This document shows, piece after piece, positions 1 through 64,000 of a stretch of 64,000 nt of DNA. This DNA comes from an uncultured Gemmatimonadaceae bacterium. GTDB lineage: Bacteria > Gemmatimonadota > Gemmatimonadetes > Gemmatimonadales > Gemmatimonadaceae. A program made the translations under genes and the position numbers. The stretch is taken from contig CAWHHI010000008.1 in the NCBI GenBank assembly GCA_963829055.1, positions 352,001 through 416,000 on the forward strand, in the 5' to 3' direction. Within the stretch, counting starts at the first letter, position 1, and each line of letters begins with the position of its first letter. The notes under the pieces are model-generated. The model did not search any database, was not told where the DNA came from, and saw nothing but the letters and a program-made list of their open reading frames with translations.

Positions 1-947
1 GGCTCCTGGGGAGCGTTCATCACGTACTTCTCCTTCGCTGTCGCGCCGCAGCATCTCGCGAAGGATTTCTCGTGGCCGTGGCGAGCCGCACGGGTGCTAC
101 TCGAGGGGCACAACCCGTACGACGTGATCCAGGCGACCGGCCCCTACCCGTTCAACGTCGGGCTGTTCTATCCGCTGCCCGCGGCGGTTGCCGTGCTTCC
201 GTTCGCACGACTCAGCCCCGTGCTGGCAGGGACGCTTTTCATTTTCGTATCCGCGACGCTGCTCGCGTTCGGTCTCACGAGCCGTCGGCAGGACCTGCAC
301 AAGCTGCCGCTGTTCGCGAGCGCACCATTTTGCATGGCTGCGGTGCTTGGTCAGTGGGCGCCCCTCATGACCGCCGCCGCGCTGCAACCGGCACTGCAGT
401 TCCTGCTCGCGGCGAAGCCGAATCTTGGGCTAGCATGCTGGATCTATCGGCCGAGTATTCGCGGAGCCATCGCCGCGGCGGTGTTCGCGCTGCTGACGTT
501 GTTGATCATTCCCACGTGGCCGCTCGACTGGCGGCACGCGCTGGAAGCGGCGCCGCGGTACAAGGGCCCAATCATGCGTGGCGCAACGGGGCTGCTGCTC
601 CTCGTGGCGGCAGTACGCTGGCGCCGACGCGAAGGGCGTCTATTTCTCGCCATGTCCTTCGTGCCGCAACTGACGTCTGTTCTACGATCAGCTGCCGCTC
701 TGGCTCGTCCCGAACACCGTCTGGCGGTCGCTGCGGCCTAACGTTCCTCAGCTGGGTCGCCTGGTCGCAGTGGTATCCGAGTCGGGCGCTTCCGTCGAAC
801 GTCGCCGCGGCGGAACCCTGGGTGTTCTGGCTCCTGTACATTCCCACGCTCGTGCTCGTCCTGCTGCTTCCGAGCCACGAGTCGTCGATGCCTGCTCGCG
901 CGGATGCAGCAGCACACGACGTCGCGAGCCCGCCAGCGACTACCTAA
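1..947 (+). CDS. GT87/DUF2029-like (GT-C fold) membrane glycosyltransferase, copy 1; 5' end outside window, frameshift near 675
   Basis: Frame 1 reads KDFSWPWRAARVLLEGHNPY..YPLP..GQWAPL..KPNLG..RWRRREGRL, continuing in another frame to TAA 945-947; hydrophobic; same motifs as five other copies in window. Confidence 0.7.
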   Translation, partial: LLGSVHHVLLLRCRAAASREGFLVAVASRTGATRGAQPVRRDPGDRPLPVQRRAVLSAARGGCRASVRTTQPRAGRDAFHFRIRDAARVRSHEPSAGPAQAAAVRERTILHGCGAWSVGAPHDRRRAATGTAVPARGEAESWASMLDLSAEYSRSHRRGGVRAADVVDHSHVAARLAARAGSGAAVQGPNHAWRNGAAAPRGGSTLAPTRRASISRHVLRAATDVCSTISCRSGSSRTPSGGRCGLTFLSWVAWSQWYPSRALPSNVAAAEPWVFWLLYIPTLVLVLLLPSHESSMPARADAAAHDVASPPATT

Positions 948-2553
948 CGAGTGCCCGACGGTCCTGCTGCCGCGGCCTTCGTGCCCGAGGTAGCGCCCAC
1001 GGGTGGCTCGATGCCGACCTGGTCGAACCGCGGGTCCGAGCGGATCGCGTCGAATCCCGGATCGCGCAGCGCGCTCCGAAGCTCGGCACCACGAGGCCGG
1101 GCACGCGAGAGCGCGTCGAATGCCTTGTCACGAGTCCCAAGAGCCGTGAGGCCGAGGCTCAGATACACCGCATCGCGGACGCCGAGCGTGCTGCCTGCTT
1201 TCAACTTCGCGTTCGACAATCGGCGAGCATCGGCCTTCGCGGCATCGAACTCCCGCGAGTAGGCGTTGACGTAGAACTCGAGTGCCTCGCCCCACGCGGC
1301 GCCACTCAGGCGCCGAGCAGTTTCAGCATCGCTGAACGCGTCGCGGAATTCATCCATGTGCATCCGTACGCGCGCCCGAAGCGCGTATGCAAGCGGGTCG
1401 TACGAGTCCGCACCAATGCTTGCGTTCACGAGCGCGCACGCATTGACGTATCGTCGCGCCAGATATTCCAGCTCGGCGAGCAATCGCAGCGATACCGCGC
1501 GGTCGCGCTCGAAGCCGAGCGCTTGCCTGAGCTGAGCTTCGGCAGCCTGGTCGCGTCCCATTCGCAGCAACGTGATCGCGTACTCCTGACGCGCGTCAGC
1601 GCTACGCGGCGCGACCTTGATCGCGCGCTCGTGCGCCCGGATCGCGCCGGCATAGAGACGGGGATCACGCACTCGCTCGAAGATCGCGCGGCCGGTCCAT
1701 GCGTCAGCGGTCGCGCTGTCGGCGAGCAGCGCGCGATCGACCAGTGCTTCTCCCTCGCGCAGCGCCGCGAGCTGCCCGAGTGGACCAACTCGACCGCGCC
1801 GCTCGAGGGCGGTGGCGTAGGCCCGGACAAGCCGTCCGAGCACGAGTGCCGACTTGGGCGCTTTGTCCAGGGCGCGTTCGAACGCTGCACGGGCTGAGTC
1901 TCCAGCCCAGAGGTCGTACTGCGTCAGGAAGTAGTCGCCACGAGCCAGGTTGTCGTACGCCGCCGGATCGGAGACAGGACGGCGGACGTTAGGCCGCGCA
2001 GCTCTGCAGTACCTCGGCGACGGCGGCGACAACCTGATCCTCGATCGACGCCAGGGAGGTCTGCGGATACAGGAACTCCCGCTCCCAGCGAGGCATCTCG
2101 CCGCCACGCGCGAGGATACGCATCGTGATCGACGCGCCGCCGCGCTGCGAAGTCATGGTGCCTGTGACCATGAACTTCGCGCCCACCAATTCCGCCAACT
2201 GATTTACCCGACCCTGCCGCTTCCGCCGACGCTCGTTCGGCGCTGCCGACGGTAGGCGTGAAGATCCCAGGGACGCCCGACAGACCGTTCGCGATCCCGC
2301 GTGCGATGGCCCAGGGCAGATGGACCTGTGCGCCATCACTGAGGCGCGCTTCAGGCGCGAGAACAGCGACAACGGTTCCTGCCGACGACGCGGGACGACC
2401 AATGAGATCCGCGAACGGAACCCGAGCGTCGACGCGACACGGCGGAGGCGGCGCGATGCGAGGCGTCTGCGCGCCCGCACGCGTGAGCCCCAGGCCGCCA
2501 ATGAGCACACCCAGAGTCACGCGCCCGAAGGCGCGCCCACCTTGCATTGCCAT
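944..2553 (-). CDS. Exported TPR-repeat protein at distal end of tad locus (frameshifted)
   Basis: Signal-like N-terminus (ORF 1924..2553), helical TPR-like repeats in ORF 944..2107 (ARAAFERALDKAP, AIRAHERAIKVAP, AEAQLRQALGFE). Confidence 0.65.
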
Positions 2554-2592
2554 TGTCGTTAGGCCGTCGAGGCTGGAGATCCGTGCGGACCG

Positions 2593-3790
2593 CTAGCGAA
2601 CCAGGATGAGGCGTTTAAGAGTCGTGGGCCCCGGCCCAACCGGCCCAGTCGTCGTCATCGGCTTGAATATGCCTGTAATCGACGCCGGCGGATTGTTCGG
2701 ATCCGGCGTTCCGCCGCCGTTAGGCATCACCTTCGTCAGCGTGAAGGACCCGAGCATCTGGACAGTGACCTCGGCCGGCGCCGTTACAGCCGCTGATAGC
2801 AGAGATGGAAAGCCGCCTTGATATCGACGCCGGTCGTCCCGTCCTGATTCAGGCAATCGCCGTTGCTGGTAAGGGTATAACACACGTAGTACTGCTCGTT
2901 GCCGTTGCGCTCGACGCCCTGGAGCGTCGGACCTACCATGTTGCCCGTCTGGACCTCGAGCACGTCTCCGATTCCCAGGGTATAGCAGGTCTGCTCCGGC
3001 AATATTGTCGCGGTATTCGTTACCGCCACCCTGCGGCGGGATCCCATCCGGGTTCAGCGTCCCATCGGCCGAACGCTTGCGCGGTAGCTTCACTGCCTGG
3101 TAGTTGCCTGGCGCCGTCGAACCTGGCGGCGGGTCATCCACCGTCGTCTGGTTACCGTTGCCCGCGCCCATCTTGAGGTTGAATGTCCGGTCAGCGACGG
3201 ACATGTTGTTCAAGACCTCGCGGTCCTCGTCGGTGAACGGCCGCGTCAGATTGTGCCGCGGTGTTCGCCAGTCCTCGGGCGGTGTTGACTTTCTGCATCA
3301 GGATCACGTACGGGATCGACCACGGTCGGATGCAGTTCGAGTTATTGACCGGAGCATTTGCCCAGGCCGTCGCTCGAGCCTTGACGCGCGGCGCGGCAAT
3401 GCCAAATGCGCCCATGATCATCTTGTTGGTGCCGTGGCTGACGACGACGTGCACGGCGTTAGGCACCGTCGAACCGCTCACGAGTGTGAACGTGCTCGTC
3501 GCGTCGTCCCACGTGCCCAGCTGCACGCTGTCCACGGTTACCAGATCGTACATGGCCCGATTGAGCTGAGCGATCGCCGTAGCGGTGTCGACGGCAGCGG
3601 CTCTGGGGTGCGGCGGGTTCAACTGCACTGCACCCGCGAGCGCACCGGCGTCGGCTGACGTCTGCAGCTCGTTCCGCATCGTCCAGATGCGACTCATGTC
3701 GATGGCCATCGCCGCCGCGCCCATCAGAACCATGAACAGGAGTCCGAACAGCACGACGAACACGCCCTTCCGATTCTTCATCCGACGCAT
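2593..3790 (-). CDS. tadG: TadG-like pilus assembly protein (frameshifted)
   Basis: RKGVFVVLFGLLFMVLMGAAAMAIDMSRIWTMRNELQTSADAGALAGA is a typical Tad N-terminal pseudopilin domain. Confidence 0.8.
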
Positions 3791-3844
3791 CGCATCCTCC
3801 GGGTAAGTACAGTCCCGGCCTTCGCTCGCCTGCACGCGTCTTCA

Positions 3845-4780
3845 CTACTGCCCGATCTTCCCGAACTCATGATGACCTGGACCAGCGCCGGTCCCATGAT
3901 CACGATGAACAAGGCCGGCAGAATGAACAGCACCAGCGGGAACGTCATCTTGAGCGGCGCCTGCTTTGCCTTCTTCTCCGCGGTCTGACGGCGCTTGCGC
4001 CGGAGCGTCTCGGCCGACACGCGAAGCACCGTCGCAATGCTCGTACCCCACTTCTCGCTCTGAATCATGCTCGAGACGAGCGCGCGCATCTCCTCGACGC
4101 CCGTGCGCTGCCAGAGCGAGCGCAGCGCGGTGTCGCGCGGGATGCCGGCGTTCGTCTTTCGGTTCACGACCGCCAGCTCGTGCGCGAGGTCCGTGTGCGC
4201 CGAGCCGAATCTCACGGGCCACGCGAAGGATCGCCGCGTCGAGACTGACGCCGGCTTCGACGCAGACGACCAGGAGGTCCAGCGCATCCGGGAACCGACC
4301 GCCGAATGCGCTCCTGCCGCTGCCGCACGAGCCGGTCCAGGAAACCCATCGGGAATGATCCAGCCGCGCAGAACATCGACGACGCCAATGCTGAGCGCGT
4401 ACATCGAAGAAGCTGATCCTCGGGCCACGAAGGCGATCGCGAGCACCGGGAGGATCGACGAACGAGACCACTCGAACGAAGAAAGAACGTCGCCGGCGCG
4501 GTTGGCGTATCGAACCCCGCCTGAATCAGCTTCTCCTGACGACGCGACGTCGTCGGTCGGACTGCCCGGGCAACGTATCCAGCAGCCACTGGCGGAGGCC
4601 GACGCGACTGCGGTCCTTGATCGGGCCGAAGCACGATCGTCGGACGCGGAACCGTCGTCCATCGACGCCCGCGCGCGCCAGCACGGCTCGCCGCTGTGCG
4701 ATCGTCAGATGAGCGCAGCCCGCCGACGATGACGGCGAGCACGACCAACGACCAGGAGAACGATGAGCTGAAATGGGCAT
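3845..4780 (-). CDS. tadC: Tad inner-membrane platform protein TadC (frameshifted)
   Basis: FPDALDLLVVCVEAGVSLDAAILRVARE and AEKKAKQAPLKMTFPLVLFILPALFIVIMGP (T2SS-F domain). Confidence 0.88.
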
Positions 4781-4790
4781 GGCTCGGACC

Positions 4791-5773
4791 TCAGATATCG
4801 ATGTCGGCGATCTTCATCATCATGTAGTACCCCGCCATGACCATGAACCCGGCGAACACGAACACGATAGACGCCCGTGGGCTGACTCGCCAGCATCGGC
4901 TCCATGAACTTCGCGGTTGATCAGGTTGATGAGGACGAACACGACCAACGGGCAACAGCCGACAGAATGCGCGCCGACATCTTCGACTCCGCCGTCAGCG
5001 TCTCGATGTCGGCCTTCAGCGCCGCCCGCTCGCGCATGAGCGTGCCGATGTTCCCGAGCACCTCGCTCAGGTTACCACCGGTCTCGCGCTGAATCAGCAT
5101 CGCCGTCACGAACATCTTGAGATCCAAACTATCAATGCGGCTCTGCAGGGCAAGCAGCGCGGTGCGGACTTCCATGCCGAGTCGCTGCTCCTCGTAGAAT
5201 CGCGAGAACTCCGGACCGAGCGGTCGCGTGATCTCTTCGCCAATGAACTTCATCGCGGCCTGGAACGAGTACCCGGCCTTCATCGCGCTCACCAGCATGT
5301 CGATCGCGTCCGGCAACTGATCCCGGAACAGTCGAGATGCGCTTCTTCTGCTTGCCACGGAGCCAGCCAGATCGGGATCAGGAATCCGACAACGCCGCCG
5401 AGAAAGCCAACGATGGCTCCCCGGAAGAGCCAGCCGAGCGCGAATCCGACGACCGTCGACGACAGATGCACACGCGGAGCAGGAAGCTCGCCGGCGTCGT
5501 CTGCTCGAGCCCCGCCTTCTGGAGCTGCTCGGCGACGACCGACGTGATACCGCGGCCAGCCAGCAACCTGTCGAGCGCCGGCAGATCGCTGACGTTCGCC
5601 TCGCGAAGGATGCTCCGAACACTGTCGGCGTAGAGCGATCGCGCTCTCGCAGCCGGTCGAGCGCAGCATCGGCCTGCGCGAGAGCCGCGGCGGTTGATGA
5701 ACAGGTACCCGCCGATCAGCACGCCGACGATGCCGAGAAGACACCGCGCGAGCAGTCAGTAGCTGCGACCCAT
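4791..5773 (-). CDS. tadB: Tad inner-membrane platform protein TadB (frameshifted)
   Basis: FRDQLPDAIDMLVSAMKAGYSF..QRETGGNLSEVLGNI..TLTAESKMSARILS. Confidence 0.88.
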
Positions 5774-5778
5774 GCAGT

Positions 5779-7275
5779 CTACTCCGATTCGAACATCCGC
5801 GGCGGCAGCTCGACGCCGGCCACCCGGAGTCGGTCGGTAAACGTCGGCCGAACGCCGGTCGCCTCGAACTGGCCGACGATCCGGCCTTCCGGCGAGATGC
5901 CGCGGCGCTTGAAGCGGTAGATCTCCTGCGTCGTCACGACCTCGCCTTCCATGCCGGTGACTTCGGTGACGCTCACGACCCGTCGCGTTCCGTCCGACAG
6001 ACGCGACGCCTGGATGATCACGTCGAGCGCCGACGTAGATCTGCTCGCGCATCGCGCGGTTCGGCAGGTTGGTTCCCGCCATGAGGATCATCGTCTCGAG
6101 ACGCGCCAGCGCGTCGCGCGGCGTAGTTCGCGTGAACCGTCGTCAGCGATCCTTCGTGACCGGTGTTCATCGCCTGGAGCATGTCGAGCGCCTCCGCGCC
6201 GCGAACCTCACCGACGATGATTCGATCGGGGCGCATACGCAACGCGTTCTTCACGAGGTCGCGGGCCACGACTTCGCCGCGGCCTTCGGAGTTTGGCGGC
6301 CGTGTCTCGAGCCGAACCACGTGCTCCTGCTGCAGCCGGAGCTCGGCGGCGTCCTCGATCGTGACGACGCGCTCGTCCGCCGGAATGAACGAGCTGAGCG
6401 CGTTGAGCAGCGTCGTTTTGCCCGGAGCCGGTACCGCCGGAGATCAGCATATTCAGCCGCGCCTTCACGCAGCCGGCGAGCAGCTGCAGCATCTCCATCG
6501 TCAGTGCGCCGTTCGCGATCAGCTGCTCGACCGTGAGGTCGGCGCCGAATCGACGGATCGACAGCACCGGTCCGTCGAGCGCCAGCGGCGGAATGATCGC
6601 GTTGACGCGCGAGCCGTCGGGGAGACGGGCGTCGACCATCGGCGACGACTCGTCGACGCGACGGCCGACGCGGCTCACGATGCGGTCGATGACCGCCAGC
6701 AGGTGCGCGTCGTTCCGGAACTGCGCGCCGACGCGCGAGAGCTTACCCTTTCGCTCGATGAAGATGTCCTTCGCGCTGTTGACGAGGATGTCCGAGATCG
6801 TCGGGTCGCGGAACAGCGGCTCGATCGGGCCCGAGGCCGGTGATCTCCCAGACGATCTGCTCGACGATCTCCTCGCGCTCCGTCTGGCTGAGCGGCGTCG
6901 ATTCCTCGCGGAGGAACTCACCGACGGCGAGCCGGATCTGGTGGACGACCTCGACTTCATCCTTGATCTGCTCGAGCGCCTCGAGGTCGAGGCGCTCGAT
7001 GAGCCGGTGGTGCAGGTCGATCTTGAGCTGATCGACGGCGCTGAGCTTTTCCGTCGCTCGCGTCCGCGCGTCGAGTACATGCTCGACCCAGGCGCGCATC
7101 GAGCGACTCGATCGCCGACAGCGCGCCGTCTGAATGGCGGCGCGGGCGGCGCCGCCGCAAGGCGGCCATTCGAGCTGCTCCAGCTCCGGAGATTCGGGCG
7201 CGGCAGCGCGGCGGCTTCGCGGCGCCGTGCCGTTCGAGCTGGCTTTCGCCCCGAGAGTCGATCCATCAGCGACAT
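5779..7275 (-). CDS. cpaF: Tad assembly ATPase CpaF/TadA (frameshifted)
   Basis: [19 protein letters not shown], Walker [41 protein letters not shown]. Confidence 0.93.
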
Positions 7276-7277
7276 GT

Positions 7278-8487
7278 TCAGCTCCTCTTCCGCGCGAACA
7301 GGTTCTTGAGACGCGATCCGCCCGGCGCCGTTCTGGTCTGTGCGCGCCATTGGTCTGCCGAGGCTGACGCCTCCACCGAGCTTGCCGCAAGCTGCGCGAA
7401 CGCCCAGCCGAGCTTCGACGCCCGGGTCGAACTCGGCGACCGGCACGCCGTTCGTGAGCGCGCCGGACGCCACGCGATAGTCGTTAGGCAGCTTGAAGAA
7501 GATCGCGGCCTTGAGCACGTCTTCCGCGTCCGCCGGAGAGAGCACCTCGCCCGACTGGAAGCGGTTGACGACGACGCAGACCTTGTCCTTCGAGTAGCCG
7601 AGGCGGCGGCACAGCTTGACCGTGCGCTGCGTGCTGCGGAGCGCCGCCGACGCTCAGCTGCGTCACGAGGACGATCCGGTCCGCCGCGTCCAGCGCCGCG
7701 AGCGTTCGATCGTTGAGCTGATGCTCGCAGTCGAGCACCGTGAACAGAAAGTTGCTGCCGCAGGTGCTGGATGATCGTGGTGACCGTGTTCGCGTCGACC
7801 TGCTCGTCCGCCTCGGGGCTGTCCGGCGCCGGCAGGACCCAGACACCGCCACGACGTCGGCGTCAGCAGCGAATTCAGCAGCTCCGCATCGATGCGGTCG
7901 ATCTTCGCGACCAGGTCGCCAAGGTCGTAGGACGGATTCGAGGTTCAGCAGGACGCGAATGTCGCCCGCCCCGATGACCAGGTCCGCGAGCGCGGCGCGA
8001 GCACCCGGGTGATTCTTGGCGAAGCCATACGCGAGGTTCGTCGCAACCGTGCTCACGCCGAGCCCACCCTTCGGCGCTGTACACGGCGATGATCTCGCCG
8101 TGATCCGACGGTCGACTGCGTGCGCCGCATCAGATCGATCGACGGCCGCCGGCAAGGTCCTTCGGGTCGGGCGGAGCGACGAGGAACTCCTGAATGCCGG
8201 CGCGCATGGCGCGCAGCATCACATCCGGCTCCTGCTTTGGGTGCGGTGCCGATGACCGCCGTGTAGCGCTCACGACGAATCTCCCGCTCGAGCGTGGCCA
8301 GCTGAAGATCGGCGACGCCGTCGAGCGGGAGGATCACGAGATCGACGTGCTTCTGGCGAAGCTGATCGATCGCCGCCTCCACGTCATCCACACTGTGGAA
8401 TTTCGTGAACCCGAACCGGGCGAGCACCTCCGTCGCCGGCTCTTCCGGTCCGGCCGCGCGACCAACGAGCAATGCCTCTCGTGCCAT
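7278..8487 (-). CDS. cpaE: CpaE/TadZ receiver-like plus MinD/ParA-type ATPase (frameshifted)
   Basis: [38 protein letters not shown]; position between secretin and ATPase. Confidence 0.82.
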
Positions 8488-8527
8488 ATCTGCTCGATAT
8501 ACCTGGTCTGATTCGACTCGCCGCGTG

Positions 8528-9705
8528 CTACGGGCGCGCGCTGGTTAGGCGGCAGGCGCTTCTTCAGCGCGTCGAGTGCCGGCTTCGTCGTATCAGGCTT
8601 GCAACCGCATCACGTCCTCGGCGCGCGGGCGCAGCGGATCGACGATGATCGGGTGTGACGATCACGATCAGCTCCGACTCGTTCTTCTGGAACCGCGTGC
8701 TCGAGAACAGCTGACCGAGGATCGGGATGTCCATGAGCAGCGGGATGCCGGTCTTGACGCGCTCATCCTCGTTGGAGAACAGGCCCGACAGGACGAGGCT
8801 CGTGTTCCGCCTGACGTCGACGGTGCTCTCGATGCGGCGCGTGCGGAGCGCCGGAATGCGGAAGCCCTGGAGCAGGACGGCGTTCGACGAAGTCGAGGCT
8901 CGACACCTCGGGCATCACCTGCAGCTTGATCAGGCTGTCACTCACGATCTCCGGCGTGAACCTGAGCCGGATACCGAACTCCCGGAATTGAATGGATACA
9001 CGCCGATTGGCCACCCGGACCGCCACTGCCGCCCTGCACAACCGGGATCGGCATCTCGCCACCGGCGAGGAACGTCGCCAGCTCGCGGTTCGCCGTCATG
9101 ATCGTCGGCTCGGCCAGCAGGTGAGCATTGCCGTTCTGTTCCTGCGCGTCGAGGAACGCCAGCAGGTCGTCGGTGCCGAAATCGGTGAGAACGGTGAGGT
9201 ACCGCGTTAGCGACGGGATCGTGACCCTGCCGGTGATCGGGTCGATCGTACGCGTCGCTGCCGAAGTTCCCACTGCCAACGCGAACGTTCTTGTCGCGGT
9301 AGATCGCCGAGACGCCCGATCTCGCGGAGCGCATCGCGTCGGACTTCGGCGAACTTCACGGCCAGCGCGATCTGCATGCGGTCCGCGGCGCGTGTGAACC
9401 TGAACGCGGAAATGCACCCGGCGTCCGCTCTGCAGCCAGAGAATGATGTCGCCTTCACCGGCGGCGGCGGCGTTGATGACGATCTCGCGCTCCGATACGA
9501 CGACGGCGTCGACGATCGCCGGGTTCGCGACCGTGACGCGCGTGATGACTTCCGCCGCCCGGTATGGGTAGGAACGCCCGAGGGGCAGGTCGAGGCGCGT
9601 GACCGCGGTTTCCTGCGCGAACGCACGCTGCGACACGAACATCATCGCGGCGAAGAAGCCGAGCATGCGAATGGCGCGCCGGTACACGTCGCTCTTGCCG
9701 ATCAA
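8528..9705 (-). CDS. cpaC: Tad secretin CpaC/RcpA (frameshifted)
   Basis: RVTVANPAIVDAVVVSEREIVINA, LLAEPTIMTANRELATFLAGGEMPIPV, FREFGIRLRFTP..PEVSSLD. Confidence 0.88.
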
Positions 9706-9766
9706 GCGAGTGCTCCTTGTGAGGTGATGAGGTTGGGAATGTGCTTCACGCCGAGTGCGCACGCGC

Positions 9767-10722
9767 TCACGGCGTCTTCGAGGAGTCGCGCTTCGCAGCC
9801 GAATCCTTCTGGAACTTGAGATCCGTTGCGCTCGTTCCGCGGAACACCTTGACGTTGAACGAGTCGGGTCGCGCCGGCTTCGGGTGGCGGCGCCTGAACG
9901 ACCGGCGGCGGCGAGTGGTGACTGACGCGGTGCCGGAGCTGGCGATCGTTGCGCGGTGCGGCGCGGTTCCGGCGCTTCGCGTCGCGGCAGCGGGACGGTG
10001 CGCGAGCGCTTGATGTCGGTGAGCACGTCGCTGGCGTTGGCGCCGTTGGTGCTGATGCTGTCCGGGTCGCCGTAGCCGCGCAGCACGAGCTGCAGCGCGC
10101 CCTGCGCGGCGGCGATCGCCAGCCTCTCGGCCTCGCTCCGGCGTGACCTCGATCGAGGCGACGCGCGGCGCTGATCGGGCGGCCGTCCTGGGCGCGCTCC
10201 GGCGCGGCGCCGATGGCCAGCACGCGCATGTTCGACATGAACAGCTTGGCGGTGCTCTTGCCGGCGTTCTCGGGGTCGTCGATGACGACCATGATGTCGA
10301 CGCGGCTGTTCGGCTGGACCATGCCGGCGAGGCTGGCGACGTCGTTGATGCGGATGCCGTAGGCGCGCTTGCCCGGGGTGATCTTGACCTCGAGCCCGGC
10401 GCCGGTGCCCTCCGGGGCGAGCCGCCCGGGGACGAGCGCCTCGCCCTTGTAGACGGCCACGCGGGTGACGCGGTCGGCCACCGAGTCGACGTTCGTGTAG
10501 GCGCCCGCCGGCTGCGTGCCCGCCGGCCACTGCGCCACGACGACCGCCATGCGGTCGACCTTGACGCCCTCGGGCATGTCCTTCGGCCGCGACCACGACC
10601 GGCACGGTCGCGATGCGGCTACTCGCCTTGGTCGCCTCGAGGACGCGGTACACACCGAAGGTCGCGATGACCGCGACGACGAGAGCGAGGTAGAAAATCA
10701 CTGTGTAGCGCTTCGCAGCCAT
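9767..10722 (-). CDS. cpaB: CpaB/RcpC (SAF domain) (frameshifted)
   Basis: VPVVVAA-KDMPEG, KITPGKRAYGIRINDVASLAGMVQPNSRVDIMV, AERLAIAAAQGALQLVLRG. Confidence 0.9.
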
Positions 10723-10797
10723 AGGTCACCGCGTCGGATCGGAAGAGCGTGAGAAAACAGCGTGCGTGATGAAGGACGATTGAAGCGGCAGAACAGA

Positions 10798-11253
10798 TCA
10801 AGTGCAGGCGCCGGCAAGTGCGCCGGCGCATTCCCAGCGAAAGGTCACCGACCGGGTCAACGGTGAGGGCCGGCACCGGCAGGAATCGGGAGAGCGTAGC
10901 GAGGGGGATCGGATGGGCAGTGACGGTCACGGTGATGTACTCGTTGTTGGTACCGCCCGTGTTCACCGAGACCTTGGTCAAATCCAACCCGTTGAACCCG
11001 TACGTCGTCGCGTAGCTCTGGACCTTATCCTTGACGGCGGTCCTGTAATCTCCGATCGCGTAATTCTTCCATTTCGAACCGTACCGTGCCCCTTCGCGGA
11101 GGCCGAGTCGAGTGCGTTCATCTGCCCGTAGGCTCGGCTGAAGTCGATCACGCCGAACACGATCAAGGCCAGGAACGGGACGACGAGCGCGAACTCGACG
11201 ATCACCGCGCCTCTGCGAGCAACCAAACGGCGCCGCTTGATACTCTTGCTCAT
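10798..11253 (-). CDS. tadE: TadE-like pseudopilin 2 (frameshifted)
   Basis: RRGAVIVEFALVVPFLALIVFGVIDFSRA. Confidence 0.85.
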
Positions 11254-11263
11254 GGTGCCGTCC

Positions 11264-11711
11264 TCAGGAGGTTCCGGTGCGTTCCCAGCGGTACCGCACC
11301 GACCGGGTGACAGTGAACGGGGAAAGACCCAGGAACTTTCCAAGCACGGGCAGCGGAACCGGGTGCGCCGTCACCGTAACGGTGACGTACTCCGGCGCGG
11401 TAGGTATGTCGGGCACGACCGTCACGGTGGTCATGTCCAGACTCTTGTATCCGAAGACGGCGGATGTCTGTTGCATCTTGGCTTTGACCGCGGTGGTGGC
11501 CGTGGCCAAGTCGGTTATGAGGTCCTTCCTCGTCGACGCGGTTCGAGCTCCCTCGCGAAGCGCAGCATTGATCGCGTTGAGCTCCGAGTAGGCGCGACTG
11601 AAGTCAATGACGCGCGAAAATCGTGATGAACAGAAACGGCACGACCAGCGCGAATTCGACGATGACCGCGCCGCGCCTGCCTCGACTGGTTCGTGTTCGA
11701 TGTCGCAGCAT
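11264..11711 (-). CDS. tadE: TadE-like pseudopilin 1 (frameshifted), paralog of neighbour
   Basis: RRGAVIVEFALVVPFLFITIF..VIDFSRAYSELNAINAALREGAR..EYVTVTVTAHPVPL. Confidence 0.85.
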
Positions 11712-11721
11712 TGCCCCTCGT

Positions 11722-12265
11722 TCAGTACGAAAGAATCCCGGGAATCCAGCCAATCAACAACGCACCGCAGGCGAGTGCGACGCCGTAGGGAAGGTAAGCC
11801 TTGCGCTGCTCGTCCGCCGACACTTTCCCCAGCGGTGCGAGCGAAAACATGGACAGGGACATCGCCACCCGTTCCACGCCCTCACGCGTCCTGCGCTGCC
11901 AGATGAGCGCGCCGAGCGACAACACTCCGCCTGCGAGCGCCGCGACGAGTGCTGCTCGCCAGGCGCCACCAGGACCGAGCCACGCCGCGGCTGCCGCAAA
12001 CAGCTTCACGTCGCCAGCTCCCATGCCACCGGCGACATGGAACATGATCCAGATCGAGAACCCGAGCGCGAGACCAGCCGAGGGCCCGAACCAGCCCCGG
12101 CCAAACCGGCTCGAGCGCGATGGAGAACGCAAACCCCGTGACAACGAGTACCGCGACCAGTGCATTGGGGATTCGCCGCCAACGTACATCGGTGACGCAG
12201 GCGGAGAGCAACAAAATGGTGTAGACCACACCCGCCGCGAGCCGCCACTCAGATCCGGCAAACAC
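11722..12265 (-). CDS. cpaA: A24 prepilin peptidase CpaA/TadV (frameshifted)
   Basis: TDVRWRRIPN, GGMGAGDVKL, LPYGVALACG. Confidence 0.9.
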
Positions 12266-12498
12266 TCACGGCCTCCACAGACTTCGTTATCCCGCGTCGA
12301 AGCTCCTGACTAACCATCGTTAGGCGGTGAGCAGTAGCCGTCACCGATTACTCCGAGCCCTTCAATACGACAACGCGCCGACTCGACAGACGTCCGCGCG
12401 GGGAACCCACACTCCGCGGAAGCGCCATTGTAGCACGCTCCTCGGCGGAGTAAAACAGGCGATCGTCGTTAGATCGGCGAATCGCCGTTAGATCAGCG

Positions 12499-12678
12499 TT
12501 AGACGGTCGTGATCTGACTCGTCCGAGCCGCGAACCAGCTCTTGATGCTGCTTCCGAAGACCGTGACGACACCGATCAGGAGCACGGCGATGAGCGCGAC
12601 GAGCAGCCCGTACTCCGTAACCGCGATACCTTCGTCCGACCGAACGAACTTCTGTAGCCCTCCGGCAATTCGACGCAT
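12499..12678 (-). CDS. flp: Flp pilin, copy 2 (59 aa; absent from ORF track)
   Basis: Hand translation MRRIAGGLQKFVRSDEGIAVTEYGLLVALIAVLLIGVVTVFGSSIKSWFAARTSQITTV; G-x4-EY Flp motif. Confidence 0.92.
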   Translation of the reverse strand: MRRIAGGLQKFVRSDEGIAVTEYGLLVALIAVLLIGVVTVFGSSIKSWFAARTSQITTV

Positions 12679-12800
12679 GTGAAACGCTCCCGGTGCGGTA
12701 CGGTGCCGCGATTCGAGCTACGACGGCGTAGCGCGTGATATGGTACGTCGCGAGGATCTGACAACCTGAACCCGAGTACCGCAACCAACGAGCAGAGTAC

Positions 12801-12837
12801 AGCGATCCGTCGCAGTCAGTGACTGCGACGGATCGCT
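12801..12837. terminator. Perfect 18-bp inverted repeat just 3' of flp copy 1 (terminator or mRNA-stabilising hairpin)
   Basis: AGCGATCCGTCGCAGTCA-G-TGACTGCGACGGATCGCT; no U-tract on the minus strand. Confidence 0.65.
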
Positions 12838-12846
12838 CACTCGCAA

Positions 12847-13026
12847 TTAGACGGTCGTGATCTGACTCGTCCGAGCGGCGAACCAGCTCTTGATGCTGCT
12901 TCCGAAGACCGTGACGACACCGATCAGGAGAACGGCGACGAGCGCGACGAGCAGCCCGTACTCCGTGACCGCGATACCTTCGTCCGACTTGATGAACTTG
13001 CTGGTAACGCTGCGAATCTGATTCAT
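12847..13026 (-). CDS. flp: Flp pilin, copy 1 (59 aa)
   Basis: MNQIRSVTSKFIKSDEGIAVTEYGLLVALVAVLLIGVVTVFGSSIKSWFAARTSQITTV; GAGGGG RBS upstream. Confidence 0.93.
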   Translation of the reverse strand: MNQIRSVTSKFIKSDEGIAVTEYGLLVALVAVLLIGVVTVFGSSIKSWFAARTSQITTV

Positions 13027-13672
13027 TTGAGCCCCCTCATGAGTTTTGTGAAACAACACCAATGTCGGCGAGGCAATAGCGATTCGCCTGGTCGTTCACT
13101 TCCCCGCGCCGAAACCACCTTCGACCAACCATCAAGTTCGCGCGAGGTTCGGTAGAACGAAAAGGCGCGTTGGTTTCGCAGGGTCGAGAAGCGGTACATG
13201 TTAATCGACTAACCTGCACCCCGCCACAGAAGTCAATCGCCGACCTCGTATTGCCCGGCGCCCTCTGCAAGAACGGTATCACTGCGATTCCCAACACGTT
13301 GGCGATGTCCTGCCCGCCCCAAACCGGTCGCTCTGCCTCACCGCACCGGATCGGAACATAGGATGGTAACCCAACTGTTAACCGCTTCTGATTGCAACTG
13401 ACTTTCTCACCGACTCGCCCATCTGTGCTCGAGCGCCGCGAAACTGGAATCGGTGTAGAATCGGTGTATTTGTCCGGTCACCGGCACCCATTGGACTTGG
13501 GAACCGTGAGTCAGGTCACGACCCGGTTTCCCTGCAATCGTTGCGGCCGACCGACACATAGTGTTGCATTCATGGCACGGTTTCACCACCGAAGATTGCC
13601 ACGGTAGCTCCTCCTCGAGTGCTACTCGAGTAGACGATTGAAACCCCCTGTCAGGGCACTCGTCGAACCGCA

Positions 13673-14144
13673 ATGAACGTTCAGTCCAGGTCCTCGCTCA
13701 CTCCTCGCCAGCAGATAGCGGCCGCGGCGGCCATCGGCACGGTGGCCGGCCTCCTTGCCTACGCGTTCCTGCAACGTCCGGGATTGGGGGCGACTACTTC
13801 TTCGTGTGGAGCGCTGCCCGATCATTGCTCGCGGGCAAGAACCCGTATCACGTCATCGCGGTCGGGCCGGAGAATCCAGGGAACGATGTGTTCCTCTACC
13901 CACTCCCGGCCCTGCTGCTCATCGCCCCGCTCGCGTGGCTTCCGTTGCCCATCTCGGGCGGATACTCCTCACCTGGTTTCACCGCCTCGGACCTGGCGAC
14001 TACTACGTCCAGAAGGCCATACCGTACGCGATGGGTATCTACTTCGTCGCCCTGGCCATCGTTCTGTTGCCCGAACCAAAGCCCGCGCCAGAGTCAACGG
14101 AGTCCCAAACGACTGACCCGATCGGAGCGGTCGTGGCGCCGTGA
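13673..14144 (+). pseudogene. GT87-like copy 2 with large internal deletion
   Basis: N-terminal GDYFFVWSAARSLLAGKNPY..YPLP joined directly to C-terminal AIPYAMGIYFVALAIVLLP; GQW, KPN and RWRR motifs missing. Confidence 0.6.
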
Positions 14145-15210
14145 GCAACGGCGCCAGCATCGCGCTCCAGGACTTGCCTCAGCGGGTCTGGGCGCGGGCC
14201 ATGACCGCGCTTCGTGCCGAAGAGGCCACTCGGTCATCGATCCAGGAGGTTCCCTGGCGACAGCGCGCGATGACGGCGTTGGCGATCGGTCTCGCGAGTG
14301 GGTTGCTCGCCTACTACTCCGTCCAGCGCCCGGGTGCGGTGCCGGATTTTCTCTACCCCTGGACGGGCATCCGGCTGTTCCTCGACGGCACCAATCCCTA
14401 CGTCGCTATGCGCGCGAACGCGAGCACCGCCATACGACGAGGCGCTGTTCTACCCGTTCACGGCGCCGCTCGCGCTGCTTCCATTCGCTCGACTGTCACT
14501 GGCGACCGCGGCAAGCGTGTTCTTTGGGTTGTCATCCGCCGCGCTCGCGTACGTCATCACGCGCGACGGCCTGTGGAGAGTGCACGTGTTCATGAGCGCC
14601 CCGTTCGTGACGGCCGCGCTCCTCGTGCAGTTCTCCCCGCTGCTCATGGCCGCGACGTTTCTGCCAGCGGTTGGGTTCCTGACCACGTTGAAGCCGAACA
14701 TCGGGCTGCCCCTGCTCGCTCTACCGCCCGACCTGGAAAGCCGTCGTCGGCAGCGCGGTGTTCGTGGCGATCACCCTGGCCGTGTTTCCGCGCTGGCCTC
14801 TCGGTTGGCTGGATAGCATCCGCCACGATGCTCAGGTCGGCTCCCATGCCATCCCAATGCTGCAGCTCGGGGGAGCGCTGCTCGCGCTGGCGGTGCTCCG
14901 CTGGCGGCGCCCCGCCGGGCGGCTTCTCCTGGCCATGAGCATCATCCCGCAGCAGCTCTTCTTCTACGATCAGCTGCCGCTCTGGCTCATCCCGCGGACG
15001 CGACAACAATCCATCGCGCTCACGGGATGCAGCCAACTCGCGTTCATCCTGTACTACCTCATGCGCACGCCGGGAGCGCCGGTGGTCCGGTCGGCCTACC
15101 CGTACGTGATCGCGCTCATCTATCTACCGGCCCTCGCGATCCTGCTTCGTCAGCCAAAACGTGAGCAGGGAGAGCCGTCCGAGTTGTCAAAGAGTAGCGC
15201 AGCGGCCTGA
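14141..15210 (+). CDS. GT87-like membrane glycosyltransferase, copy 3 (frameshifted)
   Basis: PDFLYPWTGIRLFLDGTNPY, FYPFTA, VQFSPL, KPNIG, RWRRPAGRL, PQQLFFYDQLPL. Confidence 0.72.
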
Positions 15211-15216
15211 CGCGAA

Positions 15217-16479
15217 TCAGCGCGACATCGAGAACGAGAATGGCTCCTGCACGAGCTGCTTGACCTTTTTCCCGCCGACATCGGCCGGGACAAATCTCAT
15301 CTGCGGCAGCGCAGTCCTCACCGACTCGGTGAACAGGTCGTGCGACGACTTCAGGATCTTGAGCGAGCCGACCTCGGCGCGCCCGGTCGTGTCGACCACG
15401 AACTGTGCGAGGACTTCTCCTTCCACAGCTGCCTGGCGCAGCAGGTTCGGGTACCGCGGCATCGCAGATCCGGGGGCCGGCTTGACTGGCACCTCTACCT
15501 GGAACTCGAAGTAGGGTTCCTGCGCGAGTACCGGCAACGGCCCCTTCGCGGACTGCGCGACAGGCTTGGCCCGCGGCGTGTTTGGAGATTCCATCTCGCA
15601 CGCCACGACCAGCACCGCCGCGGACGCGACAGCGAACAGAGAGGTGAGCCCGACACGATACCGCGGTGTTGACTGGCGCATCGAACGGATCCTCCGGCCC
15701 AGGAGAGAGGTTGACTCGGTGAGTGCGGCGGCCAGCAATCCACCGCGATCGGCGCGCTGCGCCACGGCGAGCAGGAGCGATCCGTACTTCCGCGCGTCGG
15801 GATAGACGCGCAGCACGCGCAGATCGCAGTCGAGCTCCATCGCGGAGCGAAGCCGGTAGAGCTGGAACCAGAGCGCCGGATTCCACGGCGCGCAGACGGC
15901 AGCCGCGACGGCTGCGAGCACGAGCCGCGGGTCGCCCCGCTCGAGGTGCTCGCGCTCGTGCCTGAGTACGAGCGCACGTAGCGGCCTCTCCATCCCGAGC
16001 ACCCATTCGGGTACGACTACCACCGGCGTGCGGAACCCGACCACTGCCGGGCCAGCATCACGCGAGACGAGCACAGGGTGCCCGTCGACAGTGGCAGCGC
16101 GCCAGGCGTGGCGCCGACGGGTAAGCGCTCGTGACGCAGCGACGAAGCGGACGGTGAGCGCAACGGTGAGAAGTGCCCACACGGTACCGACGATCATCCC
16201 GACATGACTCGTCGCGGAACTGATCGACACGCGCGGAAGCATCACGGCGAGTGGCGCGACGATCCCGCCGGAAACAGCCGCGCTCTCATCGAGCGACGGG
16301 ATCCAGCCTAACGCCTGCGCGAGCGACAGGAGCGGGAGGCCGAGCGACAGGATCATCGTCGCCAGCCAGACGAGGCGTGCCTGAACGCGCCAGAGGCGGA
16401 GCGCCCGCTCGGCGCCGAGTGCGGCGAGCGTGAGCAGCGCGCTCACGGCGGCGATGTGGAGCATCCACTGGAGGATCAT
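15217..16479 (-). CDS. BlaR1-type M56 peptidase fused to TonB C-terminal domain
   Basis: LVLRHEREHLERGD (HExxH), PWNPALW, ELDCDLRVL; C-terminal PRYPNLLRQAAVEGEVLAQFVVDTTGR. Confidence 0.9.
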   Translation of the reverse strand: MILQWMLHIAAVSALLTLAALGAERALRLWRVQARLVWLATMILSLGLPLLSLAQALGWIPSLDESAAVSGGIVAPLAVMLPRVSISSATSHVGMIVGTVWALLTVALTVRFVAASRALTRRRHAWRAATVDGHPVLVSRDAGPAVVGFRTPVVVVPEWVLGMERPLRALVLRHEREHLERGDPRLVLAAVAAAVCAPWNPALWFQLYRLRSAMELDCDLRVLRVYPDARKYGSLLLAVAQRADRGGLLAAALTESTSLLGRRIRSMRQSTPRYRVGLTSLFAVASAAVLVVACEMESPNTPRAKPVAQSAKGPLPVLAQEPYFEFQVEVPVKPAPGSAMPRYPNLLRQAAVEGEVLAQFVVDTTGRAEVGSLKILKSSHDLFTESVRTALPQMRFVPADVGGKKVKQLVQEPFSFSMSR

Positions 16480-16907
16480 CGCTTCCCTTCTCCTCGCCCG
16501 CGGCGCGGCGGTTTCGTGGTGGAGGTCTCGCCTTCCGTCGCCTGGTCGGCGAGGCGCTCACCGAGCGCGGCGTGCAGCCGCTTCAGCTCTTCGCCGGAGA
16601 GCGGGTGGTCGGAGACCAGGTGCGACACGAGCATCGCGGCGTCACCTCCGAACATCTTGTCGATCAGCTTCGCAACGGCGCTCCGGCCCGCGGTCTTCCG
16701 AGCGACGCGCGGGAAGTACCGGTGGGCCTTGCCCTCGCCCTCGTGCCTAACGAACCCCTTGGCTTCGAGATTCCGGAGGATGGTGAGGACGGTGGTATAG
16801 GCGAGGTCGGCGGGCAGTCGGTCACGCACCTCGGTGACCGTGGCCGAGCCGGTCTCCCAGAGGACGCCCATGACGTCGAGCTCGCGTTCGCCAAATTCAG
16901 GTGGCAC
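16476..16907 (-). CDS. blaI: BlaI/MecI/CopY family repressor
   Basis: GERELDVMGVLWETGSATVTEVRDRL..LAYTTVLTILRNLEAKGFV; start estimated at GTG 16907. Confidence 0.9.
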   Translation of the reverse strand: MPPEFGERELDVMGVLWETGSATVTEVRDRLPADLAYTTVLTILRNLEAKGFVRHEGEGKAHRYFPRVARKTAGRSAVAKLIDKMFGGDAAMLVSHLVSDHPLSGEELKRLHAALGERLADQATEGETSTTKPPRRGRGEGKR

Positions 16908-16917
16908 GGACAGGAAC

Positions 16918-16979
16918 CTACTAAGAGGATAGTTGAACCTATGAGCGGAACTCGGGTTTGTCAACTATGCGCATAGTAG
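16918..16979. promoter_or_regulatory. Pair of putative BlaI operators (ACTA-N6-TAGT)
   Basis: ACTAAGAGGATAGT at 16920-16933 and perfect palindrome ACTATGCGCATAGT at 16964-16977, directly upstream of blaI. Confidence 0.6.
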
Positions 16980-17246
16980 TTGCGGCTGCATGCAGAACGT
17001 CACTGCTTCGGCAAGCATCCAGAACGAAGGTGTTTTTGAGAAGAGGCCGGAAACAACTGAAACGGCCTGATCTGATCGCGTCCGGGTCGGGTCCTTGAGC
17101 CGGGGCCTATTGAAAAGGGGAACGGCTCGTTGCGCCGCCGTCTGTACGATCATTGGCCCGATCCGCCCGATCCGGTGTTTCCGGCCGTTTCCGTTCACAC
17201 CCGCGGTTCTGGATGCTAACCGACGACAGGGTGGCGCAGGAGCCAG

Positions 17247-17942
17247 CTATCTAACGGGCGCAAGTGCACGGTCGCCGTACCCGCGGAGTACGAACTGCAA
17301 CGAGCCCTGCGTAGCGGCGATCGCCAGCTTCTCGGCCTGGTCCGGCGTGACTTCGAGCGACGCCACCGCGGCGCGAACCGGACGACCGTCCTTAGTTCGC
17401 TGGCCCCCGGTCCTCATCGCAAGCACACGCATGTCCGACAAGAACAACCTGGCGACGCGCCGGCCAGTTCCGGGATTGTCGGCGACGACCATGACATCGA
17501 CGTGCGTGTTCGGCAGAATCAGGCCCGCGAGAGCGGCGACGTCGTCGACGCGGATACCGTAGGCGCGTTTGCCCGGAGCAATCCTGACCTCTGTCCCGGT
17601 GCCCTCGGGCACGAGGCGGTCCGGCACGAAGGCCTCGCCTCTGTATACGACCATGTCCGTGACGCGGTTCGCCACCGAGTCGATGCTCGTGTACGCGCCG
17701 ACGGGCCGGGTGCCCGCCGGCCACTGCGTCACAGCGATCGCCGTGCGGTCCACGGCCACACCTTCGGGCAGGTCCTTCAGGGCGACTACTAAGGGCAGCG
17801 TCGCAACGCGTCGAGATGCATTGGGCGCATCCAGCGTATCCCTGAAGACCAGCAAGGCCAGCGTTGCCAGCGCCGCCGCGACCGCGTGGCGCTTGACCGC
17901 CGATCTCGCTCCCCTAGGCTCCAAGATCCTTCCGCCCGTCAT
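17247..17942 (-). CDS. cpaB: Second, stand-alone CpaB/RcpC paralog
   Basis: LPLVVALKDLPEGVAVDR..QWPAGTRPVGAYTSIDSVANRVT..PGKRAYGIRVDDVAALAG..AEKLAIAATQGSLQFVLRGYGD; collinear with 9767..10722. Confidence 0.85.
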   Translation of the reverse strand: MTGGRILEPRGARSAVKRHAVAAALATLALLVFRDTLDAPNASRRVATLPLVVALKDLPEGVAVDRTAIAVTQWPAGTRPVGAYTSIDSVANRVTDMVVYRGEAFVPDRLVPEGTGTEVRIAPGKRAYGIRVDDVAALAGLILPNTHVDVMVVADNPGTGRRVARLFLSDMRVLAMRTGGQRTKDGRPVRAAVASLEVTPDQAEKLAIAATQGSLQFVLRGYGDRALAPVR

Positions 17943-18071
17943 TGGTCAGAACAACTCGCCGCGGTAAGCAGGCCAAGCGCGATCGCGACCCGCCTCAGGA
18001 TGTTGAGCACGTGCACTCATTTGGGGGAGAACAACACGATACGGCGGTCGGGCCAGCGGTCAACAGGAGAA

Positions 18072-18095
18072 TTCTTCAACACTTTCGTTGAAGAA
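18072..18095. promoter_or_regulatory. Putative SufR operator
   Basis: TTCTTCAAC-N6-GTTGAAGAA just upstream of sufR; contains CAAC-N6-GTTG, the cyanobacterial SufR site. Confidence 0.7.
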
Positions 18096-18123
18096 GGCCG
18101 GAATCCAGAGTATTCTTCTCCCC

Positions 18124-18854
18124 ATGCTCCCTGTCGCCCCAACGCTCGCCTGGCTTTCGCGGTATCCGCGGCGACGTGCTGGTCGCGGTCAAGAAGGCAC
18201 AGCCCGTCACCGCCAACGGAGCTCGGCGCACAGTTCGGCCTCACGGCGAACGCGCTGCGCCGGCACCTCAAGGAGCTCGAGAGCGAAGGGCTCGTGCGCT
18301 GCGCTCGGCAGGTGCGCGGGGTTGGCGGACCGCGTACTCGCTCTACTCGCTGACTGAAGCAGGGCGAGGCGTTGTTCCCTCGCGCGTACGACACGACGCT
18401 CACGACGCTGCTCGACACCGTGCGCGCAGCAGCGCGGCACCGACGGCGTGGTCGAGCTCTTCCGTGCACAGTGGGAACGCGTCGCCGGCGGCGCGAAAGA
18501 GCAGCTCGCCGCGCTGCCGCTCAACGAGCGAGCGCAGTTGCTCGCGGAGCTGCTGACGTCACACGGCTACATGGCCGAGGCGGGCGCGAGCGCCGACGGC
18601 GAGCGAGACGCTCATCCGCGAGCACAACTGCGTGCTTCGCGCGGTCGCCGAGAAGTTTCCGGAAGTGTGCGTCGCCGAAGAGCGGTTTCTCGCGGAGTTC
18701 CTCGGCGCGGTGGTGGAGCGGCGACAGCACATCGCGAGTGGCGCGAGCTGCTGCGAGTACTGTGTGAAGGAACGACGGGAATCGGGAATACGGGAATCGG
18801 GAACTCGGCAACGCGTCGACGAACGACTCAACACGTCACTACGACGGCAGCCCA

Positions 18855-18862
<8 letters not shown>
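18124..18862 (+). CDS. sufR: SufR-like HTH regulator (frameshifted)
   Basis: ELGAQFGLTANALRRHLKELESEGLV HTH; EHNC..VC..CCEYC Fe-S ligand pattern; heads suf operon. Confidence 0.8.
18776..18810 (+). repeat. Short tandem GGGAATC-like heptamer repeat
   Basis: CGGGAATCGGGAATACGGGAATCGGGAACTCGGCA; related units at about 22632-22653. Confidence 0.6.
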
Positions 18863-20293
<1,431 letters not shown>

Positions 20294-20305
20294 GCACGCG
20301 ACACG

Positions 20306-20414
20306 GTCATCCCGAGCGCGCAGCGAGGGACCTTCTGTGAATCTCAGGGGCAAGACGCGAGCTACGATGCATCAGCACTCGGTCCCTCGTCGCTCCGCGT
20401 ACCTCGGGATCGAC
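20306..20414. repeat. Palindromic REP/RPE-like element, copy 1 (sufB-sufC spacer)
   Basis: GTCATCCCGAG..CGAGGGACC...GGTCCCTCG..CTCGGGAT(C)GAC nested inverted repeats. Confidence 0.75.
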
Positions 20415-20434
20415 ACCAATACACACGTACTCAA

Positions 20435-21239
20435 ATGCTAGAGATCAGAAATCTTCACGCCAGCGTTGGCGATAAGCCAATCCTTCGCGGCATCAGCCTC
20501 ACGGTGAACGCCGGCGAGGTGCACGCGGTCATGGGGCCTAACGGGTCCGGCAAGAGCACGCTCGCGCAGGTGCTCGCCGGACACCCGGCGTACGAGGTCA
20601 CCGGCGGCGAGGTGTACTACGACGGCGAGAATCTGCTCGAGATGGATCCCGAGGAGCGCGCGCAGAAGGGCGTCTTCCTCGCGTTCCAGTATCCGGTCGA
20701 GATCCCCGGCGTCATCGAACGCGTACTTCCTGCGCTCGGCGTACAACGAGATCCGCAAGGCGCGCGGCGAGGACGAGGTCGATCCGCTCGACTTCCTCGA
20801 CGTCATGGACGAGAAGCTCCAGCTCGTGCACATGAGCGAGGACATGCTGCAGCGCTCGGTGAACACGGGCTTCTCCGGCGGCGAGAAGAAGCGCAACGAG
20901 ATTCTGCAGATGGCGGTGCTCGATCCGAGGCTCGCGATTCTCGACGAGACGGATTCGGGTCTCGACATCGACGCGCTGCGCATCGTCGCCGACGGCGTGA
21001 ACGCCATGCGGCGGCCGGACAACGCGACGATCGTCGTCACGCACTATCAGCGGCTGCTCAACTACATCGTGCCGGACTTCGTCCACGTGCTCGCGGACGG
21101 CCGCATCGTCAGGTCCGGCGGCAAGGAGCTCGCGCTGGAGCTGGAGGCGAAGGGCTACGACTGGGTCACGGAGGCCACGGCTGCGTGGGAAGCCGGAGCG
21201 GCAGCGGCGAGACTCGGTGCAGATCGGGCGGCCGGCACA

Positions 21240-21243
<4 letters not shown>
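20435..21243 (+). CDS. sufC: Fe-S assembly ATPase SufC (frameshifted)
   Basis: [38 protein letters not shown]. Confidence 0.96.
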
Positions 21244-23880
<2,637 letters not shown>

Positions 23881-23881
<1 letters not shown>

Positions 23882-24310
23882 TGTCATTCCGAGGAGCGCA
23901 GCGGCGAGGAATCCGATCATCTCGTAGAGGCGGCCCCTCTGCCGGACAGTCGGATTCCTCGACTGCGCTCGGCTGCGACCTCGCTCGGAATGACGAGTTC
24001 ATCGAAGTCGCGCGGCTCGACGACGTACCCGAGATGGGCGTGCTCGGCGTCGAAGGGCCCGACGGGCGCGGGGTGTGTCTCGTGCGGTTCGGCGGGCGGT
24101 GGCGGCGTTCGCGGACGAGTGTACGCACCAGGCCTTCCCGCTCTCGGCCGGCGAGGTGCACCCGGACGGCACGCTCGAGTGCGTGTGGCACGGCGCGCGG
24201 TTCGACTGCCTAACGGGCGCCGTGCGGCAGCGATCCGGCGACGGATGCTCTCACCGCTTACCCGGTGCGCGTCGATGACGATCGCGTGTTCGTCGGACCG
24301 GCGGAGGTGA
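23881..24310 (+). CDS. Rieske-type 2Fe-2S ferredoxin with repeat-encoded N-terminal extension (frameshifted downstream)
   Basis: DECTHQ and [11 protein letters not shown]ieske motifs; ATG overlaps sufS TGA. Confidence 0.82.
23883..23994. repeat. Palindromic REP/RPE-like element, copy 2 (inside 5' end of Rieske gene)
   Basis: GTCATTCCGAG..CGAGGAATCCGA...TCGGATTCCTCG..CTCGGAATGAC. Confidence 0.8.
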
Positions 24311-24314
24311 CACC

Positions 24315-24781
24315 GTGAGCAGCAACTCCAACCCGGATTCAGACGCCCGACTCTCGGGGCTCTATCAGGAAGCTCATCCTCGACCACTACCGGCGGCCCC
24401 GGAACAAGGGGACGCTCGCGTCTGCCGACCGGAACTCGGCGAGCCTGCGGAATCCACTCTGCGGGGACGAGGTCGAGGTGCAGGTCGAGATGCACGACGG
24501 CCACGTGGCGGACGTGCAAGTTCAGCGGTCGCGGCTGTTCCATTTCGCAGGCTTCGGCGTCTATGATGACCGAGCTCGTGAAGGGGCGGACGCCCGACGA
24601 GGTTCACGCGCTCGGCGAGCGGTTCGCGGACATGATTCGTGGGGACGCGACCGCGGCCAGCGATGAGGTGCTCGGTCAGGCGCGCGCGTTGTCGGGGGTC
24701 TCGCGATTCCCGACGCGCGTGCGATGCGCGATGATCGCGTGGGAAGCAATGGCACGAGCTGCGGCAGAACCGGCACCGTAG
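24315..24781 (+). CDS. sufU: SufU/NifU-like protein (frameshifted)
   Basis: ILDHYRRPRNKG, NPLCGDEV, SRFPTRVRCAMIAWEAM. Confidence 0.9.
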
Positions 24782-24818
24782 TTGGCGCTTTTCGCCGGCA
24801 CTCTCACTTTCAGAGGAC

Positions 24819-25804
24819 ATGGCACAGCACGATCTCGTCGTCGTTGCCGGTGGCGGCGGCTTCATTGGTGGACATCTCGGTGGCGGCGCTCCGGGCAGAA
24901 GGGCGCCGCATTCGCGTCGTGGACGTGAAGCCGATGGACGAGTGGTATCAGCGGTTCGACGACGTCGAGAACGTCGTCGCCGACCTGCAGCGTCGCGAGG
25001 CGTGCATCGCCGCCTGCGACGGAGCGGCCGAGGTCTATCAGCTCGCGTGCGACATGGGCGGCATGGGCTTCATCGAGCACAACAAGGCGTTATGCATGTT
25101 GTCGGTGCTGATCAACACGCACATGCTGGAAGCCGCGCGCGATGCTGGCGTTAGGCGCTTCTTCTACTCGTCGTCCGCGTGCGTGTACAACGCGGACAAG
25201 CAGACGAGGCCCGACCTGGTCGCGCTCCGGGAGGAGGACGCGTATCCCGGCGATGCCCGAGGATGGCTACGGCTGGGAGAAGCTGTTCTCGGAGCGCATG
25301 TGCCGGCACTTCCGCGAGGACTTCGGTCTCGTGACGCGCGTGGCGCGCTATCATAACGCGTACGGCCCGCATGGCACGTGGGAGGGTGGCCGGGAGAAGG
25401 CACCGGCGGCGATCTGCCGGAAGGTGATCGCGGCCAAGGTGAGCGGGAAACACGAGATCCCGATCTGGGGCGACGGGAATCAGTCGCGGTCGTTCATGTA
25501 CATCTCGGACTGCGTGCGCGGGACGCGGGCGATCATGGACAGCGACATCATCGAGCCGATCAACCTCGGGTCGAGCGAGCTGGTGACGATCAACCAGCTG
25601 GTGTCGATCGTGGAGGGGATCGCGGGGATCGAGTTGAAGCGGACGTACGACCTGACGGCGCCGAAGGGCGTGAACGGGCGGAACTCGGACAACACGAAGA
25701 TCCGCGAGTACCTCGGCTGGGAGCCGTCGGTGGCGCTACGCGATGGGCTCGAGAAGACGTATCGGTGGATCTACGACGACTACGTCGCCAAGTACGGAAG
25801 CTGA
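24819..25804 (+). CDS. NAD-dependent epimerase, GDP-mannose 3,5-epimerase-like (frameshifted)
   Basis: AGGGGFIG, LACDMGGMGFI, YSSSACVY, YGWEK, GGREKAPAAICRKV. Confidence 0.88.
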
Positions 25805-26364
25805 GACTCCTCGTTCAAGTCGACGGAGTGCCTCGAATCCACGCGGGCCATCGAGCCACTCGACGCTCGAGCCAAGACGGCACGAGTCCCTTGTTCGGTC
25901 GTCGCAGCACGAGGAAGAGAGCCGGGAGGTAGATCAGCAGCACGCCCGCCGCGCCGGATACACGGAGCCATACCTCCTACGAAGGCGTGACACCAGGAGC
26001 GCAAGGGGCACGCGGCGGCGGCACGGGGGACCACACGGCGCGGCTCAACACGCGATGGTAGTTCACGAATGTTCGCTCTTCGGCGTACTCACGACGCGCA
26101 GCACCATTGCCACCGTGCGGATGCCCGGCACGGGATGGCGCCGACGAGCAGGTCCGCGCGTGCGCCCATGCCCGCTGGCGAAAGAGTCCGGAGAACGCTA
26201 CGATCACAGCGGCGAAGCGGGTCGGCAGCGCAGACATGACACATCACTCTTGCCAAAGAGATCTGTCAGTCTGCAAGGCCACCCGCTTCGTCACGTCATG
26301 AGCTCGCCTGATTCACCAGACGAGAAATGGCCAAAGTCCAGTCAAGCGCTTAGGAACCGAGGGC

Positions 26365-27417
26365 ATGCGGTACATTCATCAAGCCGACTTGCAAGAGGTC
26401 CTCGAAATCGGACGGCGGCGATTTCGAGGCGCTTCGAGGCGCGACCCTGCTCGTAACCGGCGCGACCGGGTTCGTCGGCTCATGGATTCTGGAGACGGCG
26501 GCTTTTGCTAACACCGCCGCGAGCGCGGGAATTCGTCTCGTTGCTCTGGTGCCGCCCGGAATTGACGCTACACAGGTCAGCCGACTGCACGGAGTGCGTG
26601 TCGTGGAGGGCGACATTCGAACTCTCGATCTTCGAGAGCTCGTGCGCCAGGCTCCTGAGGTCGCGGCGGTTGACGCCGTGGTCCACGCGGCTATCGCCGT
26701 GGACGCAACGACCGTCGCCGCGAACCCGATGCCAACGCTCGAGACGGCCGTGGAGGGAACACGACGTGCGCTTGCCGTCGCTCGGGAAAGCGGGGCGCGT
26801 CGGTTTCTCTTTCTCAGCTCTGGTGCCGTCTACGGAAAGTGCCCCCCTGACCTCACGCGTATCCCCGAGTCGTACTGTGGCGGTCCTGATACGACAGACC
26901 CGTTGGCGGTATACGCCGAGGGGAAGCGAATCGGCGAAATGATGTGTGCATGTACGACTCGCGCGCACGGACTGGAGACCGTCATGGCGAGGGGATTTGC
27001 GTTCGTCGGGCCACACCTGCCCATCGATCGCCACTTCGCGCTCGGCAATTTCATCCGCGACGCGCTTCGTGGCGGGCCTGTGGTTGTCGCGAGCGACGGC
27101 ACTCCAATCCGTTCATACCAGTACGCGGCAGACATGGCGGCCTGGCTTTGGGCGCTGCTCGTTCGCGGTGAAAGCGGCCGTGCTTACAACGTCGGCGCCT
27201 CGCGCGAGATCTCCGTTGGTGAGCTTGCGCGGCTCGTCGCCGCTGCTGCCGGGAACGGTTCCACGGTCGAAGTGCGCCGTCCGGCAGTTCCGGGGCTACT
27301 CCCGAGCGATACTTGCCGGATGTGAGCCTCGCGACCGAGACGCTCGGTTTGCGCGAGACCGTGACCCTCGAAGAGAGTATCGAACGCACACTCCGATGGC
27401 ACCGGAGCTTCCAGTGA
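26365..27417 (+). CDS. NAD-dependent epimerase/dehydratase (frameshifted)
   Basis: LVTGATGFVGSW, SSGAVYG, YAEGK. Confidence 0.85.
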
Positions 27418-28472
27418 GCGGGGACGTATCGCCACCGCATCGTTACCAGTGACCTCGAAGCGATCGGCGGAACTCAGCTTCCGTGGGAGCTGCTCGATGG
27501 AGCAACGGTGGCGATTACCGGCGCGTCCGGGCTCGTTGCATCATATCTCGCCGAGGCGCTGCTCTTTCGAAATGAATCGTATGGTTCGCGAATTCGGGTG
27601 GTCGCGGCCGTTCGCAATCCGTCGGCTGCGCGCGAGCGGTTCTCCGCGTACCGTGGACGCGACGACATAGAGATCGTAGAGCATGACGCCGCCGGGCCAC
27701 TCGAATACGTTGGACGCATTAACTATCTCGTGCACGCAGCCGGCAATGCGACCCCGAGCTCCTTTGGCCGCGACCCAATCGGCACCTACGCGCCTAACGT
27801 CGTCGGGACTCACCATTTGATGCAGCGAGCGCATGCAGACGCGCTCGGCAGCGGTGCTCTTTCTGAGCAGCGGGGCGGTTCATGGTGCTCTTGCCCCTGA
27901 TGCCCCGATCTTGCGGGAGGATGTTTATGGAATTGTCGATCCGCTCGACCCTCGAGCGAGTTATGCCGAGTCCAAACGCATGGGAGAGACGATCTGCCGA
28001 AGCTGGTGGGTGCAGCATGGAGTGCCCGTGCGGATGGCGCGCCTAGGGCACACCTACGGCCCCGGGATGCGGCGCTCGGACGAGCGCGCGTTCGCCCAGT
28101 TCGTCTTCAGTGCGATCGACGGGAAGGACATCGTATTGAACAGCGACGGCTCGGCAGTTCGCCCGTACTGCTATCTTGCCGACGCCACTGCTGCATTACT
28201 TCGGGTGCTACTCGTTGGCTCCAACGGAGAGGCATACCTGGTCGCAAACACGTCGGCCTCGTGCTCGATCCGTGAGCTGGCGGATCTGGTTGCGAGCCTC
28301 GCACCGACACCGATCAGCGTACGGCGCGCTACAGCCGCTCCGCCGGCCGAGTACTTGCCCAATCGGGACCCGGCGCACCCGCTCGATATCTCGAAAATAC
28401 GTGCGCTCGGCTGGGAGCCACGCACGGGCCTCCGTGAAGGGTTCCGTCAAGACGATCGAGAGTTACCAATGA
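27414..28472 (+). CDS. NAD-dependent epimerase/dehydratase (frameshifted)
   Basis: ITGASGLVASY, PRASYAESKRMGE, DGSAVRPYCY. Confidence 0.85.
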
Positions 28473-29402
28473 CTGCTCGCCCCAGTGACCTGCGCCAGCA
28501 ATACCTGAGTGGAGCGCTCGACAAGCATGAGTACGCGCGTCGGATCGGCGAGCACCACCTAACGCTGCGGGACCTGGCGGGGTTGCTGAAGGGATCGGAC
28601 ATTTCAACGATCGAGTTGAGTGCTGACGGAGTAACATTTGTCAGCCGCTTTGGTGGGGCGCGATTTCCGTGCGACCCTGTGGATCGCGGGCTTCCGCCCG
28701 TTGTTGCACTCAACTTCGGCAGCTACGAGTCGAAGGACTTCGAGATGCTGCTGGCGCTCGTGCCACGCGGCGCGACGTTCGTCGATGTCGGAGCGAACAT
28801 CGGTTGGTATTCAGTGCACGTCGCGGTCGCCGATCCTACCGCGCGCGCAATCGCGATCGAGCCAATTCCGAGCTCATTTCGCTGGCTCTCCGCGGCGGTC
28901 GCCGCAAACGCCCTACCTAACGTGATAACGATCGAATGTAGCGGTGGGCGCAGAACGCGGTGAGTTGACGCTCTTCGTGGATGCGACGATCTCCGGCGCG
29001 GCGTCAGCGGCTCCGTCAACCGGTCCGTCAGGCCTCGAACAGGTAACGTGTCCCGTCGTCACAATTGATGACGTCGTCGCCGAACACGGTGGCCGAGCCG
29101 ACGTTCTGAAGCTCGATATCGAGGGCGCGGAGCTTTTCGCACTCCGCGGCGCAGCGAGCGTTCTCGCGATGCAACGTCCGATTGTCTTCTGCGAGATGCT
29201 CCGAAAGCTCGCGCGGCCGTTCGGCTACCACCCGAACGACATTATCACTCTCATGCGCGGACACGGCTACGATTGCTACCGGGCGGATGGGGTCGACTCA
29301 TTCCATTCGAGTCAATGGACGACGAAACGATCGAGACGAACTTCTACTTTCTGCACCAGGATGCTCACGCGCACGAGCGCGCAAAGTTCGTCAGTTCGCT
29401 GA
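28469..29402 (+). CDS. FkbM-family methyltransferase (frameshifted)
   Basis: FVDVGANIGWYS, LKLDIEGAELFALRGA. Confidence 0.88.
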
Positions 29403-29415
29403 GCAGGTCGTTGCC

Positions 29416-30380
29416 TCAGAAGTTCAGTCGTTCGAGTTCGTGGACTAGCGGCCGGTTCTTCACATAGGTGTAGATCGGCGCCCACGTATTCGCCGACGAC
29501 GCCGATGAAGATCAACTGAATTGCGGAGAGGAAGAAGAAGCCAATCACCATCGGCGCGATCCCAAGATTGAAGCTGTTCCAAAGCGCAATCTTCGCGACC
29601 AGGTAGCCGAAACCAACCAGCATGCTCAGGACGGCGCCGTCGCCACTCCGGTGAGAGTTGCCATGCGAAGCGGGATCTTCGAGTGGTTGACGATTCCCTG
29701 GAACGCGACGTCGAATAGTTCGTACGTGCTGATCTTGCTCTTGCCGGCTCGCCGCACTTCCTGACGGTAGGGGATCTTCACGCCTTGTAGCCCGTTTCCG
29801 CGACGAGCCCGCGAAAGAACGGGTACGGGTCCGCGATCTGGCGGAGCGAGGATGATGCGTTGGTCGTAGATGCCGAAGCCGGTCGCCTGATGAACGACCT
29901 CTACGTCGGCGACCTTCGCCAACCATCGATAGTACGTGTCGCGCACTTTGTACATGAACCAGTGTTCGTCGCTCTCGAGCTTGACGCCAAGTGCAATACG
30001 CGCTCCGGCGGCCCAAGCAGCCAGGAGTTGCGGAATCAGCGCGGGCGGGTCCTGAAAGTCGGCCCGATGCCAATGACTGCGTCGCCTCGTGCTTGCAACA
30101 GGCCATATACCGGTGACCGAATCGGGCCGAAGTTTCGCGTGTTGAGGATCACCTTCACAGCCGGGTCGGCAGCTGCCGAGCTCACGCAAGATCGCCGGCG
30201 TGCTGTCCGTCGATCCGTTATCGATGAACAAGTGCTCGTACCGATACGCTGGCAGACGGTCAATTCGCGCTTCACCGCGAGATAGATCTCGCGGACGTTA
30301 GGCTCCTCGTTGTAGCACGGAGTGACGACGGTAATGAGCGGATTCGACGATGGTTGGGGAGTTTGAGACTTGCAGCCCAC
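29416..30380 (-). CDS. GtrB/ArnC-like GT2 polyprenol-phosphate glycosyltransferase (frameshifted; start approximate)
   Basis: ITVVTPCYNEEPNV, FIDNGSTD, RNFG, DFQDPP, two C-terminal TM helices then GVVGEYVG. Confidence 0.85.
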
Positions 30381-30420
30381 GAAGGCGTTGTTCGCGATCG
30401 AAGTCGCGCTGTTTCGCGAT

Positions 30421-31769
30421 CTACAACGTCTTCCTGTGGGGCTGTTGGACCTGGAGCAACGCGAGTGGAAGGCTCTCGCGCCGATGACGAGTGCCGCGTA
30501 CCCTCCAACGGTGCGCTCGGCCGAGCGTCCGACAGCGACCGCAAATGTCCCCGCTGTCACGATCAGAGCGCCGTGATCGCGGTTTCCATGAGCGACTCTT
30601 CTCGCCACGCTCGAAGGTAGCTTCCGAAAGACTGAGTAAGCAGCCATGCAAGGTTGGTCGCACCGACGACGAGAGATCCACCGGGCCGGTAGCGCCCGCG
30701 ATGCGACCGTCGGAGACAGACCTCCGACGAACGACACAACGGCTGCCGCGGCGATAGCTCCGCAAGTTGCGACGGCCACCGCTTGGAGCGTTGCCCTCGT
30801 CGCGAGGCGACGGAGTTCGATTGCGCCGCCGCGCGAAAGCAACAAGGCAGTACTGTGGGTATCTCGCCCGCAGCCACGCAATACTGAGCAGTCTAGCGGT
30901 GCCGTGGCAATTGCGAACGTCATGCCTACCCGCCCCGCCGCGACGGCGCCCTGTGTCACTAGAACGATCGCGGTGACGCTCTGTGGCGCCACCCACCGGC
31001 GAGCCATGTCGCGCCTGTGCGCCACTGCACTTCACCGAGCCCACCGGTTCTCTCAGTGCCGTGCCGGACCTGCGAGCGGCCTTCGACGACCAAGCCTGGG
31101 TGGCGTAAGCGAAGCCATCCCCCGTTATCGACACCCACGCAAGCGAAAACGCGGGCAACACCCCACGGGGCACCCAGCCCAAGAATCGCAATCCAGAGCG
31201 CTCAGGGCGGAGACCCACGTCTGTAGGAGCTCGCATCCGTTGCACACGAAGTAGGCCGCCGCAGCCCTCGATTGCACACAGCGATGGAATGAGCGGCAGG
31301 TACGCAGCCGTGACACCGCACCGTGATGCAGCCACGGCAGCAAAGCTGGTCGCCCAACCTCGCCCGCCTGTGGGAAGATCAACGCGATACTCCCCAACCG
31401 CATCCAACGACACCTAACGTCAATGCAACGCGGCCGTACCAGCGCTGCCCATCGTGTATCGCACGATGACACGCGAGCGCAGCGATGCGGAGTCGCCGGC
31501 CAACCCGCCGCGAGCATTCCATCGAGGAAAGCGGATTCATGGCTCGCCACCTGCACCATAAGCGTCCCGACGCCGAGCTCCATGAGCTGCGTCAGCGCCT
31601 GCAGGTTCCAGAGAATGAAAAATACTCCCTGTTCGGCAGGCGGTCGTCTGGTCGCGACGAGCCAAAGCGTCACTGGCGCTGCGAGTAGGAGCGACAACCG
31701 CGTCAGGAGAACGAACGCAACAGCAAGATCAAAGTGCGCAGCGGCCCTGCCCCGCCATGACATTGTCAT
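30421..31769 (-). CDS. Multi-pass membrane protein, probable Wzx-like flippase (heavily frameshifted)
   Basis: EQGVFFILWNLQALTQLMELGVGTLMVQVASHE and many hydrophobic segments across frames; glycan operon context. Confidence 0.55.
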
Positions 31770-31818
31770 CGGATTTCTCGAGACCGACAGCTGAAAATCG
31801 CGATGCAATGGCTCTCGA

Positions 31819-33024
31819 CTAGTTGATCTCGTAGAGCGTGATAATAGCCCGGTCCTCGCCGAGCAACTCGCGAATCTGGCTGACGATTTCGGTCTGGAAC
31901 ACTCTTGAGAGAATCAAGATTGGCTCGCGTCTGCCTTGCAGTGCCGATGGTGCGACAATTGGTCGACCGGCCACGGTTCTTACCATGGTACTTGGTATTC
32001 GAGTCGACGAATGCTCGGATGGCCGCGTCTCCGCAGACGGGTCGTTGCCAGAAGTCGCGTTGCGTTGGTTCCGACGCCCCACACCACGATCGGCTGCTGC
32101 GATTCCACCAGCGCATCAATTCGCTCGTGAAGACGCCGCTCTTCGTCGGTACAAACGTTCAATGTATCGTTGCAACGCTGGCCCGGAGTCTCGATCTACG
32201 CCAAGCGACTCGGAATCTGCGCCGGTCAGTCGGAAGGCGGCCGAAACGTTGGACATGATTGTTCGGTGAGCCTGAATGCGATGGTTCTGTTCGAGGAATA
32301 GCGTTCGGAACGCATGTGCGGCAAAAAGGTTGGCCAATGACACGGGCGCGAAGAAGTTGATGTGTTCGACACTGAAATCTTGAAATGGCGCGTTAGGCCA
32401 GCGGACGAATTCGAGTGCGTTTGGAACTTCAACATAGACGATCCCGCCCGGCGACAGGATCGAACGCACGTGCCTCATGGCCTCCGCAAGGTCTCGGATG
32501 TGCTCGAGCACACCGACGAGAACGACGACATCGAACGTGTAGGGAAGAGCTGGAAATTGACCAAGGTGGCCCTGCAACACGTCGATACCGTGCAATCGCC
32601 GGGCGGTCTCGACGCAGGCAGGCGACGGGTCGAGACCAAGAACGTTCGGATACCCTCGCTCAGCGAGAAGGTAGAGCAGTCGGCCGGACGCGCATCCGAT
32701 ATCGAGGATACGAGAGTCGTTGCTGGGAACGAGCGGCCCGACGATATCGGCGATGACCTCCATACGAACCCGGTCGAACTCCGATTCCTCACCACTGCGC
32801 TGGTGATACTCGTACTTCGAGACGTCGCGATAGTAGTCGTCGAACTGTTGTTGGCTGGGAATGCCGTCGGCGTACGCGGCCCCACACCGCCCGCAAGTCA
32901 CCACATCGTATCCATTGACTATGCTGACGCCGTCGATGGGTTCGAACCGCTGATGAAAGAGCTTGGCTGCAGCGGCCGCTCCGCAAACTGGACATGGTCG
33001 AGGTGCAACGTGAGCGCTGTTCAA
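31819..33024 (-). CDS. Class I SAM methyltransferase with CxxC zinc ribbon and C-terminal Rossmann-like domain (frameshifted)
   Basis: CPVC..CGRC, ILDIGCASG, VLEHI, YVEVP, IVVWGVG..FVDSN. Confidence 0.85.
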
Positions 33025-34227
33025 TTTTCGTTCGCCCCGGCAACGCGCGCTCGGCCGGGATCGCGTAACACACGAGGTCCCATCCTTCTTCGTTGTACGG
33101 TCGCAGCACATATCGATAGTCGTCGACGATCGAATTGACCAGAAGCGGCAGACGCCAGAGGTGGTTCTGTCGGTGGTAGACACACATTGCGATTATCGGA
33201 CGATCCCGAGCGACGATAGCCCGGGCACCGGCGATCGCCTCAGGTTCAGCGCCTTCGATGTCCAGTTTAAGGAAACTGATCGATTTGTCGACGAAGAGCT
33301 CATCCAGCGGAACGCAAACCACGTCGTCCGGTAACTCGGGGCCGATCGCGGGGACTAGCACGGCACTCACTGAACCACTCTGCGCGATTCGCATCCGTGC
33401 GCGCTCGGAGTACGCGGCCAGCGGCAAAGTGGTTATGCGTTGCCGCACTTCACGTCGGCAACTCAGCAACGTAACGTTCAAGGGCGGCGAAATTCGACAG
33501 GATCTGGCTCGAGGGCGACGTACTCTTCGCCGACACGGTCCGGCAGCGACTACGCTGCGCAGCGTGTCCCCGTCGTAGGCACCGCCGTCAACGAATACCT
33601 CGCGATCCTTCGGGGCGAACACAGCCTGACGCGAGGTATTGGGGTTCAGGAGTCGGGATGTGGCAATGCTTCAAGGTCCGCCAGCAGGCGAAACCGCAAC
33701 TGCGCTACGAATTCGCTTCGCGACCGAACATCGCTTAGCAGAGCGTATGCACGTCCTGATGTCGCTTGCTTCCTCCAGCACGCAATGAGGAAGGTCCAAG
33801 CAATAGTGCGGTAGCATCACGTCTGCGTATTTCCAACCGAGCACCGCCATCGGCGCGACGTAGGTGCAGCCAAGTTCAGATAGCTGCCGCCGAGATTGTT
33901 CGTAGCGATGCGTGCCTCCAGCGCGCCAGATCGTCACGACGAACGTCGCCGACTTGCCGAATCGGCCGCGGCTTCGCGTGGCGAATAGAACGGGCACGCC
34001 GTCGAGCGTGGTGCCCCACAACGATTCTGCATTGTCGACGAATGCGATCGGCAGGACCACCCTACCTGCCGAAGCCCGTGCAGCGTGCGACGTCCTAGCC
34101 GACCAGCGCCGAACAGTACGATCGAAAGGCTCCCTGGGGCGCTCGCACTATCGAACGCCGACGCCTCTCGACGTACGCAGTCCTCAACGGATTCGGATAG
34201 CAGCAGGTCGAGTGCCTCACTCGGCAC
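33021..34227 (-). CDS. FkbM-family methyltransferase with N-terminal GAGxxG domain (frameshifted)
   Basis: LFGAGRLG; FVDGGAYDGDT; LKLDIEGAE; CVYH. Confidence 0.85.
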
Positions 34228-34257
34228 GCGTGGATGATGATTTGACGTGCTGCAAGC

Positions 34258-35119
34258 CTACCAACAGGACTTACCTCCATCGACGATCAGGTTGGAACCG
34301 GTCATGAACGATGATGCGTCAGAGCAGAGAAACAGGATCGCTCCCTGATACTCGTCTGCGCGTGCCATCCGAGCGAGCGGAATTCTTTCGGCCGCGAGCG
34401 CCAGGAAGGCGATGATCCTGGCCGTTCTCGATTCCGCCAACGGTTATCGAGTTGACCCTGACCCCAGCAGTTGCCCAGTAGGTCGCCAAGTAGCGAGTCA
34501 TTCCAAGTAGGCCACTTTTTACCACGGAGTACGAGATCGGTTTGACGGGCTGTTCGTCCTCCGGGACACCGTCTATGTCGGTAGATGCGCTGATCGGGCG
34601 CGATGACACCGTACTCCGACGCGATATTCACGATGACTACCAAACCCTCGACGCGCCATTTCCCTGCCGATGATCTGACTGCAGAGAAACGCGCCGGTAA
34701 GCCCCACCGCGAGGTCGGCGTTCCATTGATCAAGGGAAAACCGCTCGAGCCGCGAGAAGGTGACTGACGTGTCTATCCTCCACTTTGGGATTGTTCGCGG
34801 CGTTGTTGATGAGGATGTCAACCTTGCCCATGCCGTTCATGATCGCGGCGAGCCAAGCGCTTCGACGTGAGCGGGACGCGTGATGTCCGCCGTGAAACGC
34901 CCAGGCATCGACACCGAATCGGTCGGCACATCCCGGGCGACCGACTCGGCCGCTTCGAGGACAATGTCGACGATGATCGGGATGCCGCCGGCGGCCGCGA
35001 TCACCTCCGCGTGCTTAGGCCCGAGCAGGCCACCACCGCCGGCAATGACGGCGACTCGACCCGAGAGATCGAAAAGACTCGTTAGGGTAAGCTGTGGCCC
35101 TGTCGTTAGGAGTTGTCAT
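34258..35119 (-). CDS. SDR oxidoreductase (frameshifted)
   Basis: [30 protein letters not shown]. Confidence 0.85.
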
Positions 35120-36202
35120 GCGACCGGGACAGCCTGTACGCGTGGTCATTGACTCGCGGACGGCATCTGCCACACGGACTGCAGCAATGCCATCGTTCAG
35201 CGTGACCACGGGCGATCGGCGAGTGCGCCGCGCGTCCAGGAAGTCCTCCATTTGTGCCAGGAATAGACTGTTTCGCTCGAACATGTCGACGGTCACCAAC
35301 TCGGAGACCTCGCCCGCCGCGTCCGCGGATCTCAAGGCGATTGGCGCGCAGATCGAGATCAGCCGAACCTTGCATCGCAGAGAACCTGGCATGTCCGCCT
35401 TGGGGGCCGCCGCAAGTAGTCCATCTGCAGATGGACTGGGAACCTCCGTTTCAGTGTCCCACAGGCCATCAGGATGCTTGCCACGTCCTCGACGTCGAGT
35501 TCGAGAGAGCTGAGCTTGCCACCAACAGCGAACAGACGCTTCGGCGCTCCGAACAGCCACTGGAGGTAGTCCAAGTCGTGAATGAGTGTGAGAACAACGC
35601 CACCACCGAGCGATCGCTGAGCCGCGTAGCTCGTTCCGTAGTCTTCGTATGGGTGGAAGCCCGGAAGATATTCCCCCACTTCTGCCCGCACGGCGATCGC
35701 ACGGCCCAATTGCGCGGATCGAAGAACCTCGTGCAGTCGCTTGAGCGCAGGATGGAATCGAAGCTGACTGCTTACACTAGCAACGATCCCACGCTCCTCG
35801 ACCGCCGCCACCAATACTTCGACGCCGCGCATCGAATCCGAAACAGGTTTCTCGAGAAACAGGTCACAGCCAGCCATCGCGCATAGGATCGCGGTCTCGA
35901 GGTGTTGGCTCGTCGGATTGCAGATCCACGCCGCATGCGGACGGCGCTCGAGAGCCTCAGGAAGCGAATCGAACGATTCGATTCCGTACTCGTCCTCAGG
36001 GCGTTGTGCGCTGTTCAATTCCATTCCGTCGGAAAGCACAGGATGCAGACCGCTTCACCCGGTAGGCAGTCAACCTCACCTGGTCGCCAAGCAGCTTTCG
36101 AAGATTGCGCGCATGACGTTGACCTATGGAGCCAAGACCAACGATCAAGACACACAGCCGTCGGTCACCCCCCAGAAGAACCGTGTCCGACCGGTGACTC
36201 AT
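35116..36202 (-). CDS. Gfo/Idh/MocA oxidoreductase (frameshifted)
   Basis: IVGLGSIGQRH, FLEKP, GGGVVLTLIHDLDY. Confidence 0.88.
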
Positions 36203-38017
36203 TCTTCGATCGGCGGCACGATCATGTTCGCGCGAAATTCTTCGCGGTCGAGAAACGGCCACAGGTCTTCGAGCGGTTTCGATACCATTGACCCATCCGG
36301 GCGTCGAGCGCTTGCGAGGCTCGGTGCACGTGGCTCTTCCGGCGGAGACAAGATCTCACACACGATGGGGCCCGTCGTGCTCGAGGACCTCGCGAATCCG
36401 TTCTCGCAGTCTGATCGTGATTTCCGATCTGGGCAGTCGGTAACCCATACGCCTCGGCGACCCGACGGATGTCCGGGAGCGTCACGCCACTCGTGCCATC
36501 GGCTCCGCATAGGCGCCCGAAATAACGGTTCTGAGAGGTGCGAATAGATGCGTAGCCATCGTTGTTGAGGACGAATATTTTTATCGGTAGGCGCAGCCGG
36601 GAAATGGTCTCAAGCTCCTGGATGTTGAGTTGAATCCCGCCATCACCGTCAACGAGAATCGTTCGGCGTCCGTTAGCCGCCAAGCACGCTCCAATGGCAT
36701 GCTGGCAGCCCATACCCCATCGCTCCCAAGGCTGTCGTCAGGACGATGCGCTGACCGTGGTTTCGCGTCTAGTGCCAACAGGAAGATCTCGATGCCAGCG
36801 CCCGAACTGCCCGAGACGATCACTTCTCCCATCCTCTGTCTCAGCAGATAGCGCTTCGGCGAAGACGTAGGTGCTCACACGATCCGTCAGGTCCCGATAC
36901 TCCGGACAGCACGACCGGGTACCGCGCCTTCCACTCGCGGCACCGAGCGAGCCAATCGGTTCGCGCAGGCAAGACACCCTCCGGCAGCTGCTCCAACATT
37001 TCTCGCAGAAAGTCCCGGGCATCATAACGCGCCGCGATCGCCACGTGCGGTCGCATGCGATCGAGCTCCGACGCATCGATATCGATCATGATCTTGTGCG
37101 CCGAACGAGCGAACTTCTCAGGAGCGTATCCCGTCATGACGAGATCAAGTCGCGCGCCGATCGACAGCATCCAGTCGGCGTTCTGAAGAGCGAAGTTCGC
37201 TCCGCGTGGCGCGACAGGTCCTGGCCGGCCCACACAAAGCGGATGCGTGTCAGCGACCATGTCGTGACTCAACCATGTCTTCAGCACCGGAATGCCCAAC
37301 CGCTCTATGGTTTCGGCAATTTCGGTTTTGCGCCCCGGCGAGCCTCACCCCGTTTCCGAATAGCAGGATCGGCCTGGCCGCGTTCCGCAACGATTCGAAT
37401 CGTGTCGCGAACAATGCGCGAAAGATCGGCCTTCGTTTCCAGTCGTGTCGACGATTCGACCTCTCGCCGGATCGAACGACGACAGTGTCTGTTCATCGAC
37501 CATCGCTCCTTGGACGTCGAGTGGGATATCAATCCACACTGGCCCGGGCCGGCCAGTTCGTGCGAGGTACGCCGCCTTCTCGAGGTGGTATCGAATCGTG
37601 GACGGATCCGCTACCGTGACGGCATACTTGGTGATCGGCGCAACGATCGGCGACGATGTCGACCTCCTGCACGCCAAGTTGCCTAACGCCCGTGTCGGCC
37701 TTGAGGTCAGCGCGCTTCACCTGACCCGACACAAAAATGGTTGGTGTCGAGTCCAAGAACGCTCCGGCAACGCCCGTTACAGCGTTCGTACCGCCTGGCC
37801 CCGTGGTGACGAGCGCCGCTCCGAGCCCGGCGATCTTTCCGTAGGTCTCGGCCGCCATGGCGCTCGCCTGTTCGTGGAGATTGCACACGAAGGTCAGACC
37901 CGTACATTGACCGACGGAATCATTCAAGTGCATCGCACCGCCACCGGTGACCATGAAAATATGGCGCACCCCTAGGTCGGCAATGAATCGGACGACGTAG
38001 TCGGAAAGCTTGATCAT
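36199..38017 (-). CDS. ThDP-dependent acetolactate-synthase-like enzyme, copy 1 (YerE-like context; frameshifted)
   Basis: FMVTGGGAMHLND, HEQA, TTGPGGTN, GDGGIQLNIQEL..NNDGY. Confidence 0.9.
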
Positions 38018-38077
38018 GCCTCGAAGCTGAACTGGACGGTTGAGTCGCCTGGGGCTCGGTCGGTGTGGCACGACCAT

Positions 38078-40460
38078 TTACGAGGACGGAGAGATTGCTC
38101 TTACTGTGATGCCGGTAGTCTCGTTTCGAATGTCTGGGATGTGCATCTCCGATGCGTAACTCACCAAGCGTCCGTCGACATCGACGATTGGAAGAACCCG
38201 TGTTCGCCCTCGCAAGCGCAACCGAATTTCTTCAGGCGACATTCCCGCGCGCGCGAAGGAAAACGTTCGCGTCATGATGTCGGCGATGGGCGTATGCAGA
38301 TTCGCGCCTCGGACGATCGCCGAGCGAATATCGCCATCCGTGGCGACACCGGTAACAACTCGGGTTTCGTCGACGACGAACGCGATTCCCATTCGATTCC
38401 GATCAATCGCCTGAAGCACTGCGAGGACGGTTGCGTCGCCGGCAACAGTAAGCGCCTCGAGCTCACGTCGCCCGTCGCCATCGGACCCTCGACCCAATAC
38501 CTTCCCCGCCCACACCAGTTCGGTAAGGCGCTCAAGGCCGATGCGGAATCCGCGTCCACCGCGATGATGCCCCATCCAGATCTCAGGAATCAGCGTGGGT
38601 CGCGCCGTGAGCAGGACAGGCATGACCTCGATGAAATTCACGTCGCCTTCGCCGATTTGCAGCCCTTCACCGCCCGTGCCGGCGGCATCGGAAACATGAA
38701 GATGCCTAACGAATGGCGTCACGCGCGCGGCAAAATCGGCAAGACTTGCGCCGGTGCGATTGCACGCGAGCGCCGCATGCGAGACGTCGAAGCAGAGCCC
38801 GAGCCCGGAAAGTTGGCAAAGCTCGACCGTATCGTCCGCATCGACGAGAACATGCCCGAACCATTTGCCTCCGAAGTACCACGGAAAGGGCGGCAGATTC
38901 TCCAAAAGCAAGTCGACGCCACGGTGGTCTAGGCGCCGGAGCGAATCCAGTAGTCGTTCACGAGCCTCGGCGCCAGGATACTCGCCTGGACGAGGAGCCA
39001 TACCGCCGACATGCATGACGATTTTCGGTCCACGCGGCGAGGCGCGGAAATGCGAGACCATCTCTCGCGCAAGGTCGATAGTCCTCTGGATCCGGGCGAT
39101 CGACATCTCGCGCTGTGCACTATCCTTGGCGCAGAGATCGATTAACGCGTCGTGGCAGTATTCCGGCGCGTGAACCACCAGTTCGTACGGGTAGTCGCCA
39201 CGCTCGAAGCCCGCGACGCCCGACATCCAAATCACGATCGCTAACATGAAACTCGATGAATGAGGGGCCGTCGGCGGTAAAGCCGCGGAGCAGTTCCGCG
39301 ACGTCCGTGAATCGGGCCACGATTCCCCACGAAGTGCCGACGTCGATGGGACGGTTTATTTGCTTCGTCAATGCTTCGGATAGATCGTCGTCCACAAATG
39401 GATCGTCGCGGTGGACCGATCGAGAGATCCGACGCCCAACCAACTGTTCAACGTACTGCGGCGACAGACCCATGCCCGGCGATTTGCTCGCGACCATTGA
39501 GCGAGTGATCACCGTGTCGGCTGGAATATCCATCCGAGCGACTAGGCTCTTACCCAGAGTCCGCCGGTTAAGAATCTCACCACGAGTCATCCACCGGTGA
39601 GGAACACCGAGTGACGTCTTCCACCTCACGCACGGCGCGAACCTGGGCGGCAAACTCACTTGGAGTGAGGCTTGCCGCGTGATCCGGGCCGCGCATCCCT
39701 TTATCGAGCGTTAGGTGTCGCTCCAGAAGATTTGCGCCGAGGGCAACCGCTGCGAGAGAAATCGCGATGCCGGTGTCGTGCCCGGAGTAGCCAACGGGCC
39801 ACCCCGACCAATCTCGAAGCGACCGCATGAACCGCAGGTTGATTTCCTCAGCCGCCGCAGGGTACGTGCTCACACAATGGAACAAGGCGCACTCGGCGTC
39901 CCGATCCGCCAAGAAGGCCAGCGTTCGACGAATCTCCTCCTCTGTCGACATTCCCGTCGAGACCATCACCGGCTTTCCGGTCTGCAAGGACATGGTCAAT
40001 GCAGGATAAAATTGGTCATGTCCGGTGAGCCGATCTTGTACGCTGGGACGCCTAGACGTCTCCAGGAAATCGACGCTACGCGTGTCCCAAGGCGTGCACA
40101 GAAACGTGATCTCACGACTCTCGCAGTAGCGCTGGAGGTCGACGAACTCTCCGTCGGAAAGCTCGAACTCGACGAGGATCGGCACGAGGTATTGCAGTGC
40201 CTGTTCTCCAAGCCGAGGCTCCGCGAGAATACGCTCCTGATAGACCTCGCTGAGTTTGCGTTTCTGAAACTTGACGGCGTCGGCGCCTGCCTCTACGGCA
40301 GCGTCGACCAGCTTTCTTCGCGAGTGCGAGGTCGCCGTTGTGATTGATGCCAGCTTCGGCGATGATGTAGCACGGCTCGTTAGGCCCGATTCGACGATCT
40401 CCGATCCGAATGTGTGCGCGACTGGTCACGGGTATCGAGGAGGGGTGTCTTGCCAATGTG
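38078..40460 (-). CDS. NeuB-like synthase fused to SAF, xylose-isomerase-like TIM barrel and CBS domains (frameshifted; start approximate)
   Basis: IIAEAGINHNG, HCVSTYP, GYSGH, ERHLTLD; GKSLVA..KSPGMG; LLENLPPFPW..FDVSHA..HLHVSDA; TDGDIRSA..LPIVD. Confidence 0.8.
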
Positions 40461-41662
40461 TCATATGCATGTACCACGATGCGGTACGGCGGAATGCGTC
40501 GTGCAATTGAGCTCGCTGCGGCACGCTGAAACTCAGCTCTGCGAGTTGTCGACGGGACATATCCATGCGGTAACGCTCCGGGAAGCGCTGTCTGCGACTT
40601 CGATCCCGACGTCCCGGCGAACGCACCGCCGGCCGGCAGGGCTGTGCGATCGTCCAGCGCCAGCACTGAGACCTACCATCTACAGATACGATCGAAGTGC
40701 AGTCTCGTCTCTACGTGTGCGAATCGGCCGTGGTCGGGGCGGCTTCCAATGAAGTTACCAACACGGCAAGGTGGGCATGGATCGGCAGATGCGAGCATGC
40801 AAACGCGTAACCTCTCGCGGCAGGCGCTGATATCCGACCCGAGGTCGCCTCAGTTCCAACAGGTCAACGTCCGGCAGTTGCCTCGCGTAGACGGCCGCTG
40901 GTAACGAACATGAATCGGCAGACTTCCGCCTGCTTGCCAAACGGCGGCACCCCCGCCGAGGAGTGTCAACATGATTCTACCATGTGACGCGAGTCACTTT
41001 CATGGCAGCTGTCGAGTGAATCTGCAGCGACGCACCACAATCAAACGGCCCGGCGGCATCGCCCCAAGTGGCGGACGTCACCCTTCAGATGGATTGAGAA
41101 TAGCCGGGCAGTGCTTCACCCGGTTGGCGACGCCAATCTTCATTCACAGACCGTCGGGCGGTGGGGTTGAAACGTAAGCGCCGACGCGGGAGCTGTTAGG
41201 GCACTGCCGTGCAATCCGATGGCACGCTGCTCACGACTCTTTTCGAAGTTGCTGTAGCTCGGAGGTGTCGGGCGAGTGTCTCCTCGAGAGCGGGCGAGTC
41301 TTTGAAATGGCGGTCTTTCGACCGGCGAAGCGAGATGCGACTTCGGCATCACGGTATCGAAGCCGACGAACACGACGCGTCCAACGGACTGGCTGCCAAA
41401 GTAGCGAGTCATGCTCGAGCTCCTGTGGACGGAACTCGTGGCGGCACCTGCCGTACCAGCGGTGAATCCTCTGCCGATGAAGGGCTCGTGGTGTGACACG
41501 TTAGGTCTGTCGGGGCCGTGAGCTCAAGACTGCACACAAGTTGGCCGCTCTGCTCCGCAGCACCGGCGGCGAAACAGGCACCGTGACTACGATCAAGGTG
41601 CGGGGTAGACAACCACTGCGATCATGACAGGTCAGTCACAACTGGCACCGAACGGTCTCGAC

Positions 41663-43300
41663 TCATCGCGTCGAGTCGGATCGCAAGCCCGAGAACTCGT
41701 ATGCCTCCAGCGCGTACCCCGCGGCACCAAACCTTCGGACACGACTCGTCGAGTATAGCTGATCGAGTTGAGCGCGGGCACGCCTGTCGTCACCGTTAGG
41801 CAGCGCGATGTATTGAACTACGTTAGGCGGTATCCGGTCCGTCAGCAGGTACCGCGGCTCCGTCACCTTCGGTGTGAACACTCCTCGGCGCGCCAGTGTG
41901 CGACGATGCGAGGTACTGTCCACCGGGCCGATGAGAATCCAGGCCATCGAGTCGGGGACAACGATGACGGTCGAATCTTCAGCCGAAACGCTGGCCAACA
42001 CCTCGTCGACAAGTGTGTGAAATGCCGTAAACTGCAGATTGTACACCAGCTGGTCCTGGCCAGTCCCACAGCACTCGCCAGTTACGCGAGTCATCCGCAA
42101 TAGGTCTCGGGTCCCGAAACGAAACGTGCCGTAGAGTCGGCGGGACACGGGATCGACCGTACGCGTCGTCGACACCATCAACAGCAGCGCATACAGACCG
42201 AGGAGAGCTCGGCGCGCCTGAAGACCAATCGTCAAACGCACGAGGGAGGCGTAGAACAGAACAAGCAGCAACGCAGTAACGGTAATGAAATAGCGCGTAT
42301 GTCCATACGTCGTGAATCGTGTCAGTGCATACCCAGTCGCGATCGCAAGCAGTACGAGGAAACCCAGGGCCCGCGGATCGGCTTCGGAAACCGCGCGTCG
42401 AGACTCGCGATGGGCTGCGCGCACGGTACCGATGAATGCGTCGGCGCCAACCACCGCGGTAATGATCCACGCGAAATTGAGCACGAGCAGAAGCACCGCG
42501 TAGTTGACTTGATACAGATCAAGTCGTGGGACTAGAAACTGCCTGACGAGAGAGTCATTCGTCGTACCTCCGTACCACATCACCGCCGTGTTCGGCAGTG
42601 TAGTGCGGTATAGCAGGTAGCCGAGATACACGATGCCGGGAATGGCAGCCGGTGCAAATCGGAGGACCCGACCAATTCGGTCACCAGCGGACCCCACGCG
42701 GCGGAACTCGTAGCAACAGACGTGACACACTAGAAGCACCGCGTAGAGCAGGACACCCGTTTCCTTCGTGAAGGCCAACGCAATACCAGCGAGAATCGCC
42801 GCTCCGAATCGCCGCTCGAGCATGAACACGATCGCCCACATAAATGCCGGAAGCAGTGGTAGATCGAGGCCAGGTTGAACGACAGAGGCAAGGAACGCTG
42901 GCTGCAGCGAAAAGACCGCTGTCAACAATGCGCGATCGACGCCTGCCGCCCGCGGGAACACCAGTCGGACGAGACGGTGAAAGCCAACAACGGCGATGAG
43001 GAAAAGCGCGGCGTTTGTGATCAACACCGGCACGGGGCTTGACTGAGCAAGCTTCTGCGCGAGCCCGGTGACAGCCATGTACGCCTGCGACGTATGCCCA
43101 CCGCACCGCAGACTGCCGAAACCCAAGTGATCAGCAACCGCGGTAATGCAGGCGGCGTATATGCGACCATCCCAGAGTGGCACGTAGGTCAGCCGCGTTG
43201 CGAGCAAGGCGCAGACAACCGCTCCAGCACCGATCAGAAGTGCAATGGAGATGCGTTCGTCCGCAATTCTCGACGGCGTTGCATCGCTCGGCGAAGTCAC
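41663..43300 (-). CDS. Multi-TM GT-C/ArnT-PMT-like membrane glycosyltransferase
   Basis: Long intact hydrophobic ORF, PLWDGRIY loop after first TM, FTKETGVL, TRYF, soluble C-terminal domain; GTG overlaps upstream stop. Confidence 0.6.
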   Translation of the reverse strand: MTSPSDATPSRIADERISIALLIGAGAVVCALLATRLTYVPLWDGRIYAACITAVADHLGFGSLRCGGHTSQAYMAVTGLAQKLAQSSPVPVLITNAALFLIAVVGFHRLVRLVFPRAAGVDRALLTAVFSLQPAFLASVVQPGLDLPLLPAFMWAIVFMLERRFGAAILAGIALAFTKETGVLLYAVLLVCHVCCYEFRRVGSAGDRIGRVLRFAPAAIPGIVYLGYLLYRTTLPNTAVMWYGGTTNDSLVRQFLVPRLDLYQVNYAVLLLVLNFAWIITAVVGADAFIGTVRAAHRESRRAVSEADPRALGFLVLLAIATGYALTRFTTYGHTRYFITVTALLLVLFYASLVRLTIGLQARRALLGLYALLLMVSTTRTVDPVSRRLYGTFRFGTRDLLRMTRVTGECCGTGQDQLVYNLQFTAFHTLVDEVLASVSAEDSTVIVVPDSMAWILIGPVDSTSHRRTLARRGVFTPKVTEPRYLLTDRIPPNVVQYIALPNGDDRRARAQLDQLYSTSRVRRFGAAGYALEAYEFSGLRSDSTR

Positions 43301-44292
43301 GCGGCGTTTCCGCGGAGCCACCTCGGTAGCCGAGCAGCGTATCGTTCGACCCGTTCGGGTAGGGCGCCCGTATTCGGCCGACGAAGAATCAGGATTGCCG
43401 CCGGCAGGTAGACCCCGAGGCCAAGCGACAGGTGAGCCGAGAACGGATCCCTCGTCAAATCGTGCGGTGCTGTCGCGAGAAACGCGACGAACCCCACCCA
43501 GCCACATGCGCTCAGAATCAGGGAATCCTTCCATTGCGGCGTCGCGAGCCAGACACCAAGGTGATCGTAGATTTGAGGGTTGAGAGGAACAAGCGTCATA
43601 GCCATGAGCGCACGACCCTCAGGACGCCGCCACCGAAACGCGCCGACAAGCCCGGCCGCCCCCAGCGGCCAGAGGAGAGGCGCAGTGTGCGGCGCTCGTT
43701 GTTGCGGAATGTCGGTGAGCCAATCGGTGAACCAAGTCGGAACAATGAAAAAAGAGATCACAAAGAGCGCGACGGACACCGTGACCGCCGACCACGCGGG
43801 GCGGTACGCAAAGGGTGCTATCCCGACATTCGGCTTCGCGATCGACAAACCGCCTAGCCACGGGAGGAACGCACCAGCGACGATCAGGGGAGACCACTGC
43901 AGGTAAAACCAACCCAGAAAGAACGCGGGGGATGCGAGCATCGCGAGCCCCTGCCATCCAAGCCTCGTAAGTAAGCCATAGGTGAGGGCGGCGACGCCGA
44001 TGCCCGTGAACACGCCGGCTCCCACAACGGGAGGAAGCGGCGTGAGAGGCGCCACGAGCAGGAGCGTCGGCAACGGGTATGGGATCACCCCAGCGTCGTA
44101 CGGGTTCTTCCCCGCGAGAACGTCAAGGGCCGCGTTGCGGAAGTGGCCGAAGTCGCCGCCGGTCATCCCGGCAGCGACCTCGTGGACGTACGTTCGCCAA
44201 CCGAGGAACGTCGCCAAGGCGATCAATGTCATCGCGGCAAATGAACGCCGAACACCGGGGGGAGCAGATCGCGTTGCCCACGGCGTTCGCAT
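43297..44292 (-). CDS. GT87-like membrane glycosyltransferase, copy 4
   Basis: GDFGHFRNAALDVLAGKNPY, YPLP, LQWSPL, KPNVG, RWRRPEGRAL, YDHL. Confidence 0.75.
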   Translation of the reverse strand: MRTPWATRSAPPGVRRSFAAMTLIALATFLGWRTYVHEVAAGMTGGDFGHFRNAALDVLAGKNPYDAGVIPYPLPTLLLVAPLTPLPPVVGAGVFTGIGVAALTYGLLTRLGWQGLAMLASPAFFLGWFYLQWSPLIVAGAFLPWLGGLSIAKPNVGIAPFAYRPAWSAVTVSVALFVISFFIVPTWFTDWLTDIPQQRAPHTAPLLWPLGAAGLVGAFRWRRPEGRALMAMTLVPLNPQIYDHLGVWLATPQWKDSLILSACGWVGFVAFLATAPHDLTRDPFSAHLSLGLGVYLPAAILILRRPNTGALPERVERYAARLPRWLRGNAA

Positions 44293-44479
44293 CAGCAGTA
44301 GTCGGCTACCAGGTGCGTTGCAACGCGAGAGATCCGCCCGACTCCGGGAGAGTAACTCTCGCGATCGGTCAACCGGGCGTCCGAGCTTGAATCCCCCACG
44401 TTCGAGAGAGCAGTCGCTGAACCCGAAAACACATCGACAGCCTTGAACACGACGTCGTCGATTGCGAAGGCTCGGCCAA

Positions 44480-44938
44480 TCATCGGGCGGGAGAGAAAAC
44501 CCAGCGAATGCCTCCAACAGGACCGTCAATAGTTGGAGGCCCAAACATCATGACCAAGGAATCTGCCGCCGGTTGCAATACGCGACAGTCAGCGCCACCG
44601 GGACTTCTTCCAATGCAGAACCGGGTCGCTAGAGCGCCCTCGAGCACGAATGGCAAGGAGTCCGACATGCGCATCGCCCCGCGGTAGGTACTGGACATCG
44701 TCCAAGTACCTCGGCGCGGGCCAGTGAAAGCAATTGTGCGGGTCACCTGGACGCCCGTGGGCTCAACGTCGCGCGACACCCAAACACCTCTGAGAGGCGA
44801 TACCCCACCGATTGGTCGTGTCCCGAGCGAAATGCCGAGCCCGATCGATACGAACAGTCCGAGACTGATACTGGCGACGGTCAACGGCCAACCGAACGCG
44901 CACTCATCGTTCGGTACCTCGTCCTCAGGCGGGCGCAT
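44480..44938 (-). CDS. Hypothetical membrane-anchored protein
   Basis: 152-aa ORF with one N-terminal hydrophobic helix; no recognised motif. Confidence 0.4.
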   Translation of the reverse strand: MRPPEDEVPNDECAFGWPLTVASISLGLFVSIGLGISLGTRPIGGVSPLRGVWVSRDVEPTGVQVTRTIAFTGPRRGTWTMSSTYRGAMRMSDSLPFVLEGALATRFCIGRSPGGADCRVLQPAADSLVMMFGPPTIDGPVGGIRWVFSPAR

Positions 44939-45015
44939 TCTCTATTGGCTGAGCAATTACGAGCGTGTGAACGTTCGGCCGGGCATGTTCCGCATGGCGA
45001 AATGTACTCCGTCAG

Positions 45016-45393
45016 CTAAGCAGTTGAGGTGCCGCCGGTTGCCTTCTGGGGTGTGTCCGAAGTGTGTCCCGGCACCTTCGATTCCGGCTCGTTTTCGATT
45101 ACACGCAGCGTCGTGGCCGGATCCGCCTGCTGATAGGACCGCTTCATCGTCGCCAGATCGCGCCATCCGCCGGCGCGCATCAGATCGACGTCGGGCAGGT
45201 GCTTTCGCTCGCTGGCAAACAGCCGGCGGTATGCGTGGAACCCGCCGCGCTCCACGTGTGGCAGCTCCGCCCGCTCCTCAGCTCGGACCAACATGCCGCG
45301 GGCGAGCATGGTGTGCGTCGCGCGGCCCGGATGGTTCGGCTGCGGGAACATCCATACGTCACCAGCGCGCGGATGGGTGCGCAGGTACCGCTC
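45016..45393 (-). pseudogene. C-terminal remnant of a tyrosine recombinase/integrase
   Basis: ERYLRTHPRAGDVWMFP..GFHAYRR (HxxR)..AGGW..RSY; in-frame stop upstream at 45412-45414; N-terminal domains absent. Confidence 0.75.
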
Positions 45394-45658
45394 AAATCGA
45401 CAGGCCGCTCCCTAACGCTGCGTACTCGGGCGACGTGCATGATCGCCCGGCGATCGGCGAGCCAAGTGTCGAGGTGCCAATCGAGGACGTCGTCACGTTC
45501 GTTGCGACTGAAGTCCGCGTTAGGCCGTGCAAGGCCTTGAAGTGCGAGGTTGGGCGACCTCCTCACGCGGAAACCGCTGAGGCGCCGCAGCAACTAGCGA
45601 GGCGTCCCAGCTCGCGGTAGGTTCGCGAATGCCGCCCTATCGCGACTTTGCCGAACCC

Positions 45659-45805
45659 ATGTCCGTCGTCCTCCGCTTCCTCCGCGCCACCGACGATGGG
45701 GTCGTTGTCGCGGTCGTCGTCTTGGTGATCGCGGCGGTTATGTTCTGCGGCTCGTCGATCAGGTCATGGTTCGCCGACCGTACCACCACGATCACCACCG
45801 TCTGA
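45659..45805 (+). CDS. Divergent Flp-pilin-like small ORF (third copy; lacks EY motif)
   Basis: MSVVLRFLRATDDGVVVAVVVLVIAAVMFCGSSIRSWFADRTTTITTV; tail matches Flp GSSIKSWFAARTSQITTV. Confidence 0.7.
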   Translation: MSVVLRFLRATDDGVVVAVVVLVIAAVMFCGSSIRSWFADRTTTITTV

Positions 45806-45897
45806 CGCCGCACGATGCGTAACGACCAGCAGAACACGGGCCGACGCACCAACTACGCGCTCATCGCCTTACTGACTTTCCTGTTCATCTACGCTGC

Positions 45898-46827
45898 GTG
45901 GATCCTGTACCGCTACGGACTCCCGTAAGGCAGAGACTGGCGGTCGCGGTCCTGTGTGGGATATGGGGCGGTGCACTGGCATACGCGTTCTTGGCGCGCC
46001 CGGGGTTCTACGGCGACTTCCTCGCGTTTTGGTACGCGGCGCGCGCTTGGCTGGGTGGGCTCGACCCCTACCTCGTCACGCCGAGCGCGCCCCCGTACAA
46101 CGTCGACGACCGGTTCTTCTACCCCTTCCCGGCGCTGCTCGTCGTCGCACCGTTCGCCCGACTACCGCTCGCCGCCGCTGGTGCGGCGTTCTTCGGCTGC
46201 TCATCAGGCCTACTGGGGTTCGCGCTGACGCGCGACGGCTACCACCGCCTTCCCTTGTTCGCGAGCTTCCCGTTCGTCATGGCTGCGTCGCTGGGGCAGT
46301 GGGCTCCGCTCGTGGTCGCGGCCGCACTGCTCCCGGGCATGGGGTTCGTGGCGGTATGCAAACCCAACCTCGCTCTCGCCTTCGCGCTCGCGCGCCCCAC
46401 GCGGTCGCTCGTGTTCGGTGGCGGGGCATTTCTGCTCGCGACGCTGCTCTTCGACTCGCACTGGCCGCTCAAGTGGCTTGCGAACCTGCGCACGATGGAG
46501 GGGCACCCGCCGCCCATCCTAACGCTCTGGGGCGTCTGGCTCCTCGCCGCGGCGTTCCGCTGGCGCACGTTCGAGGGGCGCCTCGTGGTCAGCATGGCAT
46601 GTATCCCCCAGATGCAGATGTTCGCCGACCAGCTCCCGCTGCTCCTTGTGCCGCGGTCGCGGCGGGAATCCATGGTCGCGGCGATCGCGAGCCACGTTGC
46701 CGGGTTCGCCTGGATCGCCAGCATCCGGCCTAACGAGCATCCGAGCGCCCGCGCGCTGCCATTCGTGCTCGCCGGCACGTTCCTCCCGGCGGCGGTGATG
46801 GCGCTTCGACGACGACGCGACTCGTGA
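45898..46827 (+). CDS. GT87-like membrane glycosyltransferase, copy 5
   Basis: GDFLAFWYAARAWLGGLDPY, YPFP, GQWAPL, KPNLA, RWRTFEGRL, ADQLPL. Confidence 0.78.
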   Translation: MDPVPLRTPVRQRLAVAVLCGIWGGALAYAFLARPGFYGDFLAFWYAARAWLGGLDPYLVTPSAPPYNVDDRFFYPFPALLVVAPFARLPLAAAGAAFFGCSSGLLGFALTRDGYHRLPLFASFPFVMAASLGQWAPLVVAAALLPGMGFVAVCKPNLALAFALARPTRSLVFGGGAFLLATLLFDSHWPLKWLANLRTMEGHPPPILTLWGVWLLAAAFRWRTFEGRLVVSMACIPQMQMFADQLPLLLVPRSRRESMVAAIASHVAGFAWIASIRPNEHPSARALPFVLAGTFLPAAVMALRRRRDS

Positions 46828-47804
46828 CCGCCCATGCCCACCCAGCCGGCCCGGGAAGCCGGCAGCGCCTCCGCGCAGGCGTGGCGGCGCTCGGCGTCGG
46901 CGCACTGGCCGCCGTGTTACACTGGGTCGGCCGGAAGATCGCGCCGACCGGCGTCGCTGACTTCGACCAGTTGTGGTTCGCGGCGCGCGCGCTCGTGGGC
47001 GGAGACAATCCCTACAACCTCGTCGGGCCCGGCCGGTCGTTCGACTGGCCATGGCCGTTGCTGTACCCGCTCCCCGCTGCCCTCTTGGTGGCCCCGCTGG
47101 CGTGGATGCCCGTGGCTGTTGCGGGCGCGGCGTTCGCCTTCGTCTGCGGGGCCACGTTCGGGTACGCGGTCGCCCGGTCTCGGAGCGCGCCGTTTCTGGT
47201 GTTGAGCGCGCCGTTCGCCATCGGCGTCATGCAGGGGCAGTCGGCCCCGATCCTCGCGGCGATCACGCTATCCCCGTGGGCGGCGATCGCGGTGGCGGCG
47301 AAGCCGAACATCGGTTTCGCGGTGCTCGCCGGTGCCGGCCGGCGATCCTGGATCGTGGCCATCGTTGCGGGGGCGCTGCTGGCCGGCCTGTCGTTCTTGG
47401 TTTCGCCGACGTGGGTTGCTGACTGGCGCGCGGCCGTCGAGACTGTCCCGCACGCCCGCCCGTATGTCCTGCGGCCGTGGGGCGTGCTGCTCCTAGCGGC
47501 GCTGACCCGGTGGCGCAGACCGGAGGCCAGGGTGCTCGCGGCGTTTGCCGTCGTTCCAGGGACGCCTTCCACGTATGACCTTCTCGTACCGCTCACGGCG
47601 GTGCTCGTCGACGCGACCCCGCGCGTTGCGGCACTGATCGCAGCCTCATCGTTGCTCGCAGTCGCTTCAGCGTACGGGACGCCGGCCGGCGACTTTGTCC
47701 GGTTTGCCGACCGCGCAGCGGTCGCCCACTTGGCGTTCGTCTTGCTCCCGTGCCTCGTTGCGGTGCTAGCTCGGCCGAACGAACGAGAGAATGGATCGCG
47801 TTAG
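46824..47804 (+). CDS. GT87-like membrane glycosyltransferase, copy 6
   Basis: ADFDQLWFAARALVGGDNPY, YPLP, GQSAPI, KPNIG, RWRRPEARVL, YDLL. Confidence 0.78.
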   Translation: MTAHAHPAGPGSRQRLRAGVAALGVGALAAVLHWVGRKIAPTGVADFDQLWFAARALVGGDNPYNLVGPGRSFDWPWPLLYPLPAALLVAPLAWMPVAVAGAAFAFVCGATFGYAVARSRSAPFLVLSAPFAIGVMQGQSAPILAAITLSPWAAIAVAAKPNIGFAVLAGAGRRSWIVAIVAGALLAGLSFLVSPTWVADWRAAVETVPHARPYVLRPWGVLLLAALTRWRRPEARVLAAFAVVPGTPSTYDLLVPLTAVLVDATPRVAALIAASSLLAVASAYGTPAGDFVRFADRAAVAHLAFVLLPCLVAVLARPNERENGSR

Positions 47805-47947
47805 GCGAAGGACAGCAGCCGACGGGGGCGCATCAATGCGCTGAACTGGAGGCGCTCCGTGGCGGCGAACTAGGAGCATCTGCTGGACCGCCGGTAACCC
47901 GTTGGCCGCTGACGAGCGGCGCGGCCGTTGCATCGTTTCGCCCCGTT

Positions 47948-48583
47948 ATGTCCAAGCGCACGCTCTCACCCCGCACGTACGACGTGCTGCAGCGGCTCGT
48001 CCACGGGCGGCACGACCCGCTCAAGCACGCGATCCTTGCGGCGTACGCCCCATTCACCGGTTCGCCAGTACTGGAACTCGGGTGCGGCACGGGGGTGCTC
48101 TCCGCAGCCTTCGCACCCGGGCTGTACACCGGTGTCGACCTCGACGGCGCCCGCATCGCGTCGGCGCGGGCAGAGCACCCGGGCGCCGCGTTCGTGCACG
48201 CGGACGTCCGCTCGCTCGAGCCCGCGTTCTTCGCGCCGTTCCGCTTCCTCTTCTGCCACGCCTGGCTGCACCACATCGACGAGGCGACGTGCCAGGACAT
48301 CTTCTCCGCGATCGCCGGCGCGTCGACCACCACGCCGCGGGTGCTGATGGTCTACGAGCCGGTCCTCGCACCCCCGCTTCGCAACCCCGTGGGCTGGGCG
48401 CTCGGGAAACTGGACCGGGGCGACTTTGTCCGGCCGGCCGCTGCCCTGCGGGCGCTGTGCGAGCCGTTCGTCGAGCACATGGTGGTCTTTCCCGGCCCCA
48501 AGCGGTGGCCTGTGCCGGGCGCCACGCTGCGCCTGGTATTCGACGCCGATCGGGCCACACGGTTCCGGGCTACGCACACCTAA
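47948..48583 (+). CDS. Class I SAM methyltransferase
   Basis: VLELGCGTG, GVDLD, WLHHI. Confidence 0.82.
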   Translation: MSKRTLSPRTYDVLQRLVHGRHDPLKHAILAAYAPFTGSPVLELGCGTGVLSAAFAPGLYTGVDLDGARIASARAEHPGAAFVHADVRSLEPAFFAPFRFLFCHAWLHHIDEATCQDIFSAIAGASTTTPRVLMVYEPVLAPPLRNPVGWALGKLDRGDFVRPAAALRALCEPFVEHMVVFPGPKRWPVPGATLRLVFDADRATRFRATHT

Positions 48584-48924
48584 CGACGCTCCGCGGCACG
48601 CGCTAGGCGGATCTCGAGGCATGCGTGCGGCGCACATGGCGCATGTCAGTATCGCCGCAGTTTCTCGGGCACGAGCGGACATGGCGACGACGGCAATTGA
48701 TGGGCCCGGCAGCTGGGGTCGCCACAAGAGACGGCGGTCAGCTGGTCGGAAGCACATCAACGTACACAATCACGATGGGTGAGCTCGTAACCTAGAGAAG
48801 GCAGCGCCGTTGGATTTCTCCACGCCGCTCGCAATTTTAAACTTGGGCGTGGTTTCTGCGACAGCAGAGTCGACCGGGTGGGAGGAAGGCCACTGGCCAG
48901 TTCGTTTCGCACACTACCTGTCGA

Positions 48925-49959
48925 ATGAAACTCATCAGCGTCATAAGTCCGTGCTACAACGAGCAGGACAACGTTGAACCATTGTATGAAGCCGTCCGGG
49001 CCCTGTTTGCTGGACTGCCTCAGTACCGGTACGAGCACATATTCATCGACAACGCCTCGAAGGACCGGACCGCTGATATCCTACGCGTTCTCGCGATGCG
49101 TGATGAGAACGTCAAGGTCATTCTGAACACGCGCAACTTCGGGCACATCCGGTCTCCGGTTCATGCGATCATGCAGGCGCGAGGGGATGCCGTCATTGGT
49201 ATGGCCTCGGATTTTCAAGATCCCCCGGAGCTGATCCCAACGTTCCTCGCCAAGTGGGAAGAAGGATACAAGATCGTTCTTGGCGTCAAGGAGCAGGCGG
49301 AGGAATCGGGCGTGTTCTACGCGTTGCGCGACCGATACTATCGGACGCTGAATCGCATTGCCGACATCGACATCGTGCAGGAAGCGACCGGCTTTGGTCT
49401 CTACGATCGCATGGTCGTCGAGTCGATCCGGCGACTCAAGGATCCGTATCCGTTCTTTCGCGGTTTGCTGGCCGAGGTCGGCTACGAGGTCGCGCGGATT
49501 CCCTTCCGTCAGCCGCCGCGGCGGCGTGGGGTGACGTCGCAGAACTTCTATACGCTCTTCGACATTGCGTTTCTCGGGATCGTCAACCACTCGAAAGTGC
49601 CGTTGCGACTGGCGACAATGATCGGCTTCGCCACGGGTGCAATGAGTCTCGTTGCGGCGTTAGGCTATCTGGTCTACAAGCTGATTTACTGGCAACAGTT
49701 CACCGTCGGCATCGCGCCGCTCGTCATCGGACTGTTCTTGCTCTCGTCAGTGCAGTTGTTCTTCGTTGGAATTGTCGGTGAATATATCGGGTCGATCTAC
49801 ACACAGGTTCGAAACCATCCGCACGTGTTCGAGAAGGAACGCATCAACTTCGACAAGGGCGATGCGACGCCGCGCGGCCTCGTAGCGGACGGGCGGCGGC
49901 CGTATCGGGTGCGGGCCGCGCACCGGAACCACGTCAAGCGACGCGCCTCACCCGGATAG
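48925..49959 (+). CDS. GtrB/ArnC-like GT2 polyprenol-phosphate glycosyltransferase
   Basis: ISPCYNEQDNV, IDNASKD, RNFG, SDFQDPP, two C-terminal TMs, GIVGEYIG. Confidence 0.9.
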   Translation: MKLISVISPCYNEQDNVEPLYEAVRALFAGLPQYRYEHIFIDNASKDRTADILRVLAMRDENVKVILNTRNFGHIRSPVHAIMQARGDAVIGMASDFQDPPELIPTFLAKWEEGYKIVLGVKEQAEESGVFYALRDRYYRTLNRIADIDIVQEATGFGLYDRMVVESIRRLKDPYPFFRGLLAEVGYEVARIPFRQPPRRRGVTSQNFYTLFDIAFLGIVNHSKVPLRLATMIGFATGAMSLVAALGYLVYKLIYWQQFTVGIAPLVIGLFLLSSVQLFFVGIVGEYIGSIYTQVRNHPHVFEKERINFDKGDATPRGLVADGRRPYRVRAAHRNHVKRRASPG

Positions 49960-49979
49960 AGGGTCGGCCGGCTTCACCG

Positions 49980-50072
49980 GCCATTCTCAGCCTGTTCCTT
50001 GCGTTAGGCTACCTGATCTACAAACTGGTCTTCTGGCAGGAGTTCACGCTCGGCCTCGCGCCTCTGGTTATT
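49980..50072 (+). pseudogene. Fragment of another GtrB-like GT2 gene (TM region)
   Basis: Translates AILSLFLALGYLIYKLVFWQEFTLGLAPLVI versus GAMSLVAALGYLVYKLIYWQQFTVGIAPLVI in the upstream gene. Confidence 0.7.
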
Positions 50073-50354
50073 TGGTCGGGTCACCGCGAAGCGCGCCATG
50101 AGATGGGTCTGGCCTGCGGCTCTGCAGCTTCCCTTCGCGAGCGCTTGTGTGCAACCTCCAGCCCGCCCATTCTCCCTCTCCTTACAAATCACGAGTCCGG
50201 TTCCACACGGTGTACCTCCTACGCGACTACCGCCGGCGGATGCGAGATTCGTGGCGCCGTGTACGACCTGGAGCGCTGCTCGGGGCTCGGGTCGCCCACC
50301 GCGCAGCGTGGGTCACCCACGTCGCCGAGACGACGTTTCACTCACTCCGCTCGC

Positions 50355-51697
50355 GTGACCCGATCGACCCTCGCTGACCGTCTCGAAGCTGCACGCGACC
50401 GCCTGCGGCTCCCCTCGCTGCCGCGCCATATCGTCCACAACGCCGGCTGGCTGCTCGTCGATCGCGTGCTTCGGCTGGCGCTGGGCGTCGTCGTCGGGAT
50501 CTGGATCGCGCGCTACCTCGGTCCGGCCCGTTTCGGCCTACTGAACTACGCCGTCGCATTTGCCGGCGCCTTTGGGGCGTTGGCGACATTAGGGCTCGAT
50601 GCCGTCGTCGTCCGGGCTTCCTGGTGCAACATCCGGAGAACCGCGACACACTGCTCGGGACCGCCTTCGCGATGAAGTTCGCAGGGGCCATGCTCGTCGT
50701 GGCCTTGTCAGTCGTGGGTGCGATGCTAGTGCGACCTGGGCGTCCGGCCGAGGCGCTTCTCGTTGGCATCGTGGCAGGCGCCAGCGTCTTCCAGGCCAGC
50801 CGACGTGGTCGACTTCTGGTTCCAGTCGCGCGTCCTCGCCAAGTACACGACCGCGGCGCGCGCCGGGGCGTTCGGCGTGGTCGCCATTGTGCGCCTTGCC
50901 CTCGTCGCCAGTGCGGCGCCGCTCGTGGCGTTCGCCTGGGCGGTCTTGCTCGAGACGGCGCTCGCTGGCGTCCTGCTCCTGCTGCTCTACCTCAAGCAGG
51001 AGGGCTGGCCTCTGCACTGGCGCGTCGACCCCGTAACCGCCCGCGCTCTCCTCCGGGTGTCGTGGCCACTCGCGCTCTCCTCTGTCGCGGTCTGGCTCTA
51101 CATGCGCGTCGACCAGCTCATGATCGGCTGGATGCTGGACGAGGCAAGCGTCGGTGTGTACTCGGTCGCCGTGCGGCTGGCGGAGGTGTGGTACTTCGTT
51201 CCGAGCGTGGTCGTAAGCTCGGTGTTCGCCGCCCTGCTGCGCGCACGAGAGAGCGATCCGGTGCGCTACCGGGCACGCGTTCAAGCGCTCTTCACCGGGC
51301 TCGTCCTGCTCGGCTACGTGACTGCGATGGCTACTTCGCTCGTGGCACGGCCCGTCGTGCTGTACTGTACGGCGAGGCCTACGAGGCGGCGTGGCCAAGC
51401 CTCGCCGTGCTCGCGTGGGCGGGCGTGTTCGTCGCGCTCGGCGTTGCGCGCGAGGCATGGCTCGTGGCGGAGGGCCTAACGAGGTTCTCGTTTGCGACGA
51501 CAGTCTGCGGCGCCGTCACGAACATCTTGCTGAATGCTGCGCTGATCCCCCGCCTCGGCGTCGTCGGTGCCGCCATCGCGACCGTGGTTTCCCAAATGGT
51601 GGCGGTCATGCTCTCTACCGCGGTGTACCCGCGCACGCGTGTGATCTTCGGCATGCAGTTTCGAGCACTCACGCTGCGGGGAATGAGGATCTCATGA
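50355..51697 (+). CDS. wzx: Wzx flippase (frameshifted)
   Basis: NAGWLLVDRVLRL..ARYLGPARFG..LGLD; YMRVDQLMIG..VGVYSVAVRL; LIPRLGVVGAAIATVVSQ. Confidence 0.88.
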
Positions 51698-52521
51698 CCG
51701 GGCTCCTCCGCTCGCTGCTCGAGTCGTTGTACCTGCGCCTGTTCGTGCGCCGCGTGTTCTTCCGGGCCAACCGGTTCCTGCACGATCTCACGTTGCACGG
51801 TCTCGGGGTACTCAACCACGATGACGGCCGAAGCGGCGAGACCGTGCTGCTCGATCACCTAGCGCGGATAGTCGCCGCGCCGGTTGTCGTGGACGTTGGG
51901 GCCAATGCGGGCGACTACGCCGCTGCGGTCCTGGCGCGCGCGCCGCGGGCCCGCGTGCTCGCCTTCGAGCCCCACCCCGCCACGTTCGCGCGCCTGCTCG
52001 GGCGCGCCGCCGCCGCCGGTTTCACGGCGCACAACTTGGCCCTCGGGGCAGAGCCTGGCCACCTCGAACTCTACGACTACGACGGCAGTGACGGCACACA
52101 GCACGCCTCGCTCTACCGCGAAGTGATATCGACGATCCACCACGGCGGCGAGCCGCTGGCGATGCAGGTGGAGGTGGCGACGCTCGACGACCGGCTGCGG
52201 CGCGAGGGCGTGACGCACGTAGACCTCCTCAAGATCGACACCGAGGGCCACGAACTCTCGGTGCTGCAGGGAGCGCGTGAACTGCTGGCAGCCGGCGCCA
52301 TCGCGGCGGTCGTCTTCGAGTTCAACGAGATGAACGTCATCAGCCGCGTCTTCCTGCGGGACTTCTATGACCTACTGCCGGGGTACTGCTTCTACCGTCT
52401 GCTCCCCGATGGCCTAGCGCCGCTGGGGCCGTATGTGGCGCGGCAGTGCGAAATCTTCGCCTACCAGAATATCGTGGCGGTGCGCGACGGCGGGCCGCTC
52501 GCCCAGCTCCTGTCCGCCTGA
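51694..52521 (+). CDS. FkbM-family methyltransferase
   Basis: VVDVGANAG, AFEP, LKIDTEGHELSVLQGA. Confidence 0.9.
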   Translation: MTGLLRSLLESLYLRLFVRRVFFRANRFLHDLTLHGLGVLNHDDGRSGETVLLDHLARIVAAPVVVDVGANAGDYAAAVLARAPRARVLAFEPHPATFARLLGRAAAAGFTAHNLALGAEPGHLELYDYDGSDGTQHASLYREVISTIHHGGEPLAMQVEVATLDDRLRREGVTHVDLLKIDTEGHELSVLQGARELLAAGAIAAVVFEFNEMNVISRVFLRDFYDLLPGYCFYRLLPDGLAPLGPYVARQCEIFAYQNIVAVRDGGPLAQLLSA

Positions 52522-52527
52522 CACCTG

Positions 52528-53442
52528 ATGGACACACCCGTCGCGTTCCTGGTCTTCAACCGTCCCGACACCACAGCTCGGGTGTTCGCCGAGATCGCTC
52601 GGGCGCGCCCGCGACAGTTGCTCGTCGTCGCCGATGGGCCGCGCGCCGACCGGCCCGGAGAGGCCGAACGGTGCGCGGCGGTACGCGCCATCGTCGAGCG
52701 CGTGGACTGGCCATGCGACGTGCGCACCAACTACAGCGAGCGCAACCTCGGCTGCCGAGGGCGGGTGTCGTCGGGGCTCGATTGGGTTTTCGAGGAGGTA
52801 GAGGAGGCCATCGTCCTAGAGGACGACTGCCTGCCGCATCCAACCTTCTTCCGTTACTGCGAAACCCTCATCGACCGTTATCGCGACGACGAGCGCGTGA
52901 CCTGCATCAGTGGCGACGACTTCCAGCGCCGGGATGCCGGGTGCGCTTGGAGCTATTACTACTCGCGTTTTGTGCATGTTTGGGGGTGGGCGAGCTGGCG
53001 CCGGGCCTGGCGGCATTACGACGTCGCAATGCGCGGGTGGCCCGCGACGCGTGATGCGGGCCTGCTCGAATCGGTGTGGGGCGCGGATCGGCGGGCGGTG
53101 GCGCACTGGCGCTCGATCTTCGACGACGTACATGCCGGCCGCGTGGACACCTGGGATTTCCAATGGGTCTACGCCTGCTGGCAGCAGGGTGGCCTAACGG
53201 CACTACCCTGCGGCAACTTGGTCTCCAACCTTGGCTTCGGAGTAGAGGCGACGCACACCGCAAGCGCCAGCCGGCTTGCCGCGCTTCCGATTCGGGAGAT
53301 GGCATTTCCGCTCCACGCACCTCCGTACATGCGGGCGGACCCGTTCGCCGACCACTTCACGCAGCATCGCATTGTCTCCGATGAGCGAGCCGTTCGTCGT
53401 CTCAAGCAGTGGGTCCACCGCATGCTCCGCGCGCGCTCGTGA
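52528..53442 (+). CDS. GT-A nucleotide-diphospho-sugar transferase (HlpA-like)
   Basis: PVAFLVFNRPD, ADGPR, IVLEDDC, WGWASWRRAW, TWDFQW. Confidence 0.88.
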   Translation: MDTPVAFLVFNRPDTTARVFAEIARARPRQLLVVADGPRADRPGEAERCAAVRAIVERVDWPCDVRTNYSERNLGCRGRVSSGLDWVFEEVEEAIVLEDDCLPHPTFFRYCETLIDRYRDDERVTCISGDDFQRRDAGCAWSYYYSRFVHVWGWASWRRAWRHYDVAMRGWPATRDAGLLESVWGADRRAVAHWRSIFDDVHAGRVDTWDFQWVYACWQQGGLTALPCGNLVSNLGFGVEATHTASASRLAALPIREMAFPLHAPPYMRADPFADHFTQHRIVSDERAVRRLKQWVHRMLRARS

Positions 53443-53655
53443 GGTCTCGCCAGCGAGGTTGTACAAATCGCGGAGATTTCCGGGAGATCTTCCCCGGGGG
53501 CTCGGTCCGAACGACGTCATCAACAATATCGGCACCAGCCCCGGGCCCCGGCGCGCTCGATCGTCGCGCTGCTGTTTCCGGAATCTCGAACTCGTTCCTG
53601 GGACGCGCGGTTCGGCCGCCAGGCGGCCGACTAGGGAGTCCGGAGGCGGGCTCCG

Positions 53656-54369
53656 TCAGCCTCCGGCCCGGAAGAAAATTCCGTCCATCTGGAGCATCCT
53701 GCCGGATACCGGGTCGCCGAAGCCGGGCTCGACGGACGCCAGGGTGAATCCCATCCCGGCCAGATATCCCAACATCTCGAGATAGGGCATCTCGTTGTTG
53801 TACAAGGGCTCGATGGACATTTCCAACTGGATCCCCAGGATGTCCCTCATCGAAAGGGATGCCCCTTCTAAGATCTTCCTTTCGTATCCCTGGGCGTCGA
53901 GCTTGAGGAAGGTGCGGTCGCCCTGCCGGTGGTACTTGGAGAAGACGCTGTCCAGCCGGGATACGGTGATCTCCTCCTTGCCGACATAGGCCGATTCGGG
54001 GGCCGATTTCAAATGCGCGGGCAGCATATCGAGGAGTGAACTGCTCTGGGAATTGCCCGCGATATTGATGGTCGCCCGCTCGTCACGATCTCCGAGCCCG
54101 ATATTCACGACCTGCCAAAGCGGATCCGCTTCCGTGCTCGCCTTGAGCCGCGAAAAGGCCGACGTCAGGGGTTCGAAGGACACTATCCTTCCGCGATATC
54201 CGCCTTCCCTCAGGGATGCCGCATACTGTCCGACATTGGCGCCGACATTGAATACGAGGTCGATGCGGTTGCTTTCCAGCAAATGCATCCGGCGCGCGAC
54301 CGGAGATGAGGTCGGCCTGTACCTCTCCACCTCAAACCCGGCCTTCCTCAACCATGTCTTTAGGCGCAT
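53656..54369 (-). CDS. FkbM-family methyltransferase
   Basis: VGANVGQY, SFEP, LKLDAQGYE. Confidence 0.9.
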   Translation of the reverse strand: MRLKTWLRKAGFEVERYRPTSSPVARRMHLLESNRIDLVFNVGANVGQYAASLREGGYRGRIVSFEPLTSAFSRLKASTEADPLWQVVNIGLGDRDERATINIAGNSQSSSLLDMLPAHLKSAPESAYVGKEEITVSRLDSVFSKYHRQGDRTFLKLDAQGYERKILEGASLSMRDILGIQLEMSIEPLYNNEMPYLEMLGYLAGMGFTLASVEPGFGDPVSGRMLQMDGIFFRAGG

Positions 54370-54473
54370 TTGGCGAAATGCTAGTCACCTGCCGGGAACC
54401 ATGCAAGCGGACGCGGACCCGCGCGACCTTCGCCGGCGCATCATGGCCACGGTGCCGCGGATGAAGACCATCT

Positions 54474-55583
54474 TCACCGCCGGCCTCCGCCCGCGGCCGC
54501 GCAGTACACCTCGTAGGTGGCGCGCGCGCACCGGTCCCAGGTGAACTGTGCGCTGCGCACCCGGCCGCGGGCGCGCAACTCGTCAGCGTGCGCGGGCGAG
54601 CCCACCACTCGCTCGATCGCCGCAGCGATGCTCTCCGGATCGTCGGCGTCGCACAGCTCCGCCGCGTCGCCCACCACCTCGGGGAGAGAGCTGTTCGCGG
54701 CGCACACCACGGGGCAGCCGCGGGCCATCGCCTCGAGCGGCGGGATGCCGAACCCCTCGTAGCGCGACGGGTACACGAAGGCCGCAGCGAAGGCGTACGC
54801 CGCGTCGAGCGCCGCGTCGTCGCCGCTCATCTGAACCACCGCCCCCTCGTCGAGCCCCATCTCCCGCACGAGCGCGCGCTCGGCCACGCCGAGCGGCCCG
54901 CCGCCGAAGGCAACGACCCGCACCCCCGCCCGCAGCGCCGGCGAGCCGGCGACGGCGCGGAGTAGCCCCTCGAAGTTCTTGTACCCGCCGCGCGGGCCCA
55001 CGTAGAGCACGTACGGGCCATCCACGATCGGCCGGGTCGGGCGCACCGCCGGCACCGGTGCGCCGGCCAGGTGCACCACCGACACGAGCTCGGGGTCCAC
55101 GCGCAGGCGCTCGAGCAGGTCGCGCCGGGTGCTCTCGGAGATGCAGATCACCCGGTGGGCACGGCGCACCGCCGCCGCCTTGCGGGCGGGGATGGAGTCG
55201 TTCGGCGAGAAGTACTCCGGGAAGCGCTCGTGGATCATGTCGAACACCGTCACTACACACGCCGCCCGCCGCGGGGCCACGCGAAGACGCGAAAAGTACG
55301 TTTCGTGCACCACGTCTGGACGGGCAGTGGCCAGCCACCCGCGCGCGAGCACGCCGTTGAGAAGCATCCGGAGTCGCGCCGTGTGGCGGATCGGCGGCAC
55401 GTGCCGGCCGACAACCATCGAGGGTGGAAGTTTCGCGAGGTACTCGTTCACGTAAACCGGGGCGAGCACCGTCACGTCGCAGCCGTCGTAGCCCGCAAGG
55501 CGCTCGGCCACCTCACAGAAATAGCGTGAGACGCCGCCATGCTGCTGAAACGAGAACACCTGGTGGTCGAAGACGAGCTGCAC
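54474..55583 (-). CDS. GT4 (group 1) glycosyltransferase
   Basis: QQHGGVSRYF, YKNF, YPSRYEGFGIPPLEAMARGCP. Confidence 0.92.
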   Translation of the reverse strand: MQLVFDHQVFSFQQHGGVSRYFCEVAERLAGYDGCDVTVLAPVYVNEYLAKLPPSMVVGRHVPPIRHTARLRMLLNGVLARGWLATARPDVVHETYFSRLRVAPRRAACVVTVFDMIHERFPEYFSPNDSIPARKAAAVRRAHRVICISESTRRDLLERLRVDPELVSVVHLAGAPVPAVRPTRPIVDGPYVLYVGPRGGYKNFEGLLRAVAGSPALRAGVRVVAFGGGPLGVAERALVREMGLDEGAVVQMSGDDAALDAAYAFAAAFVYPSRYEGFGIPPLEAMARGCPVVCAANSSLPEVVGDAAELCDADDPESIAAAIERVVGSPAHADELRARGRVRSAQFTWDRCARATYEVYCAAAGGGRR

Positions 55584-55590
55584 GCCGGCT

Positions 55591-56460
55591 CTACCCCTGC
55601 TTGCGAGCGAGGAACGAATACATGCGCCCCGGGTTCGGGCGCTCGAGCCGACGCCGCACGAGCGAGACGACCGCCGGTACCCGCGCGGCGGCGGCGCCGA
55701 GCGCCCCAAAGCGCGCGCGAAGGCGGGTGCGCGGCAGCTCGCGCAGCTCAGCGTCGCTTCGGACGGCCGGGAAGGCGTTGATGACCGAGTCCCATGGGCC
55801 GAGCATGCGCTCCAGCCGCAGCCCGGCCCCAATGATCGCCCCCTCGTACTGCGCCAGCCGGTACGCGTTCTCACCGCCGGCCAGCCGGTGCACGGGGTGC
55901 TCGGCCAGGAAGCGCTGGAGCCCAGCGTCGTCGTCCACCACGTGCTCGCGGCAGGCCAGGAAGATCCCCCCAGGGCGCAGCACCCGGGCACACTCGTGAA
56001 GCGCGGCGGCGAGGTCGCGCGTGTGGTGGAGCACCTGCCGCGCGTAAACGATGTCCGTGCTCGCGTTGGCGAGGGGGAGCCGCTCGGCGTACGCCGCGAC
56101 GATCTCGATCGCCTCGCCACCGGGGAGCCGGCGGATCGCGCCCTGACCCACTTCGTCGCTCGGGTCCGGCTCCAGCGCGACGGCGCGGGTGGCGCCGTGG
56201 GCGAGGAAGGCGTGCGAGGCGATTCCCGTCCCGGCGCCGAGATCCGCCACCACCGCCCGGCGCAGGGCGGTGCCGAGCAGCGCGCGCACTTCGGCGAACT
56301 CGCCGGACGCGGCGAACCGGCGCGCGGAGTCGGCCACGTCGCGCCCGAGGTAGGCGTCGCGAACGAGGTCGGCGAACGCGGGCTCGGCGCGCAGCCGGCG
56401 CACGGCGTCGTCGAGGCGCATCGCGCCGGGCGCGTGCGGGGGAGGGACGGGAGAACTCAT
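55591..56460 (-). CDS. Class I SAM methyltransferase
   Basis: ADLGAGTG, VLHH, ARVLRPGG. Confidence 0.88.
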   Translation of the reverse strand: MSSPVPPPHAPGAMRLDDAVRRLRAEPAFADLVRDAYLGRDVADSARRFAASGEFAEVRALLGTALRRAVVADLGAGTGIASHAFLAHGATRAVALEPDPSDEVGQGAIRRLPGGEAIEIVAAYAERLPLANASTDIVYARQVLHHTRDLAAALHECARVLRPGGIFLACREHVVDDDAGLQRFLAEHPVHRLAGGENAYRLAQYEGAIIGAGLRLERMLGPWDSVINAFPAVRSDAELRELPRTRLRARFGALGAAAARVPAVVSLVRRRLERPNPGRMYSFLARKQG

Positions 56461-56912
56461 CGGCGAGCGGGGGACGGGCGCGATGCGGGCATCGGGAGCT
56501 CGCGCCGCGACATGATCGGCAATAGGGTTGTTTATGGCAATGAGATCGCGAATTCGGGGCACGTACTCGCGCCCCCCTGTCGCATCAGCGCATAAGCCGC
56601 GCGGGGCGTCTGCTGGGCGAAAATGCTATGGAGCGTGATCACACGGGCACGGGCCGGTCAAGCGCGGCGCGAATGCGCGGCCTCCGTGGGCGTGAACAAC
56701 GTCGGCTCCATGAGCCCGTCGCCGTCGTACGACGACGTCAACCGAGCTGCATGTCGACGAACGGACGCGGTCCCTACGGCGAATCGGCATTCTCGCGGGA
56801 GGTAGAGGGCTTTCGGATCTCGATTGACGAACGATGGTGCGCCGCGTCGTTAGGGTCAGCGATAGTCGTCGCCTTCTAACGGGCAACTTGAGATCTCGAG
56901 CAGTCGTCTCAT

Positions 56913-57785
56913 TCACCCGAAGTCAGTCCAGCACATCCACCGTACCCGCCGGAAACCGTAGAACGGCGCGAGGAGCAGAATGATCGTGCACTCGTATGGG
57001 TAATAAACGAGTCCGAATAAGAGCCCACGATGCCGGCGTCGGATCCGCTCCATCGGGTAGCGCAACAAACGGTGCCAGTAGGTCAAGGGCACTCGCTCTT
57101 TCACATACCGATGATAGATAGTCTCAAACTCTCTCGTAATCTTGATGCCGCCTGCTGTCGTCTTGTTGGTTTCGCTGAATCGCATTTCCGCCAGGATGTC
57201 CGCAATGAAATGCCATCTCGCCCCCTGTACGACGAAGTAATTCCAGAGCTCGAAGTCCATCATATAGTGCAACGCCTCGTCCAACGGTGGACTCCGTTTG
57301 AGCAGCGACCTGCGATAGTAAATGGCCTGTTGCGGGATTTGGTTCATGCAAGGAAGCAACTCGATGCTCATCGGCGACGGGACTTCGACGCGATTCAAGC
57401 GGGGGTCGGGATAGGTAAACCGGCAGGAGCCGGCAACCACGTCGGCCTCAGGGTTTTCGATGAAGGCTCTTGCGATCGTGTGGAGCGCACCAGGCAGCAG
57501 CACGTCGTCGCTTGGGAGCCAATTGACGATTTCACCTGTTGCTCGTGCGAACCCTTTGTTGATGGCGTGAGTCTGTCCCCGATCCTTTTCGCTGATCCAC
57601 CAGGCGATGTGCTGCTCGTTTCTGCGTATCACCTCCACGCTATTGTCCGCGGAGCCGCCGTCTACCACCAGAATCTCGAGGCGCGGATACTTCTGGTCGA
57701 TCAGGCTGCGGAGGGTCGCGTCGATCGTAGCCCCGCCGTTGTAATTCGGGACGACAATCGAAATCGAGGGAAGCGTTGCTGACAT
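56913..57785 (-). CDS. GT2 glycosyltransferase
   Basis: ISIVVPNYN, VDGGSAD, AINKGF, SDD. Confidence 0.9.
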   Translation of the reverse strand: MSATLPSISIVVPNYNGGATIDATLRSLIDQKYPRLEILVVDGGSADNSVEVIRRNEQHIAWWISEKDRGQTHAINKGFARATGEIVNWLPSDDVLLPGALHTIARAFIENPEADVVAGSCRFTYPDPRLNRVEVPSPMSIELLPCMNQIPQQAIYYRRSLLKRSPPLDEALHYMMDFELWNYFVVQGARWHFIADILAEMRFSETNKTTAGGIKITREFETIYHRYVKERVPLTYWHRLLRYPMERIRRRHRGLLFGLVYYPYECTIILLLAPFYGFRRVRWMCWTDFG

Positions 57786-57789
57786 GAGG

Positions 57790-58636
57790 CTACTGGCTAA
57801 GACGGAACCCTCGGATCCTGCCAAGGCACGTCGTCCAGTGAAACCGCGTCTCCTCACCTGCGAGCTTCAGCATCGCAAGGACCGTCCGACCCGCCGGCAC
57901 ACCGAAAAACAACACGCGCCACCACATCGGCATCGGGTGTTCGCGCAGCATTCGTCCATCACCGAGTGCATAGCTGTAACGCTTGACGCGGCTTTTTTCG
58001 TCGAACGAGCGAAATATCCTCGGGTGATGGATCTGCAGATGCTTTTCATACCGGACCTGAAATCCGTTCTCTATGGTCCGGAGCATCAAGTCGTTGTCCT
58101 CCCCGCCCCCCCATGGCGTGCCAGCACCGCCACCGAGCGACTCGTCGAATCCACCGATTTTTCGCAATACGCGTGAGCGATAGACGCATGCGAAGCAGAC
58201 GGCTCGCCGCCAACATATCGGCTTCGTCGCTTGCCCCGAGCGATCTCGCCACGGAAGGATTGGACGGCCCGACTCGTCAATTGCCTCGCCGATGATTGCA
58301 TTCGCATCCGGAATCTGCCGCCAGAAGATCATTCACCTGCTGAAGGAAGTCCTCGGGATACCAACAATCGTCGTCGGGAAAGCACACCACGTCCCCGCTA
58401 ATATGGTCGATGCCGAGGTTTCGGGCGCGCGAAGCACCCGGCGTGTCGGTTAGGTACAGATGGCGTATCTCGAGCTTGCCCGCAAAGCCAGCGAGAATCG
58501 GCTCCAGCCGGGTGTCCGGATTTTGATCGACCACAATAACGTCAAAATCCTGATGAGTCTGCGCCTCGAGCGACGCAAGCAGTCGTCCCAGCTCGGCGGT
58601 TCGCCCGACGGTGGCGACAACCAGAGAGATCCTCAT
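57790..58636 (-). CDS. GT2 glycosyltransferase (frameshifted)
   Basis: ISLVVATVGR, VVDQ, SRARNLG, FPDDDC, GGFDE..GED. Confidence 0.88.
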
Positions 58637-58669
58637 CCTAGTGCAGCGTACACGGGTCCACGCTGCACC

Positions 58670-59811
58670 CTATCGGTCGCCGATTACACGCAAGGGTGAC
58701 GACGGCTTCATGGGGGCGTTAGGCCGTTCAATGCCGCGTCCCGCGATTACTTGATGCAGGAAGCCAGGTCTCGAGTACGGATTATCGAACACCTCGATCG
58801 TGATCGGCTCATCCTGCCTAACGGCGACAACGAGCGGGTCACCGGTGATGAGCTCGCGACACGAGAGCTGACCCTTCTGCAGTGGGATAGCGAGGTAGTA
58901 ATCCTCGTCCGTCAAGACGTCACCGGCTGGAAGATCCCGCGTGGCATAAACGCCTCGCACCAGGCTATCGAGATACGCCGTTTCCTTGGGCGGCAATCGC
59001 CGTCGCTCTGCGCTCGACCCGCCACACATCTCCCTGCGCCTTGTGGAATGCACGGAACCACTCGACGATCTGCTCGGGCGTCGAACAGTACGGCGTGATC
59101 GGGTGATCGGGCGTATCGATGTCGATGTGTCGCTCGAAGGTCCGCGCACCCTTCGCATACGCCATCATGATCGATGACGTCCAGTCGTGATACTCGTGCG
59201 TCGAGAATCCGATCGTCACGCCGGGATATCGATCGCGAAGGAAGTCGATCTGATTGATCTCGAGCTCGGAGTCCTCGCTCGGGTACAGTGACACGCAGTG
59301 ATTGATCGCGAGCGGAATGTGACGGTTCTGGAAGAACGTCACCATCGCGTCCATGCTTCGCACCGACGCGCCCCCCGTCGACACGATCACCGGCTTCCGC
59401 GCCTTCGCGATCCGCTCGAGCAGCGGCCAGTCCGTGATGTCCGAGCTCGCGACCTTGATGATCTCGATGCCGACATCCTCACAGAAGTCCACGGACGCTT
59501 CATCGAACGGCGTCGCCAGACGGATGCAGTTGTTTCGCCGAACGGCTTCCACCAGCGTGGCCATCTCATCACGTGACAGCCGAGTGTCGAGCGTCTTCTT
59601 GATGTAGCGAATGTCCTCGCGATGCCGGAAATCCTTGTGCACGAAGGTGTCGACGATCGCGGAACTGCAGCTTGATCGCCGCACGAACGTCGTTGTAGCG
59701 GACCACCGTCGAGAACTCCTTCACGATCCGGAGTCCACGGTTCACATCGCCCCAGTGGTTGTTCGCCAGCTCCAGCACGAACAGCTCGTCGAAAATATCT
59801 CGATTGATCAC
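58670..59811 (-). CDS. NeuB/SpsE-like synthase with SAF domain (frameshifted)
   Basis: LELANNHWG, TPFDE, HCVSLYP, GFSTHE, FERH, RGVYA. Confidence 0.85.
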
Positions 59812-59838
59812 CGGATCCCTCTTCGCATTGGGGTGTGA

Positions 59839-60981
59839 CTACGCCGAGACGTGAGGAACGGCGTACATCACCGTGTCGAAGCCGTAATGCCCATGACTCC
59901 GGAGATAGAAGTCGTACCACGGGCCCATGTCGCGGACGAACAGCGGAATCTCCCAGAGGTGTTCCGGACGATGGTAGACGCAAACTGCAAGGCGCGGGTG
60001 CGACCGGCTGATGAGCTCTCGCGCACCGCGCAGCGCGTCGAGCTCCGCGCCCTCGATGTCCAGCTTCAAATCAGTGGCGAGCGTATTCGGCAGGACGTCG
60101 TCGAGCGCGACCGCGGTGACGATCTCGCCTCCGCTCGCGGATAGGGAGCTCGCCTCGCCTTCCGCCCCCTGAAAGTTCCGATGCTCGAAGTGATCGGCGA
60201 CCGCACACGGCCAGACCGATACCTCGGCACCGCTCTCCCGCGAGAAGCGACGCGCGAATCTCGCGAGCGACGCGACGTTCGCGAGGTCCGGTTCGAACGC
60301 GTGCACGGTATCGACCGGATACCCGAGCTCCGCAATGCTCGCCAGCGTGTCACCGATGAAAGCGCCACAGTCGATCAGCCGCATCGGTCCGCGCGTGAGC
60401 GGCACGTCAGACGGGAAGTACTGATGACCGCTGCACGGCACGGGTCCGGCGTACGCGGCCCAGGACAGGCGGTATCGGACGGTGTCCAGATAGAGCTCGC
60501 GACTCGCCTCGTCGGCCCAGAGACGTGACGCTTCGTCGATCCGGTCGGCGAATGCGCCATAGCTGGAGCGGGTGGCAAGCCAGAAGCGCTCTCCGAAATC
60601 GGCCGCGAACGACTCGTACAATTCGGGGACCCCGACGACCCTCCCGTAGCCTAACGCTTCGAGCGTATCCTCGATCTCGGCCGGATCCGCGTCGCGATTG
60701 AACACCGCCACGACTGCGACCGCTTCGGCGCGCTCGGCAAGCGTGAGCGGCTCCTCGCCGGGCGAATAGACGAGCACGCCATCAATCGGCGGGCACATGG
60801 CTGCTCGCCGATCGAGCGCGCAGACGATGTCGGCGTTGGCCGCACGCAGGACGCGAATCGCTTCGCGCGCGAAGCCACCCGCGCCGTACACCACGACGCG
60901 CTCACCATCGATCGGCTTCCAGGACGATCCCACTGAACGAACCGAATACCGCTGGTCGGTGTGGCGAAGTACCGTGCTCAT
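59839..60981 (-). CDS. FkbM-family methyltransferase with N-terminal GAG domain
   Basis: VYGAGGF, IDCGAFIGDT, KLDIEGAE, CVYH; paralog of 33021..34227. Confidence 0.88.
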   Translation of the reverse strand: MSTVLRHTDQRYSVRSVGSSWKPIDGERVVVYGAGGFAREAIRVLRAANADIVCALDRRAAMCPPIDGVLVYSPGEEPLTLAERAEAVAVVAVFNRDADPAEIEDTLEALGYGRVVGVPELYESFAADFGERFWLATRSSYGAFADRIDEASRLWADEASRELYLDTVRYRLSWAAYAGPVPCSGHQYFPSDVPLTRGPMRLIDCGAFIGDTLASIAELGYPVDTVHAFEPDLANVASLARFARRFSRESGAEVSVWPCAVADHFEHRNFQGAEGEASSLSASGGEIVTAVALDDVLPNTLATDLKLDIEGAELDALRGARELISRSHPRLAVCVYHRPEHLWEIPLFVRDMGPWYDFYLRSHGHYGFDTVMYAVPHVSA

Positions 60982-61018
60982 CCACGACCTATAGTAGTGG
61001 ACCGTGGTGTTCGAGCGA

Positions 61019-62832
61019 CTACTCGGACATGCTCACGGCTGGGACAATCATGTTTTCCAGGAATTCCTCGTCGAGGCAGGAATGGGGCCATGTCCTCGAG
61101 CGGGGCTGTAACCATACGTCCATCCGCGAGTCGCTTCGATGAGACCTTCGGGGCGAATGGTTGAGCCAGGTCGAGCATCATCTCGCAAATGGCTGGGCCT
61201 GGCTCATCCAACGTGGCGCGGATCGCCGACTTCAGCTCGCTATGATCGCACGCGCGACGAAACGGCAAATCGAATCCGTACGCGATTCGCTGAAAGTCGG
61301 GGAACGTCACTCCGCTCTCTGGCCCTGAGCCGACATCGTTCCCGGGGAAGAAATTGCGCTGCGTCTGTCGGATCGAGTGATAGCCGTTGTTGTTGAGCAG
61401 AAAGATCTTCACCGGCAAACCGTAGCCCTTGATCGTCTGCATCTCCTGCAGATTCAGCATCACGCTGCCATCGCCCGTCACGCACACGACTCGGCGACGA
61501 CCACCGCCCACACACGCGCCGATCGCTGCGGGGAGATCAAAGCCCATGGGAGCGCAGCCGGAATCCGAGAACAGCCGCTGGCCATGCTTCAACTTCGCGG
61601 CCTGGAACGTCGTTATGCAGGCGGTGCCATCGCCGGTAACTACGATGTCGTCGGGCCCGAGGGCATCGAATAGCGCGTCGCCAAAGCAGTACGGATTCAC
61701 GCCGTTGGTGCCATCCCAGTACTCCGGCTGCACCACCGGATAGCGCTCCCGACGCGCGCGGCACCAGTCGATCCATGACTGGCGGTCCTGGTCGATGACC
61801 ACGGGCGCGGCGGCGAGCAGCCTAACGACGTCCGCAACGTCGGCATGCACGGGCAGGTCGGGCTTCACCGTGGGCTTCCGAAGCTCGAGCGGGTCGATGT
61901 CCACGATGATCTTGTACGCCTCGCGGGCGAAGTGCTCCCACGCGTAGCTCACCTGCCGAATGTTCAGCCGGCAGCCGAGTACGAGGACGACATCCGCGTT
62001 CTGCACGGCGAAGTTGCCGCCGCGATCACCGATGGTTCCCGGACGCCCGACGAAGAGCGGGTGGTCACTCGCGATGAGGTCGTGCGCGTTGAAGCCGGTG
62101 GCGATCGGGATCTGGAGCCGCTCCGCGAGTGCGACCAACTCGTTGGCGGCGCCGCCGAGGCGAACGCCAGCGCCAGCGTAGATGATCGGCCGCTTCGCGC
62201 CGAGTGATCGCTTCCATGATGCGGGCGCAATCGGCCTCCAGCTGCGCGGCGGGACGTGCCGGCGCTTCGGCCGCGGCGTCGAACCCGTGCAGCGTCGAGG
62301 GGTCAATGTTCGCACCCTGCACGTTCATCGGAATGTCGAGCCACACTGGACCCGGACGTCCCGTTCGAGCCAGGTGGATCGCTTTCTCGATGTGATAGCG
62401 AATGGTCAACGGGTCGGTGACCATCACCGCGTACTTGGTGATGGATTCGACGAGCTTGACGATGTCCACTTCCTGATCGCCCAGCTGGCGCAGAGGGAGG
62501 CCGGTGCTACGCACGAGCGTCTCCCACTTCACCTGGCCCGATACGACCACCATGCCGAGCGAATCGACCCACGCCCCAAAGACGCCGGTGATGGCGTTCG
62601 TGCCACCGGGCCCCGTGGTGACGTTCACCGCCGCGAGCCGGTTCGTTAGGCGGTAATAGCCCTGCGCGGCGATGGCGCACGCCTGCTCGTGGTGACAGCA
62701 GACGTAGTCGAGGCGATCACAGCGGCCGATGGCGTCGTTCAGATGCATGGCGCCGCCGCCAGTCACCATGAAGACGTCGCGGATGCCGTGATCGGCGAGG
62801 GCGGTGGCAACGTAGTCAGCGAGCCGCACCAT
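61019..62832 (-). CDS. ThDP-dependent acetolactate-synthase-like enzyme, copy 2 (frameshifted)
   Basis: FMVTGGGAMHLND, HHEQAC, TTGPGGTN, GDGSVMLNLQE..NNNGY. Confidence 0.9.
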
Positions 62833-64000
62833 TCAATGCTTCCTTGTGTTGGCCGATTCCGCCGGTGCTTCATTCGGCGGCTCGAGCGTTATCGTCCGGT
62901 TGGGCAGGCCGAGCTCACGGATCCGCCTGAGGATCGGTGCCTGGCTGATGAGAGATCCGATCACAATGGGCACCTGAAATCGTCGGAGCTGTTCCGGTGA
63001 GATGACGGGAATCCCGCCAAGCGTCCGCCCATGGTACCGCGGGTTCGAATCGGCGATCGCGAGAACCTTCGCGCCGCCTAACGGCGGCATTCGCGAGCAG
63101 CGTGAGCGTCGTCTGCCCTGCGCCCCAGATGACTATTTCCGGAACGCTCGCCAGCTCGCGCTCGAGATGCTCGGACTGTTCAGCCAACAAGCGCGACGAC
63201 GCCGCGATGTAGTCGTTCACCGCACCCCCGAGCGCCGTGTCCCGAACAGCCGTCACCGGGCCGCGCTGCGCTGCGCGTCCGATGGCCCACACGGCCGGGT
63301 ATTTCGCTGTGGACGACGCGTTGATGGTCTTCTGTTCGACATGCTCGACCTCGAACCCGGCCGCGCGCAGCGCGTTCGCCAGCGAGACGGCCGAGAAGTG
63401 GTTGATGTGCTCGACGTTGAAGTCCTGAAAGGGTGCGACGAGATAGTCCGTATACCTGGAAGCGTCCGGCACCTCCACGTACACCGTTCCGCCGTCGCGC
63501 ACGACATGCCTCAACGTCCGTAACGCGGTTGGAACGTCGCGGACGTGCTCGAGCACGTGCGAGAGAATTGCACAATCGGCGCCGCGTACCGCTTCCGGAA
63601 CCTGAAAAATAGTACCCGCGTGGCCAGTGACCCCGGGAATCCTCCCAACCGTCTCGGCGCACGCTGGCGACGGGTCCACGCCATGCAACTCGGCATACCC
63701 GAGAGCGGCCAGTTCCGCCAGCAGGCCGCCGTTCCCGCATCCGATGTCCACGATGCGACGACGCGTGTCACCCAAGGCTCCGGCGATGTCGATGGCCGTC
63801 TGCCTCAGCCGATCGCGATCCCATTGTTGCTCGCCGCCGCCTGTACCGGTTGTGGCGTCGGAGTACTTGGAGAGATCCGCGTAGTAGCGATCGTAGTCGG
63901 CCTGCGTCGATGGCGTGTCCGCATGCACGGAACCGCACTCGACGCATCTGACCACGTCGTACGTTTTCGCGAGCGGATGGTCGTCGGGCAACAGAAATCG
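62833..64000 (-). CDS. Class I SAM methyltransferase, paralog of 31819..33024; 5' end outside window
   Basis: YDVVRCVEC, VDIGCGNG, SHVLEHV, YVEVP, APFQDFNVEHINHF, IWGAG..ADSN. Confidence 0.87.

Follow-up and report, generated by a model that had tools for sequence, protein, structure and literature searches.

The octamer in the window

The window, that is, the whole 64,000-nt stretch of DNA analysed here, from an uncultured soil bacterium of the Gemmatimonadaceae, contains a TadG-like gene of a Tad pilus, a BlaR1-like gene, a suf operon, and a glycosyltransferase gene, and dispersed across it are 37 copies of the octamer CGTTAGGC. The first-pass annotation had located 22 of them on the plus strand and 15 on the minus strand, and all of these positions are exact. 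On the plus strand, the copies lie at 1987–1994, 2557–2564, 2718–2725, 3457–3464 (within the TadG-like gene, antisense), 7482–7489, 12318–12325, 19128–19135 (sufB), 21377–21384, 23118–23125 and 23519–23526 (both in sufS), 25149–25156, 30296–30303, 32391–32398, 40378–40385, 41794–41801 and 41821–41828 (two copies in tandem, unusually close at 27 bp), 45518–45525, 47799–47806 (at an ORF end), 49658–49665 (in the glycosyltransferase gene, frame xCG-TTA-GGC), 50002–50009, 58717–58724, which faces the minus-strand copy at 58816, and 62644–62651. The minus-strand copies are those at 736–743, 16306–16313 (in the BlaR1-like gene, again in frame xCG-TTA-GGC), 16745–16752, 20536–20543 (sufC), 24208–24215, 27792–27799, 37681–37688, 38704–38711, 46728–46735, 51474–51481 (at an ORF end), 53192–53199, 58816–58823, 60649–60656, 61820–61827, and 63076–63083. 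Thirteen of the 37 fall outside called ORFs.

The enrichment is real, since none of 100 dinucleotide-preserving shuffles reached 37 copies (mean 1.44, sd 1.19, maximum 5); the earlier hand estimate of two to three expected copies was slightly too high, and the window enrichment is about 26-fold. The hexamer core GTTAGG occurs 52 times, including the 37 full octamers. All 12 sites reported previously as holding only the seven-mer (CGTTAGG without the final C) are present, and three further cores (octamer starts 8543, 41194, and 58448) add to that list. These near-cognates read CGTTAGGT at 39709–39716 and 41499–41506 on the plus strand and at 942–949, 28557–28564, 28915–28922, 31412–31419, and 48578–48585 on the minus strand; CGTTAGGG at 35080–35087 and 56848–56855 (plus) and 45410–45417 (minus); CGTTAGGA at 35104–35111 (plus) and 46517–46524 (minus); and, all on the plus strand, GGTTAGGC at 8543–8550, TGTTAGGG at 41194–41201, and GGTTAGGT at 58448–58455.

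Abundance and codon context in the genome

The octamer is by no means confined to the window. The assembly to which the window belongs (G000; 7.78 Mb in 20 contigs, 86% complete) holds 5,004 copies, or 0.64 per kb, spread over all 20 contigs at 0.48–0.80 per kb. This is about 49 times the order-2 Markov expectation, and CGTTAGGC is the top 8-mer under Markov models of orders 1–3, which predict 102–258 copies.

Codon usage does not account for this abundance: the called ORFs contain 3,348 copies, compared with 138–185 in ten synonymous-codon shuffles and 59–79 in ten shuffles of codon order. Rare codons are concentrated within the word, which harbors 1,327 of the 2,873 TTA codons (46%), along with 618 of 4,049 CTA, 938 of 8,971 CCT, and 457 of 6,549 AGG codons. 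All four stop-free reading frames are used and both stop-containing frames correspond to genuine stops (238 of 918 TAA and 196 of 1,911 TAG codons), with the frame counts coming from a crude ORF caller (7,419 ORFs, 77% of the genome) applied to an assembly full of frameshifts. Frame use, synonymous shuffles, and codon concentration thus support the initial proposal that selection or drive acts on the DNA rather than on the peptide. None of the three outcomes that the first-pass annotation had set as grounds for refutation was observed.

The word consists of a strict GTTAGG core that prefers C, and less often T, on either side. Its flanks are not conserved, the logo reaching at most 0.13 bits at any flanking position; a mobile repeat of the REP or MITE kind was rejected on this ground.

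Orientation and spacing

The strand balance noted in the window extends to the genome, with 2,547 plus and 2,457 minus copies and 2,415 strand runs against 2,514 expected. Over 368 windows of 20 kb, orientation correlates neither with GC skew (rho 0.05, p 0.30) nor appreciably with gene strand (rho 0.09), and its variance is binomial (1.07). Among the 82 family genomes with at least 500 copies, the mean forward share is 0.500, and 20 samples of a 5.3-Mb contig of another motif-rich genome, G057, revealed no skew-linked switch of orientation. On contig C16 of the present genome, the plus-strand share is 59% on one side of a GC-skew switch and 47% on the other.

A Chi- or KOPS-like polar signal of the chromosome, which the first-pass annotation already disfavoured, would be in keeping with an over-represented octamer and with the shares on C16. 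The absence of correlation with skew or gene strand, the binomial variance, the near-random strand runs, and the G057 samples all speak against it, as does the magnitude of the enrichment, given that Chi is enriched far less than 49-fold; we regard this explanation as scarcely credible.

The copies also avoid one another. Gaps shorter than 200 bp number 215 in G000, against 612 expected from 500 random placements (sd 21, minimum 546), and those shorter than 400 bp number 721 against 1,150, while gaps of 400–1,600 bp are in excess. This repulsion is weaker in samples of other rich genomes, G205 having 33 gaps under 200 bp where 39 were expected and G057 having 10 where 20 were expected. Pairs of copies within 150 bp in G000 show the arrangements plus-minus, minus-plus, plus-plus, and minus-minus 27, 29, 45, and 36 times, respectively.

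Distribution and conservation among relatives

A survey of the family and the phylum bears out the suggestion that the motif is lineage-specific. About a third of the Gemmatimonadaceae genomes (91 of 301) carry CGTTAGGC at 0.1 per kb or more, with densities of up to 1.34 per kb; the octamer is used in 28 of 77 genera, and it is nearly absent from the rest of the phylum. None of the five genomes tested from named or cultured lineages is motif-rich, each having 11–30 copies. The contrasts can be sharp even within a single genus-level group, in which G066 and its kin hold about 3,500–4,100 copies (about 0.9 per kb) and G124, G279, and G301 only 4–66 (0.001–0.013 per kb). The sole hint of a dialect comes from G010, where the variant CGTTTGGC occurs 48 times in 254 kb against 11.9 expected.

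Where orthologous sites can be aligned between species at about 80% DNA identity, the octamer is identical at 16 of 23 and 14 of 23 sites in two comparisons, and arbitrary 8-mers at fractions of 0.22 and 0.20, so that retention is about three times the background. In the suf operon of the window, the word is retained at 3/3, 3/3, and 3/5 sites. The sufB copy at 19128 is shared with the congeners G001 and G005, and motif-poor genera read CGCTCGGC there, implying that a Leu codon, CTC, became TTA. The sufC copy at 20536 is retained in G001, G005, and G004, with CGTTGGGG or CGTTCGGC in motif-poor genera; the copy at 21377 is retained in G001 and G005 and replaced by CCGTCGGG in G004. In this last genome, the sufS site at 23118 reads CGCTCGAC, and the word is kept at the second sufS site, 23519, and at 24208. 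Motif-poor relatives present GC-rich near-cognates at the orthologous positions, which we take as the ancestral states.

Two stretches of the G000 assembly, C6:5.4-55 kb and C11:1-40 kb, are free of the motif and encode FtsK, DAHP synthase, PepM17, chorismate synthase, and FolD a second time, in versions that share only about 50% identity with the first copies. We flag these stretches as foreign or chimeric DNA.

Variants of the word and the modification hypothesis

Variants that differ from the word by one letter are 5–13 times enriched at the two outer positions, and most of those at inner positions are depleted. The commonest carry T in place of an outer cytosine: TGTTAGGC exceeds expectation 10-fold and CGTTAGGT 13-fold. 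G-to-A variants are reduced to 0.2–0.27 of expectation, and A5-to-G and G6/G7-to-A variants are likewise depleted.

The predominance of C-to-T variants raises the question of a by-product of modification and biased repair, of the HIP1 or very-short-patch kind, in which a methyltransferase would mark the site and mismatch correction would convert near-cognates into it. Such a process would also explain a drive on DNA that runs against codon bias, and the patchy distribution in the family would suit a mobile modification system. However, the word is not palindromic, and Vsr (PF03852) was found in none of the five genomes searched, three of them motif-rich, namely G000 (86% complete), G014 (92%), and G066 (96%), which weakens the HIP1 or methylation reading offered at first. 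Furthermore, the depleted G-to-A variants are what deamination on the other strand would leave as its mark, and mutational conversion does not predict that a second copy is avoided within 200 bp. Taken together, a modification and repair bias appears quite unlikely.

Relation to integron attC sites

The seven letters GTTAGGC are the core site of integron attC elements, a match that the first-pass annotation had overlooked. As described in passages of PMC3053210 and PMC2727003, attC sites have an R' core, GTTRRRY, and an inverse core, RYYYAAC. In motif-poor relatives, the same octamer does form the R' end of attC sites: RYYYAAC lies 40–150 nt upstream of 30 of 34 array copies, the ends pair in 30 of 30, and the resulting elements are 88–136 nt long, with an MFE of −26.9 against −14.2 when shuffled. 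In G021, 40 of 65 copies sit in three same-strand arrays. The present genome has an integron array of its own at C20:197124-209104, beside intI, with 11 of 12 copies on one strand, and this is its only array-like stretch. Of 31 relatives, 18 have an IntI that scores above the cut-off, and G000 is one of them.

The dispersed copies are another matter: CCTAAC occurs upstream of 91 of the 5,004 in G000 and downstream, as a control, of 79, and in the lack of an inverse-core excess, hairpin, cassette structure, or conserved flanks their identification as attC sites was rejected. Because the spelling of CGTTAGGC equals the attC R' box, they might still be dispersed half-sites for an integron integrase or an Xer-type tyrosine recombinase, serving by the thousands as attG-like docking or regulatory sites. 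The array copies of motif-poor relatives, including those of G021, the frequency of IntI, and the G000 array lend this view its appeal. Yet IntI does not follow motif richness: it is below the cut-off in the rich G002 and G004, present only as fragments in the rich G014, and intact in the poor G007, G008, G009, G011, G012, and G016. More than 98% of the G000 copies are solitary, the published core tolerates variation in RRRY exactly where A5-to-G and G6/G7-to-A changes are depleted here, and no known recombinase activity writes its own half-site into genes. A recombinase half-site is therefore, in our judgment, very unlikely.

A candidate self tag for DNA uptake

The best reading of these observations is that CGTTAGGC serves as a lineage-specific mark of self DNA, akin to the known uptake sequences, a reading to which we assign a rough probability of 0.45; from the behavior of the word we infer both uptake as the process and a protein that reads it. 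The resemblance to the DUS and USS, proposed from the window, holds for density, frame use, even spacing, and conservation. According to this model, the natural-transformation apparatus would have a component, at the surface or in the periplasm, that favors fragments bearing CGTTAGGC; these would then be taken up and recombined more frequently, and over evolutionary time near-cognates such as CGCTCGGC, CGTTCGGC, and CGTGAGGC would turn into the word wherever the protein permits. A single copy per fragment would suffice, so that copies would build up at about one per 0.7–1.5 kb and seldom close together.

The transformation machinery in G000 comprises ComEC, DprA, PilM, a PilQ-like secretin, and at least five type IV pilin genes; a ComEA-type match was not found there. 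ComEC and PilM occur in all five genomes searched, two of which are motif-poor, and thus the competence genes do not discriminate. As for the reader, no ComP_DUS-type receptor (PF16732) exceeded the cut-off in any of the five; the only match, at 20.7 bits in G066, was set aside as an ordinary type IV pilin. The USS has no known receptor either, and therefore the missing ComP-type protein does not exclude a tag of the DUS or USS kind. The Tad pilus of the window, once put forward as a possible partner, is not supported in that role: the TadG-like pseudopilin is found in none of the six other genomes of the genus of G000, all motif-rich, and in one of the seven genomes of the richest genus, and it occurs in 93 of 301 genomes overall, many of them motif-poor. 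None of the candidate readers considered (IntI, Vsr, a ComP-type pilin, the Tad pseudopilin, and a small GIY-YIG nuclease) tracks the motif.

The even spacing and the conservation would fit an intracellular binding site equally well, for instance one for an abundant chromosome-organizing or DNA-processing protein, such as a nucleoid-associated protein or a loading factor, with one site per 1–2 kb under selection. The short-range repulsion with its excess of 400–1,600 bp gaps, orthologous conservation at about three times background, the strict inner hexamer, and the failure of uptake-linked reader candidates are all compatible with this proposal. Against it, sister lineages of one genus-level group live with 4–66 copies, which makes the site dispensable, and the repulsion is weak in G205; moreover, we know of no nucleoid protein that requires thousands of exact 8-mers. 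We consider such a site unlikely.

What plain uptake drift leaves unexplained is the exact identity of the self tag with the integron attC core. This identity might have a reason, in that the attC R' box is itself recognized during import or that the reader is a domesticated IntI- or Xer-type module, although we hold either version to be quite improbable. Were the import version true, soil cassettes would arrive pre-tagged for uptake, and the bias would have fixed the cassette attC sites of the order on CGTTAGGC; under either version, one eight-letter signal would join natural transformation and cassette traffic in a phylum not known to have been studied for either. In any case, the identity suggests a connection between transformation and the exchange of cassettes that can be put to the test.

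To our knowledge, only in two proteobacterial families has DNA uptake been shown to rely on a sequence tag for self recognition. If the self-tag reading is true, a third and independent case, in an abundant and nearly uncultured soil phylum, would make the strategy a general one. It would also supply a ready lineage marker for metagenomes, as with the motif-free stretches flagged here, and the marked differences in density between members of one genus-level group give a clean starting point for comparative work on the reader. In the literature searched, we found no work that mentions Gemmatimonad* together with "DNA uptake sequence"; for the octamer itself, the matches listed were primers or constructs only, and the sole match for attC, integron, and "uptake sequence" together concerned Ssn nucleases.

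Comparison with known systems

The over-represented 8-mers Chi and KOPS/SRS have a chromosome-wide role, but they show strong strand polarity and much lower enrichment, whereas CGTTAGGC has no polarity. HIP1 of cyanobacteria is likewise a hyper-abundant, lineage-specific octamer that enters genes against codon preference; however, it is a palindrome linked to methyltransferases, and CGTTAGGC is asymmetric.

With integron attC sites the likeness is one of spelling, as GTTAGGC fits GTTRRRY exactly (as the core is given in a passage of PMC3053210) and the attC sites in the arrays of relatives and in the integron of G000 terminate in the full octamer. By contrast, an attC site is an imperfect inverted repeat of 57–141 bp, running from RYYYAAC to GTTRRRY, and the dispersed copies lack the inverse core and vary in number independently of IntI.

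The USS of Pasteurellaceae, like CGTTAGGC, is mostly intragenic, in tolerated frames and with no orientation bias, its accumulation is thought to be due to molecular drive, and it differs in having a 9-bp core with AT-rich flanks, where CGTTAGGC has no flank signal. Its spacing, too, is more even than chance, a trait published by Karlin and cited in a passage of PMC1939737, which also quotes copy numbers of 1,471 for H. influenzae and 1,965 for Neisseria. The DUS of Neisseriaceae, which is read by the minor pilin ComP, is longer (10–12 bp against 8 bp), and CGTTAGGC differs from it in having no inverted-pair excess or terminator placement and no ComP_DUS-family protein over the cut-off, and in belonging to the phylum Gemmatimonadota. 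Nevertheless, both are short, non-palindromic words of about one copy per kb, used equally on the two strands and inside genes, with a core and graded outer positions, common to related genera at differing abundance, and accompanied by a type IV pilus, ComEC, and DprA.

An Octamer Written Across the Genome

The first-pass annotation had described a dispersed octamer, CGTTAGGC, and all 37 coordinates that it listed (22 plus, 15 minus) are exact in the window, where 100 dinucleotide-preserving shuffles gave a mean of 1.44 copies (sd 1.19, maximum 5). The 12 seven-mer-only copies that it named are likewise present, and the core GTTAGG occurs 52 times, 37 of them as full octamers, which is three more than had been listed. 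The window occupies positions 352001–416000 of contig C8 of the source genome (7.78 Mb in 20 contigs), and the enrichment holds on every contig (all 20 at 0.48–0.80 per kb), with 5,004 copies in total (2,547 forward and 2,457 reverse), against Markov expectations of 131, 102 and 258 at orders 1, 2 and 3, respectively; under each of these orders CGTTAGGC is the highest-scoring 8-mer. Of the shorter forms, there are 7,103 GTTAGG and 6,391 CGTTAGG, and TTAG makes up 8,933 of the 20,484 TTA trinucleotides.

Regarding the form of the word, a flanking logo of 15 bases on each side gave at most 0.13 bits at every position, and for this reason CGTTAGGC is a word by itself rather than the centre of a REP or MITE. 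Single-base variants are enriched at the outer positions (TGTTAGGC 10-fold, CGTTAGGT 13-fold and CGTTAGGG 5-fold over expectation) and mostly depleted at the inner ones (0.17–0.65 of expectation), apart from CGTTATGC, at 4.4-fold, and from frequent GC-rich words, of which CGTCAGGC is an example. Hence the recognized unit consists of a strict GTTAGG with C preferred, or less often T, on its flanks.

Within genes, the excess lies at the level of DNA. Open reading frames (ORFs) were called with a purpose-written codon-likelihood program, which returned 7,419 ORFs over 77% of the genome, a low coverage due to the many frameshifts in the assembly. These ORFs contain 3,348 copies, compared with 138–185 in 10 synonymous-codon shuffles, so that the enrichment proposed at first pass survives a codon-preserving null, and with 59–79 in 10 codon-order shuffles. 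In the sense orientation the word is read as xCG-TTA-GGC (1,329 copies) or C-GTT-AGG-C (457), and in the antisense orientation as CCT-AAC (939) or CTA-ACG (620), with another 391 copies at ORF boundaries and 1,268 outside the called ORFs. As a result, 46% of all TTA codons in the genome (1,327 of 2,873) fall within CGTTAGGC, as do 15% of CTA, 10% of CCT and 7% of AGG codons. The word also holds 238 of 918 TAA and 196 of 1,911 TAG stops, and so the earlier statement that it is written in all six frames holds insofar as the two frames with a stop codon serve as gene ends.

In the window, many genes are split over frames, such as SufS (three ORFs, 22501–24213) and the epimerase (two, 24724–25804), and others are partial, such as CpaF (6208–7545) and SufC (20435–21599). 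Given 20 contigs and 86% completeness, these look like the product of a long-read assembly with indel errors and not like real pseudogenes.

Orientation and Spacing

Orientation among the copies is practically random. There are 2,415 strand runs, where 2,514 would be expected (z = -2.8). Over 368 windows of 20 kb, the strand imbalance has a binomial variance of 1.07, and orientation follows neither GC skew (rho 0.05, p 0.30) nor gene strand (rho 0.09, p 0.09). A 5.3-Mb contig of another motif-rich genome (G057), sampled at 20 places, has local same-strand runs and no replichore-scale switch, which, with the GC-skew result, agrees with the initial view that the word is not strand-polarized.

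The spacing, in turn, is non-random. Gaps below 200 bp number 215, compared with 612 (sd 21, minimum 546) in 500 random placements, and those below 400 bp number 721 against 1,150, while gaps of 400–1,600 bp are in excess (2,593 against 2,086). This short-range repulsion is a conservative figure, because heterogeneity in rate would inflate the short gaps; it is weaker in samples from two other rich genomes (10 gaps below 200 bp against 20 in G057, and 33 against 39 in G205). Clusters as a pointer to a regulated gene were dropped, as only 16 tight ones exist in the genome and the densest are pairs resembling attC, the integron site discussed below. That the copies are binding sites for an intracellular protein, a reading that the even spacing would fit equally well, appears unlikely to us. 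The densest cluster of all, at C20:119251-119506, comprises four copies in the order - + - +, 82–90 bp apart, and looks like two adjacent attC-like hairpins with no integrase nearby.

Distribution and Conservation of the Word

The nearest matches to the suf DNA of the window are Gemmatimonadaceae metagenome-assembled genomes. Relatives were found through the 469-aa ORF at 18931–20340 (+), which overlaps sufB, is conserved in relatives (tblastn) and has no Pfam family; it is probably a second frame that happens to stay open within a GC-rich gene, distinct from the SufB frame, and not a gene itself. The taxonomic placement still holds, resting as it does on orthologous DNA. Among 31 relatives examined, all seven genomes of the source genus carry 2,501–5,112 copies and one member of another genus (G014) has 6,360 in 5.1 Mb, while most of the others have 3–60, under a reversed-word control of about 100–400.

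Density is bimodal across 301 genomes of the family (77 genera): 192 lie below 0.02 per kb, 91 (28 genera) reach at least 0.1 per kb, and 69 (16 genera) at least 0.2 per kb, with a maximum of 1.34. This tally counts seven unpublished genomes (G013, G051, G052, G150, G264, G282 and G309), none of which reaches 0.1 per kb; when they are removed it becomes 91 of 294 genomes, with 75 genera covered in all. Two genus-level groups are mixed in richness, and in one of them five members have about 0.9 and three 0.001–0.013 per kb, the poor ones forming a more distant subgroup by DNA comparison (71–78% identity, fragmented synteny). Among the 198 of 251 phylum genomes that lie outside the family, a single sister-family genus is mildly raised (up to 1,061 copies against a control of 271); the phylum tally counts the unpublished G013, G358, G385 and G454, all at baseline. 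None of 10 genomes from other phyla and none of five from named or cultured lineages (Gemmatimonas or Roseisolibacter-type) is enriched. In a Roseisolibacter-type genome (G514), the few copies form recurrent pairs, one plus and one minus, spaced by about 265 bp (C35:4467-13447 and C13:10068-12493); a small element may have such pairs as its ends.

In 8-mer scans of 136–254 kb samples, CGTTAGGC ranks first in G014 (148 against 3.3 expected) and in G010 (31 against 2.5), and no 8-mer of any kind is hyper-enriched in two poor genomes (G008 and G029). Beside its 31 copies, the 254 kb of G010 hold 48 of the one-letter variant CGTTTGGC (11.9 expected), dispersed and with flanks that are not conserved; in the source genome this variant stands at 0.6 of expectation. 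The variant hints weakly at a dialect of the word.

Individual sites are also conserved. In the suf operon of the window, aligned sites are identical in 3 of 3, 3 of 3 and 3 of 5 cases in the congeners G001, G005 and G004, with backgrounds for arbitrary 8-mers of 0.43, 0.45 and 0.31, respectively. Motif-poor genera have CGCTCGGC, CGTTCGGC or CGTTGGGG at the same positions. At site 19128, Leu is CTC in the poor genera and TTA here, a change that takes two substitutions and runs counter to codon preference. Comparisons between rich species sharing 80% identity gave identical sequence at 16 of 23 and 14 of 23 aligned sites (background rates 0.22 and 0.20). Gain or loss within the genus is seen at two sites present in G001 and/or G005 and absent from the source genome.

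The largest motif-free stretches of the source genome lie at contig ends (C6:5,440-55,037, C11:1-40,000 and the last part of C6, 590000-623330); a chimeric join, or contaminant DNA binned with the genome, is their probable origin. The first two contain ordinary housekeeping genes, among them second copies of FtsK, DAHP synthase, PepM17, chorismate synthase and FolD that are only 47–59% identical to the copies elsewhere, and these two are therefore foreign or chimeric. The presence of such segments in the same assembly argues against CGTTAGGC being a sequencing artifact. The congeners, whose assemblies are far more fragmented and still contain thousands of copies, argue the same way.

The Integron Connection

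In poor relatives, the few copies occur in same-strand clusters, 500–650 bp apart; in G021, 40 of 65 lie in three same-strand arrays. In the arrays, an imperfect inverted repeat opens with GCCTAAC and has each octamer copy as its 3' end. RYYYAAC was found 40–150 nt upstream in 30 of 34 array copies examined, and in all 30 of these elements (88–136 nt, minimum free energy -26.9 against -14.2 shuffled) the two ends are paired in the minimum-energy structure. This is the attC anatomy described in PMC3053210 and PMC2727003. Rfam assigned no family at gathering score to two cassette arrays, and hence the attC status rests on the fold and anatomy test. IntI genes adjoin such arrays in relatives. The source genome has its own integron at C20:197124-209104, where a run of 12 copies, 11 of them on one strand, lies at gene ends beside an intI gene (C20:208041-208958, -; 265.7 bits, at the family cut-off); at least two have attC-like upstream arms, and the array is placed downstream of intI, not upstream. 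A five-copy same-strand array in a gammaproteobacterium (Steroidobacteraceae, G513, C102:47307-50621) also looks like integron cassettes, which places the octamer as an attC end outside Gemmatimonadota as well.

The dispersed copies, on the other hand, are not attC sites: CCTAAC lies upstream of 91 of the 5,004, against 79 for the downstream control. IntI was rejected as the driver of the word because its presence does not track richness, and a loose dif search for a Xer link gave nothing convincing. With these results at hand, we regard the idea that the copies are half-sites of a recombinase as very unlikely.

Candidate Readers

ComEC and PilM are encoded in all five genomes searched, rich or poor, and the source genome also encodes DprA, a PilQ-like secretin adjoining pilM, and five pilin genes. 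The ComEA model TIGR00426 found no match in the source genome, with weak matches in four of the five, and no ComP_DUS match exceeded the cut-off in any of the five; the single weak one is an ordinary pilin. Vsr was found in none of the five genomes, and a drive by DNA modification and repair, on which this search bears, seems to us quite improbable.

The Tad pilus, put forward initially as a possible partner, did not hold up. The locus in the window (944–10722 and 17247–17942) encodes a TadG-like pseudopilin, two T2SSF proteins, CpaF, a secretin N-domain and RcpC; the pseudopilin gene occurs in 93 of the 301 genomes of the family and in none of six congeners, and the locus therefore looks accessory.

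A dispersed repeat of about 115 bp, with window copies at 23882–23994 and 20306–20415, forms hairpins that begin with TGTCATTCCGAGCG (456 copies) or TGTCATCCCGAGCG (261 copies). Such hairpins flank on both sides a 97-aa single-domain GIY-YIG gene (G000:C3:889-1182), an arrangement reminiscent of Neisseria SsnA with its NTS repeats (PMC11893778). The published SRM pattern of Ssn nucleases does not fit these repeats (65 matches genome-wide; 3 on contig C16 against 16–18 after shuffling), and the protein has no match in NCBIfam or among solved structures. This small nuclease was rejected as the reader owing to its patchy occurrence (37 of 301 genomes, one of six congeners, none of seven in the richest genus).

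Interpretation

The identity of the word with the attC core is accounted for by none of the readings considered, whether uptake, intracellular binding, modification and repair, or half-sites. In the literature searched, no report of CGTTAGGC or of uptake sequences in Gemmatimonadota was found. The reading that we favor, at a probability of roughly 0.45, is that CGTTAGGC may be a tag of the uptake type. Its set of properties excludes mobile repeats and polar signals and fits what PMC1939737 summarizes for uptake sequences in Pasteurellaceae and Neisseriaceae.
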